From: a virus | Taxonomy: Duplodnaviria > Heunggongvirae > Uroviricota > Caudoviricetes | DNA: 57,958 nt | Direction: 5' to 3' (one strand) | Virus record (IMG/VR): IMGVR_UViG_2778261152_000005 | Span: 1 to 57,958 of that record | Shown: positions 1 to 57,958 of the stretch, piece by piece | How the letters are laid out: each line of letters opens with the position of its first letter | Numbering within the stretch: position 1 is the stretch's first letter | Program-made: the position numbers and the translations under genes | The notes under the pieces: generated by a model | Told to the model about the DNA's origin: nothing | Database searches by the model: none | Seen by the model: only the letters and a program-made list of their open reading frames with translations

Positions 1-1
1 C

Positions 2-1366
2 ACCACGCACCGCCCCGCCACCCTTCAGCACCTGCGTATCGGTGCCGACCAGAGCGGGAAAATCACAGCTATCTCACATGAAAGCTGGTCCGGAAACCTG
101 CCCGGCGGCACGCCGGAAACGGCGGTACAGCAAAGCGAATTACTCTACGCCGGGGCAAACCGTCATACCGGCCTGCGGCTCGCCACGCTTGATTTGCCGG
201 AAGGGAACGCCATGCGTGCGCCCGGCGAAGCCCCCGGTCTGATGGCGCTCGAAATCGCGATCGACGAACTGGCGGAAAAAGCGGGCATCGATCCCGTCGA
301 GTTTCGCATCCTGAATGACACTCAGGTTGACCCCGCCGACCCGACGCGCTGCTTCTCTCGCCGTCAGCTTATCGAGTGCTTGCGCACCGGAGCGGATAAA
401 TTTGGCTGGAAGCAGCGCAACGCCACACCCGGACAGGTGCGCGACGGGGAGTGGCTAGTCGGCCACGGTGTTGCGGCGGGCTTTCGCAATAATCTGCTGG
501 AAAAATCGGGTGCTCGGGTTCACCTCGAACAAAACGGCACCGTTACCGTAGAAACGGACATGACCGACATTGGCACCGGCAGCTACACCATTCTGGCCCA
601 GACGGCAGCGGAAATGCTTGGCGTACCGCTGGAGCAGGTTGCGGTTCACCTCGGCGATTCCAGTTTCCCGGTTTCTGCGGGTTCTGGTGGACAATGGGGC
701 GCGAATACCTCCACCTCCGGCGTTTACGCCGCCTGTATGAAGCTTCGCGAAATGATTGCCTCGGCAGTCGGGTTTGATCCTGAGCAGTCGCAGTTTGCCG
801 ACGGCAAGATTACCAACGGTACCCGAAGCGCCACGCTACATGAAGCCACCGCAGGCGGCAGACTGACAGCGGAAGAGAGCATTGAATTCGGAACACTGAG
901 CAAAGAGTACCAGCAGTCGACCTTTGCCGGGCATTTTGTGGAGGTCGGCGTGCATAGCGCGACGGGAGAAGTTCGGGTCCGGCGTATGCTCGCTGTGTGT
1001 GCTGCAGGACGCATCCTGAATCCGAAAACTGCGCGCAGCCAGGTCATTGGCGCAATGACTATGGGCATGGGCGCGGCACTGATGGAGGAGCTGGCGGTGG
1101 ATGACCGTTTGGGCTACTTCGTTAATCACGATATGGCGGGGTATGAGGTGCCGGTTCATGCGGATATCCCAAAACAGGAGGTGATTTTCCTGGATGATAC
1201 CGACCCCATATCCTCCCCGATGAAGGCCAAAGGTGTCGGTGAGCTGGGCCTGTGCGGCGTGAGCGCGGCTATCGCCAACGCGGTGTATAACGCCACCGGT
1301 ATTCGGGTACGGGATTATCCCATCACTCTGGATAAGCTGCTCGATAAGCTGCCGGATGTGGTTTAA
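2..1366 (+). CDS. paoC: Aldehyde oxidoreductase molybdenum-binding subunit (xanthine dehydrogenase family), 5' end outside window
   Basis: Frame is open from the window edge; C-terminal ...GVGELGLCGVSAAIANAVYNATGIRVRDYPITLDKLL is typical of Mo-binding subunits of this family; gene order paoC-paoD-yagP matches E. coli as recalled from memory. Confidence 0.8.
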   Translation, partial: TTHRPATLQHLRIGADQSGKITAISHESWSGNLPGGTPETAVQQSELLYAGANRHTGLRLATLDLPEGNAMRAPGEAPGLMALEIAIDELAEKAGIDPVEFRILNDTQVDPADPTRCFSRRQLIECLRTGADKFGWKQRNATPGQVRDGEWLVGHGVAAGFRNNLLEKSGARVHLEQNGTVTVETDMTDIGTGSYTILAQTAAEMLGVPLEQVAVHLGDSSFPVSAGSGGQWGANTSTSGVYAACMKLREMIASAVGFDPEQSQFADGKITNGTRSATLHEATAGGRLTAEESIEFGTLSKEYQQSTFAGHFVEVGVHSATGEVRVRRMLAVCAAGRILNPKTARSQVIGAMTMGMGAALMEELAVDDRLGYFVNHDMAGYEVPVHADIPKQEVIFLDDTDPISSPMKAKGVGELGLCGVSAAIANAVYNATGIRVRDYPITLDKLLDKLPDVV

Positions 1367-1375
1367 GGAGGAACA

Positions 1376-2332
1376 ATGTCATACCCGCTTTTTGACAAAG
1401 ACGAACACTGGCATAAGCCAGAGCAGGCGTTTCTCACCGATGACCACCGGACCATTCTGCGCTTCGCCGTAGAGGCGCTAATGTCCGGTAAAGGAGCGGT
1501 GCTGGTGACGCTGGTGGAGATACGCGGCGGCGCGGCGCGCCCGCTCGGGGCGCAGATGGTGGTGCGCGAAGATGGTCGTTACTGCGGTTTTGTCTCTGGC
1601 GGCTGCGTGGAGGCCGCTGCCGCTTTTGAAGCGCTGGAGATGATGGGCTCAGGCCGCGATCGCGAAATTCGCTATGGCGAAGGTTCGCCGTGGTTTGACA
1701 TCGTTCTGCCCTGCGGCGGTGGGATCACGCTGACGCTCCATAAACTACGCTCGGCACAGCCTCTGCTCGCCGTGCTGAACCGCCTGGAACAGAGAAAACC
1801 GGTGGGGCTGCGCTACGATCCGCAAGCACAATCGCTGGTGTGCCTGCCCACGCAAACCCGGACGGGCTGGAATCTCAATGGCTTTGAGGTGGGGTTCAGG
1901 CCATGCGTCAGGCTGATGATTTACGGACGTTCTCTTGAGGCGCAGGCAACCGCGAGTCTTGCAGCAGCCACAGGCTATGACAGCCATATCTTCGATCTTT
2001 TTCCGGCCTCAGCCAGCGCTCAGATCGATACCGATACGGCGGTCATTTTGCTGTGCCATGATCTCAACCGGGAGCTGCCAGTGTTGCAGGCCGCGCGAGA
2101 AGCAAAACCCTTTTATCTCGGCGCATTGGGCAGCTATCGAACCCACACGTTACGTCTGCAAAAGCTCCACGAGCTGGGATGGTCCAGGGAGGAAACAACG
2201 CAAATCCGGGCACCCGTCGGGATATTCCCCAAAGCCCGGGATGCGCATACTCTGGCACTCTCCGTGCTGGCAGAAGTCGCCTCTGTACGTCTCCATCAGG
2301 AGGAGGATTCATGCCTGCCCCCGTCGTCCTGA
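1376..2332 (+). CDS. paoD: XdhC/CoxI-family molybdenum cofactor insertion chaperone
   Basis: 318-aa ORF starting 10 bp after paoC stop; XdhC-like sequence (…VTLVEIRGGAARPLGAQMVV…). Confidence 0.8.
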   Translation: MSYPLFDKDEHWHKPEQAFLTDDHRTILRFAVEALMSGKGAVLVTLVEIRGGAARPLGAQMVVREDGRYCGFVSGGCVEAAAAFEALEMMGSGRDREIRYGEGSPWFDIVLPCGGGITLTLHKLRSAQPLLAVLNRLEQRKPVGLRYDPQAQSLVCLPTQTRTGWNLNGFEVGFRPCVRLMIYGRSLEAQATASLAAATGYDSHIFDLFPASASAQIDTDTAVILLCHDLNRELPVLQAAREAKPFYLGALGSYRTHTLRLQKLHELGWSREETTQIRAPVGIFPKARDAHTLALSVLAEVASVRLHQEEDSCLPPSS

Positions 2333-2721
2333 TCCTTGCGGCCGGGCGTGGAGAGCGCTTTCTCGCCTCCGGGGGAAATACCCATAAGTGTATCGGCTGG
2401 CGTCAGTCCCCGGAGGTTGCGCCTTATCGCTGGCCATTTGAAGAAAACGGGAGAACTTTCGACCTTGCGATTGAACCGCAGATTACGACTAATGATCTGC
2501 GTCTGATGTTGAGGCTGGCTCTTGCCGGCGGAGGAATAACAATTGCCACTCAGGAAACTTTCAGGCCATATATTGAAAGCGGTAAGCTTGTATCGCTGCT
2601 TGATGACTTTCTTCCACAATTTCCGGGCTTCTATCTGTATTTCCCACAGCGTCGCAATATTGCACCAAAGCTCCGCGCCCTGATTGACTACGTCAAAGAA
2701 TGGCGGCAGCAATTGGCTTAA
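2311..2721 (+). pseudogene. yagP: LysR-family regulator fragment (C-terminal effector domain only, no HTH)
   Basis: ATG at 2311 preceded by AGGAGGAGG; 136-aa product is only the C-terminal part of a LysR-type protein (…LRLMLRLALAGGGITIATQETFRPYIESGKLVSLLDDF…); overlaps paoD stop; same size and position as K-12 yagP from memory. Confidence 0.55.
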
Positions 2722-2837
2722 ATGTCTGCACCTGCACTGCCTGATGTCAGAACAGTATTTTGATGAATTGCCAAGGTTACAATGGCACAAATACGGCACA
2801 GGAGGAAACGTGGTGTATTTAAATATGGGGTAACTCT

Positions 2838-2872
2838 TTGATTTTAATGGTGCCGATAATAGGAGTAAAACA
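2838..2872. repeat. Attachment-site direct repeat, copy 1, containing the last 19 nt of tRNA-Thr (ptwF-like)
   Basis: TGGTGCCGATAATAGGAGT at 2848-2866 is the reverse complement of the tRNA-Thr(CGU) 3' end; with flanks it repeats at 15535-15563. Confidence 0.7.
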
Positions 2873-2921
2873 CTCGATTAATCTCGTGTTAATGCCATCA
2901 CCTACGACCATTACTAATTGA

Positions 2922-4286
2922 TTGAATCTTATAGAAAAATCATCATTTTCTATGCGTCACAATCAATTTTCACATTACAAACGCTCCGACACTTTAGCCG
3001 GAGATTTTATGAGATACAAGCCTAACCAATACTTAATCTGTGATTCTTACGGTAACTACTATTTAAGGATAACGCTGCCTGTGTATATGCAGCCCTTTTT
3101 TGAAGGAAAAAGGACGTTTGTCAGAAGTCTACACACAAGTAATCTTCGTGTTGCACGTAGAAAGCGTGATCAGATTGCAGATGAATACCATTGCTTACGG
3201 GAGAGTGTCGCCCCTGTAAACAGCACAATAGAAAACACGCTGGAACTGTTACGCAGTAAGGCTAAATACGCCAAAACAGCTACCAGAATGCAAGATACAG
3301 CGTCTTCGTGTCCGTCATTGCTTAAAATTCTTGAAATCTACCTGACAATTAACAGCACGAAGAAGAAGCCAGCCACTTTAGCTAAGGCAAGAAAAGCGGT
3401 AGAGATGTTTCTCTCCTACCGTAAAAAGCCTGATATTGCATTGCAAGATGTAAGCCGCACCACTGTTACAGGCTGGATTGAACACATGCAAAAAACCCTT
3501 TCACAACAATCAATTGCAAATTATATCAGCCCAATGGCCCAGCTATGGGAATTAGCTTCATCACGTTACCACGATGCGCCAGAAAGGGCGCTCTCCCCCT
3601 GGCGAGGGCATAGGCTTGATGTGGCACAAAGTAGAGAGAGCTACGAGGCATTTTCTAACAAAGAGCTATTGCAGGTGTTGCAAGTATTTTCCGGTGATTC
3701 AGCAGAAAACAAAGAAATGATGGCTTTGTGTCTTATCGGTGCCTATACAGGTATGCGGATCAATGAGATAGCAAGTCTCACAATAGACGATGTGAAAGAG
3801 ATCGAAGGTGTGCTGTGTTTTGAAATCACACAGGGAAAGACGAAAGCAGCGGCACGTGTTGTGCCTGTACATAGCCTTATCACTCCGTTGGTGTTGTCGC
3901 TGCGTGAAAAGCCTCACAATGGCTTTTTGTTCTATCACGCCAGCATTACAGAGCGTGCTGATGGTAAACGTTCCACGTGGCATACGCAGAGATTTACAAG
4001 AGCTAAACGAAAGGCTTTAGGGGAAAAGGGAACAGAAAGGAAAGTGTTTCATTCTCTGAGACACGGAGTAGCACAGCTTCTTGATCGAAATCAAATTCCA
4101 GAAGACAGGATCGCCCTTCTCCTGGGCCATACACGCGGCAATACAGAAACATTCCGCACATATAGCAAGAATGCAGCTTCTCCAGTAGAGCTTAAAAAAT
4201 ATATTGAGCTTTTACGCTACCCTGAAATAGAGAAAGGCTTATCAATCAATAAAAAATCAAATTTAAGGCGTAAAACAACACTGTAG
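2922..4286 (+). CDS. Tyrosine-type phage integrase
   Basis: ORF begins 55 bp after the att repeat; catalytic-region motifs …HSLRHGVAQLL… and …LLGHTRGNTETFRTYSK…; listed start is TTG at 2922, alternative ATGs at 2952 and 3009 (the latter with a GGAGA Shine-Dalgarno). Confidence 0.85.
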   Translation: MNLIEKSSFSMRHNQFSHYKRSDTLAGDFMRYKPNQYLICDSYGNYYLRITLPVYMQPFFEGKRTFVRSLHTSNLRVARRKRDQIADEYHCLRESVAPVNSTIENTLELLRSKAKYAKTATRMQDTASSCPSLLKILEIYLTINSTKKKPATLAKARKAVEMFLSYRKKPDIALQDVSRTTVTGWIEHMQKTLSQQSIANYISPMAQLWELASSRYHDAPERALSPWRGHRLDVAQSRESYEAFSNKELLQVLQVFSGDSAENKEMMALCLIGAYTGMRINEIASLTIDDVKEIEGVLCFEITQGKTKAAARVVPVHSLITPLVLSLREKPHNGFLFYHASITERADGKRSTWHTQRFTRAKRKALGEKGTERKVFHSLRHGVAQLLDRNQIPEDRIALLLGHTRGNTETFRTYSKNAASPVELKKYIELLRYPEIEKGLSINKKSNLRRKTTL

Positions 4287-4293
4287 ACGTAAT

Positions 4294-4330
4294 AAAGAGG
4301 CTTCAATATAGACTGATGCCTCTTTTATGA
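4294..4330. terminator. Hairpin terminator between convergent genes
   Basis: AAAGAGGC-(16 nt)-GCCTCTTT stem followed by TTTATGA, placed between int (+) and the 225-aa gene (-). Confidence 0.4.
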
Positions 4331-4366
4331 TTATCTCGTTACAGAGCGTTTCATAGGCGTTTAAGG

Positions 4367-5044
4367 CTATTGTTTAAATACTGGCGTTACAACGTCTTGC
4401 CCTGGGCTTTTTTGATTTTTCTGTTCTGTTGTATTTACCTGCATTTTAACCTGTCCCCCTACAGATTTATTTGGTGCTGTTTTTACCGCAATTGCGCTTG
4501 TAGTTGCTTTAGAGACAAGACGGATTTGCTCAAAATCAAGAGTAAACAATAGGCTTTCGCTTGCTTCTTCTGCGTAAGACATGCCAACTAACACAACGTT
4601 GTCATAATTTTTTAACTCAGTGACAAGTAGGAAAGGTTGGCGACTGTCCATCAACTGATTTAGGTATTCAAGCATAAGCATACGTCGATTGCCGTTAATT
4701 CCCGCATTCTTAATCATATCGGGATTGAGCTTCAATACGGTTTCAGAGATACGCCCTTGTAATGTGAACTTGTTATTCCGTATTTGAACATGATCACTAA
4801 CTTCTGATCCTGATTCGACGGCATAGCTTGTAACGTCTGCATTTCGGCTAACTTTCGTCGATTCCACGCTATCAAATGATAATGCCTGGTAGTCATTGTA
4901 AGCAGCATTTGCACCACTGCCGAGGTTAGAGGTAATGATCGCAAAGCCGTTACCCCCTTTAGTTGTTCTACCGTTGCTATCGTTGCTTGTGCTGTTGATT
5001 TTCGCCTCAGTCGGGCGACCAATGGTTAACGGACCCATTGCCAT
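4367..5044 (-). CDS. Hypothetical protein (225 aa)
   Basis: ORF in a co-directional block with 5092-6933; no recognisable motif. Confidence 0.45.
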   Translation of the reverse strand: MAMGPLTIGRPTEAKINSTSNDSNGRTTKGGNGFAIITSNLGSGANAAYNDYQALSFDSVESTKVSRNADVTSYAVESGSEVSDHVQIRNNKFTLQGRISETVLKLNPDMIKNAGINGNRRMLMLEYLNQLMDSRQPFLLVTELKNYDNVVLVGMSYAEEASESLLFTLDFEQIRLVSKATTSAIAVKTAPNKSVGGQVKMQVNTTEQKNQKSPGQDVVTPVFKQ

Positions 5045-5091
5045 AATTTGTAATCCTTATTTAAGGGGGCTAAACCGCCCCACAGTGATGA

Positions 5092-6933
5092 TTAATAGGT
5101 TGACCCGCCTGACATAACACCCAGCGTTAATAGCTTGCTAAACTCAGCGGAAGATGCCTTTGATTTGAAGTCGATAAATTCGCTCAATCGTCCGGTGTCT
5201 GATTCGATAGTTAGCGGCACTTCTGCATTTACTTGTAATTCTGGATTGAAGTTAATAACAGGTGCAAAGGTGTGGGAAGGAGTCTTGATAGCTTGTTGTG
5301 CTGCACTCTGTTTCAGATTTGCAATGTTTTGTCCTTCGAGAGTGTATTGATTTACAGCCTGCGCCCCGCCTACCGTCTCTTCTGGCGTAAACCAGCCTTT
5401 AATAGTGTTAACCAGGGAATTGCTGTTATCTGGCTTAGTTGTTCCGGTGCCAGCGCCTTTATATTGGTTAGGAGTGAGATTAGAAAGATTCTGCTTCATT
5501 CCTTCGTTAGACAGTGGCGGTGCATCACCTAAATTCTTTTGAATAGCAGCCGTCTTCTCGTCGTTTTTCATCAGCCAGTTGATTGCTTTCATTACAGCGT
5601 TAACCAATCCGCCGATAGCCTCGCCTAATTTGGTAAACATTGGCAGCATTGCAACCATGCTCTTTTTAAACTCTTCAATCACTTTCGGATCAAGAGATTT
5701 CATAAAGCCATCAACAAAGGCGATCCCTTGTGAGTCAGAAAGCCCACTAAGTGCATTATTCAGTTCACGGAATTTAATAACGCTTTCCTGTTGTGCCTGC
5801 GTTACCCAGCGCCCTGATTCTCGTTGTTCTCGTGCTGATTGTTCCACTTCTTTAGCGGAGCGTGTCCAGTATTTAGAGGTGAGCATCAAATCATCAGCCA
5901 GATCTTCCAGACGACTACCGATTTGTGCATCTGAATAGCCTTTAGCTACCATTCCCTGAACTGCTTTACTAACCAGACCAGCCGGATTATCAGCAAAGTC
6001 TTTTAGATCCTTTTTAGTTAGGAATCCTTCATTCATTAAAGTATTGATGCCGCTATCGCCGCCCTTCCATTCTCCTTTACCAGTTTTCTTATCAACTACA
6101 TATTCAGCCTCATCATAAGATTTAGTAGCCTTCTCCCGTACATCTTTCATCTGATCGAGATACTTACGTTTACCTTGTTCGCCCATCATTGAATCAACGC
6201 CGTTTTTATAAGCCCATTGTTCAATATTGTTCATCTGGTTAACGTCTACACCGCCCAGCTTCGCACGGCTATACAATTCACCCAGCGTTTCAGCATTCGC
6301 AAAGCTGTTAGTAACAAATTCAGAGGCTTTGCTCATAGCCATATACGTAGCGCCAGCGCCTAAGCCACCCAGCATAACAGCCGCAGCACCGCCGCCAATA
6401 CTCCCGCTACCCTTAACAGGTGCATAGGCTTTAGCGTGAGCGTTACGATTGCCATTAATCTTACGTTGTTGCTGTTGTAGGCGTTTCATTTGGCTATTCA
6501 TACGTGCCAGACTAATAGCTCCTCTTTCATATTGGAGGGCAATTTCTCTAGCCTGTGCAATAGCTTTATATTGTTCCGCTACAGAAAGACGGTGCATTGC
6601 ACTAATGCTTGATCCAACGTCTAAAAGCTTTAATTCTGCCTTCTCTTTGCGTGCTGCCAGGGCTTTTTGTTCTCTTGCAACTACACGTTGAGCGGCTAAT
6701 TGTGCTTTAGCATTAGCTTTATCAGCCTGTGCTTGCTTTTTAGCAATATCGTCTACGTCTTTTTTTGCTTTAGCGGTTGATTGTTTATGTGTCTTAACAC
6801 GCAATTCTATATCTTTCACCGCCGCCATTTGTTTACGAAGTTTTTCTACTTCTGCTTTTGCTTTCTCTAATGATGGTCGGTTAACTTCGAAGGTGACAAC
6901 GTTCGAGAGGCGTGCCACGTTTAGCTCTAACAT
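5092..6933 (-). CDS. Coiled-coil protein with central Gly/Ala-rich hydrophobic segment, tape-measure-like (613 aa)
   Basis: N-terminal Lys/Ala/Gln-rich coiled-coil region, then …GSGSIGGGAAAVMLGGLGAGATYMAM…; function not established. Confidence 0.5.
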   Translation of the reverse strand: MLELNVARLSNVVTFEVNRPSLEKAKAEVEKLRKQMAAVKDIELRVKTHKQSTAKAKKDVDDIAKKQAQADKANAKAQLAAQRVVAREQKALAARKEKAELKLLDVGSSISAMHRLSVAEQYKAIAQAREIALQYERGAISLARMNSQMKRLQQQQRKINGNRNAHAKAYAPVKGSGSIGGGAAAVMLGGLGAGATYMAMSKASEFVTNSFANAETLGELYSRAKLGGVDVNQMNNIEQWAYKNGVDSMMGEQGKRKYLDQMKDVREKATKSYDEAEYVVDKKTGKGEWKGGDSGINTLMNEGFLTKKDLKDFADNPAGLVSKAVQGMVAKGYSDAQIGSRLEDLADDLMLTSKYWTRSAKEVEQSAREQRESGRWVTQAQQESVIKFRELNNALSGLSDSQGIAFVDGFMKSLDPKVIEEFKKSMVAMLPMFTKLGEAIGGLVNAVMKAINWLMKNDEKTAAIQKNLGDAPPLSNEGMKQNLSNLTPNQYKGAGTGTTKPDNSNSLVNTIKGWFTPEETVGGAQAVNQYTLEGQNIANLKQSAAQQAIKTPSHTFAPVINFNPELQVNAEVPLTIESDTGRLSEFIDFKSKASSAEFSKLLTLGVMSGGSTY

Positions 6934-6967
6934 GCTAATTGTTTCCCTGTATTATGATTGTTGTTTG

Positions 6968-7165
6968 TTATTGTTTTTTAGAGCAATAATATTGGATTGC
7001 TTCGAAAGTGCTACATCCAGTCTGAAAGACACGCTGACGCACATTATTTGCATCAATTGAAAGCATTCTGCATAAGGCACTGACATTGATTATTGAGTCA
7101 TCGCTAATAGCTGCCAGTTCTTTTACAGATTTAAGAATTAATGCCTGTGAATTTTCTGTATTCAT
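6968..7165 (-). CDS. Hypothetical small protein (65 aa)
   Basis: ORF between two larger co-directional genes. Confidence 0.3.
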   Translation of the reverse strand: MNTENSQALILKSVKELAAISDDSIINVSALCRMLSIDANNVRQRVFQTGCSTFEAIQYYCSKKQ

Positions 7166-7318
7166 TGGTTTTCTCTCACATATATATTTTTATTTGGGTT
7201 TGTAGACAGTAGAAAAACAAAAAGGGCAAAGAGATTCGTTACTGTATTTGCGCCTACAGGTTAGTTAATCCCTTTACCATTATTTTCCAGACGATGGGAA
7301 TCGTCTATTAATGCTTTA

Positions 7319-8350
7319 TTACGCAGCAGATCCGAAGATGATAGCTTGCGGAATGTTGTTTACTGGCAGATAAGATGTCTCAGTAACCACAGATGGGAAT
7401 TGGAATTCATCCTTGATTAGATATTGGTGATGCAACACGGCATCTTGACCTAACTCAGCATGACGCACACCAACGCCGCTATGAAGCTGGTAACACTGTG
7501 CCGCTTTATCCATTACCGGGACAATTGCGAAACCGTTCTCTCCGATGTGAGCAACAATCTCAGGAAACATTGACACATCAATAACAGTGATCCCACCAAT
7601 CTGGAAAGAGTCATAGGCTGGGTTAGAATCAACCATACGGGTAAACAGGGCCGTAGCACTCGCATCGCCTGCATATTTCACCATGTCACTGATCAGCGGG
7701 TTAGATGACAAACCATCAGCAGCAGCGCCAGCAGCAAAGATAATTACACCAGTTCGCTTTGCAGCAAGACCAGACCCCAGCTTTTCACTCTGTAAGCGCA
7801 CCGCTTTACGAATAGCAAGGAACGGGTTAACAGTAGTCGATGCAAAGTCGATAGCGGGTACCGTGGTTTTAGCCTGACCGTCGAGGAAGTCGAGATCACC
7901 TTGTCCGGCATATTCAGATTCAACTTTCAGTCCCAGCAGCGCGGTAATCAGATCCACTTCAACACGGTTTGCGTGTGAACGGTAATGAGCCTCAGAGAAA
8001 TCATTAACCGCTACCAGCATAGCATCAGAACGGTTTGGATATTGGCGGCTGTATTGTTCCAGGTCACGAGAAGTAACAGCGTTAATACTGCCGACGTGTT
8101 TCATCTGGAAAAGTTTGTTTGACCATTCCTGACGTTTAGAAGCGTTCCAGTTGCTTTGAGTGTAAGGCGAGGTTTCCCCGGCTACCTGCACAAACTGCTC
8201 AATCAGGTCGGTAAGAAGAATGCTGTTTTCTGTATGATATTGCACATCGAACAGATCGAGATTAGTAATCAGGGTATTAAGTGCATTCTCATAAGCAAAT
8301 GGAGTTACTACCGCAGTATTAACGCCAAAATATGTTGATAAATCATTCAT
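7319..8350 (-). CDS. Hypothetical protein (343 aa), possibly structural
   Basis: Long ORF with no NTPase motif; co-oriented with 8365-8748; capsid-like role is a guess. Confidence 0.5.
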   Translation of the reverse strand: MNDLSTYFGVNTAVVTPFAYENALNTLITNLDLFDVQYHTENSILLTDLIEQFVQVAGETSPYTQSNWNASKRQEWSNKLFQMKHVGSINAVTSRDLEQYSRQYPNRSDAMLVAVNDFSEAHYRSHANRVEVDLITALLGLKVESEYAGQGDLDFLDGQAKTTVPAIDFASTTVNPFLAIRKAVRLQSEKLGSGLAAKRTGVIIFAAGAAADGLSSNPLISDMVKYAGDASATALFTRMVDSNPAYDSFQIGGITVIDVSMFPEIVAHIGENGFAIVPVMDKAAQCYQLHSGVGVRHAELGQDAVLHHQYLIKDEFQFPSVVTETSYLPVNNIPQAIIFGSAA

Positions 8351-8364
8351 TATTATTTTCCTTG

Positions 8365-8748
8365 TTAAGTCGTAGGGATCGCAAGTTCTTCATAACCAGC
8401 AATTACAAAGCCGAGAGATTGCAGTTTTGCAATAACACTTGCCTTTTCCATGCTGTTAAATTCAATCCCATCTTCAGCCAGAATAACGAAAGTAGGATGT
8501 GCAACCACTACGCTTTCCTGTCCTTCATAAGCCGGTTCAACTACTACGTGAGCAATATCAGAAGCGGTTGTTGCTTTGGTGCCATCGGCTTTCAGCAAAG
8601 CCCCGACAATAAGATCGTCAGTGAGAGGTGAAGCCAGTTTGACGAGGCGATCTTGCAGCACTGGATCAGCAGCGTAAGCTACTACCTTACAGCGTGAACG
8701 GGAGTTATCCGCATTCACTGCTTTTAATTTTCCATATGGGTTAGCCAT
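8365..8748 (-). CDS. Hypothetical protein (127 aa)
   Basis: ORF ending 15 bp before the 343-aa gene start, same strand; AT-rich probable promoter region upstream. Confidence 0.45.
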   Translation of the reverse strand: MANPYGKLKAVNADNSRSRCKVVAYAADPVLQDRLVKLASPLTDDLIVGALLKADGTKATTASDIAHVVVEPAYEGQESVVVAHPTFVILAEDGIEFNSMEKASVIAKLQSLGFVIAGYEELAIPTT

Positions 8749-9945
8749 AAGATTATTTTCCTTTCAGTTGTTTAATTTTAGATTTAAGGGCATCAGCAAG
8801 ACTAACCGCATCAGCCGATTTAAATAATTGAGCAGTGGTAGAACGAAGACTTTCGGGAGTAACTCACAACAGTGCGGCAACCTTAATGAGGTTTTCATCA
8901 CTAACAATCATCGTTTCCCCGTCTTTGCTGATAATCATTTCTTGTTTCATAAATAACGTTCCTGTTAGTGCCAGACAAATAAAAAGCCCCAATGCCGTAA
9001 GAGGTTAATTCTGACCAGCAAAGGGGCTTTAACGTGCGGGCAATTACATAATTGATAAGTTAAACTATAAGAGGATTAAACATATCAGCAAATACACTTT
9101 TTAAATATACTTGATGATATGCTTAAAGAGTGAATATCAGACCTTAGAAAGGAAGGCTCTTAGGAGTTTGCCACTGGAATCACTAAGATCTGATATTCTG
9201 GGTGCGGGGGGCTAACCGCTGCCTGTTTTTGCTGTGGATGCAACAAAGTAAGGCTGTAAGGAATCACTATTCCAATTCTCATCTACTCACAGATCAAATT
9301 TTAATAGGATTAACTACACCAACAGTAATCTACCGTTTCAGAAAATCGTTTTTACAACCAAAGCTTATAGATCCGCATTCTATAAAACCCGTTTTGCTAT
9401 CAATATTTCCAAAGGTTATTGCACAATTCTTAGCTAAACTCTCTCTGCTTGCGGCTAACGCTATGCAGATGATTGTTTTTGACAACAACTTAATAGATTA
9501 TTCTGTTACTAACTTCTGTCATTAAATAAGAGTTTAATGATGTTAGTAAATAGTTATAAAATATAACTATCAGTGTAAGGCTCTTTAATGTTTTCGGACA
9601 AAATAAGGAGCTTTAGGATAAGCATAGATGAAAAATAAGAGCGGGAAGGGCAAGGAGATAACACCTACCCACCTTTATCAAAATTAAGCACAATGCCTAA
9701 CAACATTCATCAACACAACGTAGAAACAATCAACAATCAAAGAGGGAGTTATGATTATTCTAAAACTTCTTGAGAGATGGAAGGTAATATTTGTTAGAGG
9801 TTAATGCCACTCAACCCTTGAGGCTATCACCTTCCATATGCAGGGATTTATGACAATAGAAGGATTAACGCCAACTAAAATCTTTTTATCTATCCCTAAA
9901 ATTATTATATAACAAAATCATTATAAATGCAAATGATTTTCATTA

Positions 9946-10257
9946 TCATTTAGAGAAAATAGCACTTTTTGCTAAATCATCTACTAATTGCTGAATCTCT
10001 TCACTTGTAGCCTTTAACGTGCGGGCGGTGTCTGTGATAGTTCGAGTGCACAGCTTGGCATCGTCCTCAGATAGCTGCTCTAAATCGCTCACCAGAGAGA
10101 TAAAATCGTCAAGGCTTACATTCACCTTCATTAAGCTAATTACGCATTGAGAGAGCGTGTAATCGCATAAATCTGAATAGGCTTGATTGATACGTGTCTG
10201 TAGGGTGATCATCCGATCCGAAAGAGTGTCCATAACTTCCAGAATGTTGTCTGTCAT
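9946..10257 (-). CDS. Hypothetical acidic protein (103 aa)
   Basis: Start overlaps the stop of the upstream ORF (10254-10257); AT-rich. Confidence 0.4.
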   Translation of the reverse strand: MTDNILEVMDTLSDRMITLQTRINQAYSDLCDYTLSQCVISLMKVNVSLDDFISLVSDLEQLSEDDAKLCTRTITDTARTLKATSEEIQQLVDDLAKSAIFSK

Positions 10258-10484
10258 TGTGCAATCTCTCCTTGATCTGCTGATTCCATCTCTTGCTGAA
10301 TCTGTTTATCCTTGTTTAGTGCAATCTGTAGTGGTATACGATAGGTTGCAATGTCATCCAGCACATCATCAAGCAAGGCAAAATCATTTTCTTCTTTTGC
10401 TCGTTCAGCCAGTGAAATAAACACTTCTGCAAGTTGTTTTGCTTCTTTAAAAAATGTTGTTTCTAATAGTTGATAGTTAATCAT
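10254..10484 (-). CDS. Hypothetical protein (76 aa)
   Basis: Overlaps the next gene in operon arrangement. Confidence 0.4.
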   Translation of the reverse strand: MINYQLLETTFFKEAKQLAEVFISLAERAKEENDFALLDDVLDDIATYRIPLQIALNKDKQIQQEMESADQGEIAQ

Positions 10485-10542
10485 TATTTTTCCTTTTTCG
10501 AATATTTTTCATTGGGCGCTTATACATACGCCCGTCATTTTA

Positions 10543-10926
10543 TTAGTTAGAACGTTTGTTAGAAGCTAATGTATCTTCTAAATGAGCCATCAGATCGACT
10601 TCCGAAACACCACCTACACAATTATTGAAAGCGTTAAATCCCAAAAAATGATGATAGGAGCTAAACCCTAAAAGCTGCCAACGTTTCAGAGTGCCATCAG
10701 AAATGATAGTTTGTTTTCTTGTTTTTGGGCGAAAGTAAACGCCTGGCATTGATTTGATTATTTCTTGTTCTTCATAGCTTAATTCAGGGGATTCTGTTTC
10801 AAGAATAAATATTATCTCTTCCCCTGGAATTTCGTTATTGGTGTGTGTCGGTGGACGTTGTCTTGTTGAATTGAAGTTACTGTTTTTTTCAATACGTTTT
10901 AAGTTGTTCTTTTTCTTTCTTCCCAT
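10543..10926 (-). CDS. Hypothetical protein with basic N-terminus (127 aa)
   Basis: ORF beginning MGRKKKNNLKRIEK…; no recognised domain. Confidence 0.4.
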   Translation of the reverse strand: MGRKKKNNLKRIEKNSNFNSTRQRPPTHTNNEIPGEEIIFILETESPELSYEEQEIIKSMPGVYFRPKTRKQTIISDGTLKRWQLLGFSSYHHFLGFNAFNNCVGGVSEVDLMAHLEDTLASNKRSN

Positions 10927-11061
10927 TTTCCCTCTTTTTATGTGGATTATAAAAACTTGATGCCATTGTTACAATGAATATCGCCATAAATGCATTTGCC
11001 ATATGTATTGCCCGATCTGTTGTTATTGATTGTTTGTGATGTTATAAATCATTTATTCTCC

Positions 11062-11655
11062 TTAGAATGGTATTGAATCGTATATTTCACTTTTTTCTCT
11101 TAGAGATATTATCAGATCGTGAAAAGCCTGTTTCTCAAGATAGATATTCTTTGAATCTAATGCTCGTTTTACAAAATCTTCTGTTTCTTCGTGCGGTGGT
11201 TTCTTCTTATCAAGGGAAAGAAGCCAAGTAAAAATTTCGGGCCGTTCAGGGAACTCAGGCTCTTGTGTTTCTTCTTCAACGATGATTTCGGAAACATTCA
11301 ATATTTCATTAGATTCGTCTTCTTTCTCAGAAGGATCAGGTAGTGATGATTCTCCTTTTGGAATATCAAGCACTCGATAAAGGTTAGAGCTTCCTGGTCG
11401 TGCATCTTTTATAATTAATCCCATTTCGAGCAATTTCTTAACCCTTTCTTCTGCTGCTCTTGGTGTTATGCCAAAAACATCGCCTATCTTAGCGTAAGAG
11501 GGAAATGCACGATCAAACCCTCTCAAATAGCAGTAAAGGTTTTTAGCACTATCTGTAAATTTATGCCCGTTTACTTGGCTTATTTTTAGAATCCACATAG
11601 GAACTTTTACAAATTGTTCTTCATTAATCATTAAAAATCTCCTTGATGTAATCAC
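11062..11655 (-). CDS. Winged-helix DNA-binding protein, replication-initiator/regulator-like (197 aa)
   Basis: N-terminal …FVKVPMWILK…AKNLYCYLRGF…FPSYAKIGDVFGITPRAAEERVKKLLEMGLI… HTH-like region and acidic C-terminus; lies about 1.3 kb from the iteron array. Confidence 0.5.
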   Translation of the reverse strand: MITSRRFLMINEEQFVKVPMWILKISQVNGHKFTDSAKNLYCYLRGFDRAFPSYAKIGDVFGITPRAAEERVKKLLEMGLIIKDARPGSSNLYRVLDIPKGESSLPDPSEKEDESNEILNVSEIIVEEETQEPEFPERPEIFTWLLSLDKKKPPHEETEDFVKRALDSKNIYLEKQAFHDLIISLREKSEIYDSIPF

Positions 11656-11684
11656 GCTCTACGGCGCTACTATGGTGATAAAAA

Positions 11685-11855
11685 TCACTTGCTTTTGTTT
11701 GAGAGTGTTTCAGCCTCTCTTTTCAACATATCAAGAATGTAATCTGTAACAGTGATACGTTTACTTCTGGCTTCTTTAAACAACACCTGAAATACTTCAT
11801 CAGGAATATGAAAGCAAGTGCGTGGTTGTCTTTTCTTTTCTGTAGTTTCGCTCAT
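11685..11855 (-). CDS. Small ribbon-helix-helix-like DNA-binding protein (56 aa, not in ORF track)
   Basis: ATG at 11855 with AGGAG 9 nt upstream; MSETTEKKRQPRTCFHIPDEVFQVLFKEARSKRITVTDYILDMLKR…. Confidence 0.4.
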   Translation of the reverse strand: MSETTEKKRQPRTCFHIPDEVFQVLFKEARSKRITVTDYILDMLKREAETLSNKSK

Positions 11856-11876
11856 AGTTTTCTCCTTCTCCTGTTA

Positions 11877-12053
11877 TTATTCTTTCTCTGCCTTACGCAG
11901 TTCATCAATAATTTTTAGTGCATCGTCAAAGCATTTTTCACGCTCTGGATAACCACAGCGTCGCGCTGTGTTCCTGTTCATCCTTACTTTAAAACGATTA
12001 ATCTCACCACGTTTCCAGGCTTCAACTACATCTTGAGAAGTGAAATACTTCAC
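11877..12053 (-). CDS. Small hypothetical protein (58 aa, GTG start, not in ORF track)
   Basis: GTG at 12053 with AGGAGG 7 nt upstream; …KYFTSQDVVEAWKRGEINRFKVRMNRNTARRCGYPEREKCFDDALKIIDELRKAEKE. Confidence 0.4.
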   Translation of the reverse strand: MKYFTSQDVVEAWKRGEINRFKVRMNRNTARRCGYPEREKCFDDALKIIDELRKAEKE

Positions 12054-12488
12054 TAATTAACCTCCTATTCTATTTGGTTAAAAGAAAAAACACCTTGCAA
12101 GCCTGACGGCTTCAAAGTGCATTGATTTTAATTATTTAGAGGATGGGAATGTTTTCCTGTCCTAATATTACTTTACCACGACTAAAGGCTTTTGTCAACC
12201 CGTAGTCGTAAAAATATTGATCTTTTTCAGTAAGTTATGATATTGCTTAACAATTCGTGCTCTTTTTCTTCCTTATTGTCTAAAACGCTCTAAAACGCCC
12301 TCTGACGAGGTTTTGATAAATACAATAATTCCCTTATGTAGAGGCTGTTTAGCTCGCCAGAGGCTTGATTTAAGCGGTAGAATCTCATCTACTACCTAAC
12401 ATCTTTAAACCATATTTTTCTTTTTTGTCTGTTTGATGGTTGATCTATAGTTATGCGTTAGCATCCCCAAAGGGGTAACGCTACTCTA

Positions 12489-12869
12489 ATTGCATTCGCC
12501 AGAACATTGCACAAGAAATTTATTTTAGATGATTGATGATCGTTAGATTGGCGTAAGCCTCATCAATGGAACTATTGAAGCGCACAGCGCATAGACACTA
12601 ACAACCATTCGCTTACGCTCAGGTTATTGCACAAGTAAATTTCAATCGTTAGATGGTAGTTAGTTAATTATCGTTCTGCGCACAGCGCAAGACTATTTAG
12701 CCTTACGCAAGCCGTAGGCTATTTGCACATAGTAGATTACATATTCGTTGTGAGCGGCATTAGCGAACATAGATCTACTAACTAACATCAACAAACAAAA
12801 ACTATGTGTTATGACAAGCAGTCTAACGACTAACACTCTAACTTGTGCAAGGTTCTGGCGAATGCCAAT
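12489..12869. repeat. Repeat-rich 381-bp segment bounded by 27-bp inverted repeats
   Basis: ATTGCATTCGCCAGAACATTGCACAAG at 12489-12515 and its near-perfect inverted copy at 12842-12869; interior has two roughly 110-bp tandem units with TCGTTAGAT, GCGCACAGCGCA and TTGCACA motifs. Confidence 0.5.
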
Positions 12870-12981
12870 AGATTAAGGGATAGTCAAGGACTCCCCTAAC
12901 GGGTATCCCTATAATTATTCTTTAAAGATAAAAGAATTTATAAAAGATAATTTAATTGTAGTTTTATAGTTGATCTAATAG

Positions 12982-13118
12982 GTAACAAAATTCTGTAGGG
13001 GTGGCTAACAGTTTTCTGTGGGGGTGTCTAACATAATTCTGTTAGGGTTGGGGTAACAGTTTTCTGTTAGGGTGCATATTTCTTTAAAAGTTAAGGATAA
13101 CAGAATTCTGTGGGGGTA
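12982..13118. promoter_or_regulatory. Iteron array (5 copies of AACAnnwTTCTGTnGGGGT), putative origin or Rep-binding region
   Basis: Four tandem copies at about 23-bp spacing plus one spaced copy, followed by AT-rich DNA. Confidence 0.55.
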
Positions 13119-13671
13119 GTTCACAGTGACCTACCGTTATTACCGATGTGTAATATCGTTACATCCATTTATCACATAACATCTGTGCAATGATCTTCTT
13201 ATAAGTTGTAAAAGTGTTTCTTGCTATCAAAAATTAAACATCTAAAACAGGCTTAAATTCAAGATTAATTGATGATTAATCCCTGTGTAATTCCATACTA
13301 AAAAATTTAATGAAAAGTAGCTTAAAAGAGCAATGTTAGCTTTCTTCACTTTTACATCACTTTCGCAAAGCCTTGTGTAATGCGGCTTACAGAGCACTAT
13401 CAGAAATTGTTGATTAAAAATCAATCTATTATCTGTCGAACAAGTTTTCTTTAATGCAACAAAAAATTAATTTTTTCAAAATAAACACGCTATTTAATAG
13501 CTTGCTAATTTTACCAAAACATAACTACACGATTCTCATGCAAGACGTGTAGTGATAAAGCAGGCTAAATCACCACACTAAAAACCTTCGAATTTCGTAG
13601 TGAAAAAAGTCCTTTACACACCTAATCAACACGATCAATAATCACTACACACAAATCAACACAGAAGGAAA

Positions 13672-14229
13672 ATGAAAATGGCTAATATTGGATACATTAG
13701 GGTATCGACTGTCCAACAAAACACAGACCGTCAATTAGCTGGAGTAACTCTTGATAAAGTCTTTGAAGATAAAGCGTCAGGCAAGAATACCCAGCGCCCA
13801 CAGTTTGAGGCAATGATGAACTATGTGCGTGAAGGTGATGTTTTGCATGTTCACAGCATTGATCGACTTTGCCGTAATACAGCCGACCTACTGGCAACGG
13901 TTGAGCAATTAACAGAGCGCGGCGTGTCTGTGCATTTCCATAAAGAAGACTTTAAGACAGGGAAGAACTCTCCCGCAGGGAATATGATGCTCACAGTGCT
14001 TGCAGCAGTGGCACAAATGGAACGTGAAATGATGCTTGAGCGGCAACGTGAAGGGATCGCCGCAGCTAAGGCCGCTGGACGTATAGCAAAACGTGGTAAT
14101 GGAAAAGCAATTGATCGAGCGGGAATTGTTGCCGCTCTCGCGAATGGTGGATCAATTCGGAGCGTAGCAAAAGATTTCAGTGTCAGCACACAGACGGTGC
14201 AACGTATCAAGAAAGAGCAGGAAGCGTAA
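13672..14229 (+). CDS. Serine recombinase (resolvase/invertase family)
   Basis: N-terminal …GYIRVSTVQQNTDRQ… catalytic-serine motif and C-terminal HTH (…SIRSVAKDFSVSTQTVQRIKK…). Confidence 0.85.
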   Translation: MKMANIGYIRVSTVQQNTDRQLAGVTLDKVFEDKASGKNTQRPQFEAMMNYVREGDVLHVHSIDRLCRNTADLLATVEQLTERGVSVHFHKEDFKTGKNSPAGNMMLTVLAAVAQMEREMMLERQREGIAAAKAAGRIAKRGNGKAIDRAGIVAALANGGSIRSVAKDFSVSTQTVQRIKKEQEA

Positions 14230-14554
14230 TGCCTCCTGATATTTGAGAATTGTCGCTGCGTGGACCTGACGCCGCTGATCTTCGCGTTAAACATTGATCA
14301 CGTCTGCGCCGATTTCAGATAAAAAGGTAGCTATTAAGCAATACGTAACTTTTACAATTAGTGAAATTATCTAAAACACAAGTTATATAGATGAGAAAAT
14401 GAAACATTATCTTGAACAAATCAAACAAAACAACACATCATCTTGTTGACACCATGCAAAGTGAATAGTAAACTATTATATGTGAAAATTTGCATGTTGC
14501 GTGCAATAAAAAATAAATGATACTTTGCTATTGTTAAATCAATAGGGGGTATCT

Positions 14555-14713
14555 ATGCGCTTTATCTCATCCATTTTAAAAACCTGCAGAACCACAATTA
14601 CTTTAGCTGTAATTGTTACCATCATATACCTCATCTATTTTACCCCTCGAGATAAAATCGATTCACTAGCGATCATCGTTCATGCAATGGCTACATTAAC
14701 TAAAAAACTTTAA
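14555..14713 (+). CDS. Small hydrophobic peptide (52 aa, not in ORF track)
   Basis: ATG at 14555 with GGGGG Shine-Dalgarno; MRFISSILKTCRTTITLAVIVTIIYLIYF… predicted single membrane helix. Confidence 0.25.
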   Translation: MRFISSILKTCRTTITLAVIVTIIYLIYFTPRDKIDSLAIIVHAMATLTKKL

Positions 14714-15523
14714 TAATTTCACTATCAGGCGCATAAACACATCTTTGATCGCTGGATGTGTTATGCGCCTACTGGTGATTCAATCCTTAAGCCATTTCAA
14801 CTCACTAAGGAGTTTTCTTTCTTCGTTCTCTCGCTGTTTACGCTCTAGCCAGGCTTTTCCCTCTGGAGTAGACAGGAACTTACGAGCGTGAATCTTGCGG
14901 TTATTACGTTTGATAGCTGCAATGTTTTTCATCGTGTTGCCTCTGTATTCATATGAAAATGAACAAGTTACATACTACACAGGGAGACTACGCATAAAAC
15001 ACAATACAAGTAAAGATACATTTTCAAGACAATAGGAGCCATAAAGCGCCTTTGATGGTTATACCAAAAAATAAGCGCCGTAGGCGTATCCACTAAAAGG
15101 GCTTTTTCACAAAAGCTATGAAGTCTTAGCAGTTCTTCTCTTATCAGGCACCCGTTGTACTCCGGTGGACGAAACCGTGCTAGAGCTTGATTCTTTCCCG
15201 ATCAAGTTAGGTTTTGAAGAGGTGGGCTTTAATCCACTATTGCACTTAAAACTCTTCCCATCATTTAGCCTGTTTATCCTCTGCAACGTCATCTCGACGT
15301 GTAGCATCATTGGACACCGCGCCAGGTGTGGAACATCTTGCTAAGAGTTTTGGTAGAAGGTTTAGAGACGGTGGCACGTCTTCCAGCTTCAAAGGAACTT
15401 GTTACGAGGTTGAGCCTGGGAACTACTCGCCCATACGTGTTACACTACCAAAGCCCATAACAACGTATAGGCGTTTGTAATTGATAACAGAAGATACAAT
15501 TTCTTAGAGAAGTTAAGCTAAGT

Positions 15524-15563
15524 TATTGATTTTCTTAATGGTGCCGATAATAGGAGTAAAACA
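15524..15563. repeat. Attachment-site direct repeat, copy 2 (boundary between elements A and B)
   Basis: TAATGGTGCCGATAATAGGAGTAAAACA shared with 2838-2872; 15539-15557 matches the tRNA-Thr 3' end. Confidence 0.7.
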
Positions 15564-15669
15564 CAGCAAATAACCACATGTATTTACTGTATTTTGTTTT
15601 TTACAAATTAGATAGATACCCGAATTGATACCCGTTTTGATTTCGCTCCCGATTGAGGAACAAAACGGG

Positions 15670-15909
15670 CTATTCAGTAGCCCTGTACCAAGCTTGCCAA
15701 CGGTACTTATCCAGCCGTAACTGGCGTAGGCATTCCGCTGTTTCGATGTCCGCCTGCAGGTCTTCGTCGCTATCCCGCCCGGCATCACTTGCCTTGCACG
15801 GTGGGTTCATCAAATCCTGGGATATTGTTGGCCGCATCGATTGCTCGCTGCCGCAACTGCACAGCGTGATCGTCAAAATCGCACTTAGTATGATTCGGGT
15901 CGTTAACAT
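15670..15909 (-). CDS. Putative o-spanin (Rz1-like), overlapping Rz in another frame
   Basis: ORF out of frame within and beyond the Rz gene; N-terminal signal-like segment with Cys (…ILTITLCSCGS…); lipobox atypical. Confidence 0.35.
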   Translation of the reverse strand: MLTTRIILSAILTITLCSCGSEQSMRPTISQDLMNPPCKASDAGRDSDEDLQADIETAECLRQLRLDKYRWQAWYRATE

Positions 15910-16144
15910 ATTTCACCACGTCGCGATAAATGGTCCGGTAAATCACTTTTCCTTCTGCGCTGGCCGCTGCCGCTTTCTGCTCACTAGTGGCGACGGCTTT
16001 CTCAGCCTTTTTGTTTTTCGCTGCATGCTCACTGTTTACCTTGTCGCTGTGCGCATACCAGCCTTTCAGATAACCCGCGTAAAAGGTAACAGCGACAAGC
16101 GCCAGGAGAGCGGCCAGCGCTAACAGCTTTGCTTTAATGGTCAC
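15785..16144 (-). CDS. i-spanin (Rz-like)
   Basis: GTG start at 16144 overlapping the endolysin TGA; N-terminal transmembrane helix (KAKLLALAALLALVAVTFYAGYL) then coiled-coil; track ORF extends to 16237. Confidence 0.6.
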   Translation of the reverse strand: MTIKAKLLALAALLALVAVTFYAGYLKGWYAHSDKVNSEHAAKNKKAEKAVATSEQKAAAASAEGKVIYRTIYRDVVKYVNDPNHTKCDFDDHAVQLRQRAIDAANNIPGFDEPTVQGK

Positions 16145-16680
16145 TGGTCTATCCCCCAGCACGTCAGTGCGCTTTCCTGATCCCGGCGCTCGACCTGACC
16201 ATAGCAACCATTCTTCTGGCCTTTGGTCAGTCTGCAATCGCGGCCGCCGTCTTTAATCCACCAGCGGATCGCTTCGCATGCACCTTTGCGGTCACCGGAA
16301 TTGATGCGCTTGTAGAACGTCGAGGGAAAACATTTACCGGGGCCGATGTTGTACGGGCAGAACGAAGCAATACCAGCTTTCTGCGGCTCAGTCAGCGGCA
16401 CCTTGATATTGCGGTCAACCCACGCCAGCGCCTTATCGCGTTCGATGGCGTTTACCTGGTCACATTTCGCTTGCGTCAGCTTCATGCCCTGCACTACCGG
16501 CTTACCATCGACCATCGTGGCGCCACGGCAAATTGTCCAGATACCGCCGCCGTCTTTATATGCCGTGAGATTGTTACCCTCTTTCTCATTCAGGAACTGG
16601 TCGAGAATAACCGATGCTGGCGCACCGGCAAGTACCAGTCCCAGAACGGCAGCGCTGAGCTTAGTCCTGTTGCTGGCCAT
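16141..16680 (-). CDS. SAR endolysin (T4-lysozyme-like)
   Basis: N-terminal signal-anchor-release segment and catalytic …[20 protein letters not shown]… motif; resembles phage 21 R. Confidence 0.8.
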
Positions 16681-16897
16681 AGAGCTGAGCCTCTTTACGA
16701 CGATCTTCTTTAATTTTGAAATACAAATTGGTCAGATAAGTAATCAGGCCAAGGACAATACTGGCCAGAACCCCGATAGCTGCCCACTGGCTAGGGCTGA
16801 CCTTATCGAGTAGCTGTAGTAACCAATAGCCGCCGCTACCAAGAGAAGTTACGTAGGAAGCGCCCGCCGCTATGTCTGAATGGTTGTTCATCCTCAT
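16661..16897 (-). CDS. Holin (phage 21 S pinholin-like)
   Basis: 78 aa, …[48 protein letters not shown]… closely resembles the S21 pinholin from memory; overlaps endolysin start. Confidence 0.75.
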
Positions 16898-16955
16898 GCC
16901 TCACCCCCGAGGGGAAATGTGTAAGTATTGGGGGTTGAGGTTAAGACAACGATGC

Positions 16956-16970
16956 GGTCGGAATCCTGAC
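16956..16970. promoter_or_regulatory. Copy a (imperfect) of the GGTCGGAATCCCGACC palindromic motif, upstream of the holin gene
   Basis: GGTCGGAATCCTGAC about 60 bp upstream of holin start. Confidence 0.4.
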
Positions 16971-17051
16971 TATCCAATATGTTCACCCGGATCGAAAAAT
17001 GCTACTCTTTGTTTTTATATAACTTATGTTCAATCCATGGCGAGCTAAACT

Positions 17052-18041
17052 ATGAACCGTATTGGCTGGATCTCATTAACTAGAGTAATAGCAGTAACAT
17101 TTATCGTAATGCTGCATTCTGCCTCATTCTATTTCAATAATTTTGATATTGGTGTTTTTGGCTGGGAAGTTGGGAATCTTGGTAATGCGGTTAGTAGATG
17201 GGGGGTTCCAGTTTTCATTATGCTATCAGGGGCTTTATTACTAAATAATAACAATTCGAATGACTACGCCTCTTTTTACAAACGCAGGCTCTCTAAGATA
17301 CTTATACCACTTATTTTCTGGTCTATCTTTTATTCTGCGATATGGCTTTTCCAGAATAAAGGTGACGCCACTATTTACGAAGCTTTAATAAATATTATAA
17401 GTGGACATCCGTTCTATCATATGTGGTTTATGTATATGATTCTTGGACTATACGCATTTACACCTTTGTTCAGGAAAATTGCATCTGTAATAGAAGATAA
17501 AGAAGCAACTTACTTAATCACCACTGTATTTATGCTTTCTGCCGTATGGATAAGTAATAAATACATAGCTGATGCTCATGATCCATTGTGGTTTTTCTGG
17601 TTCATTCAATACATTCCGTATTATTTTGCGGGGTATTATATTTCAAAATCATCTAGAAACATAAAGCCGACTCTTCTATTAATTGTAACGATTATAACCG
17701 TAGCAGCCACTTTTATAGCCACACATTACGCCTCGGTACAGTTTGGTAAGACTCAATACTTCTACGAACCGTTATCCCCTTTCATTATTATAATGTCATT
17801 GTGTGTATTTTGTTTATTCAAAAGGTGGAATTCAGGATTCTCCGACTCTCTCGCAAATTTAAGTTTAGGTGTTTATTTAATTCACCCTTTCTTTTTGCTG
17901 GCCTTCTTTAAGGTGTTTAAGGGGTTTGCAATGTCGTGGCCTCTTATGGGTTTTATTTGTGCGTGGATTATTTGCACAGTACTGTCTTTTGCTTCGACCT
18001 TCATTATCAAAAAAGTTAAATATTTAAATGTGATAGTGTAG
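17052..18041 (+). CDS. Acyltransferase family 3 membrane protein (O-antigen acetylase-like)
   Basis: 329 aa, multiple hydrophobic segments, N-terminal …RVIAVTFIVMLHS… typical of Oac/OafA-type acyltransferases; opposite strand to flanking phage genes. Confidence 0.75.
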   Translation: MNRIGWISLTRVIAVTFIVMLHSASFYFNNFDIGVFGWEVGNLGNAVSRWGVPVFIMLSGALLLNNNNSNDYASFYKRRLSKILIPLIFWSIFYSAIWLFQNKGDATIYEALINIISGHPFYHMWFMYMILGLYAFTPLFRKIASVIEDKEATYLITTVFMLSAVWISNKYIADAHDPLWFFWFIQYIPYYFAGYYISKSSRNIKPTLLLIVTIITVAATFIATHYASVQFGKTQYFYEPLSPFIIIMSLCVFCLFKRWNSGFSDSLANLSLGVYLIHPFFLLAFFKVFKGFAMSWPLMGFICAWIICTVLSFASTFIIKKVKYLNVIV

Positions 18042-18053
18042 TTTATTAATGAA

Positions 18054-18077
18054 GGGGGAGCAGATAACTCCCCCTTT
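18054..18077. terminator. Bidirectional hairpin terminator
   Basis: GGGGGAG-CAGATAA-CTCCCCC followed by TTT, between convergent acyltransferase and tail-fibre genes. Confidence 0.4.
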
Positions 18078-18093
18078 GGGTATTAGAAAGAGT

Positions 18094-20034
18094 TCAGACA
18101 AAATCAACTGCGGTATATCTAGATAAAAATCCACCCATACCCGAATATGAGATATTGGCGACCAAACTTACATCCGTAACGACAGTCGTAGAATTTATTG
18201 TCGTTGTGGATTTTTTTAATGTACCAGTCGCGGTTGTTACCTGCACAGCTACAGAACTAGCCCCCTGCTGGAAAACCTGCATATTGCCAATAAACCCACT
18301 ACCTTGCGCCATTCCAAATTTGCTGTATGCAGAACCACTCACTCCCATGTAGGGATAATGATATTTAGATAAATCGGCCTGCAATGAAACAGGATATGAG
18401 ATATTCACTGAATTTGCAGATGATAACATTGATAAATTACACCGCCAATGGATGTATTTACCTACTTGCCGGGCCTGAAGTGTATTTGTTACACTAGTGT
18501 TTAAATAGGTATTGTTTTTTGGAAAGTCTACCCATCCTGAATCGAACTGTTTAATTGGTGTCTTAATTGCAATCATCCCCCCGGCTAGAGCCCGAGGGCT
18601 ACCATCTGCACTTGGCTGAAGATATACGTCATCCCAAAGTAACTGAGCACTTCCCCCACCATCTAATGCGATGGCATGATGAAATCCTTCGTTTACACAT
18701 AACTCCTGTAGTTCAGAATATAAAATACCAAATGAAGATGATTGCCCTTGCACTTGAAGTATGCCGTAGTCTCCATTTGGGAAAACACCAAATACGGTTC
18801 TTGCGCTTATATCAGTTTGTGATGATACATCCTCATACGCCACACCGTTTTTAACAAGCAAATAATGCCAACCAAAACAACACCATGCACCTTCATTGAC
18901 ATAATCTTGTGCCGTCTTATTATCTGTATATGCCGCAATGGAAACTGAACCATCTTTCAATATCAATAAAGAGTAACGTCCATGTGTTTCTGTTTCGCCG
19001 CCGTCAAAATCCTGGTATGCAACCCCCCCTGATATCTGCAGCCCCCATGGTTTATACCCAACGCCATCTGTAATATTTGAATGCCAACCATCGCCATTAC
19101 AAATAGCAGGAGCTTTACTTTTTGAAGCATTCTCTGTTATTGTCATCGGCTGAACGTACATCACGCCAGATGAAAAATAAGGAGTATTACCATACTCCTT
19201 ATTAATATTTTGGGAGCCTTTCGGCACTGTAATAACGTGATAATAAACGCCACTGGAATGGATTTTCCTAATGCACTGTGATGACCCACTGCCATTCGTG
19301 ATATATCCACTTAAATTTTCAATCCCAAGGCTCAATTCATCAAGTTCATCCTGAACCGTTGTTCCATCAACAGTTCCAATTTTTGATGCCCCCGTTGGCT
19401 TTGCCAGTTCAATCATTACATCCGTTGCGGAACCTGACTGCGGTAAAACAGTTATCGGTTTACCCGCAGCGTTAAATGCCAGTAATTTGTTCGCACGTTG
19501 ATCAACTGGCGGGAGCACGTCAACATAGCTTTCTGGTACCCGAAGTGTGCGGTTTAAATTATTCTGCCCGGTTTGCTGAACATAGCGCTTTGTTGCCGCA
19601 TCCTGGTCGTTAACCGGATCGGCAAGCTCGGAAATCCGGTACCCTTCGGCATCAAACGGCCCACCAAACAAAGGTCGACGCAGTGCCAGTCCCAGATGGA
19701 TCCCATAACGTTGAATAGCCATCCATAGACGGTCGAAATCTTTATTTACCGTATCTGCAAGCAAGTCCCCGTTATCCTGATAATCAGTTAATCTGTAACT
19801 GGGGACAACACGTTCAATCATTACAACCGTGCCGGTAGCCGGAGCCGTGAGGAACGTAACATCACCGCCACCCACATTGCCTACGCCGGAGACAGAATAA
19901 CCGGACGTTAACTCCACACCGTTAAGTGTGACCTGAATGTCACTGGCACTGATAACATAAAACTCGAAAGGAAAAACGGTCGTCAGACCGTTGGCGTTGT
20001 AAATAATATAGGGCGTCTGGTTAGGTACCGACAT
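18094..20034 (-). CDS. Tail fibre / tailspike with T7 gp17-like N-terminal adaptor domain
   Basis: N-terminus (…GLTTVFPFEFYVISASDIQVTLNGVELTSGYSV…VVMIERVVPSYRLTDYQDNGDLL…) parallels the T7 gp17 N-terminal domain; remainder distinct. Confidence 0.7.
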   Translation of the reverse strand: MSVPNQTPYIIYNANGLTTVFPFEFYVISASDIQVTLNGVELTSGYSVSGVGNVGGGDVTFLTAPATGTVVMIERVVPSYRLTDYQDNGDLLADTVNKDFDRLWMAIQRYGIHLGLALRRPLFGGPFDAEGYRISELADPVNDQDAATKRYVQQTGQNNLNRTLRVPESYVDVLPPVDQRANKLLAFNAAGKPITVLPQSGSATDVMIELAKPTGASKIGTVDGTTVQDELDELSLGIENLSGYITNGSGSSQCIRKIHSSGVYYHVITVPKGSQNINKEYGNTPYFSSGVMYVQPMTITENASKSKAPAICNGDGWHSNITDGVGYKPWGLQISGGVAYQDFDGGETETHGRYSLLILKDGSVSIAAYTDNKTAQDYVNEGAWCCFGWHYLLVKNGVAYEDVSSQTDISARTVFGVFPNGDYGILQVQGQSSSFGILYSELQELCVNEGFHHAIALDGGGSAQLLWDDVYLQPSADGSPRALAGGMIAIKTPIKQFDSGWVDFPKNNTYLNTSVTNTLQARQVGKYIHWRCNLSMLSSANSVNISYPVSLQADLSKYHYPYMGVSGSAYSKFGMAQGSGFIGNMQVFQQGASSVAVQVTTATGTLKKSTTTINSTTVVTDVSLVANISYSGMGGFLSRYTAVDFV

Positions 20035-20054
20035 GGCTAGAACCTCTGGCAGGA

Positions 20055-21665
20055 TTAATAATCGACTTCGACCTCATGGTCTCCGTCACTTAACTGCCAA
20101 TGTTCCCGCGACTGTCCGGTCGGAATCCCGACCACTTTACCGATACGCACAGGCGTTGCACTAACCGCCCCCGCACCTGAATCAATGAAATCGTCTGGCT
20201 GTGTTGTCAGCGCCGGGTTGAAGTCACGCATTTGATCATACATTGGGCCATCCAGAACATCTGAGTGTGCCCACAAGAAACTAGACGAAAGCGGCGCTTC
20301 AAATGCGTCGAGGATGCGCTTCTGCTTATTCGTAACGCTGAATTCCTCCCTGACACCGCAGCCAGTTCCCTTAAGCGCCTGACGCAACAGCTTACCGGCG
20401 AATGACCCGGGGCCGTTTACTTCCACGCAGACAACGGGGATCTGATATTTAAGGACAAGCTCTTTAATCTGTATTACCTGACCGCCAGTTATTTTGTCAT
20501 TGGAGTCGAACTCCGCAAGGTCGCCCGTTAACGCCTGACAGATATGCCAGTAGAGGTGGCCTCGCGCATCCGTGAGTACCAGAGAAAACGCTGAAGCGTC
20601 GGCCTTCACCTTACCTGTTGCAACATCCCACCAGGCAACGGCACCGACAATCTGCACGTTACCAAGCCACATCGACGCGGTGCGGTTTGCATAGCGAATT
20701 TCCGGATGGATGTTGTACTCCCGGATGCGCTCAGGATCGAGACGAACGTCGCCAACGGGCTTGCTGTGCAGCTGATACTGGCTATCCCACTCGTTGACCG
20801 TACGACATTCTTTTCGACGCAGCTCTAACTCGTCATGATCAAATCGCTCAGGCCAGGCGCATCCGGCATAGAAATCAATAACCGTATCCGGTGCCGCAGC
20901 AAACTCCACGCCGTCGGCAGTCAGCTTATAGTCAACGTCTTCGACCAGCAGGCTGGCCGCTTTATGGATCCCTGCAAAAACGTACTCTGGCCGGAACGGA
21001 ATAACATAGCGCAGCTGCGTGGCGTCTTTCGCCTCGATGCGCTTTTCTTTCTCAAACAGCTTTATGGTCAGACAGTCAGCGCCTGCCGATTCCATTTCAT
21101 CGTAGAGGCTGTCATGTGTGTGCGGCGTACCAATAAAAAGTTTTCGCCCGCCGGGGATCAGGATGTGAGTCTGCTCGCTCAGGCGATAACGCAACTTTTC
21201 TCGCGCCTCCGGCGTCTGAATATTGCCCGGGACTTCCACGTCGTCATTCTGGCACTCGTTAGCGCGGGCGCCGGTGACGTTCGACAGGATACCTTTTGCG
21301 AACATGCTGGCGTTACGCATATCCAGCGAACCATTAACCCACCATTGTTCGACCGTGCCGATCCCGTCGGGCAACATGCCTTTTGTCAGGGGGTGGTTGC
21401 GTAAAACGTTCTGTGTATCGCGGCTGGTTTTGCGCGCTGTGGAGTCCGATTCTGACTGGTGCAGAATACGGTACTGGCGATCGCAGTAGTATCGCCAGGC
21501 ATTATAGACGCCCAAAATAGTGGATTTACCGAAACCACGGAAACAGCGAAGCACCGCGAGGTTTCCGCGATGCTCCAGCCAGTGGCAGGCTTGATAATGG
21601 CAGTCCGGAACGTCCCAGTTCATCCGCTCCGCCCACATTAAAAAGAAGGCGAGGAACGAAATCAT
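20055..21665 (-). CDS. Terminase large subunit
   Basis: 536 aa; Walker-A-like …RGFGKSTIL… near N-terminus; follows a small terS-like gene. Confidence 0.7.
   Translation of the reverse strand: MISFLAFFLMWAERMNWDVPDCHYQACHWLEHRGNLAVLRCFRGFGKSTILGVYNAWRYYCDRQYRILHQSESDSTARKTSRDTQNVLRNHPLTKGMLPDGIGTVEQWWVNGSLDMRNASMFAKGILSNVTGARANECQNDDVEVPGNIQTPEAREKLRYRLSEQTHILIPGGRKLFIGTPHTHDSLYDEMESAGADCLTIKLFEKEKRIEAKDATQLRYVIPFRPEYVFAGIHKAASLLVEDVDYKLTADGVEFAAAPDTVIDFYAGCAWPERFDHDELELRRKECRTVNEWDSQYQLHSKPVGDVRLDPERIREYNIHPEIRYANRTASMWLGNVQIVGAVAWWDVATGKVKADASAFSLVLTDARGHLYWHICQALTGDLAEFDSNDKITGGQVIQIKELVLKYQIPVVCVEVNGPGSFAGKLLRQALKGTGCGVREEFSVTNKQKRILDAFEAPLSSSFLWAHSDVLDGPMYDQMRDFNPALTTQPDDFIDSGAGAVSATPVRIGKVVGIPTGQSREHWQLSDGDHEVEVDY
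20118..20133. promoter_or_regulatory. Copy b of the GGTCGGAATCCCGACC motif, inside the 3' end of terL about 85 bp upstream of the tail-fibre gene
   Basis: Perfect 16-nt palindrome. Confidence 0.45.
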
Positions 21666-22000
21666 TTTTCGCCTTTCTGAAGGCGTTTGATAATGGCGGC
21701 CGCTTCACGTTCAGCCTCATTGACCCGCTGACCCAGTTCGAATTCTTCATCAACTTCACCGGGTTTCGGGGGAACTCCGCCGCGTGTATGCATACCAATA
21801 AGAGAATGCACCTTAATCAGCAGCGTCAGCGAAGCCGCAGCGTTCTTCTTGTCCCAGTAGCGGTCGCCGCGCTCCTGCTTTGTCAATGCATTGACGCGTT
21901 TATTACCGCCAGCCCAGTTGTCCGGGTCGGCTTCTTCGAGCACCACGTCAGTGAGTTTATCGCTCAGAGCAGTAAGGCGTGTTTTGTAATCCTGATGCAT
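21662..22000 (-). CDS. Putative terminase small subunit (T7 gp18-like position)
   Basis: 112-aa ORF overlapping terL start by 4 nt. Confidence 0.4.
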   Translation of the reverse strand: MHQDYKTRLTALSDKLTDVVLEEADPDNWAGGNKRVNALTKQERGDRYWDKKNAAASLTLLIKVHSLIGMHTRGGVPPKPGEVDEEFELGQRVNEAEREAAAIIKRLQKGEK

Positions 22001-22045
22001 AAAAAAGCCCCGTAGTGAATACAGGGCTATGATGGCGCGGGTTTG

Positions 22046-22061
22046 AGGTCGGAATCCCGAC
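22046..22061. promoter_or_regulatory. Copy c of the GGTCGGAATCCCGACC motif, upstream of the terS-like gene
   Basis: Perfect palindrome in the 64-bp intergenic gap. Confidence 0.45.
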
Positions 22062-22064
22062 CGA

Positions 22065-24971
22065 TTACCGCATACCAGGATCTACCTGATTTATCAGCGG
22101 CGCAATCCAGAAAAGATTGTTCCCTGGCAGCAGGGTACGCACGTTGTGCAGAACACGATCACCAGCATCGCCATTCAGCACTCCAGCGGTCACGTCGGTG
22201 ATGGTATCTAACAAGCCAAACGTCGGGCCGAGTGCGGAACCGATAAAACCACGGCTGGCGTAACGCGACTGTGTGCCGGTGCCGAGCAGCGCTCCCAGCC
22301 CGACCATACCACCGGAAGCTTTTTCAGCCATGTTGTTGTATTCCATTAGTGGGCCGAGAATGCCGGAGCGGTCAACACCCTCTATCACCAGTTTTTCAGG
22401 CGACCAGTCAACCTCACGCCCGTTAGCGGTTTCTTTCAGTGCATACGTCAGCGAGCCCAGCCCTATCTGGAATGCGGTACCGTAGTAAAACTGCGCCGAC
22501 CCTTCCTGTAACCCGCCCAGCGTTGCACGGTTGTATGACGCCGTAGCAAACGATTTAAACTGGAAAACCGTTTTGCCAAGCGGTGTGCTGGCCCACAGAG
22601 GCGTATCGCCAATGCCGGGGGTGATAACAGTATTGTTAACGTCTTTCAGCACAGCAGACTGAAACACGCCGGCGACATGCTGATCGTCCCATTTTTCAAA
22701 ATTACCAATATGCCAGCCGTCAATCACCTCGCCGTGCTTCTGAAATTCAGTGCGGATACGCGCGGCCATATTGTCGTTAATGCCGAGCTTCGCCAGGCGA
22801 CGGCCTGCGAACGAACCGGAAAGAATACCGTCAGACGTGATCATGCCGTTAACCGATTTGTTCATATCGTCGAAATGCCCCATCAGCGTGAGCTTGCCGA
22901 ACATATCGGTAACGCGCTCCATACCGGCTTCCACCGCTGTGGTACGTGCGGAACTGTCCACCAGATCGCCCATCGTACGCGCGCGGGTATGCAGTATTGT
23001 TTCCAGCCCCACGGCCATCTTTTTCTGTTCGGCTTTACTCGCAACCCATGCAGGGGATTTGGTTATCATAGCGCCATAGCCGCGCGTAACATTGCGGAAT
23101 CCGTTCACCATCACGCCACGCGCCAGATCAGGTATTGCCGACACAGTCATACCCCCCAGTTTGGTGGCAAAGTTAGCACTGCGCAGAAACGCACCGGCGC
23201 GAACAAAGAACGACGACGGATCGTCGGGCATACCGTACGTACCGACAAGGCGGTCGCGCAACGCAGTAATATCGCGCAGGTCGTTATCGCGGGCTTTTGC
23301 CAGTTTTGCCTGATCTTTGGGGCGGGAACGCATCAACGCGTCGTACTCGTCCTGGATATCCTTAAGCTGTTTTTCCAGCGTCTTGTTACCAAAAGTGCGG
23401 GTCAGCTCAACCTCTGCGGACGCTTCGCGAATATGGCGCTGCAGGACATAGTTGGCGTCACTCTCCAGGTAGTCTTTCATCAGGCGATCGGGAACACTGA
23501 GCGTACGGCCTTTGGTGCTGCCAGCAGATTTGACCATAAACACATTAGCGAAATCCTGCGGGATTTTGGCACCCACAATTTTGTTAATAGTGGCGTCCGC
23601 CGTAATTTCGGCCTCTTCTCTGGACATGGTTTTTTCGCCGCGCGACCACCAGTCAACCAACATGTCGCGGAATTTATCGCGCTCGTTGACGATTTTCCCG
23701 ACCTTGTACACGCGCGGGAAATAGCTGGTCTGCCCGATGGCCTTCAGTTCTTCATCCGGTGGTAACAGTCCTAGTTTCTGCTGTGCCACCTTCACACGGT
23801 TAACGACGGTGCGCATTGCCTGCGCCGTTTCCTGCACTACCGGGTTGGCATGTACATCACCGCTGCGCATGGCGCTACCCACTTCTTCACGGAACGACGC
23901 AAAACTCAGGTCACCGCCGTCAGCCTTATATTTTGCATACGCCTGTTTGTTGGTCACGACTACCGCTGCTTCTTCACGGCGCCAGCCGCGAACGCGGGTT
24001 TCCGCTGCAATGGGTGTTTCAATACCACGCGCATTCCCCTGGAGCGTGAAGTTATTCTCTGCCAGCTCCAGCGCTGTACGGCGTGCTGTTTTTGAAGGGG
24101 ATTCTATCAGGCGGGTGATCGGCGTCAGGTAACTGCCTGCCTTGCGCGCGGCCTTGCCGAATGGCCCCCCCGCAACCGGGGTTAAATCTTCGAGTGTCGC
24201 TTCGCGGATCCGCGCTGCGCCCACACTCCCCCCATCAGGAAGCGAAGCCGCAGCGGTATCCACCGGCGATGTTACGCTCATATTATCGAGCGCCTCCGCC
24301 ACTTCCCGCGTGGCCGCAGTGCGAACAGAAGGTGAGAGCGCCGCGCCAGCAGCAGCAAATACGCCACTCATCAACGCACCAGCTGCGACGTGGGAAGCAC
24401 TTTCGCCCCACGTACGAGTGATCTGCTGGTTATTCAGCGCAACTTCGCTCGCTGCGGTTGCAGCCGCACCGATTGCAACCTGTGACGCAATGCGCGCTGC
24501 CGCACCGCCCTGTGCGCCGGGGATAAACATAGATGCGACGGTAACCGGGTCGACAACGCCCGCAGCAATACTGGCTAACACACCCTCACCGCCAGCCTCA
24601 GAAAGCACGCGGCGGTCTTCGTTTTCATCGTCAATCTGCTGTTTCAGCCAGGCTGTTTCTTCCGGAGAGCGGGAATCCGCAAACGCCGCCCCCCATTGTT
24701 CGTACCCGTGCAGCTCGTTTTTATCCGTATATGGGTTATACCCTTCAACCGGCTCAAACTGCTTAGCCGGTCGGAACATCTGACCCAGCAGGTTATTCTG
24801 GCGGAATGCAGCGCCCCACACCGACGGCTCGTCCTGCTGAGGTGCCGGGTTGGTTCCTTCTGGCAATGGGACATCAAATCCGGATGATGCCGCCAGCACA
24901 TTACCTGCCGGGATGAATCCGTTATTCAATTCTTCAGGAGTGGCGTATACCGGCATTATTCTGTGCTCCAT
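22065..24971 (-). CDS. Internal virion / ejection protein (968 aa)
   Basis: Large ORF in the T7 gp15/gp16 position; start may be at a downstream Met. Confidence 0.5.
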   Translation of the reverse strand: MEHRIMPVYATPEELNNGFIPAGNVLAASSGFDVPLPEGTNPAPQQDEPSVWGAAFRQNNLLGQMFRPAKQFEPVEGYNPYTDKNELHGYEQWGAAFADSRSPEETAWLKQQIDDENEDRRVLSEAGGEGVLASIAAGVVDPVTVASMFIPGAQGGAAARIASQVAIGAAATAASEVALNNQQITRTWGESASHVAAGALMSGVFAAAGAALSPSVRTAATREVAEALDNMSVTSPVDTAAASLPDGGSVGAARIREATLEDLTPVAGGPFGKAARKAGSYLTPITRLIESPSKTARRTALELAENNFTLQGNARGIETPIAAETRVRGWRREEAAVVVTNKQAYAKYKADGGDLSFASFREEVGSAMRSGDVHANPVVQETAQAMRTVVNRVKVAQQKLGLLPPDEELKAIGQTSYFPRVYKVGKIVNERDKFRDMLVDWWSRGEKTMSREEAEITADATINKIVGAKIPQDFANVFMVKSAGSTKGRTLSVPDRLMKDYLESDANYVLQRHIREASAEVELTRTFGNKTLEKQLKDIQDEYDALMRSRPKDQAKLAKARDNDLRDITALRDRLVGTYGMPDDPSSFFVRAGAFLRSANFATKLGGMTVSAIPDLARGVMVNGFRNVTRGYGAMITKSPAWVASKAEQKKMAVGLETILHTRARTMGDLVDSSARTTAVEAGMERVTDMFGKLTLMGHFDDMNKSVNGMITSDGILSGSFAGRRLAKLGINDNMAARIRTEFQKHGEVIDGWHIGNFEKWDDQHVAGVFQSAVLKDVNNTVITPGIGDTPLWASTPLGKTVFQFKSFATASYNRATLGGLQEGSAQFYYGTAFQIGLGSLTYALKETANGREVDWSPEKLVIEGVDRSGILGPLMEYNNMAEKASGGMVGLGALLGTGTQSRYASRGFIGSALGPTFGLLDTITDVTAGVLNGDAGDRVLHNVRTLLPGNNLFWIAPLINQVDPGMR

Positions 24972-27676
24972 GAAAAGTAATTTTTAACCCTGTCCATGCG
25001 CTCGTTATGCAGACGTTTGTACTGCTCATCCAGCGCGCGGTGTTTATCTTTGAAACCGCGAATATCCTGTCCTCGCGTAAGCTCATCCTGTGCACGCTCC
25101 TCCCGCTCCTGCTGCATTTTCTTGTAAGGTTCCCAGTCCTCAAGCGACGGCTTCCAGCGCACCGGGCGCCCGTACTTATCGTAGAACGGCTGCACGGATT
25201 CGATGCCATCCTTATCCTTCATTCGCACCATGATGGCATAATCCCCCTGGCGCGCAGTAAGAACGTCGGGTGTAATTTCCAGATCACCACCGATACGGCT
25301 TTCAGGGGTTTTTGTATCGACAAGCGGCGCTTTTCCCGATGTGATCCCGAGCTGTGTCGGGCTGGTAGTTATCGTTTCTTTGCGGTCACCGTACATCAAT
25401 TGCTCTTTTTCGGCTTTCCACTGCGCCGCCTGCCACCCTGACGGACCATAGTCATAAAGCGCCTCCGGAGCGTACTTCATGAATTTAGCGTCACCGTTTA
25501 CCTCGCTGATACTCCATGTGCGGGCTACCTGCTGGTTGGTCATCTTCTTCGCCGCGTCAGCGTTACCGCCAGTTGTACGGTAGTTAATGTCATACAACGC
25601 CTGATAGTCATTACGGAAGCGTGCCGCCTCCGGCGTCTGGTCATCAGCTGAAGGATCAAACCGGAACCACTGCGACATGCTGCTCACCGCGGAATCCATC
25701 GCCTTGCTGCGGTCTTTTTTATACTCCTTAGTGCTCTGGGTTGACGCCAGCTGCGCTTTGAGTGCATCGGTCTGGTTGTAGGTCAGGTTCTGCGCCTGCT
25801 CGATAGCCGCATCAGACGCCATACCGGAATCGGTCAGCTGTTTGACCGTCAGGTAAAAACCCTGCATATCCTTCGGCATATCGCCGACAGACGCGGGGTC
25901 TGTATCGTACAGGCGATTAAACAACTCTGCGCCCTGCCGTACCGCTTCCGGGCTGCGGGCGCGGGAAATTGCCGAAAGCTGCGTTGTCACCTGCGACGGA
26001 ATAATGCCCGTCTGCGCTACCTGCTGCACAATTCCGTCATGTGTTCCTGCGTCATTAATACAGAAATTTTGAGCGGTATCGGTAGCATCGGCGGCTTTCT
26101 GCATGGATTTATTTGACGGGTCAAGTTTCTCCCCCGTTGAAAGCGCCTCGTTAAAACGACGGGCATCACGCTGCGCCTGAATTGCCGCATTACTTTTTTG
26201 TACAAGCGCTCCCAGCTTACCGTAAGCATCGAGTTTCAGGGCGTAATCTGGATCGTTGACTTCCGGCTTCACTTTGACGAGTTCTGCCTGCTGCTCTGCG
26301 GGAGATACGTACTGGATGGCCTGGAAGGTACGCGCATTATCAATGGCTATGTCCAGTTGCTTTACGGCTTTTTCCCCCTGCTCCCCATAAGCAAACATAA
26401 TCGACGCCTTATCTGGCATTGCATCAGGCACTTCACCGTTATTCAACTGTGCCATAGTATTATTGAGGATAGGATCGATTTGCTGGCGCAGGGCTGTACG
26501 CTGTTCACGGATCTGACTTTCGGCGATATTGTCGATTTTATTGACAGATACCGGATCTAGCCCCGTTTTATTTTTACGGTACCGTGACAGCCATCCGCGC
26601 GTTTCCGCCGGCAGCTTGCTGATAAATGCCGCTTCTGTGATTTCGCCCTTACGCGGGTCGCCCACTTTAGCAATCAACGTATCAACATTACCCATTCCCC
26701 AGTTATAAGCAGCGCCAGCCAGCGTTTCGGAACCATATTTGCCGTACAGTTGGTTAGCGTAATCGCTCGCGAGTAGCGCATTCTGATCTTCATCCGCCGG
26801 GTTGTATTCTACGCCGCGTTTAGCCGCCAGCTCTTTGCCTGTGCTCGGCATTAACTGAAACTTACCCTGAGCTCTCTCACCAGATTTTGTTACAGGCCCC
26901 TCAACCAGACTGCCGTCGGCTTTAAAATGCTTACCGCCCGACTCCACAATACCGATAGCGCGCATATCAAGTCCGCCGCTATCTTTAATCGGGAAGTCAC
27001 CATTAAGCCAGCCCTGCGGATTGGTTACCGCATAGTTCTGCGCACGCTGTTCCATAGCTCGCTGATCAGCCTCCGATATCGCCTGTAGAATTTGCTCGGA
27101 AGACCAGCCCTGCGCCTGGCCATAAAGCTCAATGGAGTGCTTACGCGCCCCCCGAATCAACGCCGCCGCCTGCGAATCGTCAAATGCACCGGCTTCCTGC
27201 TCGACTGATGATTTCACCGTTGCGTCAAGCTGCTGACGCTGTGCCTGTTCGGTTTGACTACGCTCAAAGCTGTTATAAGTGCTGGTTCGTCGAATCTGCC
27301 CGGCTTTCCATTGCGCATCAAAATACTGCAACTGGCTGGCAGGAACGCGTTTGCGGGCTTCTTCATAGTCGGAAGAATCCAGCTTATCCATATCAAGACC
27401 GACGCCGGAAGACTTGAACCCCTGACGGGTCGTAAGTGCGCCGGTCTCCGGGTTTTCCCAGCGGTCGCTGGACTTTGAGTCCAGGTCAAGAAGAATGGCC
27501 TGTGTTGCCGCCACATCCGCTTTATCCTGCACGCGCTGCACATCTTCAGCAGTCTGTCCAATGGCAGCGCCAAGCCCTGCGATCGCATTGCCGATTGCGC
27601 CAGCGTTCCCCACGCTGACACGGGTCGGATTCACCTGCGGCGTAACGTTGCCAAAATTACCTGTTGGTATTCTCAC
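24956..27676 (-). CDS. Internal virion protein with lytic transglycosylase domain (906 aa)
   Basis: …GIVESGGKHF…GKFQLMPSTGKELAAKRGV…AYNWGMGNV… resembles the SLT domain, as in T7 gp16-type proteins. Confidence 0.65.
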   Translation of the reverse strand: MRIPTGNFGNVTPQVNPTRVSVGNAGAIGNAIAGLGAAIGQTAEDVQRVQDKADVAATQAILLDLDSKSSDRWENPETGALTTRQGFKSSGVGLDMDKLDSSDYEEARKRVPASQLQYFDAQWKAGQIRRTSTYNSFERSQTEQAQRQQLDATVKSSVEQEAGAFDDSQAAALIRGARKHSIELYGQAQGWSSEQILQAISEADQRAMEQRAQNYAVTNPQGWLNGDFPIKDSGGLDMRAIGIVESGGKHFKADGSLVEGPVTKSGERAQGKFQLMPSTGKELAAKRGVEYNPADEDQNALLASDYANQLYGKYGSETLAGAAYNWGMGNVDTLIAKVGDPRKGEITEAAFISKLPAETRGWLSRYRKNKTGLDPVSVNKIDNIAESQIREQRTALRQQIDPILNNTMAQLNNGEVPDAMPDKASIMFAYGEQGEKAVKQLDIAIDNARTFQAIQYVSPAEQQAELVKVKPEVNDPDYALKLDAYGKLGALVQKSNAAIQAQRDARRFNEALSTGEKLDPSNKSMQKAADATDTAQNFCINDAGTHDGIVQQVAQTGIIPSQVTTQLSAISRARSPEAVRQGAELFNRLYDTDPASVGDMPKDMQGFYLTVKQLTDSGMASDAAIEQAQNLTYNQTDALKAQLASTQSTKEYKKDRSKAMDSAVSSMSQWFRFDPSADDQTPEAARFRNDYQALYDINYRTTGGNADAAKKMTNQQVARTWSISEVNGDAKFMKYAPEALYDYGPSGWQAAQWKAEKEQLMYGDRKETITTSPTQLGITSGKAPLVDTKTPESRIGGDLEITPDVLTARQGDYAIMVRMKDKDGIESVQPFYDKYGRPVRWKPSLEDWEPYKKMQQEREERAQDELTRGQDIRGFKDKHRALDEQYKRLHNERMDRVKNYFSWSTE

Positions 27677-27678
27677 GG

Positions 27679-28146
27679 TTATTTACTCCCTGCTTTTTTC
27701 CAGCCGTTATATGCCGTTCCGCCTGCGGATAGCAGGGAACTACCAGCGTTAATGTATCCAGAGGTAGACGCATTATTCCCACTGATACGATCGGCCTGAG
27801 CCTGTGCATTTAGTCGGGCGCTCTGATTCGTACCATTCAAAATGGTCTGATACGCATCCTGCTCAGCATCACCAACGATGTCAGACTGAATACGCAGCGC
27901 AGTCCCTTCGCCGGTATCAACTCCGGACGCCGCTAATGATGCATTCGCCGCCGCGGCCTGTGCACGCCCGGCCTTGCGAATACGTTCAGCTTCAACTTTC
28001 GCCGCAGCTTTAGACGCCTCTGCATCGGCTTCAGCCTGAGCAGCCTGGTAATTAGACATTTTCTTCTGCTGTTGCCCGCTGTAAACCGCTCCGCCAGCAG
28101 CAAGGACAGAAGACGCAACAAGAGCAACCTCAACACCAGTACACAT
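27679..28146 (-). CDS. Putative internal virion protein (155 aa)
   Basis: N-terminal hydrophobic segment then Ala/Gln-rich region; T7 gp14-like position. Confidence 0.4.
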   Translation of the reverse strand: MCTGVEVALVASSVLAAGGAVYSGQQQKKMSNYQAAQAEADAEASKAAAKVEAERIRKAGRAQAAAANASLAASGVDTGEGTALRIQSDIVGDAEQDAYQTILNGTNQSARLNAQAQADRISGNNASTSGYINAGSSLLSAGGTAYNGWKKAGSK

Positions 28147-28148
28147 CG

Positions 28149-28598
28149 TTACACCTCTTTGGAATAAAGCAGACCGGTACGCGACAGACCGAGACGTGAA
28201 TACAAATCACCGGTGCGCTCTTCATGTACGCCTGTGGTGATACCCATATTGATAAGCACGGCGCCGTGTCTTTCCGCCCATGCAATGAATGATTTCGCAA
28301 GCCGCGGGGCAGCTGTGCCGCCGCGGTACTCAGGCGCAATAAAAAGCCCGTATTCAAACGCCATTAGCTGACGGCTAAACCATTGCTCAGCGATCCCGCC
28401 GGCCAGCCAGCCAATTACAGCACCTTTTTTTTCGGCCACCAGCAGACAGCCAGCAGGTGATGAAATAAGGGTGCGGGCGAGTTCAGCGCATTTTTCTTCA
28501 TCGAATGGCGAATTCTGTGAATAGCGGGACTCGATATACATCCGGGTTCCCAGTTCGATCAGCGCCGGGATATCCCCGGCCGTTGCGTTACGTACCAT
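28149..28598 (-). CDS. GNAT-family N-acetyltransferase within the virion module
   Basis: Start taken at internal Met (28598); …GAVIGWLAGGIAEQWFSRQLMAFEYGLFIAPEYRGGTAAPRLAKSFIAWAERHG… GNAT-like; track ORF extends to 28805. Confidence 0.6.
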   Translation of the reverse strand: MVRNATAGDIPALIELGTRMYIESRYSQNSPFDEEKCAELARTLISSPAGCLLVAEKKGAVIGWLAGGIAEQWFSRQLMAFEYGLFIAPEYRGGTAAPRLAKSFIAWAERHGAVLINMGITTGVHEERTGDLYSRLGLSRTGLLYSKEV

Positions 28599-28599
28599 G

Positions 28600-30588
28600 T
28601 CAGCCCCCGTTACTGGTGAACGTGAAAATAATTGCGAGAAGGTGGAATGGCAGCGGCTGGCGCTGCTGGATAAGCAGGGTGTCTTCCCCACGCTCCCAGC
28701 CGAGTTTCCCCCAGAAATGATCGCCGGTGAAAAGTGGCGCTGGCTGGTTGAGAATTTTCGGACCGAACCGGCGGAACGGAATGACCTGGCCGTTGCACTC
28801 TGCACCAGTAGTTTCGAGAAAACGCATCGTCACTTCGCTCGTACGTTTCTTCGCGTTCTGGGTGGTACCTTCGGTAGTGGAAACCTCAGGTGATAGCGTC
28901 TCAATCGTACTTTCAAAGTGCAGGCCGATCTCAACGCTTTTTGCCTGGCGCGACAGGGTTATTTGACCTGATGAAACTGTGTATTGGGGCATAACAGCGC
29001 CGTCTGCCACCACATCCACAACCTGCCCCTCGAGGTGAGCAAGGCCTGACCACGTGGCGGAACCGGCGCTACTGCTGCCGGTCACTGCGGCATCGGTATA
29101 AAGATTGCTGTCGAAAACCTCAACATACCGAACGGTCTGGCCGTTTATCTCACGACGAACAATGGCATAAACCACGTCGTCGGTATCGGATGGAATTGTC
29201 GCCACCGATTCGAACGCCCCCTCAGTGACCTGACGTGACCAGGCAATAACATCCTGAGCGCGATCGATAGCCATCGTAACCGCAACACCATCAGCCCGAA
29301 CCATCCAGATAAATGCATCGGGTTGTTGCTGATATGCCATGTCCAGCACGCCACCAGATGTGATGTGCTCGGCCAGCACTGTCATGTCGTTAGCGGAATA
29401 GGAAACAAAGCTGTCGGGGTCGTACGCTACCGCATAGAGCTTACGACCCGCACGCTGCACAAACATGATTTCGGTACCAACGCGCACCGGACGGATCCCA
29501 TTACATCCGTACGGGCTTGGGTTTTTTACCGAAATATTTGTCGGTGTGATGGCCGCATCGTTACCCGAGGTGATCGTAAACTCACCGCCATAGGTCAGCG
29601 CAATAAGGGTATTCATCTGCGCCAGATGCACAATCGGGTTGAGCTGGTCAGAAGACAGCGTAAAGCTGATTGCGTCATCATCTTCGGTACCAATCTCAAA
29701 CGACAGATAAACGCCCGTCTCACTCCACCAGATTGTTTGCGGGTATTTGGGTGAACCCGCCAGCACAAGCCGCTGCTGGTAAAGCGTCACCGCGCCCGGG
29801 TAACCAAATTCATCTGTCCAGACCGTGTCTTCACGTGTCCACGCGCCCGGAGAGGCCGCCTGAGTTGCCGATAAATCGCTACGGATGGTACCGACGGCGA
29901 CCTGCGCGCTGGTGATGCTTTTTATCAGTACCAGTCCTTCGTTAATTCGCACGTACGAACCAACGTCCTGAGATACCCAGCCGGTTCCGGTAAAAGGGGG
30001 GCTGGAGTTATCACCCGGGTCTTCATCGCTCAAAGTGAGCGTGATTTCAGAGCCCACAAATTCTTTGACGGATGGCTTACACCATTTTTGCGGTGTATCG
30101 CGTACCTCGTCGAAAGGTTCAACGATGAACGGCGCAGGCTCAAGCACCCAGTCAGTTTGACCGCGTCGCTGCAGGCGGTAAGGTTTCACAGACTGATGCA
30201 CCAAAAACATGGTGTCAGCACCCTGGACATAATTCACAGCAGGCAACATATCAGCGGTATAGGGACTGGCTATTTCATACGGTGTGTTGTCACCGTTAAC
30301 CAGTTGCTTACCGTTCTGGTAAATGCGCATATAGCCGTCGCCAAACTCCAGCATATAAGCCTGAGAGCGATTGAATACGTAGGGGATAAGCCGGGATTTT
30401 TTATTGCCATACTTGGTAGCCGCCGCGAATCGGGTGCCGGGCCTGCGGATTACGCCCCCCTGCACCACCACCACGGCGTTTTCGATAATCTTTGCGCCGT
30501 TGGCATAGCGGGCAATATCAACACGCCCCATAAGACGCGGAGATACTTCCCCGGCGGTGAAATTGGTTTTAATGAGGTTCGCGCGCAT
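28600..30588 (-). CDS. Tail tubular protein B-like (T7 gp12 position)
   Basis: About 660 aa; start chosen at Met 30588 one base from the tubular-A stop; track ORF extends to 30651. Confidence 0.55.
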   Translation of the reverse strand: MRANLIKTNFTAGEVSPRLMGRVDIARYANGAKIIENAVVVVQGGVIRRPGTRFAAATKYGNKKSRLIPYVFNRSQAYMLEFGDGYMRIYQNGKQLVNGDNTPYEIASPYTADMLPAVNYVQGADTMFLVHQSVKPYRLQRRGQTDWVLEPAPFIVEPFDEVRDTPQKWCKPSVKEFVGSEITLTLSDEDPGDNSSPPFTGTGWVSQDVGSYVRINEGLVLIKSITSAQVAVGTIRSDLSATQAASPGAWTREDTVWTDEFGYPGAVTLYQQRLVLAGSPKYPQTIWWSETGVYLSFEIGTEDDDAISFTLSSDQLNPIVHLAQMNTLIALTYGGEFTITSGNDAAITPTNISVKNPSPYGCNGIRPVRVGTEIMFVQRAGRKLYAVAYDPDSFVSYSANDMTVLAEHITSGGVLDMAYQQQPDAFIWMVRADGVAVTMAIDRAQDVIAWSRQVTEGAFESVATIPSDTDDVVYAIVRREINGQTVRYVEVFDSNLYTDAAVTGSSSAGSATWSGLAHLEGQVVDVVADGAVMPQYTVSSGQITLSRQAKSVEIGLHFESTIETLSPEVSTTEGTTQNAKKRTSEVTMRFLETTGAECNGQVIPFRRFGPKILNQPAPLFTGDHFWGKLGWERGEDTLLIQQRQPLPFHLLAIIFTFTSNGG

Positions 30589-30589
30589 G

Positions 30590-31153
30590 TCAGAACCTCG
30601 ACTCATACGTTGGGTAACCGCCAAGCTCTTCCGGTGGGTCTTCCTGACCATCGATGGCTTTTGCCTGTTTGAGCAGGAATGCGGCCTCTTGCGCCAGGCT
30701 ATCGCGCAGGCTGGTTGAGCCTGTCACCGCGTATGCCAGCTTAGACTGCATCATCATTTCAGCTACATCTACCAGCGCAGGACCCCAGGTAGACTCATCT
30801 TCATTGCGGAAGATATAGCGCAAACGAATCACATCAACATTTGCCAGCAGCCGGCTCCCTTCAATTCGATAATCGATATTATCCTGCTGTTCACCAATGG
30901 ACAGGACGCGAATATGGTCACCTGGTAAAGAAAACTGATAACCATATCCAAAGACAGGCGCTGCGCTTACAGGGGACAGTACAACGCGTTTTATTGCGCA
31001 GTTCCACGGGTGAGCACGGAGTAATTTATTACGGACAGTGGGGTAAAGGTTGGCGCAAAGACGGGCATGATCCGTGTCTTCGTCGAAATCATTTATCGGG
31101 TGAGCACCCAGCGCCAGAAGTGCGTTTGAACAGATAGAGACACTCGAAGTCAT
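30590..31153 (-). CDS. Tail tubular protein A-like (T7 gp11 position)
   Basis: 187-aa ORF directly downstream of capsid gene and terminator. Confidence 0.5.
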   Translation of the reverse strand: MTSSVSICSNALLALGAHPINDFDEDTDHARLCANLYPTVRNKLLRAHPWNCAIKRVVLSPVSAAPVFGYGYQFSLPGDHIRVLSIGEQQDNIDYRIEGSRLLANVDVIRLRYIFRNEDESTWGPALVDVAEMMMQSKLAYAVTGSTSLRDSLAQEAAFLLKQAKAIDGQEDPPEELGGYPTYESRF

Positions 31154-31170
31154 GGCATAACCTCAGATGA

Positions 31171-31196
31171 AAAAAGGCCGGGGGTACCCCCCGGCA
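31171..31196 (-). terminator. Rho-independent terminator after the capsid gene
   Basis: Minus-strand GCCGGGGGG-TA-CCCCCGGC stem followed by CTTTTTT, 15 bp after capsid stop (analogous to T7 T-phi). Confidence 0.55.
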
Positions 31197-31210
31197 AACA
31201 CACCAGCGGC

Positions 31211-32122
31211 TTAAACAATAAAATCGATGGCGACGACTTTTTTCTCGTTGGCACGACCAGCACCATAAGACGCATCAACAGAGATCTGAATGGTGTTGTT
31301 TTTATCGCGACGCGGACCGATATCGACGTTGTACTCAGCGCCGGTACCGAAATGCACGGCAGACTTACACCACGCAGCTGCGGTTTTAGTGGTTACGGCT
31401 GGGTCGCCATCGGTCACAGAGTCCAGTTTTTCGTATGCCAGCCAGTTAAAGCCCAGCCACTTGGAGGACACCGCACCTTCCTGCAGCATTTTTACAGCCA
31501 TGAAGTCAGCAGAGGTCAGCGTTGTGTCGCTGAGGATCTGCGTCAACATGTCGGCGTTGTACGTCATGTACAGTTCTTCGCCGTTCTGTTCATCGCACTC
31601 ATTACGGCGGAACATTGCTTTAGCGGCAATCAGCTTGGCTTTGGTCATGCCAGTGCCGCCAGCAACGATTTTTTGCTCGGCAGGGAGCGCAACAGGGGCA
31701 AACGCACCGCCGCTGGACGTTTTACGCAGCACGGTATCGAGCAGTGCGCGATACACAACATCATCTTTTTTGCGGTTGGCGGCCGCCAGGGTGAGCTGCA
31801 GATATGGCCCCTGCGGGTCAGCCAGCAGCTTACGCAGGTCACGCTTTTCAACGGGAACGAATACGCCGTAGTCAGCCATCAACGCATTACGGGTGCCAGC
31901 CTCTGGCAGGTCCCATACGGTGTCACCGAAACGCGTGGTAATCTGCGTCATTTCGATGGTACCCATATCGTTGATGGTGAACGCTTCACCGGTGATCATC
32001 CCACGGTCGTGTACCGCAGCCTGCAGGCGGGAATCCTTCTGCTGCGCGGCGATTTCGAAAGAATCATGAAACTGCGTGATAAACGCAGCGGTGATCATGT
32101 TCTTATTGGCATCAAATGACAT
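31211..32122 (-). CDS. Major capsid protein (T7 gp10-like position)
   Basis: Start at Met 32122 with GGAG Shine-Dalgarno; 303 aa; flanked by scaffold upstream and a strong terminator downstream. Confidence 0.6.
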   Translation of the reverse strand: MSFDANKNMITAAFITQFHDSFEIAAQQKDSRLQAAVHDRGMITGEAFTINDMGTIEMTQITTRFGDTVWDLPEAGTRNALMADYGVFVPVEKRDLRKLLADPQGPYLQLTLAAANRKKDDVVYRALLDTVLRKTSSGGAFAPVALPAEQKIVAGGTGMTKAKLIAAKAMFRRNECDEQNGEELYMTYNADMLTQILSDTTLTSADFMAVKMLQEGAVSSKWLGFNWLAYEKLDSVTDGDPAVTTKTAAAWCKSAVHFGTGAEYNVDIGPRRDKNNTIQISVDASYGAGRANEKKVVAIDFIV

Positions 32123-32271
32123 AACAATCACTCCAGAAAATATCGCCTGCTGGGTTGTCGGTTGCCCGGCCCGATTAACACAATGCGCGTGGCGCTTACG
32201 CACTGCGGGAAAATTCAGTTATCCGGCGTCCCCGCCGGGCTGGTTGTGGGGAGATTGTTAGCGAGGTGTGC

Positions 32272-32287
32272 GGTCGGAATCCCGACC
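32272..32287. promoter_or_regulatory. Copy d of the GGTCGGAATCCCGACC motif, about 150 bp upstream of the capsid gene
   Basis: Perfect palindrome immediately downstream of the scaffold-gene terminator. Confidence 0.45.
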
Positions 32288-32292
32288 AAATG

Positions 32293-32320
32293 AAAAAGCC
32301 AGCTTGACCCGCTGGCTTTT
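32293..32320 (-). terminator. Hairpin terminator after the scaffold gene
   Basis: Minus-strand AAAGCCAGC-GGGTCAA-GCTGGCTTT stem followed by TTCATTT. Confidence 0.45.
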
Positions 32321-32340
32321 GGTGTTGTCGTCGTGACATG

Positions 32341-33183
32341 TCACGCTACGGTTTGGCCGCCGTAACGCTTCTGGTAGTACGCTTTGACCTGCGCGGATAC
32401 CCGTTCGTGATCAGCGTGTTTCGAGTCCATGTAGGCCGGGGATTTCATCAGGTCGCGGATGGTCTGCTGCTCTTCGAGATTCACATCACCGCCAGCAGGC
32501 GCATCTTCCTGCATTTCAGCGCCGACTTTAGCCAGCATACGGATAACCATCGGATTATTGCCGATCTCGTCAATGCGGCCTTTATCGGCGTCATCAGCCA
32601 GGGAATTAAACGCACGGAAAGCCAGACCGATGTTTTGCTTAAACTCTGCATCGGTCTTCCACACCTCACGCAGCTGTGTGGTGGCAGACTGTGAATCCAG
32701 CTCAGCGGCACCGCCTACCAGCTCAGGAGCACGCTGTGCGTATTCACCCAGGATGAAGCTCATCTGGTCGTTGGTGATGCCTTTAGCGTGCGCAGTTTTC
32801 ATAAAGCTCTGCATGCGCGGGTCCGCTTTGAACTCTTCCCAGTTGAATCCCTCGACCTCTACCTTAGGCGCATACTCATCTGACGTTTTCGGCGGCGCGT
32901 CGCCGCTACCCATGCGTTTTTCAAGGTGAGTGTAATTTTCCGCCAGTTTGCGGGCAGAGCTTTCAATACTGAGCTTTCCGTCTTCGCCCATAACGCGGAA
33001 TTTCTCAGGTATCCAGTCATTAGCCCCCGGCTCGCCTGCGCCTGCGCCGGTGCTGAGCAGAGAATTGCCAGAAGGTTCACCAGTACCCGGATTATTGCCG
33101 CCATCGTCACCACCTCCGTTACCGCCGCCCGGCTGTTCTGCGCCCGCTTCTGCGTTCATGAATAAGTGTTTAAGCTTCCACAT
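32341..33183 (-). CDS. Scaffolding protein (T7 gp9-like position)
   Basis: 280 aa, Gly/Asp-rich acidic N-terminus, between portal and capsid genes. Confidence 0.5.
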   Translation of the reverse strand: MWKLKHLFMNAEAGAEQPGGGNGGGDDGGNNPGTGEPSGNSLLSTGAGAGEPGANDWIPEKFRVMGEDGKLSIESSARKLAENYTHLEKRMGSGDAPPKTSDEYAPKVEVEGFNWEEFKADPRMQSFMKTAHAKGITNDQMSFILGEYAQRAPELVGGAAELDSQSATTQLREVWKTDAEFKQNIGLAFRAFNSLADDADKGRIDEIGNNPMVIRMLAKVGAEMQEDAPAGGDVNLEEQQTIRDLMKSPAYMDSKHADHERVSAQVKAYYQKRYGGQTVA

Positions 33184-33403
33184 CGTCTTCTACTCCATCG
33201 GCCTTGTTGATTTCGCGCAGGATGTAATCCAGTACGGATCGCTGCCCTGCCCTGTAACACGTTTCGCGGTCGCCCTCGGTACCGCCCGGGACATATGCCG
33301 CACGCCCAAAGCGGCGGGTTAATTCTTCCAGCACCTGAGAACCACCAGGCATTTCTTCGAAAATGCGCTTAAAGTCCTGAGGCGTAGCCTGTTTTATTCT
33401 CAT
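33170..33403 (-). CDS. Hypothetical small protein (77 aa)
   Basis: Overlaps portal stop and scaffold start. Confidence 0.35.
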   Translation of the reverse strand: MRIKQATPQDFKRIFEEMPGGSQVLEELTRRFGRAAYVPGGTEGDRETCYRAGQRSVLDYILREINKADGVEDDVEA

Positions 33404-35025
33404 TGGTTACCTGCCAGTCGTTGTCCTATTGCCGCGCCTGCGGTCTGTCCTGCTGCTCCTGCTGCCTCAGTGCCCGCCTGCATCATGAGTTGCTGCTGTG
33501 CGGCCTGCTGTTGTGCTTTCTGACGTTGGTCGCGGAGATCCGCCACCGCATCGGATGAGCGAATAACCTTCGCCGGAACGCCGAGCGCATCAGCCACAAC
33601 GCGCGTGGCCTCGTCGGTATCGATGAGATCAACAACGTCCTGGCTGATACCAGCGAGATTTGCCACATTTGCGCCGAGGCGCTCAATAGCAGTTACGTCT
33701 TCCAGCTTCTGGGCACGCGCCAGCGGGGAGATGTAACGCACGTTGAAATTGGCGTTTTGCAGGCTCTCAGGCGGCGGGGAGAAAACGCCAGCGCGGAAAG
33801 CGATGCCAAAGCAGCGCACCACAAGCAACTGGAGATATTCAGCCTGGAAGCGGCCATACACCGGGCCAAGCAACTGACGAATCAGTGCTACGCGCACGTG
33901 AACTTCGGTGGCGGTCATGGCTGGCCCATCCTGCGGTTGCAACTGGTCCGCCATCATGATTTTGCGGATTGATGCCTGCAGACGTTCTTCAGCGGTGAAA
34001 GCAACGTTGAAATCTGCGCCAGTCAGCAACGGTTTCATGCTGTCGGTGCTGTTCGCCACGATGATACGACGCGGGCCGACCTTGACCGTACGCGGGTTTA
34101 GTACGCCGTCGTCTTCGGCAATCCACATGCCGGAGATAGCCAGATCCTGCGCAGCTTTCTCCATGCGTTTGGTTTCGTTCAGCTCTTTGCAATCTGGCAG
34201 CGCGTCGTATACCGGTCCGATGCCGTAGGAGCCACCAGGGATTTTCATCCAGCGCGGAACGCAGCACGGGAATTCGTGATAGCCGGATTCGCGCACCACC
34301 TGCTTGTTAGTCACGTCGACGTTGAATGACGCAAAGCGCATGTTCTTCGCCAGACGGGCATCGACCATGTAGGTTTCGCGCGGGAAAATGCAGTGCAGGA
34401 AATCAAATTTATCGTCGGGCTTTTTCTTCGCCGCGTCGCGGATCTTCTCGCTGACCTTGTCCGCGCCGAATTCTTTGATGGCCTGTTCTGCGGTCAGCTG
34501 GTAGCGGCGGTATATCGTGTCCACAATGCCATCCTTGCGGGTGGACGTGACATAGCACTGCGCCAGCGGCCACTGCTGGAAGGTGTAGCCGCCCTCGTCA
34601 CGGTCCTCGTCGATGTACAGGACGAACCAGCCAGCGCATACCACGTCGAGGTTTGCCTCGTAGCCCTCTGCGTCAAAGTTGGCCGCATGGATGTTTTCCC
34701 AGACCAGCGTTGCGCACTCTGACAACCAGGCTTTGGCGTCGTCCGGCAGCGATTCGCTGTCGAGGTTCAGCCATTGCGCGTTCGCCGGGGTCATGCCGGA
34801 CATGAGCGCAGAGGCCAGCATGCGGGCGCTGTCGGTGGCGGTACCGTCCAGTAGCTTCGCCACCTTGTGTTTTGCGCTCTGAGCGTCGAGCACTTCATCA
34901 GAGAATCCCGCGCCGCGCAGCGGATAGGTGTAGTCATAGCACTCGCGCCAGACGCTTTCATGCTGCTGGCGGTTGGCCTTCAGCGTGTCGGAACGCCTAA
35001 TCAGCTTAACGGCGAGTTCATCCAT
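33400..35025 (-). CDS. Portal (head-to-tail connector) protein
   Basis: 541 aa, size and position match T7 gp8; Gln/Ala-rich C-terminus. Confidence 0.6.
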   Translation of the reverse strand: MDELAVKLIRRSDTLKANRQQHESVWRECYDYTYPLRGAGFSDEVLDAQSAKHKVAKLLDGTATDSARMLASALMSGMTPANAQWLNLDSESLPDDAKAWLSECATLVWENIHAANFDAEGYEANLDVVCAGWFVLYIDEDRDEGGYTFQQWPLAQCYVTSTRKDGIVDTIYRRYQLTAEQAIKEFGADKVSEKIRDAAKKKPDDKFDFLHCIFPRETYMVDARLAKNMRFASFNVDVTNKQVVRESGYHEFPCCVPRWMKIPGGSYGIGPVYDALPDCKELNETKRMEKAAQDLAISGMWIAEDDGVLNPRTVKVGPRRIIVANSTDSMKPLLTGADFNVAFTAEERLQASIRKIMMADQLQPQDGPAMTATEVHVRVALIRQLLGPVYGRFQAEYLQLLVVRCFGIAFRAGVFSPPPESLQNANFNVRYISPLARAQKLEDVTAIERLGANVANLAGISQDVVDLIDTDEATRVVADALGVPAKVIRSSDAVADLRDQRQKAQQQAAQQQLMMQAGTEAAGAAGQTAGAAIGQRLAGNQ

Positions 35026-35028
35026 CAG

Positions 35029-35259
35029 TTACGCCCCCAGAGTGTTTTTCTGCTGCGCTGCCTGCGCGCCAGAGGACAGCAGAGAGCTGCCAGAATCAGC
35101 TGCACCCTCTGCACCACTGGCGAGAAGGGACGAGCCTTTCTTGCGCTTCTTGCGCGCTGCTGCATCTGCGTTTGCCGCTTTTGCCGCTGCGTCGGCAGCT
35201 GCATCCGCTTCGGCCTGCGGGTCGGTCTGTACGACCTTAGGTGCTCCACCTCCACACAT
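35029..35259 (-). CDS. Hypothetical small Ala-rich protein (alternative frame 35025-35255 also open)
   Basis: Two overlapping small ORFs; frame choice uncertain. Confidence 0.25.
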   Translation of the reverse strand: MCGGGAPKVVQTDPQAEADAAADAAAKAANADAAARKKRKKGSSLLASGAEGAADSGSSLLSSGAQAAQQKNTLGA

Positions 35260-35271
35260 AGCGATCCCCTC

Positions 35272-35691
35272 TTAGCCCGGAACGTGCCAGCCGTGCTCAG
35301 TCAGAACGGGCTTACCCGTAACCGGCTGGCGTTTGCCCTCGTCGTTCGTCACGTAGCCCAGCGGCGCGGCAGGCTCCGCCGTGGTGGCTTTTTTGACGAG
35401 CTGGAGGAATTCGATATTGTCAGTGAGCTGCTGGTCAGCCAGGTCGGTGTACCCCAGCGTTTCAAAGCGGGCGATGATGGCCGCGCCCTGCTCGTTGATG
35501 GTACCCAGCAGAGTATTGCGCTCAGTGAGCGCGGCATCGTCCAGCAGGGTAGAAACGCGCTGCTGGATAACTTCCTGCTCAGCACGGGGCTTCTCCTGCG
35601 TTACGCCTTCACCGGTGGTGTCTGAAATCAGGTCTGCGCCCGTTGCGGACTCCTGCCCGGGGACTTCAACAGTTTTCTTCTGTCGTGCCAT
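35272..35691 (-). CDS. Hypothetical protein, first gene of the structural operon (139 aa)
   Basis: Start at Met 35691 with AGGAG 10 nt upstream; the longer track ORF would run through motif copy e. Confidence 0.4.
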   Translation of the reverse strand: MARQKKTVEVPGQESATGADLISDTTGEGVTQEKPRAEQEVIQQRVSTLLDDAALTERNTLLGTINEQGAAIIARFETLGYTDLADQQLTDNIEFLQLVKKATTAEPAAPLGYVTNDEGKRQPVTGKPVLTEHGWHVPG

Positions 35692-35739
35692 TGTGGTGGC
35701 TCCTGTGATGATTGAGCCGTAAGTGTGAAACGAGGTCGC

Positions 35740-35755
35740 GGTCGGAATCCCGACC
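35740..35755. promoter_or_regulatory. Copy e of the GGTCGGAATCCCGACC motif, about 50 bp upstream of the first structural gene
   Basis: Perfect palindrome. Confidence 0.45.
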
Positions 35756-35968
35756 AAATGGAAGATTTGTTAAAAAACGGCCTGATTTAACATAATGTAC
35801 GTTATCGGCACCGCGCGATCGGCACTCGTTACCGATTTAGCGTGAAGAGGTTATTTGTTGCGGTTTGCTGGCGGGAAGGGACGAAAAATGACTGCATAAA
35901 TCGTGCATAAAACAGGGCGGTTTTTGCATAGTGTTTTTAACCGATGAACGCCCTGTTTTTGCAAGTTT

Positions 35969-36244
35969 TCATGGTGCCAGACGCTTCGATCGCCAGGCGT
36001 AAACGAAACGCCGTGATGTTACCTGCGCGGGCAGTTCGGAGCGTGGGCGCTGCGTGACGTAACACCAGAAGTCTATCAGCGCTTCGCCTGTGTGGTGGTT
36101 CGGTGCTGCGCCCTGCTTCCAGCCGATGATAGCAGACTTCGACACGTCGAGCTCTCTGGCAATCTCCTGCAGGGGAATACCGCTGCGCGTGATGTCGTTA
36201 ATCACCCGGAACCAGTCTGTTTTGAACGTTGCGACAACAGGCAT
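35969..36244 (-). CDS. Putative HTH DNA-binding protein (91 aa)
   Basis: …GIPLQEIARELDVSKSAIIGWKQG… HTH-like; sits between the origin-like repeats and the structural operon. Confidence 0.4.
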   Translation of the reverse strand: MPVVATFKTDWFRVINDITRSGIPLQEIARELDVSKSAIIGWKQGAAPNHHTGEALIDFWCYVTQRPRSELPAQVTSRRFVYAWRSKRLAP

Positions 36245-36377
36245 AGGTCACCCCCCAAAACGCGCGCACGCGCGAGCATAGAGAGCGATTTTATTGAGCT
36301 TCTGGCGCTCGTTAATCACCGTGGTGGAATCTAATCGTGTTTGCATATCGCTACCCGCAATAAATTACTTGTTCGAC

Positions 36378-36558
36378 GTGTAACCACCTGTAACCACTGT
36401 AACCACCATCTTCTTAACCTTTCCCTGAACGACTTATATATATATATGGGGTTTTTAGAAAATAGGTGGTTACAGTGGTTACAGTGGTTACAACCCTTTA
36501 AATTCAATTAGTTAAAGCGTAACCACCTAAGCGTTGTAGGTGGTTACAGGTGGTTACA
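36378..36558. promoter_or_regulatory. Origin-like region: about 10 copies of GTAACCAC/GTGGTTAC in direct and inverted arrays flanking a (TA)n tract
   Basis: Three direct TGTAACCAC copies, an AT-rich TATATATATATAT stretch, three GTGGTTACA copies, a GTAACCACCTA…TAGGTGGTTAC palindrome and further copies; abuts the primase gene end. Confidence 0.55.
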
Positions 36559-38721
36559 CAGATACCCAAACGCGTTGCACTTTGCCGTTAACACGCCTCA
36601 AAACTCGCGAATAGCCGCAATTTTGCAAAACATTGCTAATTCGCATTTCTTCACGTTTTCCGATGTGGCTGGGATTTAAGCCAATCGCATCGCGCAGGAC
36701 GTCACTAGCGCGTAAAAATTCGCAATTTCGCGGAATGTCGTTAGTCATCAGGTCTGGAGTGTCGAGCCATTTCTCTACCGTTTCGAGCCACGCATCCTTA
36801 ATGGTGTACTGCTCGTGGACACTCGCACCGAGCCGCTCAGCGTCGCGGAACTGGATACCGCCGAGGCGCTTAAACGTCTCGCGAGCCTCAGCCCACAGCA
36901 GCAGCAAATCGCGCTTAATGGCCTGCACATCGACTTTCGACACCTCAACGGGCAACCATCGGCGGTTACCGGTCTTGTCCGCGAGGAACTCATCCTCGTT
37001 GGTGGTACCGACGAACACCAGGCGACGCGGGAACTGCGTGGCGAACTCCCGGTATTTGGGGATCCAGTTCTCATGCGTACGCGTCACGAATGCCTTGATG
37101 GATTCCAGCTCTTTGGTATTGAGGCCGCGCAGCTCGCCAATCTCAGCCACCAGGCGCCCGCGCATCTTGCGTGCGAGATCGTCGTCTTTCTCAGCGAAAG
37201 AAATCTCAGTGAAGAACGCCGGATCGGGGCTCAGCGCTTCCACGCCGGAGGATTTACCGCAGCCCTGCGGACCGACGAGGATCGGCACCATATCGGCTTT
37301 AACTCCGGGCTCCAGCACCCTGCCCGCCAGCGCAGTCCACATGTACATGGATACTGCGCGGGTGTATGGCGTGTCGGCGGTACCGAAGTGCGTATGGTAG
37401 AAAGTTTCGATACGCGGTACGCCGTCCCACTCCAGCCCGTTCAGCCAGGTTGTCGCCGAGTCAAACGGCTGTTCGTCAGCAGCCAGCAGCACCACGTCGC
37501 GAATGAGCTCGCGCCCCACAGGTTTAAAGCCGCGCTTTTCCATCGTGATGCGCAGGCGCGCATAGTCCGCATCGGTGAACGCCTGCCACTGGCCGGAGCC
37601 TGCCGGGGCGAACATGATTTCGTCGCGGAACTGGTCAAAGCGGATATCTATGTCCACAAAGTCAGGACGCACAACGGCTTTGGCCGCGTTGCTGATAGTA
37701 GCCTCGATGCGGCCCCACTTATCGCGTTCGAACGCCGGCAGCGGTAACGGCTCGGCCACTTCGGTGCTGGTCAGGTCTTCGAAATCGTCGTTACGAATAC
37801 CGATGGCGTTAAGGAAATCGCCGTCATCGCGGTGCGCACAGCTGGCGTGCAGGCACTTGAAATGGCCCTGCTCAAAGCCCGCGGTACCGCCCGGGAAGTA
37901 AACTGTGCTCGTCGGGTCGCCGCCGGTGCTGTGGCCGTCTTCGAACGGGCAGCGGATGTATCGCTCGCCGTTCGCACCATCAAGCAGCGTCCAGCCATTG
38001 GCATCGAGGTATTCCGCCGTATCGTCCGTGGCACCGGGCGTGAAGGTTGAACGGTCGCGCATCTTCGTGCTGCCCGCTTCGGTGGTGACTGACACAGGCA
38101 GCTGTTCCGCCAGGCGCTGCCACAGCGTTTCGAGCTGGTCAGCAGTTATGGCTGGAGGCTCGCCCGGCAGACCGCCGTCCCATTCAATACGCGCGCCGCT
38201 GCTATGCGTACCACAGGCAACGAACTGCTGCCCGTTCGCCAGCAGCTCGATAATCCCCATATCACCCGCCAGACGGTGGATGCGCTTACGGAAATCGCCG
38301 TCAACGGCCAGCAGGTACAGGCATTTGTTGCTGTTGGCGCGCCAGCGACGCGGCGGCAGCTCGCCCAGCGCTGCACCAGCGTTTTGCGAATATCGGCCTG
38401 GACGTCTTCGTCTTCGCTGTCGCAGTCCAGCGCAAGCCAGCCATGACCTGTACGCACGCAGATGCCGTAATCCGGTTCGTTTGACCAGCGGGCAAAGTCA
38501 TGCTCAGTGACTACATGCTCGGTCCAGTCTTTAATCCCGGTAGCCAGGCGGTCGCGGTTATACAGGCTCGGCGTTTTGCCGAGCATTTTGAGTTTGCTAT
38601 TCGGGGATATGGTAGCGCCCGGGTTGCACATGACCGGCAGCAGCTGGTCAGTACGCCCCAGCACCAGATCGAAGTGGAACCATTCGTCAGGCGTCGCCCC
38701 CCAGATCTTTTTCTCTGGCAT
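36554..38721 (-). pseudogene. Primase-helicase (Prim-Pol N-terminal domain plus P4/VirE-type P-loop domain) split by a frameshift near 38364-38366
   Basis: Upstream ORF (38146-38721) carries Prim-Pol-like …GICVRTGHGWLALDCDSEDED…; downstream ORF (36554-38260) carries …GPQGCGKSS… Walker A; frames join at a C3/G3 run where one extra G would restore …LVQRWGELPPRRW…. Confidence 0.55.
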
Positions 38722-38724
38722 GGG

Positions 38725-38955
38725 TTACGCCTTTTTATCGTTTTGTGAGCCGTGCAGCAGCCAGTTGGGGTCGCAATCAAGCGCAACGGAAATTTCAAGA
38801 AGATAACGCGGGCGGGAGATAACACCACTTTCGATCCTGTTGATGGCCTGCTGACTAACCCCTGTTAGCTCAGCCAGCGTGACCTGCGTCATTTTGAGTT
38901 CCTTACGTCGCTCTTTTAATCGGGTAGCCAGAGTCATAGTTATTACCTCATACAA
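38725..38955 (-). CDS. Cro-like XRE-family HTH regulator
   Basis: 76 aa, …LKMTQVTLAELTGVSQQAINRIESG…; divergent from the cI-like repressor. Confidence 0.6.
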   Translation of the reverse strand: MYEVITMTLATRLKERRKELKMTQVTLAELTGVSQQAINRIESGVISRPRYLLEISVALDCDPNWLLHGSQNDKKA

Positions 38956-38991
38956 TTTTAGTGGTATTTAGCAACAACTAATGGTGTTTGT

Positions 38992-39014
38992 CAAATACAA
39001 CAAAAATTGTATTT
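38992..39014. promoter_or_regulatory. Operator-like palindrome in the cI/cro intergenic region
   Basis: AAATACAA-CAAAAA-TTGTATTT inverted repeat. Confidence 0.35.
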
Positions 39015-39057
39015 AATAGAGGAAGGCTATAATTTCAACTCATACAAGGTATTAAAA

Positions 39058-39681
39058 ATGTCTCTCTCAGCACGCTTTAAAGCCCGCCGTCTCGAACTAG
39101 GAATGACACAAGTAGAGGTCGCAAACGCTGCGGGGGTTAGCCAACAATCTATCGAGTCAATCGAAAGCGGAAGAACTCGAAAGCCACGTAACCTTTTAGA
39201 CCTGGCTAAAGCGTTAAAATGTAGCCCGGACTGGCTTCTGAATGGTAAAAACATCATGCCACTCACTGAGATCAGCACCCGAAGAATCCCTGTATTGAGT
39301 TATGTACAGGCTGGCTGCTTAACTGAAGCAAGGGAAGTTACCGATCTGACTGGGGATTTCGAGTATGTACTGGCAGACTCCGACGTACCAGAGACATGCT
39401 TCGCGCTGCGCATTGATGGTGACAGTATGCAGCCAGAATTTAAGGAAGGGGATATTGTAATTATTGACCCTGACTTATGCCCCACACCTGGAGAATTTGT
39501 CGTTGCCAAGAATGGCGGCCACGAAGCGACTTTCAAAAAGTATCGTCCTTTAGGGATTGGCATAGACGACTTCGAACTGGTGCCACTTAATCCTGACTAT
39601 CCGGTTTTACGTAGCGCCGACATGAAGTTGCAAATCATCGGGGTGATGATTGAGCACCGCATTTACCGCCGTAAACGCTAA
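39058..39681 (+). CDS. CI-like repressor (HTH plus LexA/S24-type peptidase domain)
   Basis: N-terminal HTH (…LGMTQVEVANAAGVSQQSIESIESG…) and C-terminal S24-like region (…ALRIDGDSMQPEFKEGDIVIIDP…FVVAKNGGHEATFKKY…); start taken at ATG 39058. Confidence 0.75.
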   Translation: MSLSARFKARRLELGMTQVEVANAAGVSQQSIESIESGRTRKPRNLLDLAKALKCSPDWLLNGKNIMPLTEISTRRIPVLSYVQAGCLTEAREVTDLTGDFEYVLADSDVPETCFALRIDGDSMQPEFKEGDIVIIDPDLCPTPGEFVVAKNGGHEATFKKYRPLGIGIDDFELVPLNPDYPVLRSADMKLQIIGVMIEHRIYRRKR

Positions 39682-39697
39682 CAACCCTACCTTCTCA

Positions 39698-39716
39698 GGA
39701 GAGCCAATGGCTCTCC
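39698..39716 (+). terminator. Hairpin after the cI-like gene
   Basis: GGAGAGCC-AATG-GCTCTCC perfect stem; weak T-tract. Confidence 0.3.
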
Positions 39717-39798
39717 CCTATCTTACTTGTAAAATCTTACCAACTAAATTCATTTAAATATCAATAAGGTGGTATTCCTTTACTGAAAAATACCACAT

Positions 39799-40110
39799 TT
39801 GTGGTTTACACAATACAACTCAAATTGTAGATTTAACCACAAGTCGAACGGCGCGACTCTAAACCATGCGTCGGAACCGTGGCGGGACAGGATGTCGGCA
39901 ATACGGGTTAGTGAATTAATCAAAGGCTTCGGGCCTTTTACTAATCCACTGAATGAGGCCACTCCTATGAGCAAACAAGAGTTAATCGGCTTTCTGATGA
40001 ACCGCTACAACGTTTCCTGGCGTGTGGCAGAAGATGCTTTAAGAGATAACGACTGGGGTCTGATGATGGCCGCCGGCGATATTCGCGACGAGCTGGCCGC
40101 CGAAGTTTAA
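39799..40110 (+). CDS. Hypothetical protein (start uncertain; internal Mets at 39892 and 39967)
   Basis: ORF-track frame; no recognisable motif. Confidence 0.3.
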   Translation: MWFTQYNSNCRFNHKSNGATLNHASEPWRDRMSAIRVSELIKGFGPFTNPLNEATPMSKQELIGFLMNRYNVSWRVAEDALRDNDWGLMMAAGDIRDELAAEV

Positions 40111-40230
40111 CCATCCCCTGAATCATCCATTGCTGTGTGTAGTCTTTGCCCGCCTCCCATGACGGGCTTTTTTATACCTGAAAGCGCATTCAGTGCAGTG
40201 CGTTCCCCGACATGAAAAGGAGCACCACCG

Positions 40231-40377
40231 ATGAAACCTGAACACCTCCACCGGCTGACGGGGCGCGACGTGCTCCTTTATCGCCGAAAACAATTCGACA
40301 TCTTCACCGGTCTGGCCCTCGCTACTGCGTTCGGCCTGGCTATTACCTTCATTCTCCTTGTAGCGAGGACTGCTTAA
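40231..40377 (+). CDS. Small membrane peptide (48 aa, not in ORF track)
   Basis: ATG with AAAGGAG upstream; hydrophobic C-terminal half; stop overlaps next gene start (TAATG). Confidence 0.3.
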   Translation: MKPEHLHRLTGRDVLLYRRKQFDIFTGLALATAFGLAITFILLVARTA

Positions 40378-41072
40378 TGCAAATCACCAAAGAACAAGTA
40401 AAAGCCTGGCATGCCTGTACTGATGGCTTCCGCTGGTTTCTGGATAAATTCCCGCAGGGCGGTGCGTATGCCGATGTGCATGGTGCACTGATCGCCGATA
40501 AGCGTTTCGATGACGCGCGCTGGCTGGTCGATAAGATGTACCGCACGCATCTGGATAAAGCTGAATTCATTCAGGCTGAAACTGCTACGACCGACAAAAT
40601 GGTCGGTGAACTCACCAGCATGGAACTTCCATCTGATCAGGAAGAGGGTGAGAACAGCTCCGGCAACTACGCCCGAATCGGCAGCTCCGGCTACGACGCC
40701 CGAATCGGCAGCTCCGGCTACGACGCCCGAATCGGCAGCTCCGGCAACTACGCCCGAATCGGCAGCTCCGGCTACGACGCCCGAATCGGCAGCTCCGGCG
40801 ACGACGCCCAAATCGGCAGCTCCGGCAACTACGCCCGAATCGGCAGCTCCGGCTACAACGCCCAAATCACCGCATCAGGTAAAGGCTCCGTTGTGGCTTG
40901 TGCCGGTAGCGTGCAGCGCATTGTTCTGGGCGAAAACGGCTGTGCATCAGTGCCGTGGCACGACGGGAAACGAACCCGCATTGCAGTGGCTTACGTCGGC
41001 GAGAACGGCATTGAAGCAAACGCCCCATATTACGTGAACGACGAAGGCCAGTTCGTCAAGGTTGAGGATTAA
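40377..41072 (+). CDS. Protein with eight in-frame tandem nonapeptide repeats (SSGYDARIG-type)
   Basis: 231-aa ORF; 27-bp tandem repeat at 40656-40871 encodes SSGNYARIG/SSGYDARIG/SSGDDAQIG units. Confidence 0.55.
   Translation: MQITKEQVKAWHACTDGFRWFLDKFPQGGAYADVHGALIADKRFDDARWLVDKMYRTHLDKAEFIQAETATTDKMVGELTSMELPSDQEEGENSSGNYARIGSSGYDARIGSSGYDARIGSSGNYARIGSSGYDARIGSSGDDAQIGSSGNYARIGSSGYNAQITASGKGSVVACAGSVQRIVLGENGCASVPWHDGKRTRIAVAYVGENGIEANAPYYVNDEGQFVKVED
40656..40871. repeat. 8 x 27-bp near-perfect tandem repeat inside a coding sequence
   Basis: Unit AGCTCCGGC(TAC/AAC)(GAC/TAC)GCCCGAATCGGC repeated head-to-tail in frame. Confidence 0.85.
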
Positions 41073-41075
41073 TCC

Positions 41076-42011
41076 ATGAGCTTAGAAGCAAATCTCGAAC
41101 TTAACAACAAACTGCTGACGCAGCAGAACGAGCTGCAGGTGCGTAATATCGCTCTGCTGGAACAACTGGTGCAGTCCCTGACCTCTGGTGCATCACTGAG
41201 CGCCAGCACACCATTGCAGGTGCAGGAGTACCACGAATCAGCATCGGATACGGCCAAAGAGCAGACAAAAGCGCTGACGCTGGACGATCTGCAGTTTAGT
41301 GATGTTATCGCGATGGCCGGCTTCTACCCGGTGGCTAAACCTATTACCGCAGAAATGCTGCAACGCGCTATCGATTACCGCGATGCTGAAGGCGATAAGC
41401 GAGTCGTACAAATTGACGCTCTGGATTGCGCTTTGCAAGGGGTGAAGCGTGCAAAAGAACTCCATCAGCCCGCGCTGCTGGATCTCTCCCGTCATATTCT
41501 TAGTTGTTGGGACGATTTACCCACTATCGAATCCCGTCGTGACTTTGCCGAACGACTGCTGAATACGCCAAACGGCGAAAGGCATACGGTTCAGCCGAAA
41601 AAGGTCAACGGAAAAGGCCAACAAGCAGAAGAACGCTCCGGGCCGTTCTACTGCAAGAACGCCGATGGTTCCGCCGCCAGCGAACTCCATACCTTACGCA
41701 AGCTGAACGAGCTGCTTAAAAAGGGCCATATCGAGATCAACCGCGTTGAGTATCTCCAACTGCAGGAAGAATTCGCGCGTAAAGATGCAGCAAACAGCGG
41801 TAAGGATAAAGACGCCGGAACGGATGATACTCCTGATTTTTCTGCACTGCGTAAACAGGCTGAAGGGTTGATCCTCCAGTTGGCGAAGGGTGGTTACCGT
41901 GCCGAGGCTGTGGCGATTCTGGAGAAACAGGGAGCCAAAAAACTCGGCGAAGTTGCTGACGAGAATCTCGCAGACGTTATCGCTCAGGCTGAAAAAGCAC
42001 TGGAGGGTTAA
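41076..42011 (+). CDS. Hypothetical protein with N-terminal coiled-coil (311 aa)
   Basis: ORF closely packed with neighbouring genes. Confidence 0.45.
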
Positions 42012-42013
42012 TT

Positions 42014-43315
42014 ATGCCAGACGTTCACGCACGACTTTCACCGTCTTCAGCGCATCGGTGGATGCGTTGCCCCGGTAGCCTGGCGCTGGAAGCCACTCAG
42101 CCAGACAAAGAAACGTCCTTCGCTTTAGAAGGTACCGCAGCGCATTCGCTTGCCGAAAAGGTGCTGCGCAACCGCCAGAATCACCCGGAACACTATGCGG
42201 GTTGCAATGTAGCGATGTTTCTCGGTTCTTATCCTCTTGCCGAGCTCCCGGATGATACTTCCAGCCCGCAGGTAGATGAGGAAATGGTCGAAGCCGTTGG
42301 CCGTTACGTCGACACCGTCTGGACGCTGTCGCAGGGTCATGAGCTCCTGGTCGAGCAGCGTGTCGACTTCTCCCACATCGTGGGGGTCGAAGAATCATTC
42401 GGCACCGCTGACGGCGTAATCATCGCAGGTAACGAGCTGCAGATCCACGACCTGAAATATGGTAAGGGTGTGCGGGTCGATGCCGAGCAGAACGAGCAGC
42501 TGCAGCTCTATGCTCTGGGCGCGCTTGAGCAGTTCAGCATGCTGTACGACTTTGAAACGGTGCGTCTGTTCATCCACCAGCCACGACTTAACCACGTTTC
42601 AGAGTGGGCGCTGACGGTGGAAGAACTCCAGGCGTTCGGCGAACGGGCGCAGGAAGCGGCGGCTAATGTGATCGTGATGTTCAACATTGCCGATTGCGAA
42701 GGCGTCGAAACCCTGCCGCTGGAAAACTTCACTCCTGGTGAAAAACAGTGCCGGTTCTGCAAAGCCAAAGCCGTCTGCACTGCACAGAAAATGCAGCACA
42801 TGCAAACAGCTGCCGGCGAATTCGAAGATCTGACAAAACCGGTTAGCGAAATCGTCACTGATGCCAGCTCACGCGTACCACTACTCACCATAGAGGAACT
42901 GGCGGAGATCTACAGCCAGGCCGACGCTATCGAATCATGGCTAAAGGCTGTGCGCGACCGGGTGAACAGTGAGCTGAACGCCGGGCATCCGGTACCGGGC
43001 TTTAAGCTGGTTACTGGCAAACAGGGCAATCGTGCCTGGAGCGATGAAGAAGCCGCCCGCGCGCTGCTGAAAGACCAGTTCCGTTATAAAACTGAGGAGG
43101 TTTTCGACCTTAAGCTGATTAGCCCAACCAAAGCCGAGAAGCTCATCAAAAAGGCCAGCCCTCGCCGCTGGACAAAGGTCGAAGCGCTGATCACTCGCGC
43201 TGACGGAAAGCCCTCCGTTGCACCTGAATCCGACCCGCGCCCTGCGCTAAATATCAACCCTGTTAACGATTTCGACGACTTGTCCGACGACGCGCTCGCC
43301 GCAGACCTCATCTGA
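42014..43315 (+). CDS. DUF2800-like PD-(D/E)xK (Cas4/RecB-like) nuclease
   Basis: N-terminal …[15 protein letters not shown]… signature and C-terminal Cys cluster (…[10 protein letters not shown]…). Confidence 0.6.
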
Positions 43316-43330
43316 TTAAGGAACGACTCC

Positions 43331-43879
43331 ATGAAAATTAAACTGAACAATGTCCGCCTGGCCTTCCCTGCTCTGTTTGAAGCAAAAACCGTGAACGGCG
43401 AAGGCGACCCGCGCTTCTCTGCTGTTTTCCTGATGGATCCGAAACATCCGCAACTGGATGAAGTCCGCAAAGCGCTTAAGCAGGTGGCGAAGGAAAAATG
43501 GGGTGAGAAGTGGGAAACCATTTACAACCAGCTGGAGAAAAAGCTCAACCTCTGCCTGCATGACGGTGACGAGAAAGCCGAATACGAAGGCTTCCCGGGT
43601 AACTTCTTCCTGAACGCTGCCAACAAAGCGCGCCCGGCGGTTATCGATCGCGACCGTTCTCCGCTAATCCAGGCTGATGGCCGTCCTTACGCCGGTTGCT
43701 ACGTCAACGCGGTGATCGACATCTGGGCGCAGGACAACAACTTCGGCAAACGTGTTAACGCATCGCTGGGTGGAGTCCAGTTCCTGCGCGACGGTGACGC
43801 CTTCGCTGGCGGCGGTGTTGCTGCCCCTGACGACTTCGACGACATCAGTGAAGGCGCTGACGCCGACGCACTTATTTAA
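43331..43879 (+). CDS. DUF2815-like phage ssDNA-binding protein
   Basis: MKIKLNNVRLAFPALFEAKTVNGEGDPRFSAVFL… pattern; paired with DUF2800 and PolA genes. Confidence 0.55.
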   Translation: MKIKLNNVRLAFPALFEAKTVNGEGDPRFSAVFLMDPKHPQLDEVRKALKQVAKEKWGEKWETIYNQLEKKLNLCLHDGDEKAEYEGFPGNFFLNAANKARPAVIDRDRSPLIQADGRPYAGCYVNAVIDIWAQDNNFGKRVNASLGGVQFLRDGDAFAGGGVAAPDDFDDISEGADADALI

Positions 43880-43912
43880 CCCAATCCATCTCTGACTCAC
43901 CTAGGACTGAAT

Positions 43913-44056
43913 ATGGACAATTACACGCTAACTGAAGACCAGGCAATCGCGCTACGAAACTTTATCGGGGAGTACTGGACCGATTTCCTTCAGAGCACCA
44001 GCTTAACAGAAGCGGAAGCCGAAACCCTTTACGAAGCCCTCGGCGGCGAAAACTAA
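43913..44056 (+). CDS. Hypothetical small protein (47 aa, not in ORF track)
   Basis: ATG with AGGA upstream, in the gap between the DUF2815 and polymerase genes. Confidence 0.25.
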
Positions 44057-44132
44057 TCCACACCCACCCGGCCATGCGCCGGGTGTTTTGCAAAGAGCCT
44101 CCCTTTTCGCAAAGCACCCGCGAGGAATATCT

Positions 44133-46199
44133 ATGCCTGAAACCATTCTCTGGGGCGACCTGGAAACCTATTGCGAGATACCCATCACGAACGGCACGCA
44201 CGCTTATGCGGAAGGTGTCGAAGTGATGTTGTTTGCCTGGGCCATCGGCGACGAGCCGGTTAGCGTCTGGGATCTGATTGCTGGCGAACCTATCCCCAGC
44301 AGGCTGCGGAAGGCCATTGCCGATCCCGACACTCTGCTTTATTTCCACAATTCACATTTTGACCGTACGGTGCTGCGCCATGCAATGCCGGAGCTGGCGC
44401 CGGACGTTACCCGCTGGCACGACACGATGGTGCAGGCGCTGGCGCACAGCCTCCCCGGCGCGCTGGGGGCACTCTGTGAGGTGCTGGGCGTACCGCAGGA
44501 CAAGGCGAAGGACAAAGAAGGTAAAGCACTGATTCAGCTGTTCTGTAAGCCACGTCCGAAGAACAGCAAGCTGCGCCGCGCAACCAGCAAAACGCACCCG
44601 GTAGAGTGGCAGAGGTTCGTTGCCTACGCCGGGCTGGATATCGAGGCGATGCGCGAAGTTTATAAGCGGCTACCGAAGTGGAACTATCAGGGCGCCGAGC
44701 TGGCGTTATGGCATCGTGACCAGCGGATCAACGACCGCGGCGTATGCATGGATGTGCAGCTCGCACAGGCCGCCATCGAAGCGGTAGACCTTGAACAGAA
44801 AAGGCTGGCAAAGCGCACGCAGGTGATGACCGACGGCGAAGTACAGGCGGCCACACAGCGCGATGCGATGATTAAGCACATTGTCGAATCGTACGGCGTC
44901 GAGCTGCCGGATATGCAGCGCAGCACGCTGGAACGTCGCATCGCCGACCCTGACCTGCCGTCACCGGTGAAAGAGCTGCTGGCTATCCGCCTGCAGGCCA
45001 GCACCACGAGCACCAGTAAGTACAAATCGCTGATGAAGGGTATCAGCAGCGACGGGCGTCTGCGCGGTACGCTGCAATTCTGCGGCGCATCGCGTACCGG
45101 GCGCTGGGCCGGGCGGTTATTCCAGCCCCAGAACCTGCCCCGCCCGACGCTTGAGCAGGAACGCATCGATGAAGGCATCGAGGCGCTTAAATCCGGCTGC
45201 GCCGATCTGCTTTTCGATAATGTCATGGAGCTGACCAGTTCGGCGCTGCGCGGTTGCATTATGGCGCCGGCGGGTAAAAAGCTGGTTGTATCTGACCTGT
45301 CGAACATCGAAGGCCGAAAGCTGGCCTGGCTTGCCGGTGAGCAGTGGAAACTTGACGCATTCCGGCAGTACGACGAGGGCACTGGCCCCGACCTTTATAA
45401 GCTGGCCTACGCCAAAGCATTCAACATCACCCCGGAAGAAGTGACCAAATATCAGCGCCAGATAGGCAAGGTGATGGAACTGGGCCTCGGGTTTGGTGGA
45501 GGTGTCGCGGCGTTCCTGACCTTCGCACTGGTTTACGGCCTCGATCTTGAGGAACTGGCAACCGCAGCGCTGCCGAATATCCCGCGCGATGTGCGGCGCG
45601 AGGCTCAGAGCTGGTATGACGAATCGGTTAAACGCAAAGCGACGTATGGGCTATCGGAGCGCGTATTCATCGCTTGCGATTCGCTTAAGCGCCTGTGGCG
45701 CCGGGCACACCCGAAAACCTGCGATTTCTGGTACCAACTCGAGCGCACTGTCCGTGCCGCTATTGTCACCCCTAAGAAAACACTCTATTGCGGCTATCTG
45801 AAAGTGCGCCGCGATGGCGCATGGCTGCGTATCCAGTTGCCGTCCGGGCGCGCACTCTGCTACCCGTCGCCGTCGATTGAGAAAGGAAATATCACCTACA
45901 TGGGGATTAACTCCTACTCGCGGAAATGGCAACGGCTCAAAACCTACGGCGGAAAGCTGGTCGAAAACGTAACACAGGCCGCCGCCCGCGACGTTCTGGC
46001 CGGGAACATGCCGCTGATCGAGGATGCCGGTTACAGCATTGTGCTGACGGTACACGATGAAGTGATCACCGAAGCGCCGGACACTGACGATTTCAACGAT
46101 AAAGCACTCTCCGCGCTGCTCTCCACTAACCCCGAATGGGCGCCCGATATCCCGCTGAACGCTGGCGGCTTCGAGGCGTATCACTACCGTAAGGATTAA
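44133..46199 (+). CDS. Family A DNA polymerase (3'-5' exonuclease plus polymerase)
   Basis: Start at ATG 44133 with GAGGA upstream; N-terminal exonuclease-like …[11 protein letters not shown]… and later …HDEVITEAP…; track ORF begins at 44088. Confidence 0.7.
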
Positions 46200-46204
46200 T
46201 CGCT

Positions 46205-46417
46205 ATGGCACAAGGTAACGTAGAAAATTTCGCAATCATTGTGTTAGTCAACGGCCGCACATCACAGGTCGAACTAACAACATCGCAAAAACGTTTGTTC
46301 GCAAAGTTAACACTCGGCGCGCTCAACGATAGTGGCCCTCTGAAACTTATGCCAATCGACGACATGGTCCAGTTACAACCCGACACCGAAGCATTTTCAG
46401 ACGGTGATCCGCTATGA
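46205..46417 (+). CDS. Hypothetical small protein
   Basis: Tightly packed; stop overlaps next start. Confidence 0.4.
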   Translation: MAQGNVENFAIIVLVNGRTSQVELTTSQKRLFAKLTLGALNDSGPLKLMPIDDMVQLQPDTEAFSDGDPL

Positions 46418-46626
46418 AATTCATTTTTATGGTGATGGATAGTCGTGCGCAGTTCGATATCGACAGCGCCGCCATTCTGGAATGCTGCGGCGATAAACAA
46501 CCCACCTGGCGCACTCTGCGCAGAGACTGGGGTGATCAGGGCGCAGTTCTGGTCCGCTTTCGTCTGGTACCAAACACTAACAGCGAAGTCGCTACCGACC
46601 CCGAAGTTGTCGGCACCATCAACTGA
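46414..46626 (+). CDS. Hypothetical small protein
   Basis: Overlapping start/stop with the upstream gene. Confidence 0.4.
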   Translation: MKFIFMVMDSRAQFDIDSAAILECCGDKQPTWRTLRRDWGDQGAVLVRFRLVPNTNSEVATDPEVVGTIN

Positions 46627-46637
46627 GGTAACCCCCT

Positions 46638-46856
46638 ATGGCATTTAAGTATCGGGACAGTCCGCTTTATTACCGGACTGCGCGGGAGGCTTTGCGCCTT
46701 GAGCAGTCCGGCGAGTATGACCGGGCGGCAAAAGTCTGGGCCAAAGCAAACCGCGAATCACGTAACGAACTGAATCAGGACTGGAGCGAACGCCGGTCTG
46801 ATTTTTGCCTGATGCAGAACATGCGCGAAAAGCGTAAGGCGGTGGACGATGCCTAA
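46638..46856 (+). CDS. Hypothetical small protein
   Basis: ORF overlapping the next gene start. Confidence 0.4.
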   Translation: MAFKYRDSPLYYRTAREALRLEQSGEYDRAAKVWAKANRESRNELNQDWSERRSDFCLMQNMREKRKAVDDA

Positions 46857-47043
46857 CATCGACAACAAGGGGTGGGGTTTTCCCGCTCTGTCGAAAAAAG
46901 CGCATTTCTTTAATTCGGGGGAAGCCATATCACTATGCGGTAAATGGATGTTCACCGGCATCAGGATTGATGAATGGCATGAACACCCTGAGAACTGCGC
47001 TACCTGCATGAAGAAACGCAAAAAACAGGAAGGCGAAAAATAA
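46849..47043 (+). CDS. Hypothetical small Cys-containing protein (possible zinc ribbon)
   Basis: …SLCGKW…ENCATCMKK…. Confidence 0.4.
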   Translation: MPNIDNKGWGFPALSKKAHFFNSGEAISLCGKWMFTGIRIDEWHEHPENCATCMKKRKKQEGEK

Positions 47044-47312
47044 TGGCTTACGAACGTGAAAGCCTCATCGAAAAGCACCTCGTCGCCGAAGTGAAAAAGT
47101 CTGGCGGGGTCGCCTTTAAGTTCGTTTCACCCGGTCGCCGCTCGGTACCGGATCGCATTGTCCTGCTACCCGGCGGCCGCCTCGTTTTCGTTGAATGCAA
47201 AGCACCCGGCAAAGCACCACGCGCCGACCAGCTGCGCGAGCACGAACGATTGCGCGCGCTGGGCTTTACCGTGGTGGTGTTGGATAGCAAAAATCTGGAG
47301 GGGATATTGTGA
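47043..47312 (+). CDS. VRR-NUC domain nuclease
   Basis: …SVPDRIVLLPGGRLVFVECKAPGKAPRADQLREHERLRALGFTVVVL… carries the PD-(D/E)xK D…E-C-K arrangement typical of VRR-NUC. Confidence 0.65.
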   Translation: MAYERESLIEKHLVAEVKKSGGVAFKFVSPGRRSVPDRIVLLPGGRLVFVECKAPGKAPRADQLREHERLRALGFTVVVLDSKNLEGIL

Positions 47313-47815
47313 ATCTTCCGGCCATTCTCGACATGTGCTGCGGTTCTCGTATGTTTTGGTTTAACAAAAGCGACCCGCGCGCCGTGTATTTGGATGCCCG
47401 TAGCGAGTCACACGTGCTTTGCGATAACAGGAAGTTGGAGATTCGCCCGGACGTACTCGGTGATTTCAGACAGTTGCCATTTGCCGACGGTCAATTTTTA
47501 CAGGTGATATACGATCCCCCTCATCTGCGCCGCGCCGGGCCTAACGGCTGGATGCGAAAAAAGTATGGCCAGTTGGATAAAGAGAACTGGCGTGAAGATC
47601 TTCGCGCAGGATTCGCAGAAGCATTTCGCGTGCTGGCACCCGGCGGCACGTTAATTTTCAAATGGAATGCTACGCAGATCCCTGTCCGCCAAATTATAGA
47701 ATTAACCGACCAGCAACCTACTATCTGGCAACGCACTGGCAAAGCAGATAAAACCCACTGGATAGTATTTTTAAAAGCCGTAGAGGGGTACCAGAACGGA
47801 TATGACCTCATCTAA
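47309..47815 (+). CDS. Putative small DNA methyltransferase (DPPH motif)
   Basis: …LDMCCGSRMFW… then …VIYDPPHLRR…; unusually short (168 aa), so assignment is tentative. Confidence 0.45.
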   Translation: MNLPAILDMCCGSRMFWFNKSDPRAVYLDARSESHVLCDNRKLEIRPDVLGDFRQLPFADGQFLQVIYDPPHLRRAGPNGWMRKKYGQLDKENWREDLRAGFAEAFRVLAPGGTLIFKWNATQIPVRQIIELTDQQPTIWQRTGKADKTHWIVFLKAVEGYQNGYDLI

Positions 47816-49202
47816 AATTTTCACCCCCCGCCCTTATCAAGACCTCATCATCAACCACGAAATCGACATCCTGCGCTGCAACATCTGGGCGGGCATGGGC
47901 ATGGGTAAAACCGTGGCGACGCTCACCACGCTGGAAGATCTCTTTATGGCGGGCGCAGAGACTCAGCCCGCGCTGGTTCTCGCGCCGCTGCGCGTGGCGG
48001 CCAGCACCTGGCCGGATGAAGCGGTTAAATGGGGGCATCTGCGCAATATCGAGGTACAGCCGATTGTTGGTAATGCCAAAGCGCGCGCGGCAGCGCTGGC
48101 GAACAGCAACGCCAGCGTGTTTACCATCAACTACGACAATCTGGTCTGGCTGGTGGAAGAACTGGGCGGCCGCTGGCCGTTCGGTACCGTTATCCCCGAC
48201 GAAAGCACCCGGCTGAAATCCTTCCGGCTGCGCGGTGGCGGTAAGCGCGCGGCGGCGCTGGGCAAAGTGGCACATAAACATATCCGACGCTGGATGAATC
48301 TCACTGGTACGCCAGCGCCAAACGGCCTGGTGGATTTGTGGGGGCAGGCGTGGTTTGTGGATCAGGGGCAGCGCCTCGGGCGAACTTACGGCGCGTTTAC
48401 CTCCCGCTGGTTCAACTCAATACAGTTTCCGGGGCAGAGCTGGACGAAGCTGGAACCGTTCACCCATTCGCAGGACGAAATACAGCGGGCACTGGCCGAC
48501 GTCACTATCTCCCTGGACGCCGCCGACTGGTTCGATATCAAAGAGCCTATCCATAACGTGATCCGCGTAGACATGCCGCCGAAGGCTCGCCAGCAGTATC
48601 GTGAAATGGAAAAGGAAATGTTCCTCGAGCTGAACGGCGAAGGCATCGAAGCGCCTAACGCCGCGGCAAAAACGGTGAAGTGTCTGCAAATCGCCAGCGG
48701 CGCGGTGTACACCGACGACGCCGGGAGCTGGTCAGAACTGCACGACGCGAAGCTGCAGGCGCTGGACAGTATTCTCACCGAAGCAGCTGGCGCGCCGGTA
48801 CTGGTGGCCTACCACTGGAAACACGACCTCGAGCGTTTGCTTAAAGCATTCCCTCGCGGTCGCCACCTCGACCAGGATCCACAGACGCTGCGCGACTGGA
48901 ACGCCGGAAAGATACCGGTTCTGTTCGCACACCCGGCCAGCGCAGGCCACGGCCTGAATATGCAGGACGGTGGCAACATATTGGTGTTTTTCTCGCACTG
49001 GTGGGACCTGGAACAGTACCAGCAAATTATCGAACGCATCGGTCCAACCCGGCAGATTCAGGCCGGACACAACCGCCCGGTGTTCATTCACCACATTATC
49101 GTCGCCGACACTATGGACGAAATGGTGATGGAACGCCGCAACTCAAAACGAACAGTGCAGGACATCCTGCTCGATGCCATGAAAAAGAGAGGTATAGCAT
49201 GA
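47802..49202 (+). CDS. SNF2-family superfamily-2 helicase
   Basis: …GMGMGKTVATL… Walker A and …VIPDESTRLK… DExx box. Confidence 0.7.
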   Translation: MTSSKIFTPRPYQDLIINHEIDILRCNIWAGMGMGKTVATLTTLEDLFMAGAETQPALVLAPLRVAASTWPDEAVKWGHLRNIEVQPIVGNAKARAAALANSNASVFTINYDNLVWLVEELGGRWPFGTVIPDESTRLKSFRLRGGGKRAAALGKVAHKHIRRWMNLTGTPAPNGLVDLWGQAWFVDQGQRLGRTYGAFTSRWFNSIQFPGQSWTKLEPFTHSQDEIQRALADVTISLDAADWFDIKEPIHNVIRVDMPPKARQQYREMEKEMFLELNGEGIEAPNAAAKTVKCLQIASGAVYTDDAGSWSELHDAKLQALDSILTEAAGAPVLVAYHWKHDLERLLKAFPRGRHLDQDPQTLRDWNAGKIPVLFAHPASAGHGLNMQDGGNILVFFSHWWDLEQYQQIIERIGPTRQIQAGHNRPVFIHHIIVADTMDEMVMERRNSKRTVQDILLDAMKKRGIA

Positions 49203-49387
49203 CACCGGTTATCTCTGACACTGACCTGATTAACATCAAAGAGGTTGAGCGCTCTGTTGGCCTGAAAAAATCCAGCATTTATGAGCGCATCAGTAATAAC
49301 GAGTTTCCGAAGCCTAAGAAGCTCGGGAGCCGAACCTCCCGCTGGGTACGCGGCGAGGTCGAAGAGTGGAAAAAACAGTTTCTTTAA
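49199..49387 (+). CDS. AlpA-family transcriptional regulator / excisionase
   Basis: 62 aa, …LINIKEVERSVGLKKSSIYERISNNEFPKPKKLGSRTSRWVRGEVEEW…; convergent with the integrase. Confidence 0.7.
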   Translation: MTPVISDTDLINIKEVERSVGLKKSSIYERISNNEFPKPKKLGSRTSRWVRGEVEEWKKQFL

Positions 49388-50646
49388 ATCAAACGAAGCT
49401 GGTCAATATAATCCGCATACCACTGCATCATTTCCCGACGCCCTTCCATATACAGGGCATGGTTATAAACCCCGCGTATATTGTTCTTGTCCACGTGGGC
49501 GATCTGGAGTTCAACCCAGTCAGAGTTGAATCCTTTATCGTTCAGGATAGTGCTGAACGTATGCCGGAAGCCATGCCCTACTACCCTCCCCTTATACCCC
49601 AGCGTGTGGATCATCCTGTTTATTGTGTTCTCGCTCATGACCTTTGACGGGTCATTCCTGCCGGGGAACATATTCACGTATCGACCTGTCAGCCCGTGCA
49701 GTTCTTTTAGCAAGACGACAAGCTGATCGGAAAGAGGTACCAGGTGCGGGCGGTCCATCTTCATAAATTCGGCGGGTATCTCCCACAGCCGATTATCGAA
49801 ATCTACCCATTCCCATTTTGAATGCCGCAGTTCGTAAGTACGCAGCCCCGCCAGCATCATGATCTGCAACCCCAGCCGGGGCAGCGGGCTCCCCTTGTAA
49901 CTCTCAAGCGCCGCGAGAAAATCAGGCAGTTCCTCCGCCGTCAGGAACGGGAAGGACTCTCCTTTATGCCCGGTCATTGCGCTATTCAGTTCGCTGACGG
50001 GGTTATACTTCGCGCGCCCAGTCGCAACTGCATAGCTGAATACTTCACCGCACCACCGGCGCGTTTTGGCTGCTTTCTCGGTTGCGCCGCGATTCTCAAT
50101 TTTGCGCAGTGCCCTCAGCATCTGGACAGGCTCGATTTCAGCAACTGGCAGCTTACCCACCGCTGGGAAAATATCTTTGTTGAATGCTTCGAGAATGTCA
50201 GAGGCATAGCCAGGCGACCAGCGCGGCTTCTTGAATTCATGCCATTCTATCGCGATCTCTTTTAACGTGATCGTCTTTACTGCCGCAGCTGCGGCATGGC
50301 TTTTGACTTTTACCGGGTCAACACCTGCCGCAACGTTACGCCGGGCCTCGTCGCGTTTTTCGCGAGCGGCCGCCAGCGAAACAGCCGGGTATACCCCGAG
50401 CGCCAGCATCTTTTCTTTACCGGCGAAAGTATAGCGATAGCGCCAGTATTTTGCCCCGCTGGTTTTCACCAGCAGGATAAGCCCGTTGCCGTCTGGCAGC
50501 TTATAGTCTTTCTCGGCAGGCTTTGCCGTCTCGACCTGTCGCGCGTTTAGTTTCATAGGTACCCGCCTCAAACTCAGATACCCGATTATGTACCCGTTTT
50601 TAATTTGGATTGCAACGGCAAAAGGTGGATTATGGCGGACAAACAA
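49384..50646 (-). CDS. P4-type tyrosine integrase
   Basis: 420 aa; N-terminal arm-binding pattern (…LPDGNGLILLVKTSGAKYWRYRYTFAGKEKMLALGVYP…) and C-terminal …GHGFRHTFST…; next to the tRNA-Thr 3' fragment. Confidence 0.85.
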   Translation of the reverse strand: MFVRHNPPFAVAIQIKNGYIIGYLSLRRVPMKLNARQVETAKPAEKDYKLPDGNGLILLVKTSGAKYWRYRYTFAGKEKMLALGVYPAVSLAAAREKRDEARRNVAAGVDPVKVKSHAAAAAVKTITLKEIAIEWHEFKKPRWSPGYASDILEAFNKDIFPAVGKLPVAEIEPVQMLRALRKIENRGATEKAAKTRRWCGEVFSYAVATGRAKYNPVSELNSAMTGHKGESFPFLTAEELPDFLAALESYKGSPLPRLGLQIMMLAGLRTYELRHSKWEWVDFDNRLWEIPAEFMKMDRPHLVPLSDQLVVLLKELHGLTGRYVNMFPGRNDPSKVMSENTINRMIHTLGYKGRVVGHGFRHTFSTILNDKGFNSDWVELQIAHVDKNNIRGVYNHALYMEGRREMMQWYADYIDQLRLI

Positions 50647-50709
50647 AACGCCTAATATGGCGAATTTAAAGGAAAAATGGAGGACTAAGGATGTTAGCGG
50701 ATTAAAAAA

Positions 50710-50755
50710 TGGTGCCGATAATAGGAGTCGAACCTACGACCTTCGCATTACGAAT
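50710..50755 (-). other. tRNA-Thr(CGU) 3' fragment (46 nt, anticodon loop to CCA), attachment core, not an intact tRNA
   Basis: Reverse complement ATTCGTAATGCGAAGGTCGTAGGTTCGACTCCTATTATCGGCACCA matches the 3' part of thrW from memory; the expected 5' D-arm half is absent. Confidence 0.75.
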
Positions 50756-50975
50756 TATAAGAATCCGCTTCTAATTCAAAGCATTACCCCATCAACACTG
50801 CGCTCACACGTCCCACCACATCAAAACATGTAAAGCCTTGCAAGCCATTGTGAGGCCTTATGTGTCTCAGTTTTGTCCCACTACGACCTGCACAGAAAAT
50901 AAGAAAATAGCGGTGATATCAAACAGTACAGAAGTCTTTTTTCTTTCAAATGGAGAAACTGATTAACCCGTTTAA

Positions 50976-51149
50976 TTGTACTCCTCATGGGCAATCAGCA
51001 GTCCTCAGAGTAATGGAATGGCAGAAAGGTTCGTGAAAACGATGAAGGAAGACTACATCGCGTTCATGCCGAAACCGAATGTAAGAACGGCATTGCATAA
51101 TCTTGCAGTGGCGATCGAACATTACAATGAAAACCATCCGCACAGTGCG
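50976..51149 (+). pseudogene. IS3-family (IS2-like) transposase C-terminal remnant, cut by IS1
   Basis: …[51 protein letters not shown] parallels the IS2 OrfB C-terminus from memory; the frame runs straight into the IS1 left end. Confidence 0.6.
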
Positions 51150-51204
51150 GGTAATGCTGCCAACTTACTGATTTAGTGTATGATGGTGATTTTAAGGTGC
51201 TTGC

Positions 51205-51480
51205 GTGGCTTCCATTTCCATCAGATGTCCTTCCTGCTCCGCTACTGAAGGCGTGGTGCGTAACGGCAAAAGCACTGCCGGACATCAGCGCTATCTCTGC
51301 TCTCATTGCCGTAAAACATGGCAACTACAGTTCACTTACACCGCCTCTCAGCCCGGTAAGCACCAGAAAATCATTGATATGGCCATGAATGGCGTCGGAT
51401 GTCGCGCCAGTGCACGCATTATGGGCGTTGGCCTCAACACGGTTTTACGTCACTTAAAAAACTCAGGCCGCAGTCGGTAA
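51205..51480 (+). CDS. insA: IS1 InsA
   Basis: 91 aa, [43 protein letters not shown]…; A6C slippery site near its 3' end. Confidence 0.9.
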
Positions 51481-51902
51481 CCTCGCGCATACAACCGGGC
51501 AGTGATGTGATTGTCTGCGCTGAAATGGACGAACAGTGGGGCTACGTCGGTGCTAAATCACGTCAGCGCTGGCTGTTTTACGCGTATGACAGGATACGGA
51601 GGACGGTTGTGGCGCACGTCTTCGGTGAACGCACTCTGGCCACACTGGAGCGTCTTCTGAGCCTGCTGTCGGCCTTTGAGGTCGTGGTATGGATGACGGA
51701 TGGCTGGCCGCTGTATGAATCACGCCTGAAGGGAAAGCTGCACGTTATCAGCAAGCGTTATACTCAGCGCATTGAGCGACATAATCTGAATCTGAGACAA
51801 CATCTGGCAAGGCTGGGACGGAAGTCACTGTCGTTCTCAAAATCGGTGGAGTTGCATGACAAGGTCATCGGGCATTATCTGAACATAAAACACTATCAGT
51901 AA
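51399..51902 (+). CDS. insB: IS1 InsB frame (expressed as InsAB' by -1 frameshift)
   Basis: …[33 protein letters not shown]…[46 protein letters not shown]…. Confidence 0.85.
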
Positions 51903-52236
51903 GTTGGAGTCATTACCGTACTCTCCTTGGAGTATGAAGACGTTACTCACTTTAAGATTAGCATCCTCAAACCACTGTGAATTTGCTCCCATACGGAAAG
52001 AGGTGACTCAGACCTACAAAAATTTGTCAGGCCCGAAGGGTATCTTGCGCCAGCATAAAATACTGGATATAACCTAACTATTCATTTTAGCAATAGCCAT
52101 TGCTTACGAGAGCTAGCTAATCTACGTAAATGCTAGGCATAACAGTGTCTTTAAAAGATATAGGTGGAATAAGTTCTGAAGTATGAGTGCTCTTCTTTTT
52201 CATCTATTCGTAATCAAAATGTGGATGTGATTGTTA

Positions 52237-55200
52237 ATGACAAATAAAAAAAATTTGAGTAATCCTTTTTCTACAGGCGGAGGCGGTGTTCATTTTGAAG
52301 CACATGTCCAAGCGTCTTTTGTTGCTCTAATGCTAACAGGCGGTAATGCACCTTGTCTTCCTTGTTGGCCCATAGTGGAGATAAATCTCCAGGGCAAGAT
52401 TGATGGTTTTGATACCGACGACTTGATCGTCGTTGTTAAAGATTTCAACAGCAATGAAAAACGGAAGCTATTAGGACAAATAAAGCATTCTATTTCATTT
52501 ACGCAAGGTAATGCGATACTTGGGGAAGTTATACAGGCTGCTTGGAACGATTTCAACAATCCTGACTTGTTTACCAAGAACAAGGATGTTATTGCACTGA
52601 TCACCGGTCCGCTCAGTTCGACCGATACACACAATGTGCTCTGGTTATTGAATCAGGCTAGACACACAAAAACAGTCGATGAATTTTTGAGGAACGTTCA
52701 AAAAGCCAAGTTCAGCCCGCCTAAAAGTACTGAGAAACTGGAGGCCATCCAGTTTCATCTGAAGATGGCAAACAGTGGGAACGATTTAACAAACGATGAG
52801 CTTTATGACTTTTTGAACCATTTCCATTTACTAGGGTACGATCTGGGTAATGAATCAGGCGTCGTCCTTTCTTTGCTGCACTCCCACATAGCGCAATTCC
52901 ATCAACAGTATCCTCAGTGGGTTTGGTCGCGGATAGTTGATATCGTACAAACTTGGAATAAAGATGCTGGCACTATCATTTCAAGTAAGCTACCTGAAGA
53001 TCTTTTAGATGTTTTCAAACAAAGGGTTATTGCTGAAATACCTGAGAAGTTGAGGTTAGTACAACCGGTAGTCAAAACCGACTGGACTCACCACCCAGAT
53101 GCCTCTTATTTAGCCTTAGCAGTGTTGATTGGGCAATGGAATGATAAAAATGAGTGTGACCGAAATGTACTAACCCAATTGCTTGGTATCAGCTATGACG
53201 AATGGCTAAGGAAGGCTCGAGAGATTTTACATAGCCCAGACAGTCCTTTGTCCCTAAAAAACGGCATTTGGAAAGTAACAAATCGAATGGAGCTATGGAG
53301 TCTTCTTGGATCCCGCATTTTTGATCAGAATCTTGAATTGTTTAAGTCTTCCGCGATTTCCGTACTCAAAGAGCCAGACCCTGCTTTCGAATTACCTGCT
53401 GAAGAGCGTTACGCTGCTAGTATTCATGGTAAGGTGCTGAAGTTTTCATCCACGCTGCGACAAGGTATAGCAGAGGGTTTAGCCATAATCGGGAGTCGGC
53501 CAGAGGTTTGCGTTAACTGCTCTCAGGGGAATGCTGAAACTTCCGTTAACGTCGCAATACATACAATTTTGACTGATGCAAACTGGGTTTTATGGGGTAG
53601 CCTAAACGGTTTGCTACCAACTTTGGCTGAAGCAGCTCCTGCAAAATTTCTTGATGCAGTTGAGAAGGCAATGCGTCAGACTCCTTGTGTATTTGATGAG
53701 CTTTTTTCTCAAGAAGTAAATGGTATCACTGGTGGTAATTATCTGACAGGACTGCTATGGGCTCTAGAAGAATTAGCCTGGGATGAGCAATACCTAGTAC
53801 GCGTCTGTGTTGTACTGGCCGAACTTGCCAGCCACGATCCTGGGGGCAAGTGGGCTAATCGACCATCTAACTCGCTTACTACTATATTATTACCGTGGTT
53901 TCCGCAAACGCTGGCATCTATAGAAAAACGAAAAGTTGCAGTCAACGTCATCTTGCAGGAATGGCCTGACATTGCCTGGAATTTACTCGTCCAGCTTCTA
54001 CCCGGTCACCATCAAACCTCTTCTGGGTCACACAAGCCCTCTTGGCGCCGAATAATCCCAGATGATTGGGAAAGCAAAGTGACTAATCAGGATTACTGGT
54101 TGCAGACATCTTTTTATGCTGAGCTTGCCGTCAAAAACGCCGGAGAAGATATCGAACGCCTTACCTTGTTGATTGATAATTTTGATAGCCTTCCATCTCC
54201 TGCTTTCGAACATCTTCTTAAGCACCTCTCTTCGGAAACAATTAATTGTCTTAATGAAGAGCAGCGAGTTGTAATTTGGGATCATCTTCATCGATTCGCA
54301 AATAAACATCGGCGATTCTCTAATGCTAATTGGGCTTTACCTGATGATCTGCTGACCAAAATCGAAAATGTTGCCGAGCAACTGGCACCTACCAATCCAT
54401 TCAACTTATATCAGCACCTTTTTTCAAATCGAGATTTTGATCTTTACTTAGAAAATGGCGATTGGGAAGAACGGAGAAATAAACTCGAATCAAGGCGCGA
54501 ATCCGCAATATCAGAAATTCTTAGGCAAGATGGCGCAGAAGGCGTTATTCGATTTGCAGATCACGTTTCTGCGCCCCATCAAATAGGAAGTGTACTCGGC
54601 ACTATCAACGATGATGTGTTCGAAAAACTTCTTTTGCCCCGTTTCCTCAATACAAAAGAAAATAAGTATAAGGCATTGGTAAGCGCTTTTATTTGGAAGC
54701 GTTTCTATCTCAAAGGCTGGGAGTGGTTCGACAATCTGGATAAAGCTGACTGGACTCCTGAACAGTTAGGCCAATTCTTTGCTTATCTGCCTTTTAACAA
54801 GGAGACCTGGACCCGAATCTCTCATTATCCTCAAGCTTCCGAGAACGAATATTGGGCTCGCACCGATGCAAATCCTGACCTGGGTGAAGGTGATCTTACT
54901 AGTGCCATCGATAAGCTGATTGATCATGGCAGACCACTTGCGGCAATCAATTGCCTGTGCAGGATGCATCAGACAAAGCAGCCAATCGATACTGAACAGT
55001 GTATCCGCGCTTTGCTTGCTGCCACTTCAACTAACGAATCTAGCTCCAACATGGATGGTTACAACATAACTACCCTTATCCAATTTCTTCAGACTGATCC
55101 CAAAGTGAATCCGGATAATCTTTTTCAGATCGAGTGGGCTTACCTTCCATTGCTCGATGGTCACCAAGATGCTGTGCCTAAGTTCCTTGAGAATAAAATG

Positions 55201-55779
55201 GCTAATGATCCAGAATTTTTCTGCGAAGTAATCCAACTCATTTATCGTTCTGACAAAGAAGACAATATGACAAGTGAACCAACAGATGAATTGAAAGCAA
55301 TCGCAAAAAATGCCTGGACTCTTTTGTACAACTGGAAGACACCGCCAGGAAGCCAATCAAATGGGACGTTCAACGGAGAACGCTTTACTGAATGGCTTCA
55401 GAAAGTTAAGGAGGGTTCTACGGCATCAGGTCACCTGGACGTTGCACTCAGCAAAGTTGGTGAAGTCTTGATTTATACTCCCTCCGATCCGAATGGCTTG
55501 TGGATAAACCGAGAGGTCGCAGCTGCTCTCAACGATCGAGATGCTGAGAGTATGCGCAGGGGCTACATGACAGGAGCCTACAACTCACGAGGTGTTTATT
55601 GTGTTGATCCAACAGGAAAACCTGAGAGAGAGCTAGCTGACCAGTTCCGGGCAAAAGCAGAAGAAGTGGAAAACGCTGGTTTTCAGCGATTCGCCGTTAC
55701 CTTAAGAGATTTAGCGGTTGGCTATGACCACGAAGCTGCACAGGTTATCAGCAATCTAAATATTGGAGAGGATGATTAA
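52237..55779 (+). CDS. Large uncharacterised protein (about 1180 aa), candidate accessory or defence-island gene
   Basis: Single long ORF (track start is TTG at 52231; first ATG 52237); visibly AT-richer than surrounding DNA; no P-loop seen by eye; N-terminus …NPFSTGGGGVHFEAHVQASFVALMLTGG…GFDTDDLIVVVKD… unrecognised. Confidence 0.7.
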   Translation: MTNKKNLSNPFSTGGGGVHFEAHVQASFVALMLTGGNAPCLPCWPIVEINLQGKIDGFDTDDLIVVVKDFNSNEKRKLLGQIKHSISFTQGNAILGEVIQAAWNDFNNPDLFTKNKDVIALITGPLSSTDTHNVLWLLNQARHTKTVDEFLRNVQKAKFSPPKSTEKLEAIQFHLKMANSGNDLTNDELYDFLNHFHLLGYDLGNESGVVLSLLHSHIAQFHQQYPQWVWSRIVDIVQTWNKDAGTIISSKLPEDLLDVFKQRVIAEIPEKLRLVQPVVKTDWTHHPDASYLALAVLIGQWNDKNECDRNVLTQLLGISYDEWLRKAREILHSPDSPLSLKNGIWKVTNRMELWSLLGSRIFDQNLELFKSSAISVLKEPDPAFELPAEERYAASIHGKVLKFSSTLRQGIAEGLAIIGSRPEVCVNCSQGNAETSVNVAIHTILTDANWVLWGSLNGLLPTLAEAAPAKFLDAVEKAMRQTPCVFDELFSQEVNGITGGNYLTGLLWALEELAWDEQYLVRVCVVLAELASHDPGGKWANRPSNSLTTILLPWFPQTLASIEKRKVAVNVILQEWPDIAWNLLVQLLPGHHQTSSGSHKPSWRRIIPDDWESKVTNQDYWLQTSFYAELAVKNAGEDIERLTLLIDNFDSLPSPAFEHLLKHLSSETINCLNEEQRVVIWDHLHRFANKHRRFSNANWALPDDLLTKIENVAEQLAPTNPFNLYQHLFSNRDFDLYLENGDWEERRNKLESRRESAISEILRQDGAEGVIRFADHVSAPHQIGSVLGTINDDVFEKLLLPRFLNTKENKYKALVSAFIWKRFYLKGWEWFDNLDKADWTPEQLGQFFAYLPFNKETWTRISHYPQASENEYWARTDANPDLGEGDLTSAIDKLIDHGRPLAAINCLCRMHQTKQPIDTEQCIRALLAATSTNESSSNMDGYNITTLIQFLQTDPKVNPDNLFQIEWAYLPLLDGHQDAVPKFLENKMANDPEFFCEVIQLIYRSDKEDNMTSEPTDELKAIAKNAWTLLYNWKTPPGSQSNGTFNGERFTEWLQKVKEGSTASGHLDVALSKVGEVLIYTPSDPNGLWINREVAAALNDRDAESMRRGYMTGAYNSRGVYCVDPTGKPERELADQFRAKAEEVENAGFQRFAVTLRDLAVGYDHEAAQVISNLNIGEDD

Positions 55780-56338
55780 TCTAAACACCTAAATGTGGAG
55801 AAACTGGCTGTCAATCGATGTTCCTGTCACAGACAGCCAAGTTTTAGTTATTCGCTGATCTGCACTTAGTTGATGAATATAAACTCATCTTAGCAACGTA
55901 CCTCTCCCTCTTGATTAAAGGTAGCGTACATCGCCCCGTTGAACTCACAGTACTAACAGTCCTCGTGACAGTGGTTATCTGTGATGTAGAGTCTGTGGAG
56001 GCGGTTCAAATCCTCTCAGGCAAAAATATGTAAAATCGGTAGCAGCTGGAAATCATTCAATACTCGCACTATCGAAAGTTAGACAGCCAGCCGTGGCTCG
56101 TGCTTGCATACGACGTGCTGCGGTTTCATTTATCTCCGACCGGAAACTTCTTATACAGAGTCGATACGCCAACATCATAGATGATCGCCACCTTCTGGCG
56201 AGAAACTCCTGATGCAATTTGTCGTCCGGCCTGTGCCTATTGCTCCGGCGTGAGAGTAATACAGTAAACTGTAGAAAAAGCCCATTAAACCTAATATAAT
56301 AATAAGTTACAGAATTATCTTTACTGAATAATAGATAT

Positions 56339-56884
56339 ATGAATATTAGTGAACTTAAAAAGTGTATACACTATGAAGTAATAGGTTGTAAACGCCCTTT
56401 CTCCTGGCGAAAAGCAATTGTTCGCGCAATAAAACACAGAAGATCACGTTATTTATTTTGGTGGCGCGTAGCAAAATATCTTTTTGATAAAGGCGGATAC
56501 CGGCGAAAGATTGCAGGAAAAATAGAACGCTTCATTCTTGATAAATACAATGTAACCGTTCCCTTAACTGTAAATATTGGTAAAGGGTTCGACATATCTT
56601 ATCTCAATGGCGTTGTTATCGGTCACAAAGTTACAATAGGTGAAAATTGTTCAATTAAGCCTGGGGTAACTATTGGACTTCGCGGTGAATTTAATGATAT
56701 GGATATTGTCATAGGAAATAATGTAACCATTGGCTGTAACGCCACCATCCTTGGTGGCAAAGTGCATATAGGGAATAATGTAAAAATAGGAGCTCATGCA
56801 TTGGTACTGCATGACATTCCTGATGACTCCACATTCATTACCAAATTTCACTCTGAAATTATTTATAATTCATCTCACACATAA
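56339..56884 (+). CDS. Hexapeptide-repeat (left-handed beta-helix) acetyltransferase
   Basis: …VIGHKVTIGENCSIKPGVTIGLRG…IVIGNNVTIGCNATILGGKVHIGNNVKIGAHALVL… is a run of hexapeptide repeats; very AT-rich. Confidence 0.7.
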   Translation: MNISELKKCIHYEVIGCKRPFSWRKAIVRAIKHRRSRYLFWWRVAKYLFDKGGYRRKIAGKIERFILDKYNVTVPLTVNIGKGFDISYLNGVVIGHKVTIGENCSIKPGVTIGLRGEFNDMDIVIGNNVTIGCNATILGGKVHIGNNVKIGAHALVLHDIPDDSTFITKFHSEIIYNSSHT

Positions 56885-56894
56885 TTCCGTTTAA

Positions 56895-57467
56895 TCACAG
56901 CTCAGGCCATACGATATCCGGGGCTGTATTTATATCAATCCGACTCACTAATACCCGGTATTTTTTCCAGGAAGATAGCATCGAGACCTCCTCATCAGTT
57001 GCCATTTCAAAATTAACAGCATCCTGCAGAATTGTTATGTTATCAGTCGCTTCCTGGATTAATCTTGTCTTTTTCTCTTCCGCCTCCCGGATCCGGAAGA
57101 GTTTTTCTGCTTCCGTATCCTTCACCCAGGCTGTGCCGTTCCACTTCTGAAACTCCCCTCCCGGCGACAACCAGGTGACATTTTCCGGTAATGGGCCAAG
57201 TTCAGAAATAAATAACGCGTCGCCGGAAGCCACGTCATAGACGGTTTTACCCCGATGGTCTTCAACGAGATGCCACGATGCCTCATCACTGTTGAAAACA
57301 GCCACAAAGCCAGCAGGAATATCTGGCGGTGCAATATCGGTACTGTTTGCTGGCAGACCTGTATGAGGTGGAATATATGCGTCACCGTCACCAATAAATT
57401 CATTAGTTCCGGCCAGCAGATTATAAATTTTGATGGTTCGTGATTGTTCACTCATTCTGAATGCCAT
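56895..57467 (-). CDS. Tail fibre assembly protein (Tfa-like)
   Basis: 190 aa resembling lambda-type Tfa chaperones; directly downstream of the side tail fibre gene. Confidence 0.75.
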
Positions 57468-57958
57468 TATGCAAGCCTCACAATATAGTTAAATGCGATG
57501 TTTTTGACGGTGTTTTCCGCGTTACCAGCAGCGTTAACGGTGATGGTGTGTCCATGTGAGCCAATCGCAACGGAGTGCGTATGAGCACCAATACCCACAG
57601 TATGTGTATGCGCCCCAGCACTTGCTGCAGTACCTGATACTGAGTGGGTATGCGCGCCAGCAGAATTCGTTGCACCTAAGTGAGTTTGAGCAGAGTTCGA
57701 CGAAGCTACTCTACCGGAGCTAACGTTAGCATTATCCCCCTGAGATATCGGATGCGTATGTGCACCTGCTGAAGCTGCTGTTCCGCTAACGCTATGGGTA
57801 TGCGCACCAGTGTTATTCGTAGATTTAGTTCCATAATCAAACGATGATGTGTTTTTTGTCCCTAAATCTGTATTTGAAGCACTGGCGCTGTGGGTGTGCG
57901 ATTTAATGCCGTCCTGTTCCTGAGACAATACGGCACGACCACTGGCGGGCTTGCCCTT
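57467..57958 (-). CDS. Side tail fibre protein, C-terminal portion (5' end outside window)
   Basis: GAHTHS(V/T) repeats (…[22 protein letters not shown]…) typical of lambdoid side tail fibre C-termini; frame open to window edge. Confidence 0.7.

Follow-up and report, generated by a model that had tools for sequence, protein, structure and literature searches.

A conserved dyad before the late genes of a T7-like prophage marks putative activator-dependent late promoters

The late region of this T7-like prophage carries five copies of a 16-bp dyad, which are probably the upstream elements of activator-dependent late promoters (P1 to P5) that would be read by host sigma-70 RNA polymerase, with a 91-aa HTH protein as the activator. 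The architecture of these sites, their conservation, their synteny and their co-occurrence with the HTH gene are read directly from the sequence. Coordinates refer to the window, that is, the whole stretch of 57,958 bases that was analysed. The main features, in the order in which the late genes are read, are as follows:

35969..36244, minus strand: gene for the 91-aa XRE-fold HTH protein, candidate late activator; last gene of the cro-primase early operon
35740..35755, minus strand: P1 putative activator site GGTCGGGATTCCGACC, an exact match, before the first structural gene (ATG 35691)
35722..35727, minus strand: P1 -10-like hexamer CACACT; predicted start near 35715
32293..32317, minus strand: terminator-like hairpin with a T run, 3' of the scaffold gene and directly upstream of P2; conserved in many loci
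32272..32287, minus strand: P2 putative activator site, an exact match, before the capsid gene (ATG 32122)
32254..32259, minus strand: P2 -10-like hexamer AACAAT; predicted start near 32247
31177..31195, minus strand: terminator-like hairpin 3' of the capsid gene, with no promoter after it
22047..22062, minus strand: P3 putative activator site, an exact match, before the terS-like gene (ATG 22000)
22029..22034, minus strand: P3 -10-like hexamer CATCAT; predicted start near 22022, within the 5' arm of the terminator hairpin
22006..22028, minus strand: terminator-like hairpin running from just past the P3 hexamer to the terS-like ATG
20118..20133, minus strand: P4 putative activator site, within terL at the V-G-I-P-T codons, before the tail fibre gene (ATG 20034)
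20100..20105, minus strand: P4 -10-like hexamer GAACAT, also within terL coding sequence; predicted start near 20093
16956..16971, minus strand: P5 putative activator site, variant AGTCAGGATTCCGACC, before the holin gene (ATG 16897)
16938..16943, minus strand: P5 -10-like hexamer TAACCT; predicted start near 16931
15785..35691, minus strand: late region putatively served by P1 to P5, excluding the plus-strand acyltransferase gene at 17052-18041

On the gene strand the repeat reads RGTCRGGATTCCGACC (16 bp, core GTCGG-N6-CCGAC). An earlier note on this DNA had described a perfect palindrome repeated five times. Five sites do exist, but only four, at 20118, 22047 (given there as 22046), 32272 and 35740, are exact copies of GGTCGGAATCCCGACC on the plus strand, and the fifth, at 16956, reads GGTCGGAATCCTGACT and has two mismatches. 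Nor is the palindrome perfect: 6-bp arms (GGTCGG and CCGACC) flank an asymmetric AATC, so that 14 of the 16 positions are symmetric. The distances from motif to start codon are 49 nt for the first structural gene, 150 for the capsid gene, 47 for the terS-like gene, 84 for the tail fibre gene and 59 for the holin gene, close to the 50-150 bp proposed earlier, and the 20118 copy does lie in the 3' end of terL (20055-21665). The P3 site is found directly 3' of the stop codon of the gene for a 968-aa internal virion protein. The late region as a whole encodes small proteins, the portal, Bbp19, scaffold and capsid, tail tube and nozzle, a GNAT protein and internal virion proteins, followed by the terS-like protein, terL, tail fibre, holin, lysozyme and Rz.

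The motif is confined to this region. Exact copies are not expected by chance (none in 100 shuffles), and a position-weight scan of the whole window returned the five sites only, all in one shared orientation. No copies were found in the window flanks (~23 kb) with up to three mismatches allowed, or in the chromosomal flanks of two related loci, L001 and L002, and a strict form of the pattern occurred in 10 stretches among 100,044 species genomes. A host repetitive element (REP/ERIC-like) or a chance repeat, the finding that the earlier note had named as fatal to a phage regulatory role, can therefore be practically dismissed. Searches of the whole window with Rfam (at gathering thresholds) and with a tRNA scan gave no matches. 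A full-text literature search with both orientations and sub-strings returned unrelated papers only, and no account of the motif turned up in searches of the literature on BPP-1-like or T7-like temperate phages and on late promoters.

All five copies are followed, at exactly 12 nt downstream, by a -10-like hexamer (nAnnAT). A comparison of the kind that the earlier note had proposed covered 154 unique instances from viral contigs: A2 and T6 of the hexamer were present exactly 12 nt past the motif in 128 of them (83%), against 0-15% at other offsets. These instances were gathered by exact motif match, so the invariance of positions 2-4 and 6-16 in this set arises partly by construction; variants at positions 3, 9, 10, 12, 15 and 16 occur in independent loci. 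The 12-nt spacing was also found in lineages identified via the protein and not via the motif; Yersinia phage YeP4 has it too.

Upstream of the hexamers there is no -35 hexamer. The corresponding positions read GGATTC, GATTCC or GGGATT, matching TTGACA at 0-1 of six positions, and a scan of the late region for sigma-70 consensus promoters yielded nothing at the five sites and fewer matches in total than in shuffles. The hexamers themselves are weak, with position 1 not conserved and no extended -10, which speaks against a promoter role. A short A/T-rich stretch precedes each dyad. If the hexamer is placed at -12 to -7, the dyad spans -40 to -25 with its centre at -32.5 and thus takes the position of the absent -35 element. 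This geometry differs from that of classical class II activator sites, which lie about one helical turn farther from the -10 hexamer, a point against the activator reading as regards the contact with sigma region 4. Judged by sequence, motif and hexamer together would form a complete promoter.

Conservation points in the same direction. The layout spans enterobacterial to high-GC prophages. In terL, the motif codons GTC GGG ATT CCG ACC are invariant at synonymous sites; the flanking R-I-G-K codons vary. Two lineages have the motif relocated to just past the terL stop codon. The terL copy is apparently under selection at the DNA level. Elsewhere, the P1 site keeps the same position, directly 3' of the HTH gene, in L001 and many other loci, the capsid gene is preceded by the motif in 39 distinct leaders, and the P5 variant occupies the same position in L001 and L002, with 25 unique instances in total.

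The earlier note had offered, as one of two possibilities, an RNA hairpin with a role in processing or anti-termination; in the late transcripts it would act as a processing site or, like nut/boxB, as a signal for anti-termination. An exact copy does fold into a 6-bp stem with a 4-nt loop (-9.5 kcal/mol), read-through would transcribe copies P2 to P5, and terminators adjoin P2 and P3. However, the sense strand carries A at position 1 in 40% and at position 5 in 26% of instances, each opposite C and with essentially no compensation, and the conserved holin variant folds with only -2.1 kcal/mol. Variants at positions 3, 15 and 16 likewise break hairpin pairs, RNase III would need a far longer stem, Rfam contains no matching family, and the fixed 12-nt spacing to the hexamer is left unexplained. 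We thus consider a hairpin function very improbable. Anti-termination of the lambda Q type, which uses a strong constitutive promoter with a binding element, or of the N type, which uses a conserved boxB hairpin in the RNA, was likewise considered and rejected, given the missing -35 hexamer, the unconserved sense-strand pairing and the absence of any anti-terminator family match.

We favour instead the other possibility, that a late regulator, for instance the HTH protein encoded at 35969-36244, binds the site; this is well supported by the fixed spacing, the synteny and the XRE-type fold. In all loci that extend far enough upstream and have the motif at the first promoter, a homologue of this protein (29-100% identity) is encoded directly upstream of that promoter, and this synteny holds despite unrelated replication modules or swapped early modules. 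Among seven homologues picked independently of the motif, five have a motif that starts within a few bases of the stop codon or overlaps it, and the other two belong to rearranged elements without the motif. A distant homologue in Acinetobacter phage TPWB-05 shows neither synteny nor motif. The motif is also missing from E. coli phage vB_EcoM_APEC and from BPP-1, both of which lack the 91-aa protein, and k-mer searches of TPWB-05 and vB_EcoM_APEC found no analogous late-region motif. On this sequence-based association, the dyad is most likely bound by the product of the gene just ahead of its first copy, a small and uncharacterised DNA-binding protein of the phage.

Neither Pfam nor NCBIfam has a model for the 91-aa family. 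In Pfam the protein reaches only generic HTH models, with scores below threshold (HTH_3, 13.3 bits, cut-off 23; HTH_23, 17.7 bits, cut-off 24.6), no NCBIfam model matches it, and a sequence search of the PDB gave nothing significant. In the AlphaFold2 model, residues 25-43 form the HTH within a Cro/CI-type fold, and the predicted structure is a lambda-repressor-like fold of four to five helices. As modelled, this XRE-type fold would fit a dyad site.

A further reading is repression, in which the dyad would be an operator through which the 91-aa or another phage protein represses the late promoters. The closest folds include repressors, the PHROGs family is labelled 'transcriptional repressor' (an annotation, not a test), and operators often lie over the -35 region, as this site does. 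Yet with no usable -35 hexamer and a weak -10 there would be little basal promoter to repress. Moreover, the HTH gene sits in the lytic early operon right before the late genes, where lambda Q and other late activators are also encoded, and the lysogenic repressor is encoded separately, by a CI-type gene at 39007-39681. Repression is accordingly an improbable reading.

We regard as unlikely that the late promoters are recognised by some other factor, be it a second phage protein, an alternative sigma factor of the host or one of its regulators. In favour of this, the pairing of protein and site is one of synteny and co-occurrence, GGATTC with a 16-nt spacer is loosely reminiscent of the -35 geometry of ECF-type promoters, and the early operon also encodes a PerC-like small protein (46638-46856). 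Against this, mosaics that keep the motif and the HTH gene have lost the PerC-like gene and all other early genes, and no sigma-like gene was found in the element. The dyad symmetry, including variants that are perfectly palindromic, fits a dimer rather than a sigma factor, and the motif is the same in such disparate hosts as Enterobacterales, Pseudomonas, Burkholderia and Achromobacter, with the phage HTH protein travelling along. The PerC-like 72-aa protein and the other early genes were also tried as regulators in their own right and rejected, since in mosaic relatives they do not accompany the motif.

From this body of evidence we infer that the protein binds the site and activates the promoters, which sigma factor is used and where transcription starts. 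In the activation model, the 91-aa protein would be produced from the early lytic operon, and its dimer would bind the dyad and recruit or stabilise host sigma-70 RNA polymerase. Transcription would be expected to start 6-8 nt past the hexamers on the minus strand, with P1 serving the head genes, P2 the capsid and the tail and internal proteins, P3 packaging, P4 the tail fibre and P5 lysis. The terminators after the scaffold, capsid and 968-aa protein genes would split the late region into units. As the predicted P3 start falls within the 5' arm of the adjoining terminator, P3 transcripts would escape it.

Several known activators use a comparable position. For lambda CII (pRE, pI and paQ), the PhoB pho boxes and the T4 MotA box at -30, the activator site lies on or straddles the -35 element. 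Roughly 10-12 bp separate such a site from the -10 hexamer of a sigma-70 type that follows it, and the promoter is inactive without the factor. The CII and PhoB sites are, however, direct repeats (TTGC-N6-TTGC for CII), whereas the site described here is an inverted repeat, and MotA requires the co-factor AsiA, for which no similar gene was recognised here. Membership of the lambda CII family was rejected for the 91-aa protein (hhalign probability 2.6%, no Pfam match), and it is no member of the PhoB family either. With restriction-modification C proteins and Cro/CI-type repressors it shares only 13-19% identity; its targets would be late promoters at five scattered places and not the promoter of its own gene, and that gene is not beside restriction-modification genes.

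Phage Mu provides a likeness in promoter layout. It has four late promoters read by host RNA polymerase, with a recognisable -10 and no typical -35, and a 16-bp imperfect dyad overlapping the -35 region is bound by a dimer of a small phage activator (PMC2582627). The prophage shares the -10 hexamer without a -35 and the 16-bp imperfect dyad. The Mu dyad is centred at -43.5 (PMC2582627) compared with about -32.5 for the predicted starts here, one helical turn closer to the -10. Its sequence is unrelated to our motif, and the Mor family (Pfam PF08765) did not match the 91-aa protein at E <= 0.1. Mor and C have a C-terminal HTH and an N-terminal dimerisation bundle, whereas the 91-aa protein has its HTH near the N terminus in a Cro/CI-type fold.

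With T7 the prophage shares the order of the structural genes, the placing of its putative promoters ahead of the capsid gene and of the tail fibre gene, and a terminator past the capsid gene; the T7 parallels of these late elements are phi10, T-phi and phi17. It differs from the T7 class III arrangement in having no phage RNA polymerase gene, a motif unrelated to the T7-type promoter consensus of roughly 23 bp, and a sigma-70-type -10. The earlier note was thus right that the motif is unlike the T7 promoter and that this T7-like prophage lacks its own polymerase, in that RNA polymerase families had no match among the scanned ORFs of at least 191 aa. Bordetella phage BPP-1 also resembles the prophage, with the same genome plan, no RNA polymerase gene, a small gene ahead of the late operon and a repeated motif at fixed hexamer spacing before late blocks. 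The BPP-1 motif is nevertheless a different one, GGGTGCCCGTGCCY-N14-TAnnnT, present in four copies, with a 14-nt spacer and, in three of them, an ATG 7-8 nt past the hexamer. In the place of the HTH gene BPP-1 carries a different small gene, the 91-aa protein has no homologue there, and portal identity is only 28%.

We know of no account of how temperate T7-like podoviruses that have no RNA polymerase of their own time their late transcription. Our analysis yields a concrete promoter model, with five predicted starts and a named candidate activator, that may apply to hundreds of prophages of Enterobacterales, Pseudomonas, Burkholderia, Achromobacter and Bordetella. As the 91-aa family is without a Pfam or NCBIfam model, it also suggests a function for a widespread 'hypothetical protein'. 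The motif could be used as a marker when late operons are annotated or when it is judged whether such prophages are still inducible, and, since the site stays nearly constant while the protein diverges to about 30% identity, the pair is attractive as a compact, portable activator/promoter module. More speculatively, the 91-aa family and GTCGG-N6-CCGAC may together be a late-transcription switch that has not been recognised before and is widespread among prophages of beta- and gamma-proteobacteria, and in which an activator on the -35 replaces the contact between sigma region 4 and DNA. Within the T7 supergroup, such a switch would do with host polymerase what the T7 RNA polymerase/promoter system does with its own, as its counterpart or as an evolutionary alternative to it, and different lineages, BPP-1 for instance, would have interchangeable regulator-motif pairs. 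If so, it would resemble sigma appropriation, with no need for an AsiA-like partner.

Searching the whole window recovered four exact plus-strand copies of GGTCGGAATCCCGACC, at 20118, 22047, 32272 and 35740, where none is expected in shuffled sequence. A position-weight scan, with a matrix derived from the motifs of relatives, returned only these sites and a fifth at 16956, all in a single orientation. The adjoining genes are all on the minus strand, on which the motif reads RGTCRGGATTCCGACC. The earlier note had described a perfect palindrome in five copies; four copies are indeed identical, but the fifth, GGTCGGAATCCTGACT, carries two mismatches, and the symmetry is imperfect, with an asymmetric AATC between the 6-bp arms. 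That note had also named a host repeat as the alternative to exclude. Searching 100,044 species genomes with a strict form of the motif gave only 10 stretches, and the chromosomal flanks held no copy; given this rarity and absence, it is not a host repeat. The motif is a real, strongly conserved cis-element.

It is carried by a temperate podovirus prophage located at about 15.8 to 50.6 kb. Its late module is of the T7/BPP-1 type, encoding portal, Bbp19, scaffold, capsid, tail tube, nozzle, GNAT and internal virion proteins, together with a terS-like gene, terL, a T7-type tail fibre, holin, lysozyme and Rz. The remaining genes include cro, cI, a Prim-Pol/VapE primase, an integrase and an early operon of DUF2800, DUF2815, PolA, VRR-NUC and SNF2 genes. 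RNA polymerase families matched none of the large ORFs, in line with the suggestion that this T7-like prophage lacks a polymerase of its own.

Several other features of the window were recorded. The primase-helicase gene (36554-38721, minus) is broken by a 1-nt deletion at about 38369, whereas its 725-aa counterpart in a related prophage of E. coli B379 is intact; the window prophage may be replication-defective, or the break may be a sequencing error. Between this gene and the small helix-turn-helix (HTH) gene discussed below, GTAACCAC occurs nine times (five direct, four inverted) around an AT-rich stretch at 36370-36560, an arrangement resembling an iteron-type replication origin. The tail fibre gene and the lysis cassette are separated by an oppositely oriented Acyl_transf_3 gene (17052-18041, plus), in DNA of about 38% GC. 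This gene is probably a serotype-converting moron; the B379 prophage has an acyltransferase in the equivalent position. A 231-aa early protein (40377-41072, plus) contains about eight tandem 9-residue units of GSSGYDARI or a close variant. Next to the prophage is another mobile element or remnant (2922-14300), which includes DNA of 36-38% GC. The features at this end of the window are:

194-2332: host molybdopterin and XdhC genes
2922-4286: tyrosine integrase, in the second element or remnant
4367-5044: Dit-like tail protein, in the second element or remnant
13672-14229: serine resolvase/invertase, in the second element or remnant

Each of the five motif copies is followed, exactly 12 nt further 3', by a -10-like hexamer whose second base is A and whose sixth is T.

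Predicted late promoters (dyad position, strand, hexamer, gene downstream)
35740, minus: P1, CACACT, first structural gene
32272, minus: P2, AACAAT, capsid
22047, minus: P3, CATCAT, terS-like gene
20118, minus: P4, GAACAT, tail fibre
16956, minus: P5, TAACCT, holin

The would-be -35 positions fall within the motif and read GGATTC, GATTCC or GGGATT, agreeing with TTGACA at 0-1 of six positions, and a sigma-70 consensus scan found no promoter at any of the five sites. If the hexamer occupies -12 to -7, the dyad spans -40 to -25 (centre -32.5) and would stand in for the -35 element. Judged from sequence, motif and hexamer most likely form an activator-dependent promoter of the host sigma-70 polymerase; we infer binding, activation and sigma factor choice, as well as starts 6-8 nt past the hexamers, near 35715, 32247, 22022, 20093 and 16931 (minus). 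A repressor operator is unlikely, since a basal promoter on which it could act is absent. An RNA processing or anti-termination hairpin on the sense strand, as had also been proposed, is contradicted by A-C mismatches at pairs 1-16 and 5-12, which are frequent and lack compensating changes, and by the conserved holin variant, which folds only weakly (-2.1 versus -9.5 kcal/mol).

Similarity searches identified two related E. coli prophages, the B379 element, which lies in dusA and is 85% identical, and one with an unrelated lambdoid early region. Both retain the motif positions of the window amid diverged flanks. Scanning viral contigs for GTCRGGATTCCGACC yielded at least 120 stretches, typically with 3-5 copies per 35-kb contig, and the motif family extends to high-GC prophages. 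Among the matches listed, an nAnnnT hexamer stood at the 12-nt spacing in 128 of 154 unique instances (83%), compared with 0-15% at other offsets. The instances bearing the hexamer always had a purine at position 1, usually preceded by A/T-rich bases; the remaining 26, in which that position is C or T, were scattered singletons. The earlier note had proposed comparing related prophages; motif and 12-nt spacing are both maintained in them. Where the motif is embedded in terL (codons GTC GGG ATT CCG ACC), its synonymous sites are invariant and the adjacent R-I-G-K codons vary; in two lineages it has shifted to just past the terL stop codon.

The candidate activator is a 91-aa XRE-fold HTH protein encoded at 35969-36244, at the end of the cro-primase operon. 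Because the viral contigs had been gathered by motif, we drew seven homologues of this protein independently of it. In five of the seven, a motif overlaps the stop codon of the HTH gene or starts within a few bases of it, and a second motif stands before the capsid gene; the 12-nt spacing holds in every case. Variants from these loci and Yersinia phage YeP4, such as AGACGGGAATCCGACA, AGTCGGGAAACCGACA and GGTCGGGAAACCGAAC, define a core of GTCGG-N6-CCGAC, and perfectly palindromic variants exist (for example, GGTCGGGATCCCGACC and GGTCAGGATCCTGACC). In every locus that reaches far enough upstream and has the motif at its first late promoter, the gene directly before that promoter encodes a homologue (29-100% identity). 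This synteny is independent of the replication module (VapE primase, RepO/DnaB, Rep_O/Toprim, DUF1376 or HTH_36) and favours the protein, already singled out in the earlier note, as the putative late regulator. No other non-structural gene co-occurs with the motif in this way, and we consider recognition of the late promoters by a different factor improbable. Following expression of the early operon, the 91-aa protein would switch on the late promoters. Its family comprises more than 400 clusters, all unnamed, across beta- and gamma-proteobacteria, and has no model in Pfam or NCBIfam. The stretch between the HTH gene and P1 contains GTGCCGAT twice in direct orientation, 14 nt apart (35812-35833, minus). 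In a Pseudomonas gingeri prophage (10335-10350, 10426-11548), the HTH stop codon overlaps the motif; there the first late unit is the lysis cassette rather than the head genes, so the promoter set is modular.

Three other phages, compared as negative controls, are consistent with the pairing of protein and motif. Both the 91-aa protein and the motif are absent from E. coli phage vB_EcoM_APEC (portal 42% identical). Its replication O gene contains four iterons, TGTCGGAAAATCCGACA (21956-22040), whose GTCGG/CCGAC arms are identical to those of the dyad, probably by coincidence. BPP-1 likewise lacks both, and a different small gene, bbp27, takes the place of the HTH gene. Before its late gene blocks, BPP-1 has four copies of its own motif, GGGTGCCCGTGCCY-N14-TAnnnT, on the minus strand at 26295, 24133, 20748 and 6186. 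In three of the four, an ATG follows 7-8 nt past the hexamer, an arrangement suggesting leaderless late mRNAs. Acinetobacter phage TPWB-05 has no motif and only a distant homologue of the 91-aa protein, elsewhere in its genome.

The scaffold gene, the capsid gene and the gene for a 968-aa protein are each followed by a terminator-like hairpin. P2 lies directly 3' of the first and P3 directly 5' of the third (within 22001-22034, minus), which begins right after the P3 hexamer and runs to the terS-like ATG; relatives keep this arrangement. As the predicted P3 start lies within the 5' arm, transcripts from P3 would be without that hairpin and, missing this arm, would escape termination. Ahead of the capsid gene is a conserved 5' leader, about 130 nt long (32123-32247, minus; leaders in 39 loci), in which a hairpin followed by GGAYAMC occurs twice. 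In a comparison of 16 diverse leaders, four base pairs of the first hairpin show compensatory changes. The leader matched no Rfam family and may stabilise the mRNA or act as a translational operator.

The closest described system is that of phage Mu, whose four late promoters have -10 but no -35 hexamers, each with a 16-bp imperfect dyad for the activator C centred at -43.5 (PMC2582627). The window system would work similarly but falls outside that family: the 91-aa protein has neither the Mor profile nor the Mor fold, and the dyad lies about 11 bp nearer the hexamer. Lambda CII, PhoB and T4 MotA, factors that replace the -35 element, have a similar geometry but differ in site symmetry and protein family. 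In T7, the promoters phi10 and phi17 precede the capsid and tail fibre genes and the terminator T-phi follows the capsid gene, a layout paralleled by the capsid and tail fibre promoters and post-capsid terminator of the window. None of the papers in the library searched contains the motif, which is best explained as an activator-dependent phage late promoter served by an uncharacterised activator family. The concept of such a promoter is familiar; this system is widespread and undescribed.

What the first reader, a model, noticed from the sequence alone, without database searches (positions are those of the whole stretch)
17052..18041. O-antigen acyltransferase moron between lysis cassette and tail fibre
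A family-3 acyltransferase on the opposite strand to the flanking phage genes, with a bidirectional terminator after it, is typical of lysogenic-conversion genes that alter surface polysaccharide and block superinfection.
Basis: partly seen in the sequence, partly recalled or inferred. Interest (0 to 1): 0.45.

Follow-up and report, generated by a model that had tools for sequence, protein, structure and literature searches.

The report
Prophage surface-sugar acyltransferase beside tail fibre
An E. coli prophage carries a membrane acyltransferase gene back-to-back with its own sugar-cutting tail fibre, which most likely decorates the cell's surface polysaccharide so related phages can no longer attach; this is a familiar trick seen here with an unusual tail-fibre enzyme.

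Summary
Window 17052-18041 (+) is an intact 329-aa ORF and a full-length Acyl_transf_3 (AT3) protein (Pfam E=5.5e-44). It lies antisense between the holin-endolysin-Rz cassette and the tail-fibre gene of a 35-kb temperate T7-like E. coli prophage. A GC-rich hairpin fills the 52-bp convergent spacer.

The AT3 motifs are present (R11-X10-H22, S59-G60, R79-x-x-K82). It has no SGNH domain, so it is an "AT3-only" protein like Sf6 Oac and phiV10 Oac.

Those two proven serotype-converting phages, and BTP1, show the same layout: receptor-binding gene convergent with the acyltransferase.

Sister prophages with the same backbone carry gtrABC or other AT3 genes in this slot. Each comes with a different tail-fibre distal domain. 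Backbone homology breaks at 16973 and resumes at about 19390.

The low-GC cassette is therefore AT3, hairpin and distal tail fibre together. That distal part folds as a NAGPA-type phosphodiester glycosidase and keeps the catalytic DGGGS motif. All five AT3 lineages at 48-100% identity sit next to NAGPA tail proteins, in at least four phage backbones.

Verdict: a lysogenic-conversion and superinfection-exclusion acyltransferase, a new member of a known kind. The target glycan (O-antigen or capsule) and the acyl group are not shown.

The parts
16974..17051 (+). Cassette-specific 78-nt region upstream of the acyltransferase. It presumably holds the promoter and a weak GAG-type ribosome-binding site.
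   Evidence: Backbone homology to three sister prophages (L100, L103, L106) stops at exactly 16973. Homology to the L006 cassette starts only at 17060. No sigma-70 consensus site was found here. It contains a single GATC, at 16990.
17052..18041 (+). AT3-only membrane acyltransferase, 329 aa (WP_096935384.1).
   Evidence: Pfam PF01757 E=5.5e-44. Motifs R11-X10-H22, S59-G60 and R79-x-x-K82 align with Sf6 Oac R11/H22/S52-G53/R73..R76. The AF2 model has pLDDT 93.4 and is all-helical. dN/dS is about 0.10 against the 74% homologue.
18052..18076 (.). GC-rich hairpin between the convergent stop codons; a putative two-way transcription stop.
   Evidence: Structurally equivalent but sequence-different hairpins occur at L006, L007, L092 and L094.
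18094..19390 (-). Distal, exchangeable part of the tail fibre (about residues 215-646): helical neck, NAGPA-type phosphodiester glycosidase domain and a C-terminal beta-sandwich.
   Evidence: Pfam NAGPA E=1e-15. AF2 model Foldseek hits to NAGPA catalytic domains, E=1.3e-12, prob 1.00. GC3 0.33. It shares 79% DNA identity with L006 together with the AT3 gene.
18649..18663 (-). DGGGS motif (tail-fibre residues 458-462), the invariant sugar-phosphate recognition and catalytic loop of NAGPA enzymes.
   Evidence: The motif is defined in PMC13474241. It is conserved in the NAGPA tail proteins of L006, L007, L092, L094 and L098.
19391..20034 (-). N-terminal, backbone-specific anchor domain of the tail fibre (T7 tail-fibre N domain).
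   Evidence: Pfam PF03906 residues 8-159. Backbone homology with sister prophages resumes at 19387-19707. GC3 0.49.
15785..16897 (-). Lysis cassette (Rz spanin 15785-16237, endolysin 16141-16680, P21-S-type holin 16661-16897). It lies downstream of the tail fibre on the same strand, so late transcripts must either pass the hairpin and run antisense through the acyltransferase gene, or start from a separate promoter.
15537..50728 (.). The whole prophage (about 35.2 kb), bounded by 21-bp direct repeats AATGGTGCCGATAATAGGAGT; integrase at 49384-50646.
   Evidence: It is colinear with temperate Yersinia phage YeP4.

Best explanation
The gene encodes an AT3-only integral-membrane O-acyltransferase carried as a lysogenic-conversion moron. 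Three steps are inferred from family knowledge. In the lysogen it is transcribed from its own strand. It takes an acyl group (most likely acetyl, from cytoplasmic acyl-CoA) across the inner membrane, using the TM1 Arg/His pair and the cytoplasmic-loop Arg/Lys motif. It transfers the group to a sugar of a surface polysaccharide during or after export.

From the genomic linkage I infer that the acceptor is the same polysaccharide that the prophage's own tail fibre recognises and probably cleaves. That fibre carries a NAGPA-type phosphodiester glycosidase domain. The polysaccharide is most likely the O-antigen, and less likely a phosphate-containing capsule.

Acylation would sterically block binding or cleavage by that fibre. 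The expected consequences are protection of the lysogen from superinfection by the same and related phages, less re-adsorption of released progeny, and protection of the lysogen's glycan from leaky tail-fibre expression. This is what has been shown for BTP1 GtrC/OafB, Sf6 Oac and phiV10 Oac.

The distal tail fibre and the acyltransferase move between phages as one low-GC 'attack and protect' cassette. The hairpin between them keeps the two convergent transcription units apart.
For: Shown by sequence:
- Full-length AT3 domain.
- The R/K-X10-H and RXX[RK] motifs named in the AT3 review PMC9558356 are present, and align with Sf6 and phiV10 Oac.
- Confident helical model; its only solved-structure relative is the transmembrane acetyl-CoA:glucosaminide acetyltransferase HGSNAT (prob 0.96, TMq 0.45, E 0.14).
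- Intact ORF, identical on 10 contigs. dN/dS is about 0.10.

Context:
- phiV10 has the same order, tail fibre then oac on the opposite strand then holin-endolysin-Rz, and its record states that Oac acetylates the O-antigen and gives superinfection immunity.
- In Sf6 the tailspike and oac are convergent with a terminator between them.
- BTP1 gtrC is convergent to its tailspike and protects against it.
- The same backbone carries gtrABC (L100), or other AT3 genes (L103, L106), in the same slot, each with a different distal RBP domain. YeP4 has an empty slot.
- Backbone homology breaks at 16973 and at about 19390.
- AT3 and distal fibre share low GC3 (0.36 and 0.33, against about 0.6). They are co-inherited with L006 as one 2.45-kb block at 79% identity.

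Linkage:
- All five AT3 lineages at 48-100% identity sit convergent to NAGPA-domain tail proteins, in a T7-like podovirus, an epsilon15/phiV10-like podovirus and two kinds of siphovirus.
- A 41%-identical NAGPA fibre is followed by a convergent AT3-SGNH gene.

The fibre looks enzymatically competent: NAGPA fold at E=1e-12, with the invariant DGGGS loop retained.
Against: - No experiment was done, and the acceptor glycan, sugar position and acyl group are all unknown.
- Identity to characterised phage Oac proteins is only family-level (27% to phiV10 Oac, 18% to Sf6 Oac).
- No promoter was detected upstream, and the upstream regions are unrelated among all homologous loci.
- The hairpin lacks U-tracts.
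- One NAGPA-fibre siphophage (L098) has no acyltransferase next to it, so the pairing is not obligatory.
- The NAGPA domains of the siphovirus group are only about 30-36% identical to the window's, while their AT3s are 49-61% identical. Strict co-specificity is therefore not proven.
- The genomic contexts of more distant AT3 homologues gave no polysaccharide signal.
Confidence: 0.65

Rival explanations
1. Same enzyme and same exclusion logic, but the acceptor is not the O-antigen. It would instead be a capsule (K-antigen) or another exopolysaccharide containing glycosyl-phosphate linkages, which is the real receptor of the NAGPA-type tail fibre.
For: The fibre's enzymatic domain is a phosphodiester glycosidase with an intact DGGGS loop, which implies a sugar-1-phosphate-linked polymer. 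From memory, such linkages are commoner in E. coli group 2/3 capsules and teichoic-acid-like polymers than in O-antigens. In cultured phages this domain was found only in phages of Gram-positive hosts with teichoic acids. Prophage acetyltransferases also associate with capsule type in Klebsiella (PMC13123978). AT3 proteins are known to acylate capsules as well (PMC9558356).
Against: The same slot in sister prophages holds gtrABC, which is specific for O-antigen modification. The closest architectural precedents (phiV10, Sf6, BTP1) all act on O-antigen. Carriers include Shigella dysenteriae and Citrobacter, where O-antigen is the usual outer glycan.
Confidence: 0.22
2. The acyltransferase mainly benefits the host (serotype change, evasion of antibody, complement or predators) and has no significant effect on phage adsorption. 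Its linkage to the tail fibre would only reflect a convenient recombination hotspot at the end of the late operon.
For: The slot is a general hotspot with sharp recombination junctions. Between window and L006 the AT3 (74% aa) has diverged more than the distal fibre next to it (dN 0.17 against 0.07), which would fit partly independent evolution. One NAGPA fibre lacks an adjacent AT3.
Against: Five independent AT3 lineages keep the NAGPA partner across four or more unrelated backbones, which a neutral hotspot does not predict. In every tested precedent the modification blocks the cognate phage.
Confidence: 0.08
3. The acylation creates or tunes the receptor rather than masking it. In this reading the fibre needs the acylated glycan, or the gene is decaying cargo with no current function.
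For: In the sister prophage L103 an AT3 is paired with a GDSL-esterase-type fibre. That is a pairing in which the fibre would remove acyl groups, so acyl-dependent recognition exists in this phage family.
Against: A lysogen making its own phage's receptor would invite superinfection and progeny loss. The ORF is intact, identical on 10 contigs and under purifying selection, and its catalytic motifs are retained.
Confidence: 0.05

Closest known systems
Oac of Escherichia phage phiV10 (Uetakevirus), an O157-antigen O-acetyltransferase giving superinfection immunity
   Same: An AT3-only protein of similar size (338 against 329 aa). The gene order and orientation are identical: tail fibre, then oac on the opposite strand, then holin-endolysin-Rz. 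Both are low-GC (0.31 against 0.35). The close homologue P0002 (74%) sits in exactly the phiV10 oac slot of a phiV10-like prophage whose fibre N-terminus is 89% identical to phiV10's.
   Different: Only 27% identity (E=2e-19). The phage backbone differs (T7-like order, YeP4-like). The fibre's distal domain is NAGPA-type and unrelated to phiV10's, so a different acceptor is expected.
Oac (OacA) of Shigella phage Sf6
   Same: An AT3-only protein of 333 aa, convergent with the enzymatic tailspike, with a terminator in the short spacer. The critical residues align: R11, H22, S-G, and R73 with R79. Acetylation blocks the phage's own endorhamnosidase (PMC9558356).
   Different: 18% identity in the multiple alignment. 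Sf6 oac lies next to int/att, whereas here the gene lies between the fibre and the lysis genes. The tailspike is a beta-helix endorhamnosidase, not a NAGPA fold.
GtrC(BTP1)/OafB of Salmonella prophage BTP1
   Same: A prophage acetyltransferase convergently transcribed to the tailspike gene. It protects the lysogen's O-antigen from that tailspike, blocks superinfection and limits re-adsorption (PMC4413052). This is the best mechanistic precedent.
   Different: OafB is an AT3-SGNH fusion, whereas the window protein has no SGNH domain. An AT3-SGNH gene does follow a 41%-identical NAGPA fibre in L099.
gtrABC O-antigen glucosylation operons of temperate phages (P22 type)
   Same: They occupy the very same slot, in the same orientation, in sister prophages of this backbone (L100). 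The logic is the same: modify the receptor of the adjacent RBP.
   Different: The chemistry differs (glucosylation via Und-P-glucose, three genes) and the protein families are unrelated.

Membership tests
Acyltransferase family 3 (AT3, Pfam PF01757) | Full-length match to the family profile above the curated threshold | tested here: met
   151 bits against a 31-bit cutoff, E=5.5e-44, residues 5-319 on profile 2-324/326.
Acyltransferase family 3 (AT3, Pfam PF01757) | R/K-X10-H motif in the first transmembrane helix (PMC9558356) | tested here: met
   R11-X10-H22. H22 is invariant and R11 at least 90% conserved in 43 homologues. Both align with Sf6 and phiV10 Oac.
Acyltransferase family 3 (AT3, Pfam PF01757) | RXXR motif in the first cytoplasmic loop (Sf6 Oac R73/R75/R76) | tested here: inconclusive
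   R79 aligns with Oac R73 and is invariant. The second position is K82, not R (it is R in P0006 and phiV10). This is a conservative variant, R-x-x-K, in a K/R-rich loop between predicted TM2 and TM3.
Acyltransferase family 3 (AT3, Pfam PF01757) | Polytopic all-helical membrane fold (about 10 TM helices) | tested here: met
   The AF2 model has pLDDT 93.4 and pTM 0.92 and consists only of helices. The hydropathy scan gives 8 clear TM segments, and I inferred about 2 more by eye from the model helices for roughly 10 in all. The best solved fold relative is HGSNAT, but only weakly (E 0.14, prob 0.96, TMq 0.45).
Acyltransferase family 3 (AT3, Pfam PF01757) | Transfers an acyl group to a carbohydrate acceptor outside the cytoplasm | not testable with these tools
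   Needs biochemistry, or NMR/MS of the lysogen's polysaccharides.
AT3-only subclass (Oac/Lag-1/WbaK type, as opposed to AT3-SGNH OafA/OafB type) | No fused periplasmic SGNH domain | tested here: met
   The protein is 329 aa and the AT3 domain covers residues 5-319. There is no PF19040 hit.
Moron (independently transcribed extra gene in a prophage, Hendrix/Juhala sense) | Inserted between genes that are adjacent in related phages | tested here: met
   YeP4 (TerL 75% identical) goes from the fibre genes straight to the lysis genes with no opposite-strand gene. Sister prophages carry different cargo in the slot.
Moron (independently transcribed extra gene in a prophage, Hendrix/Juhala sense) | Nucleotide composition different from the surrounding phage genes | tested here: met
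   GC 0.35 and GC3 0.36, against a backbone GC of about 0.53-0.56 and GC3 of about 0.6. The low-GC block also includes the distal tail fibre.
Moron (independently transcribed extra gene in a prophage, Hendrix/Juhala sense) | Own promoter and own terminator | tested here: inconclusive
   The downstream hairpin is present and structurally conserved, but has no U-tract. No sigma-70 consensus was found in the 154-nt upstream spacer.
Moron (independently transcribed extra gene in a prophage, Hendrix/Juhala sense) | Expressed from the repressed prophage | not testable with these tools
   Needs a transcriptome of the lysogen.
Phage serotype-converting / superinfection-excluding O-antigen acetyltransferases (Sf6 Oac, phiV10 Oac, BTP1 OafB) | Encoded by a temperate phage, adjacent and convergent to the receptor-binding protein gene | tested here: met
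   The prophage has an integrase and att repeats. The stop codons are convergent and 52 bp apart. The layout is the same in phiV10, Sf6 and BTP1.
Phage serotype-converting / superinfection-excluding O-antigen acetyltransferases (Sf6 Oac, phiV10 Oac, BTP1 OafB) | Close sequence relationship (orthology) to a characterised member | tested here: not met
   Identity is 27% to phiV10 Oac and 18% to Sf6 Oac. The best hit in 50,697 phage records is 30% (a Vibrio phage). The relationship is at family level only.
Phage serotype-converting / superinfection-excluding O-antigen acetyltransferases (Sf6 Oac, phiV10 Oac, BTP1 OafB) | The acceptor is the O-antigen, and the modification blocks adsorption of the cognate phage | not testable with these tools
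   Inferred from synteny and from gtrABC in the same slot. The fibre's substrate is unknown.

The most novel reading that the evidence does not exclude
The acyltransferase and the NAGPA-type distal tail fibre form a co-transferred 'cut and shield' cassette specific for a glycosyl-phosphate-linked surface polymer of Enterobacteriaceae. The fibre would then be a phosphodiester-glycosidase class of phage depolymerase that I did not find in any cultured phage of a Gram-negative host, and O-acylation would be its dedicated antidote. The cassette would hop between podo- and siphovirus backbones across E. coli, Shigella and Citrobacter.
Probability: 0.35. Interest if true: 0.5.

Novelty: new member of a known kind. 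Interest (0 to 1): 0.3.

Why it matters
Phage-borne O-acyltransferases change serotype, vaccine epitopes and phage susceptibility. This one is rare: it is absent from 5,426 complete E. coli genomes at megablast sensitivity. It is nevertheless shared at 98% identity between E. coli and Citrobacter sedlakii.

The most useful results are practical. The slot between the tail fibre and the lysis genes of this widespread enterobacterial prophage family reliably holds paired 'receptor enzyme plus receptor-modifying gene' cassettes. These could be mined to predict which glycan modification defeats which phage depolymerase. The NAGPA-type fibre, with its intact catalytic loop, is a candidate new depolymerase chemistry for phages of Gram-negative hosts.

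None of this overturns current understanding. It extends a textbook mechanism.

Tried and rejected
- Megablast of the locus against 50,697 phage records found nothing. Against complete E. coli genomes it hit only the holin and lysozyme.
- The genome-contig scan (one genome per species) returned only relatives at 38% identity or less, so it could not name the host. The host was identified from the PaoD flank and cluster names instead.
- Neighbours of distant chromosomal AT3 homologues (L020, L021, L023, L029) were scanned to look for polysaccharide clusters. The result was a mixed bag (TauD, ABC transporter, PMT-type glycosyltransferase, polysaccharide deacetylase) and gave no usable signal.
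- The sequence search of the AT3 against PDB gave nothing. The fold search gave only a weak HGSNAT match.
- I looked for a Dam/OxyR-type phase-variation signature like that of gtr operons. There is only one GATC in the upstream spacer, so I rejected this.
- The promoter scan found no site upstream of the gene.
- Rfam found no RNA family anywhere in the window, and there are no tRNAs.
- PADLOC found no defence-system hits in the neighbouring island.
- A literature search for 'phosphodiester glycosidase' plus 'tailspike' found no papers.
- The pseudogene or chance-ORF reading was rejected because of the intact motifs, the identical copies on 10 contigs and dN/dS of about 0.1.
Full report
**1. 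Observation**

It is 329 aa and starts at the first ATG, three bases after an in-frame TAA.
- It is a full-length member of Pfam PF01757 Acyl_transf_3 (E=5.5e-44, 151 bits against a 31-bit cutoff).
- It also matches PHROG 3333 'O-acetyltransferase'. No NCBIfam model names it.
- Every neighbouring phage gene is on the - strand. On one side are the Rz spanin (15785-16237), endolysin (16141-16680) and P21-S-type holin (16661-16897). On the other are a tail fibre (18094-20034) with a T7-type N-terminal domain and a NAGPA 'phosphodiester glycosidase' domain, then a T7-like large terminase and internal virion proteins.
- GC drops to 0.33-0.39 across the gene, against about 0.5-0.59 in the lysis and packaging genes.

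The 52-bp spacer between the convergent stop codons holds a perfect 9-bp GC-rich inverted repeat (18052-18076). It folds at -17.8 and -18.6 kcal/mol on the two strands. It has no real T-run on either side, and the consensus terminator scan did not report it. 'Bidirectional terminator' is therefore a reasonable but unproven label.

**2. Host and element**

The left flank encodes PaoC/PaoD, identical to E. coli proteins. The acyltransferase is WP_096935384.1, 'acyltransferase family protein [Escherichia coli]', and a 98% variant occurs in Citrobacter sedlakii.

A 21-bp direct repeat (AATGGTGCCGATAATAGGAGT) occurs at 2846, 15537 and 50708. These copies delimit two elements:
- a 12.7-kb low-GC island with its own integrase;
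- the 35.2-kb prophage proper (15537-50728), with its integrase at 49384-50646.

The prophage has T7-like structural gene order. Its closest cultured relative is the temperate Yersinia phage YeP4 (TerL 75% identical), with which it is colinear.

The exact acyltransferase protein is on 10 public contigs. It was not found in 5,426 complete E. coli genomes or 50,697 phage records at megablast sensitivity.

**3. The protein**

I aligned the protein with its homologues and with the two classic AT3-only phage enzymes, Sf6 Oac and phiV10 Oac. R11, H22, S59-G60 and R79 are invariant.
- R11-X10-H22 is the TM1 R/K-X10-H motif. R79-x-x-K82 corresponds to the Oac R73..R76 'RXXR' motif of the first cytoplasmic loop. 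Both motifs are named as functionally essential in the AT3 review PMC9558356. The second basic residue here is K rather than R.
- In a 43-sequence alignment H22 is invariant and R11 at least 90% conserved.
- AlphaFold2 gives a confident all-helical polytopic model (pLDDT 93.4, pTM 0.92).
- No bacterial AT3 structure turned up in PDB by sequence or fold search. The best fold match is the human transmembrane acetyl-CoA:alpha-glucosaminide N-acetyltransferase HGSNAT. The match is weak (prob 0.96, TMq 0.45, E 0.14), and I use it only as consistent with transmembrane acyl transfer.
- There is no SGNH domain, so this is an 'AT3-only' enzyme.
- dN/dS against the 74%-identical homologue is about 0.10. 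dS is about 1.7 and close to saturation, so the figure is approximate.

**4. Comparative context: the key evidence**

(a) Known systems with the same layout.
- phiV10 has the same gene order: tail fibre, then oac on the opposite strand, then membrane protein, holin, endolysin and Rz. Its record states that Oac 'acetylates the host O-antigen; functions in superinfection immunity'.
- Sf6 has its endorhamnosidase tailspike convergent with oac, with an annotated terminator in the 33-bp gap.
- In BTP1 the acetyltransferase GtrC/OafB is convergent to the tailspike gene. It protects the lysogen's O-antigen from that tailspike, blocks superinfection and limits re-adsorption (PMC4413052).

(b) Sister prophages with the same backbone. 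These share the 536-aa TerL, the 963-aa internal protein and lysozyme; L100 and L103 also share the P21-type holin. Each carries different cargo in the same slot:

| Locus | Host | Distal fibre domain | Cargo in the slot |
|---|---|---|---|
| L100 | E. hormaechei | beta-helix | gtrA-gtrB-gtrC |
| L103 | C. koseri | GDSL-esterase | 375-aa AT3 |
| L106 | E. ludwigii | BNR/sialidase-type | 374-aa AT3 |
| YeP4 | Yersinia | - | no opposite-strand gene |

Backbone DNA homology to all three sister prophages stops at exactly 16973. It resumes at 19387-19707, inside the tail-fibre gene.

(c) The variable cassette is therefore 16974 to about 19390. It comprises 78 nt of upstream sequence, the acyltransferase, the hairpin and tail-fibre residues of about 215-646.
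- Composition agrees. GC3 is 0.36 for the AT3 and 0.33 for the distal fibre. It is 0.49 for the fibre's N-terminal anchor and about 0.6 for the backbone.
- An epsilon15/phiV10-like prophage (L006/L096; named Shigella dysenteriae for the fibre cluster) shares one continuous 2.45-kb block at 79% identity. It runs from the AT3 start codon to fibre residue of about 177, and nothing else is shared.

(d) AT3-NAGPA linkage.
- Every close AT3 lineage for which context was available is convergent to a NAGPA-domain tail protein. These are the window and the homologues at 74%, 61%, 51% and 49% identity.
- The backbones are a T7-like podovirus, a phiV10-like podovirus, a lambdoid siphovirus with GpJ, and a second siphovirus type.
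- Each locus has its own, sequence-unrelated GC-rich hairpin in a 26-52 bp spacer. Four of the five are strong (about -11 to -20 kcal/mol); the L094 one is weak (-7.4 kcal/mol, z -1.3).
- A 41%-identical NAGPA fibre is followed by a convergent AT3-SGNH gene.
- One 45%-identical NAGPA fibre in a siphophage has no acyltransferase after it. The pairing is therefore strong but not obligatory.

**5. The partner fibre**

- The AF2 model of the distal part has mean pLDDT 73.6, rising to about 76-96 across most of the central domain. It matches vertebrate NAGPA catalytic domains and bacterial DUF2233 at Foldseek E of about 1e-12, prob 1.00, TMt 0.6-0.75.
- A C-terminal beta-sandwich follows. It has only insignificant resemblance to adenovirus fibre knobs.
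- The strictly invariant DGGGS sugar-phosphate recognition loop, which contains the catalytic Asp (PMC13474241), is present at residues 458-462. It is also present in the NAGPA tail proteins of L006, L007, L092, L094 and L098.
- In the cultured-phage collection this domain was found only in phages of Gram-positive hosts: SPbeta YomE, SPO1 gp2.43, Staphylococcus phages, and the Curtobacterium phage Ayka tail spike.
- The fibre is thus plausibly an active glycosidase for a sugar-1-phosphate-linked polymer. Which E. coli polymer that is cannot be told from the window.

**6. Mechanism proposed**

Shown by sequence:
- an intact, conserved AT3-only acyltransferase;
- located in a moron slot;
- physically and evolutionarily coupled to the enzymatic distal tail fibre.

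Inferred from family knowledge and the three precedents:
- In the lysogen the enzyme acylates (probably acetylates) the surface polysaccharide that the fibre recognises or cleaves.
- This blocks superinfection and re-adsorption, and shields the lysogen's glycan from leaky fibre expression.

Inferred with less confidence: the polysaccharide is the O-antigen. In favour, gtrABC occupies the same slot and the precedents all act on O-antigen. Against, the phosphodiester chemistry leaves a phosphate-containing capsule as a serious rival (about 0.2).

One structural consequence is noted but not resolved. The lysis genes lie downstream of the fibre on the - strand. Late transcription must therefore either read through the hairpin and run antisense across the acyltransferase gene, which would also silence it during lytic growth, or restart from a separate promoter. 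A promoter-like site on the - strand lies at 17816-17787 inside the gene.

**7. What did not work**

- No promoter was found upstream, and the upstream regions of all homologous loci are unrelated.
- There is no Dam/OxyR phase-variation signature.
- The contexts of distant homologues were uninformative.
- The species-representative genome scan missed all close relatives.
- Rfam, tRNA and PADLOC scans returned nothing.

**8. Verdict**

The gene is a new, sequence-divergent member of a well-known class of prophage lysogenic-conversion acyltransferases. It is at most 30% identical to any phage-encoded AT3 in the collection.

Three points are modestly new:
- its obligate-looking partnership with a NAGPA-type tail-fibre enzyme across several phage backbones;
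- the sharply bounded cassette structure;
- the polymorphic slot in this temperate T7-like prophage family.

Interest is low to moderate (0.3).

Noticed in passing
window 2846-2866, 15537-15557, 50708-50728: There are three copies of a 21-bp direct repeat, AATGGTGCCGATAATAGGAGT; the first two share 30 bp. They bound two tandemly integrated elements at one att site: a 12.7-kb low-GC island and the 35.2-kb prophage. From memory the repeat resembles the 3' end of tRNA-Thr (thrW). It is unannotated in E. coli genomes, and no tRNA is present in the window.
   Followed up: partly
window 2867-15536: This is a low-GC (0.34-0.45) island. It has its own tyrosine integrase (2922-4286), a Dit-like tail protein gene (4367-5044), a serine resolvase/invertase (13672-14229) and several ORFs with no family hit. 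It is absent from an otherwise 99.9%-identical locus (L002) and present in L001 and L004. It has no PADLOC hits. It could be a satellite or a degraded prophage sharing the att site.
   Followed up: partly
L100 7323-10132; L103 7390-8517; L106 7222-8346: The slot between tail fibre and holin in sister prophages of the same backbone holds gtrABC or other AT3 genes. Each is paired with a different distal fibre domain: beta-helix, GDSL esterase, or BNR/sialidase-type. The GDSL-esterase fibre paired with an acyltransferase is an intriguing 'remove acyl / add acyl' couple.
   Followed up: partly
window 18094-19390 (-), DGGGS at 18649-18663: The tail fibre carries a NAGPA-type phosphodiester glycosidase domain with an intact catalytic loop. 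In the cultured phage collection this domain appears only in phages of Gram-positive hosts, so it may be an uncharacterised depolymerase chemistry for enterobacterial phages.
   Followed up: partly
window 17816-17787 (- strand): A good sigma-70-like site (TAAACA-18-TATAAT, 10/12) lies inside the acyltransferase gene on the antisense strand and points towards the lysis genes. It could be a lysis-cassette or antisense promoter, or an artefact of AT-richness.
   Followed up: no
window 15670-15909 (-): A 79-aa ORF begins MLTTRIILSAILTITLCSCG, a lipobox-like sequence. It overlaps the 3' end of the Rz gene in another frame and is a likely o-spanin (Rz1 equivalent) in an 'overlapped' arrangement.
   Followed up: no
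window 15537-50728: The prophage has T7-like structural gene order (portal, capsid, tubular tail proteins, internal proteins, TerS/TerL, fibre, lysis) together with a family A DNA polymerase, a VapE-like primase/helicase, an SNF2 helicase and an integrase. No RNA polymerase hit was seen. It is colinear with temperate Yersinia phage YeP4. Its TerL cluster has more than 1,000 members across Enterobacter, Salmonella, Citrobacter and Klebsiella.
   Followed up: partly
window 52231-55779 (+): A 1182-aa ORF just outside the prophage's right att repeat has no Pfam or PADLOC match.
   Followed up: no

What the first reader, a model, noticed from the sequence alone, without database searches (positions are those of the whole stretch)
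36378..36558. Dense GTAACCAC/GTGGTTAC repeat arrays around a (TA)n tract next to the primase gene: probable prophage origin
About ten copies of a 9-bp motif in direct and inverted sets flank an AT-rich unwinding-type element immediately downstream of the primase-helicase gene. This is the classic organisation of an initiator-bound origin.
Basis: seen in the sequence. Interest (0 to 1): 0.55.

Follow-up and report, generated by a model that had tools for sequence, protein, structure and literature searches.

The report
Prophage replication origin with matched iterons
The repeat cluster is very probably the replication origin of an APSE/YeP4-like prophage, built like the origins of staphylococcal and E. 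coli phage satellites and read by the tail end of the neighbouring primase-helicase; it is a known kind of origin, though here the primase gene carries a frameshift.

Summary
Nine exact GTAACCAC copies lie in 36379-36558; the whole 58-kb window has 12, against 1.1 expected. They form three sets around a T(AT)6 tract, and the outermost set overlaps the stop codon of a VapE-type primase-helicase gene.

The same layout sits downstream of that gene in about 90 related loci. These include Yersinia phage YeP4, Hamiltonella phage APSE-1, and prophages of Enterobacteriaceae, Xenorhabdus and Photorhabdus. The 57-bp core is conserved. The 10-bp repeat differs between otherwise 91-99% identical phages, giving at least nine types, and all copies change together.

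Repeat type tracks three residues (V-Q-R here) in the beta-hairpin wing of a predicted winged-helix domain at the helicase C-terminus. It does not track the downstream 91-aa HTH gene, and tracks the CI repressor only weakly. The helicase core matches the SaPI initiator PriRep1 (PDB 7pds).

Best reading: a self-loading SF3 helicase origin of the SaPI/PICI kind, in a complete temperate phage.

The binding domain is C-terminal, not N-terminal. The window's primase gene has a 1-nt deletion, so this copy may not fire on its own. Origin function is inferred, not shown.

The parts
36379..36407 (+). Iteron set C: three copies of TGTAACCAC(C/T) on the + strand (inverted relative to the primase-sense strand), at a 10/9-nt period. 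This is the distal arm flanking the core.
   Evidence: Present as 2-3 copies in 82 of 84 close relatives.
36408..36464 (.). 57-bp core spacer between the inner iterons. It holds the T(AT)6 tract at 36435-36447, flanked by a short CCC/GGG inverted repeat. It is the presumed DNA-unwinding element.
   Evidence: Spacer length is 57 bp in 65 of 84 loci and 55-57 bp in 80 of 84. The sequence is nearly invariant across iteron types, whereas the iterons vary. GC is 35-37%.
36465..36492 (-). Iteron set B: three tandem copies of TGTAACCAC on the primase-sense (minus) strand at a 9-nt period. It points toward the core, head-to-head with set C.
   Evidence: The 9,9 spacing is found in all 48 relatives that have three copies.
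36493..36517 (.). AT-rich 25-bp spacer between sets B and A.
   Evidence: A similar spacer is present in the relatives.
36518..36558 (.). Iteron set A: one copy on the + strand (36518-36527) and two on the - strand (36539-36558). Read in the primase sense this is two direct copies plus one inverted. It overlaps the primase stop codon at 36554-36556.
   Evidence: The 2+1 arrangement occurs in most of the 84 relatives. In several iteron types the primase C-terminal tail is encoded by these copies.
36560..36613 (-). Coding sequence of the beta-hairpin wing (YSRVLRRV-NG-KVQRVWVS) of the C-terminal winged-helix domain. The specificity tripeptide V-Q-R is encoded at 36572-36580.
36554..38721 (-). 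Primase-helicase gene: an AEP-like N-terminal region, a VapE SF3 helicase and a C-terminal winged helix. It is split by a 1-nt deletion between 38370 and 38369 into ORFs 38146-38721 and 36554-38260.
   Evidence: Pfam VapE-like domain, E = 9e-61. PHROG helicase and primase families. Relatives are intact at 722-732 aa. Deletion located by alignment. Adding one T restores a 722-aa ORF.
36288..36315 (-). Sigma-70-like promoter match (TTAACG-16-TAAAAT) between the origin and the next gene. It is a neighbour of the origin, not shown to be part of it.
   Evidence: one site found, against 0.7 expected by chance, so this is weak evidence.

Best explanation
This is the replication origin of a complete temperate phage (about 15.5-50.6 kb of the window) related to Yersinia phage YeP4 and Hamiltonella phage APSE.

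Proposed mechanism. The phage's primase-helicase binds the 9-10-bp iterons through its C-terminal winged-helix domain. The invariant recognition helix probably reads the constant CMACC half of the iteron. Three wing residues (V-Q-R here) probably read the variable TGTAA half. Sets B and C face each other across a fixed 57-bp core. This would let two helicase rings assemble head-to-head, melt the (TA)6 tract without a separate loader or DnaA, and prime on the exposed strands with the N-terminal primase. The phage's own PolA and SSB would then take over. Set A, at the gene's stop codon, is probably an auxiliary loading or recruitment site.

What is shown and what is inferred. Shown: the anatomy, its conservation, the concerted switching of the iterons, the wing-iteron correspondence, and homology to the SaPI initiator. 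Inferred: binding, melting, bidirectional firing, and the division of labour between helix and wing.

In this particular prophage the primase gene is frameshifted. Unless that is a sequencing error, the origin may be silent, or may fire only if an initiator of the same specificity is supplied in trans.
For: 1. Significant, tightly clustered repeats next to the helicase gene, in an AT-rich gap.

2. The same three-set layout lies 3' of the homologous gene in YeP4 and APSE-1, with different motifs: AGACAACCT and GTAACAACC. It also occurs in loci from IMG/VR and GTDB genomes. Spacer and periods are fixed.

3. Variation is concentrated at iteron positions 3-5 and 7, while the core is invariant. Divergence between near-identical phages is confined to a cassette of about 250-300 bp, made of the wing codons plus the iterons.

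4. The wing tripeptide maps onto iteron type as follows:
- VQR = TGTAACCACC
- VLK = TGTATCCACC
- LMK = TGTTACCACC
- K[SC]K = TGGAACCACC
- [MV]TR = TGTACCAACC
- KMR = TGTCCCAACC
- QQR = CTAGACAACC
- QIR = CTAGACCACC
It explains 87% of iteron-type entropy (z = 25 against permutation). The same pairs recur in backbones with only 62-78% identical C-terminal domains.

5. The 91-aa HTH gene downstream shows no association (z about 0). In loci with the same iteron type it is replaced by a Q antiterminator gene.

7. Published SaPI and PICI origins are sets of short iterons in opposite orientation, flanking an AT-rich region immediately 3' of rep. They are bound by the Rep C-terminal winged helix without ATP or a loader (PMC9371898; PMC6092414).

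8. There are no DnaA-box, IHF or GATC motifs in 36200-36700, which fits a self-loading initiator.
Against: - No experiment on this element or on any member of this phage family was found, so origin function rests on analogy and covariation.
- The wing codons and the iterons are physically adjacent, so part of their association could come from co-inheritance of one recombination tract. The loci are also not phylogenetically independent.
- The correspondence is not strictly one-to-one. L079 carries VQR with mostly TGTTACCAC copies. KSK and KCK share one iteron type.
- The (TA)6-centred window is only in about the top 1-2.5% of least stable stretches of the window, not the least stable.
- The primase gene here is frameshifted.
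- The N-terminal primase assignment rests on PHROG hits and a sub-threshold Pfam Prim-Pol hit. That hit was not recovered with the repaired protein.
Confidence: 0.8

Rival explanations
1. The repeats matter as a large stem-loop or cruciform, not as protein-read iterons. This would be either a structure-dependent origin, as proposed for plasmid pRN1 and Bordetella phage BIP-1, or a transcription terminator or attenuator at the end of the primase gene.
For: As single-stranded DNA, the 196-nt region folds at -45.3 kcal/mol (z = -8.4), with sets B and C paired. In pRN1, a 100-nt stem-loop 3' of a prim/pol-SF3-winged-helix gene is required for replication, and a similar one was predicted in BIP-1 (PMC4234260).
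Against: - Each arm is itself three tandem 9-10-nt units, and the periods often differ between arms (9,9 against 10,10). In several types the middle copy of set C is degenerate with no matching change in set B. A stem under selection for pairing would not show this.
- Set A repeats the same unit outside the B/C pair.
- The unit tracks wing residues of a DNA-binding domain.
- No T-run terminator was found, and there is no Rfam family apart from spurious sub-threshold miRNA hairpin hits.
- This rival overlaps the main explanation, because a cruciform could assist an iteron origin.
Confidence: 0.08
2. The repeats are operators for a transcription factor (the CI repressor, Cro, or the 91-aa HTH protein encoded just downstream) that controls the switch from early to late genes.
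For: The array lies upstream of the 91-aa HTH gene, which PHROG 16553 labels a 'transcriptional repressor'. A weak promoter-like site lies between them. Repressor-operator pairs also diversify in phages. CI type shows a weak association with iteron type (z about 5).
Against: - The HTH91 sequence is unrelated to iteron type (z about 0). Its N-terminal part is identical in the window and in L022, L010, L044 and L031, which carry four other iteron types. Loci with a Q gene in its place keep the array.
- The CI-cro intergenic region (38956-39057) has no GTAACCAC copy. It carries a different palindrome, ATACAA...TTGTAT.
- The CI association is no stronger than that of other linked genes, and far weaker than that of the wing.
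- The array stays with the helicase gene in YeP4 and APSE-1, although their downstream modules differ.
Confidence: 0.05
3. The array is a packaging signal (pac or cos) recognised by the small terminase at the start of the structural gene block.
For: It sits between the replication genes and the portal, capsid and tail genes. Terminase small subunits often bind arrays of short repeats (general knowledge).
Against: - The large terminase gene (20055-21665) and the small ORF before it (21662-22000, the position where a small terminase gene would be expected; function unassigned) lie about 15 kb away, at the far end of the late operon.
- In APSE-1 the array is followed by Q, toxin and lysis genes, not by packaging genes.
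- The array tracks the helicase wing.
- Covariation with the terminase could not be tested, because the fetched flanks do not reach it.
Confidence: 0.04

Closest known systems
SaPI and PICI replication origins (Rep or Pri-Rep plus ori; S. aureus SaPI1/SaPIbov1/SaPI5, E. coli EcCICFT073)
   Same: The origin lies immediately 3' of the initiator-helicase gene. Sets of short iterons in opposite orientation flank an AT-rich region. The initiator is an SF3 (VapE-type) helicase with a C-terminal winged helix that reads the iterons, sometimes fused to a primase. Initiator-origin specificities differ between elements (PMC9371898, PMC6092414). The helicase core matches 7pds at E = 5e-33.
   Different: The carrier is a full temperate phage with its own portal, capsid, tail, terminase, PolA and SSB genes, not a satellite. 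The iterons are 9-10 bp rather than the 5-6 bp reported for SaPIs. There is a third set across the stop codon. Sequence similarity to PriRep1 is detectable in the helicase core only; the C-terminal domains match by fold alone. [quoted passage not shown]
Phage P4 alpha protein with ori and crr
   Same: One polypeptide carries primase, SF3 helicase and a C-terminal winged-helix origin-binding domain that recognises short repeats (PMC4234260, PMC2777425). From my memory, the P4 repeat is TGTTCACC, which resembles the TGTTACCACC type found in relatives.
pRN1 ORF904 replicon and the Bordetella phage BIP-1/BPP-1 replication protein
   Same: The protein has the order prim/pol, SF3 helicase, winged helix. 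The essential or predicted origin is a large inverted repeat directly 3' of its gene (PMC4234260, PMC2777425).
   Different: Those authors found no iterons and proposed recognition of a stem-loop. Here the arms are clearly iterated units that covary with the winged helix. The prim/pol assignment here is weak.
SV40 large T antigen and papillomavirus E1 origins
   Same: From general knowledge: an SF3 helicase-initiator with its own origin-binding domain, short repeats in inverted sets beside an AT-rich element, and double-hexamer assembly. PMC4234260 makes the same comparison for SF3 proteins.
   Different: This is a functional analogy only. The origin-binding domain fold differs, these viruses have no primase domain, and they are eukaryotic.
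Lambda ori (O/P) and iteron plasmids (RepA/Rep_3)
   Same: An element-encoded initiator binds repeated sites next to an AT-rich region.
   Different: From general knowledge: lambda's iterons lie inside the O gene, and lambda needs the P protein to load host DnaB. Plasmid iterons are about 17-22 bp direct repeats and usually come with DnaA boxes. Here the units are 9-10 bp, arranged in inverted sets downstream of the gene, with no DnaA box, and the initiator is itself a helicase.

Membership tests
SaPI/PICI-type origin (self-loading Rep helicase plus iterons) | Origin located immediately 3' of the initiator-helicase gene | tested here: met
   The array spans 36379-36558, and the helicase stop codon is at 36554-36556. 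The position is the same in YeP4, APSE-1 and about 90 loci.
SaPI/PICI-type origin (self-loading Rep helicase plus iterons) | At least two iterons on each side of an AT-rich region, pointing in opposite directions | tested here: met
   Three copies on each side of a 57-bp core holding T(AT)6, arranged head-to-head. GC is 35-37%.
SaPI/PICI-type origin (self-loading Rep helicase plus iterons) | Initiator is an SF3/VapE-type helicase homologous to SaPI Rep, with a C-terminal winged-helix domain | tested here: met
SaPI/PICI-type origin (self-loading Rep helicase plus iterons) | Cognate specificity between the initiator C-terminal domain and the iterons | tested here: inconclusive
   Computationally strong: the wing tripeptide explains 87% of iteron-type entropy, z = 25, and the pairs recur in divergent backbones. 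Physical linkage is a confounder, and there are no binding data.
SaPI/PICI-type origin (self-loading Rep helicase plus iterons) | A rep-ori segment drives autonomous replication; ATP-independent binding and melting | not testable with these tools
   Needs cloning, EMSA and permanganate footprinting.
PICI / phage satellite (as the carrier element) | Small island lacking a full set of virion genes and dependent on a helper phage | tested here: not met
   The element encodes portal, capsid, nozzle, tail fibre, large terminase, lysozyme, PolA, SSB, CI repressor and integrase across about 35 kb.
P4 alpha / ori-crr replicon | Bipartite cis elements: ori plus a distant second repeat cluster (crr) | tested here: not met
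   Outside 36379-36558 there are only three scattered single matches at <=1 mismatch, against 2.4 expected by chance. The crr requirement itself is taken from my memory of the P4 literature.
P4 alpha / ori-crr replicon | DnaG/Toprim-type primase domain and the P4-type origin-binding domain | tested here: not met
   No Toprim or DnaG Pfam hit. The N-terminus has only a sub-threshold Prim-Pol hit and PHROG primase families. No PDB sequence match to the P4 origin-binding domain.
pRN1-type replicon (prim/pol-SF3-winged-helix protein with a 3' inverted repeat) | Domain order primase, SF3 helicase, winged helix, with a large inverted repeat directly 3' of the gene | tested here: met
   Domain order. 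Inverted repeat with 20-nt perfect arms, and a fold z-score of -8.4. The prim/pol identity of the N-terminus is weak.
Iteron plasmid / lambda-type origins | Direct 17-22-bp iterons (or iterons inside the initiator gene), with DnaA boxes or a separate helicase loader | tested here: not met
   The units are 9-10 bp, in inverted sets downstream of the gene. No DnaA-box-like site at <=1 mismatch in 36200-36700.

The most novel reading that the evidence does not exclude
The wing-plus-iteron cassette may be a hot spot of diversifying change. On this reading it gives co-circulating, otherwise near-identical prophages mutually orthogonal origins, with at least nine specificities among primases that are 91-99% identical. 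That would amount to a replication-level immunity or incompatibility system. It could stop co-resident prophages or PICI-like satellites with the same origin type from firing or titrating each other's initiators. It would also offer a natural three-residue, wing-based code for winged-helix DNA recognition. A corollary for this window: a prophage with a broken primase but an intact origin could act as a decoy for, or be fired by, an incoming phage of the same VQR specificity.
Probability: 0.3. Interest if true: 0.6.

Novelty: new member of a known kind. Interest (0 to 1): 0.45.

Why it matters
- It assigns a likely origin to a widespread family of temperate phages of Enterobacterales. The family includes the APSE phages of aphid symbionts, for which the literature searches here found no described origin.
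- It shows that the origin design regarded as a hallmark of PICI satellites also occurs in complete phages. This bears on where satellite replicons came from.
- The family provides a ready-made series of matched initiator-origin variants that differ by three amino acids and two or three base pairs. That series could be used to dissect how self-loading SF3 helicases read their origins, and to build orthogonal replicons.
- For annotation: the small ORFs called across these repeats (for example APSE 'P4') are probably not genes, and this prophage's primase is a probable pseudogene.

Tried and rejected
- **Rfam scan of 35000-40000:** only two far-sub-threshold plant miRNA hairpin hits (27.7 bits against a gathering score of 140). 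These are artefacts of the inverted repeat.
- **Terminator scan:** none found. One weak promoter-like site.
- **DnaA box, IHF consensus and GATC in 36200-36700:** none.
- **Second iteron cluster (crr-like) in the window:** none.
- **Nearest-neighbour duplex stability:** the (TA)6 window is low in stability but not the minimum of the window (rank 462 of 57,938 for 20-bp windows). This is only weak support.
- **Small ORFs across the array (36331-36507 on the - strand, 36341-36511 on the + strand):** they translate to CNHCNH and WLQWLQ repeats and are artefacts.
- **The 105-aa ORF 38511-38828:** an out-of-frame overlap of the primase N-terminus. The real Cro-like gene is 38725-38955 (HTH_3).
- **Pfam on the repaired 722-aa protein:** did not recover the Prim-Pol hit.
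- **Literature searches** for an APSE or YeP4 origin, or for 'origin downstream of the primase' in phages: nothing specific.
- **tRNA scan:** no tRNA at the integration site.
- **Not tested:** covariation with the terminase, because the locus flanks are too short. E. coli PICI iteron sequences could not be compared, because they appear only in a figure.

Full report
**1. Observation**

The sequence at 36360-36560 contains nine exact copies of GTAACCAC/GTGGTTAC. The whole 57,958-bp window has 12 copies, against 1.12 +/- 0.91 expected from dinucleotide shuffles, and none of 100 shuffles reaches 12. Nine of the 12 fall in 36380-36557. With the 10-mer TGTAACCACC at <=1 mismatch, the same nine sites cluster. 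Only three scattered singles remain, which matches the chance expectation of 2.4.

The copies form three sets:
- Set C: 36379-36407, three direct copies.
- Set B: 36465-36492, three inverted copies at a 9-nt period.
- Set A: 36518-36527 plus 36539-36558, one direct and two inverted copies.

Sets C and B are separated by 57 bp containing T(AT)6 at 36435-36447. GC falls to 35-37.5% here, against 55-65% in the flanking genes.

**2. Genomic context**

All local genes run on the minus strand. ORF 36554-38260 carries a VapE-like SF3 helicase domain (Pfam E = 9e-61) and matches PHROG helicase and primase families. Its stop codon lies inside set A.

Further along the minus strand come:
- a 91-aa HTH protein (35969-36244; PHROG 'transcriptional repressor');
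- a T7-type portal, a capsid and a nozzle protein;
- about 15 kb further on, the large terminase (20055-21665), a tail fibre gene and a lysozyme gene.

On the other side of the primase gene lie:
- a Cro-like HTH gene (38725-38955) and a CI/LexA-like repressor (39007-39681);
- a + strand operon with a DUF2800 nuclease, an SSB, a family A DNA polymerase, a methyltransferase and an SNF2 helicase;
- an integrase (49384-50646).

The element is therefore a complete temperate phage of about 35 kb, not a satellite.

Its nearest named relatives are Yersinia phages YeP4/5/6 and the Hamiltonella APSE phages. Near-identical proteins are annotated from Enterobacter hormaechei, so the host is probably an Enterobacter-like enterobacterium.

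**3. The primase gene is broken in this window**

In relatives the gene is one ORF of 722-732 aa. In the window it is split into 38146-38721 and 36554-38260. Alignment with three close relatives shows a single missing T between 38370 and 38369 (CAGC-GCTGG against CAGCTGCTGG). This is not a homopolymer run. Restoring the base gives an intact 722-aa protein. The deletion cuts through the N-terminal primase region. It is either a real inactivating mutation or an assembly error, and I cannot tell which.

**4. Comparative anatomy**

The intergenic region after the homologous gene has the same architecture in YeP4 and APSE-1, but with a different repeat: AGACAACCT and GTAACAACC respectively.

I fetched 106 loci encoding relatives of the helicase, from IMG/VR and GTDB genomes. 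The genomes include Trabulsiella, Pluralibacter, Pectobacterium, Xenorhabdus, Photorhabdus, Symbiopectobacterium, Sodalis, Gilliamella and some betaproteobacteria. Nearly every locus with enough downstream sequence has an 8-mer repeated 5-11 times just after the gene.

In the 84 loci that share the conserved core:
- the inner B-to-C spacer is 57 bp in 65 loci and 55-57 bp in 80;
- set B has a 9,9 period wherever three copies are present;
- set A is two direct copies plus one inverted in most loci;
- the TA tract is 10-16 bp long.

The core sequence ACTAAGAACCCCA(TA)6AGTCGATTTGGGGAAAGGTTAGAAA is nearly invariant. Variation is concentrated at iteron positions 3-5 and 7.

Among primases that are 91-99% identical there are at least nine iteron types: TGTAACCACC (the window), TGGAACCACC, TGTTACCACC, TGTATCCACC, TGTACCAACC, TGTCCCAACC, CTAGACAACC, CTAGACCACC and TGAAGCCACC.

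Within a locus the copies conform to one unit, apart from single-base variants and, in several types, a degenerate middle copy in set C; the sequences between them stay the same. Pairwise identity profiles show that divergence is confined to about 250-300 bp, made of the last codons of the primase plus the iterons. The flanks on both sides are 90-100% identical. Concerted change of dispersed copies around a fixed core is what is expected of sites read by one sequence-specific protein whose specificity has changed.

**5. Which protein reads the repeats**

Alignment of the last 330 residues of the primase-helicase shows that the two most informative columns not encoded by the iterons themselves are adjacent residues in the motif G-K-x-x-x-[VI]-[WF]. 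The tripeptide maps onto iteron type as follows:

| Wing tripeptide | Iteron |
|---|---|
| VQR | TGTAACCACC |
| VLK | TGTATCCACC |
| LMK | TGTTACCACC |
| K[SC]K | TGGAACC[AG]CC |
| [MV]TR | TGTACCAACC |
| KMR | TGTCCCAACC |
| QQR | CTAGACAACC |
| QIR | CTAGACCAC[CT] |

The tripeptide explains 87% of iteron-type entropy (z = 25 against permutation).

The same pairs recur in backbones whose C-terminal 150 residues are only 62-73% identical to the window's:
- QQR in YeP4;
- KCK in a Photorhabdus prophage;
- MTR, VTR or MVR in Xenorhabdus, Photorhabdus and Symbiopectobacterium prophages.

Other candidates do much worse. The 91-aa HTH protein shows no association (z about 0). Its N-terminal part is identical in the window and in L022, L010, L044 and L031, which carry four other iteron types. 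In loci such as L027 it is replaced by a Q antiterminator, while the array, of the same iteron type as in L009, remains. CI shows only the weak association expected of linked genes (z about 5). Its own operator region carries a different palindrome and no iteron copy.

Caveats:
- The wing codons lie within 200 bp of the iterons, so linkage contributes to the association.
- The loci are not independent.
- L079 has VQR with mostly TGTTACCAC copies.

**6. Structure and homology**

The only PDB sequence match is 7pds, the SaPI PriRep1 helicase solved with dsDNA (E = 5e-33 over the helicase core).

An AlphaFold2 model of the last 170 residues was built from a 25-sequence alignment. It is confident (pLDDT about 90) over the last ~80 residues. 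These form three helices followed by a beta-hairpin, which is a winged helix.

The covarying tripeptide sits on the second strand of the wing. The recognition helix (REEMRISNVLQNC) is invariant across the TG-type iterons. I infer, without proof, that the helix reads the constant CMACC half of the iteron and the wing reads the variable half.

**7. Mechanism and comparison with known systems**

For SaPIs, the literature describes Rep or Pri-Rep helicases that act as their own initiators through a C-terminal winged helix. The iterons lie immediately downstream of rep. Half of them sit on each side of a central AT-rich region, and at least two per side point in opposite directions. No loader is needed, and ATP is not required for binding or melting (PMC9371898).

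Gram-negative PICIs have the same layout, and a cloned pri-rep-ori segment replicates autonomously. [quoted passage not shown]

For pRN1 and Bordetella phage BIP-1, a prim/pol-SF3-winged-helix protein with a large inverted repeat 3' of its gene has been proposed as a self-contained initiation system (PMC4234260, PMC2777425).

The window's element meets the anatomical and protein-homology criteria of the SaPI/PICI origin type, but sits in a complete phage. It fails the P4 criteria: there is no second cluster and no DnaG-type primase. It also fails the lambda and plasmid-iteron criteria. There are no DnaA-box, IHF or GATC motifs, which fits self-loading.

The most likely mechanism is therefore as follows. 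Winged-helix domains dock on sets B and C, and two helicase rings assemble head-to-head. The rings melt the (TA)6 core. The N-terminal domain then primes, and the phage's own polymerase extends. Set A would serve as an auxiliary site.

**8. Rivals**

- *Pure stem-loop element.* The region has strong hairpin potential. However, the arms are iterated units with unequal periods and uncompensated degenerate copies. No terminator or known RNA family is present.
- *Transcription-factor operators.* Rejected by the tests described in section 5.
- *Packaging site.* Unlikely, because the terminase genes are 15 kb away and the array follows the helicase gene into genomes with different downstream modules. 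Terminase covariation could not be tested.

**9. Verdict**

Two corrections apply: the binding domain is C-terminal, and the primase gene is frameshifted.

It is a new member of a known kind of origin. The added value is twofold. The design also occurs in complete APSE/YeP4-like phages. These phages also carry a clean natural series of matched wing-iteron specificities. Function remains inferred.

Noticed in passing
window 38369-38370 (within 36554-38721, minus strand): There is a single-base deletion in the primase-helicase gene relative to the more than 80 relatives whose full-length gene was captured. It splits the gene into ORFs of 191 aa and 568 aa. Restoring one T gives an intact 722-aa protein. 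The context is not a homopolymer, so it may be a genuine pseudogene.
   Followed up: yes
L002 (APSE-1, NC_000935.1) 3754-3975; APSE-2 3460-3580: The annotated APSE gene 'P4' (conserved hypothetical protein) lies directly over the iteron and (TA)n region. It is probably a spurious ORF call across the origin. APSE-1 also has an extra mirrored 2+1 iteron set on the far side of the core.
   Followed up: partly
P0014 (Klebsiella pneumoniae protein, 238 aa, 11 member sequences); also P0036: This is a chimeric protein. The N-terminal ~125 aa are a Q antiterminator (PF06323). They are fused in frame to the complete primase C-terminal winged-helix domain (92% identical to the window; wing type LMK). 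It could be a deletion remnant, or a free-standing origin-binding protein.
   Followed up: partly
L008, L013, L027 compared with the window (35969-36244): The gene immediately after the origin is swapped between relatives. Some have the 91-aa HTH protein, others a Q antiterminator (PF06530). The conserved sequence between origin and gene is exchanged along with it.
   Followed up: partly
L008, L011, L018, L095: These origins are mixed. Set A (and the middle copy of set C) is GTAACCAC, while sets B and C are GTATCCAC. This suggests tolerance of single-base variants, or stepwise conversion between specificities. The TGTATCCAC unit also resembles a DnaA box (TTATCCACA).
   Followed up: no
window 2922-4286, 13672-14229 and the AT-rich stretches at 9.0-13.0 kb: A second tyrosine integrase and a serine resolvase lie left of the prophage, among ORFs with no family match. 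The least stable DNA of the window is also here. This may be a separate integrated island next to the prophage.
   Followed up: no
window 17052-18041 (+): An acyltransferase-3 family gene lies between the lysis genes and the tail fibre gene, on the opposite strand. It is a likely O-antigen-modifying lysogenic conversion gene.
   Followed up: no
window 38956-39057: The CI-cro divergent region carries its own palindromic motif (AATACAAcaaaaaTTGTATT, and catacaa repeats). These are presumably the immunity operators and are unrelated to the origin iterons.
   Followed up: partly

Follow-up and report, generated by a model that had tools for sequence, protein, structure and literature searches.

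The protein family in which a Prim-Pol primase is joined to a VapE/D5-type helicase is already known, as is the gene context in which it is found here. The same two-part architecture and fold are shared by pRN1 ORF904, the NrS-1 primase-polymerase, staphylococcal PriRep1, ASFV PrimPol and the poxvirus D5/E5 proteins; in sequence, these fusions of a Prim-Pol with an SF3/D5-type helicase are distant relatives only, at 10-21% identity in structural alignments of a predicted model. The closest isolated phages are the Yersinia phages YeP4, YeP5 and YeP6, which are inducible temperate podophages (PMC6548840). In these phages a single gene annotated as 'DNA primase' encodes a protein with 71.7% amino-acid identity over its full length to the one studied here, and they share its type of replication module, with DNA polymerase I, DUF2800, DUF2815 and a repressor. 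In a paper on APSE, such modules are compared with the early genes of the phages BPP-1, Bcep and Xfas53 (PMC8579659). In this study, we analysed a primase-helicase gene of this family in 57,958 nucleotides of viral DNA (IMG/VR record IMGVR_UViG_2778261152_000005; this whole stretch is called the window below), and we suggest that very probably a real, lineage-inherited deletion of one T in codon 118 has inactivated the primase-helicase of an E. coli prophage. YeP4-6 are inducible, have another host and are more distant in sequence, whereas the inducibility of the window prophage is predicted to be impaired.

The sequence identifies the host as E. coli: on the left, the flank (paoC-paoD) matches a complete E. 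coli genome at 100% identity, and on the right it matches others at 98.7-100%. The prophage, which is of the temperate podophage type, lies at about 18-50.6 kb in the window; it shows synteny with STEC383 and B379, to which its nucleotide identity is about 86%. It carries integrase, SNF2, VRR-NUC, DNA polymerase, DUF2815 and DUF2800 genes, together with a LexA-type repressor, a cro-like HTH gene and the primase-helicase, which are followed by portal, capsid, internal virion protein, terminase and tail fibre genes. The repressor is 96.6% identical to the 'LexA family protein' of STEC383, and the cro-like HTH protein has the same amino-acid sequence as its STEC383 counterpart (100% identity), with the same gene order in E. 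coli relatives; the ATG of the primase-helicase (38721) lies a few bases past the cro-like HTH stop codon. Directly past the primase-helicase stop codon there is a cluster of iterons, and 9 of the 26 window-wide iteron matches (at most one mismatch) fall within these 180 bp, with 8.8 expected in the whole window. The GTAACCACC iteron cluster is a putative phage replication origin. The coordinates of these features are given in Table 1.

Table 1. Features of the primase-helicase locus, with positions in the window
Feature	Position	Strand	Basis
LexA/CI-type repressor (HTH and S24 peptidase), divergently transcribed	39007..39681	+	Pfam Peptidase_S24, HTH_3
cro-like HTH gene, directly upstream, same orientation	38725..38955	-	Pfam HTH_3, E 1.6e-14
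Upstream ORF, 191 aa	38721..38146	-	ORF list, three-frame translation
Prim-Pol (archaeo-eukaryotic primase) domain, residues 53-184 after repair	38171..38565	-	Pfam PF09250
Codon 118 remnant with the 1-bp deletion (coding strand C-G)	38369..38370	-	tblastn, alignments
Downstream frame, residues 119-722	36554..38368	-	tblastn, ORF list
568-aa ORF from the first start codon, ATG 38260 (Met155)	38260..36554	-	ORF list
VapE/VirE-like P-loop helicase domain, residues 427-626	36845..37444	-	Pfam PF05272
Walker A GPQGCGKS, residues 484-491	37273..37250	-	Motif in helicase domain
Nine GTAACCAC(C) iterons, direct and inverted arrays around AT-rich (TA)7	36379..36558		Tandem Repeats Finder, sequence

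The gene for the primase-helicase lies on the minus strand and is divided between two reading frames that are offset by one base, as seen in the ORF list and in a three-frame translation. An earlier reading made from the sequence alone (the sequence-only reading) had placed a single-base frame change within 38333-38380, and our tblastn results, obtained with the 28 annotated proteins of the syntenic prophage of E. coli STEC383 (NZ_CP091026) as queries, bear this out. With the intact 725-aa STEC383 protein, residues 1-117 align to 38721..38371 (97.4% identity) and residues 119-722 to 38368..36557 (96.2% identity), and just two bases, 38370 and 38369, are left between both frames for codon 118. 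Since residues 1-117 and 119-722 match one homologue, the split represents homology across a frame change and not a chance pattern. The 191-aa ORF is made up of primase-helicase residues 1-117 and 74 out-of-frame residues, with its stop codon at 38148..38146, while the downstream frame is open from 38500, and the two frames overlap for 352 nt. The locus has the make-up of a frameshift pseudogene, in that the homologues form one continuous ORF and both halves align here in frames one base apart; when the missing T is put back, a primase-helicase of 722 aa results.

Intact copies of the same gene are found in E. coli STEC383 (WP_059328802.1, 725 aa), Citrobacter koseri and Enterobacter hormaechei (the latter two proteins 97-98% identical), and they lie in the same context, with a LexA-type repressor, a cro-like HTH gene, the primase-helicase and then the portal and capsid module. 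The window allele shows 96-98% amino-acid identity to these enterobacterial relatives on both sides of the break; their genes are uninterrupted, whereas codon 118 of the window allele is short of one T. In 103 E. coli genomes there is a stretch that spans at least 80% of the primase-helicase gene, and each of the 30 matches listed has one annotated feature there, a 'VapE domain-containing protein'. The four E. coli loci that were examined are single CDSs of 722-730 aa, and 126 of the 134 fetched protein relatives are 700-799 aa long. Megablast against a phage collection gave no match, and a plasmid collection gave one 87% match, from Enterobacter. A comparison with intact homologues had been proposed as a check in the sequence-only reading; it returned single ORFs, and none with two genes at residue 118. 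One further relative (P0084, 571 aa), which starts at the same Met155, was considered as an independent truncation and rejected as an artefact of a 10-N gap in a metagenome scaffold. The sole assembly gap in the fetched region of this unrelated scaffold falls exactly at the break position.

On the coding strand, the window reads CTG GTG CAG C-G CTG GGC GAG, and in alignments the E. coli relatives read CAG CTG TTT/CTT/CTG GGC there. We scanned public collections with the window's own 19 + 18 flanking bases (37 in total) around an optional middle base. All 18 public loci with identical flanks (14 viral and 4 metagenome) read T, CAGCTGCTGGGC, so that CAG CTG CTG GGC stands against CAG C-G CTG GGC in the window, and the deletion was seen in 0/18; with a looser pattern, 28/28 viral contigs keep the full six bases from CAG to GGC, which gives 46 relatives with the same local sequence that are read with the T. 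Because all 18 identical-flank relatives carry a T there, the lost base is, by this comparison, the T of codon 118 (CTG, Leu), an A on the plus strand, between 38370 and 38369. With the T the site is CAGCTGCTGG, and with the deletion it is CAGCGCTGG; the loss turns an 8-bp palindrome, GCAGCTGC, into CAGCGCTG.

The sequence-only reading had put the change at a C3/G3 run and had proposed that one extra G would give a continuous LVQRWGEL product, and neither claim can be upheld. The G3/C3 run, at 38364-38366, lies three bases downstream of the lost T and has the same length as in the 18 identical-flank relatives. The lost T itself sits between C and G, with no homopolymer there, and for this reason the change is not one of homopolymer length; no indel in a run of identical bases is involved. 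The fetched protein relatives read LVQLLGEL (26), LVQLFGEL (10) or close variants of these, and QRW is absent at the break from all of them. The extra-G repair (QRWGEL) was therefore rejected, and the intact product, to judge from these relatives, is ...LVQLLGEL... and not ...LVQRWGEL.... The earlier placement of the break was off by three to six bases. The ancestral state is read from relatives and not from a direct ancestor, the closest intact protein being 97.8% identical. When the repaired protein was looked up as an exact match, with L, R, Q or RW in place of the broken codon, no otherwise identical intact allele was returned, and a scan of genome contigs returned nothing above 91% amino-acid identity.

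It had also been claimed that a Prim-Pol and a VirE-type P-loop domain lie in the two offset frames. That they are two domains of one gene has held up, whereas the idea that the break separates the two has not: the break cuts the Prim-Pol catalytic domain itself and not the primase/helicase boundary, because Pfam places the domain at residues 53-184 and invariant residues are found on both sides of the break. A Pfam scan of the full-length protein missed the Prim-Pol, which was recovered when the N-terminus was scanned alone. After repair, the N-terminus matches PF09250 with 43.6 bits (E 5.6e-11, residues 53-184; gathering threshold 22.8 bits) and belongs to the family; as encoded in the window it does not, as the 191-aa fragment, which covers only positions 19-68 of the 158 in the profile, scores 20.3 bits, below the cut-off, and Pfam Prim-Pol does not match the 568-aa ORF. 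In an alignment of 34 homologues, which spans 62-98% identity, D99 and D101 of the DxD motif (38427..38419, upstream of the break) are invariant, as are R126, N130, S131, K146, E159 and H173, all of which lie downstream of it. A catalytic role of D99, D101, E159 and H173 is suggested by the Prim-Pol family. In the AlphaFold model of an intact homologue that is 97.5% identical (P0001; pLDDT 84-94 over residues 10-215), D99 and D101 are located on strand 95-101, and the break falls at the end of helix 105-119. The N-terminal domain of this model has the prim-pol fold of archaeo-eukaryotic primases: Foldseek matched it to the structures of pRN1 ORF904 (1rni, 1ro0, 3m1m; target TM 0.54-0.56 for 1ro0/1rni, probability 1.00) and NrS-1 (6a9w).

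The boundary between primase and helicase lies near residue 312-327, judged from relatives that share only one half; the APSE and Xenorhabdus loci share only residues 312-719. The helicase part belongs to Pfam PF05272 (VapE-like_dom, formerly VirE), with 204.9 bits against a threshold of 25 bits. Its sole solved sequence relative is PriRep1 (PDB 7pds_A, E 6.8e-33, residues 394-656), which was also found by Foldseek with the C-terminal part (7pds, E 9e-19), and the ASFV and poxvirus primase-helicases were found more weakly. PHROGs annotates one part as DNA primase and the other as DNA helicase.

Taken together, we propose the following for this locus. The early operon leads from a cro-like regulator to a 722-aa replication protein and on to the iteron-rich putative origin, and the replication protein combines an N-terminal Prim-Pol primase with a C-terminal VapE/VirE helicase of the poxvirus D5/SF3 type. 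With one T deleted from codon 118 in this lineage (CTG to C-G), ribosomes on an mRNA made from the early promoter, coming from the normal start, would be off frame after Gln117, add 74 wrong residues and stop at 38146, and the truncated product would keep the DxD (D99/D101) without the rest of the primase fold and without the whole helicase. The remaining frame could start only at Met155, where the Shine-Dalgarno sequence would be poorly placed, and its product would be made without D99/D101, so that an intact primase site and the helicase would not occur together in any one protein. Since the sole primase-helicase of the prophage is broken, beside the putative origin, the phage is predicted to be unable to start its own replication after induction, though as part of the chromosome it would go on being replicated passively. 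Primase activity and autonomous replication are most likely abolished, as the truncation within the catalytic domain suggests, and the view of the sequence-only reading that prophage replication would be crippled is a reasonable one; the host primase could in principle substitute.

A different view would be that the lineage keeps the deletion since the 568-aa, helicase-only product from Met155 is useful, be it as a domesticated helicase, through interference with incoming related phages or in replication with host-made primers, which may be likened loosely to the helicase-only gp4B of T7. This ORF keeps the complete VapE domain and the Walker A motif, the allele is common to several isolates, no damage is seen in any other prophage gene compared, and in relatives the N-terminal part and the helicase part behave as modules, as the APSE and Xenorhabdus loci illustrate. 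However, clonal descent explains the sharing among isolates that are nearly identical (1-3 differences in 7 kb), and the natural module boundary is the one near residue 312-327 and not at 117 or 155; Met155 lies inside the Prim-Pol fold. Moreover, only GGTGAT precedes the Met155 ATG, and it abuts it directly, so that a ribosome binding site would be poorly spaced, and no relative starts at Met155 except for the scaffold-gap artefact mentioned above. The 568-aa ORF could retain some activity, but with nothing specific in its favour in these comparisons we consider its retention for use unlikely. We are very doubtful, too, of the broader notion that the deletion is not mere decay, according to which either the 568-aa product or the grounded prophage would benefit the host, for example by blocking related phages at the adjacent iteron origin, or the palindrome GCAGCTGC, where the unrelated metagenome scaffold has its gap, would be a recurrent break or indel hotspot.

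The sequence-only reading had left the choice between an inactivating mutation and a homopolymer sequencing error. Single-base indels are the commonest assembly error. In the case of an error in sequencing or assembly, the true genome would have the T, or a four-base G run, and the gene would be intact; in keeping with this, no called protein on record corresponds to the 191-aa fragment, and a systematic error could be common to several short-read assemblies, though the T was read in the 46 relatives that are alike in local sequence. Against it stands the finding that the identical deletion is present in the GenBank drafts GCA_002462895.1 and GCA_015675075.1 and in the Logan assembly of the SRA run SRR33442627, which come from different projects and match the window over a 481-nt stretch with no other difference; at least six public contigs have an exact copy of the 568-aa product among their called proteins. 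At the assembly level the loss is thus reproduced in three assemblies that are not identical to the window at other positions, with 1-3 differences in 7 kb: one has a SNP at 33652 and another is without one copy of a 10-bp repeat at 36547, and because of these two differences we regard the carriers as separate isolates of one lineage. In addition, the lost base is a lone T outside any run, and over 2.9 kb and 5.3 kb the window flanks match independent complete E. coli genomes at 100% identity, with no indels reported. No other prophage gene is broken, this being the sole frame break among the 28 prophage genes compared by tblastn with the STEC383 proteins. A second apparent split, in the SLT gene, corresponds to an annotated pseudogene of STEC383 itself, and the ORF overlap 28149-28805/28600-30651, considered as a second frameshift, was rejected, as these are two normal genes, as in STEC383. 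We therefore hold an error to be highly improbable. As several isolates that were sequenced independently have this very loss, the deletion is most likely a real, inherited 1-bp loss, and the alternative of an inactivating mutation fits the evidence, with one gene that has a single-base frame change and homologues that are single ORFs of about 720-760 aa.

Full-length protein could also be made from a real deletion if a -1 ribosomal frameshift or transcriptional slippage took place, as in dnaX or in phage tail-chaperone genes. A -1 shift is indeed the direction that restores the frame, and the 352 nt over which both frames are open would give room for it. However, this overlap (38500..38146) contains neither an X XXY YYZ heptamer nor any homopolymer that reaches 5 bases, every relative examined is in frame at the site, hence there is no frameshift conserved among relatives, and homology changes frame within a single codon. 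With no slippery site, programmed frameshifting was rejected, and we see hardly any chance for recoding of either kind. That the break marks two naturally separate genes is next to impossible, since the only annotation of this sort, the 'DNA primase replication protein' and 'DNA primase ATPase' of Caulobacter phage SR18, was rejected as a natural split, being near residue 440 and not 118 and absent in the sister phages Jess A, RapA and BL94, which have one gene, while no relative is split at residue 118 and the frames here differ by one base within one codon.

Frameshift inactivation of prophage genes is commonplace, and other decaying or defective prophages with frameshift pseudogenes likewise have a single-base indel in an essential lytic-cycle gene which is clonally inherited; the STEC383 relative has an annotated frameshift in another gene, the SLT transglycosylase. 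Compared with other frameshift-decayed prophages, in the window prophage it is a replication gene that is affected and there is no other decay, but nothing about it is distinctive, and the locus is an ordinary prophage pseudogene. With every other gene compared intact and hardly any differences among the carrier isolates, the mutation looks recent, and selection is not visibly relaxed yet. This would be consistent with a recently crippled, passively inherited prophage.

For annotation, this means that the locus should be described as one frameshifted pseudogene of a Prim-Pol/VapE primase-helicase, and neither as two genes nor as a sequencing artefact. The prophage looks complete, yet it should be predicted to be replication-defective, which is relevant to users of the carrier strains. 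It also provides a natural mutant for asking whether this phage family needs its own primase, in which restoring the one T should restore induction.

The deletion in the primase-helicase gene converts one 8-bp palindrome, GCAGCTGC, which contains CAGCTG, into another, CAGCGCTG, which contains AGCGCT (window 38360-38380, minus strand). Just upstream of this palindrome on the same strand lies GCTGGTGC, which agrees at seven of eight bases with the Chi sequence, GCTGGTGG. In an unrelated metagenome scaffold (L039; ENA ERZ28642447 scaffold_1027), whose primase-helicase gene is 96% identical to that of the window, a run of ten Ns at about 600-620 aligns to 38360-38380 and sits exactly over the codon 114-120 region, the site of the window's deletion. 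This gap may be a coincidence, or it may reflect microdiversity of strains that breaks assembly at the variable palindromic spot GCAGCTGC.

Directly past the stop codon of the same gene is a cluster of iterons (see the table), which looks like the phage's replication origin. Read from the stop codon, the order is two direct copies that overlap it, one inverted copy and a set of three direct ones; an AT-rich segment containing (TA)7 separates these from three more inverted copies. In the STEC383 relative the AT-rich core is kept as in the window; however, the repeat units there are GTGGTCTAG and GTGGTCACAG rather than GTAACCAC(C). The 10-bp unit that overlaps the stop codon, GTAACCACCT, is one copy short in the SRR33442627 assembly (L038, position 2363) relative to window 36538-36558, and this difference represents iteron copy-number variation among isolates.

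Coordinates and context of features in the window
Feature	Position	Context	Composition
Iteron cluster (putative origin)	36379-36558	directly past primase-helicase stop codon	nine GTAACCAC(C) iterons
27-nt tandem repeat	40655-40868	within ORF 40377..41072(+)	7.9 copies, 92% matches
Second tyrosine-recombinase-like gene	2922-4286	adjoins paoD	
Prophage integrase	49384-50646		

The 27-nt array encodes repeats of the GSSGYDARI type, and two of the three differences between the window and the related locus L037 fall within it. In another such locus, L036, the counterpart of the ORF carries a Pfam YdhT_N match.

The prophage is located within a composite region, as observed at 2922-18000 and 50700-57958. 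After the second tyrosine-recombinase-like gene comes an island, about 14 kb long, of low GC content (37-44%). Past the prophage integrase lie an IS1, genes for tail fibre and tail-fibre assembly and an ORF of 1182 aa, all apparently left over from other mobile elements.

Many relatives match just one half of the primase-helicase, either residues 312-719 (helicase) or residues 1-321 (primase); these comprise the related loci L014-L018, L022, L024, L025 and L030 and the APSE phages (H64-H71). The primase and helicase halves are swapped as modules that meet near residue 312-327. The annotation of Caulobacter phage SR18 (L040, MN746332; 474-2781) divides the homologous gene into a 'DNA primase replication protein' and a 'DNA primase ATPase', two CDSs that overlap, with the break near residue 440. 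A single gene is present in its sister phages Jess A, RapA and BL94; the SR18 annotation may represent another frameshift or a sequencing error. STEC383, the closest complete-genome relative (L035, 31040-33747), is annotated with a frameshift of its own, which affects the internal virion gene with the SLT domain; the window counterpart (24956-27676) is an intact ORF of 906 aa. Separate lineages of this prophage type thus carry breaks in different essential genes.
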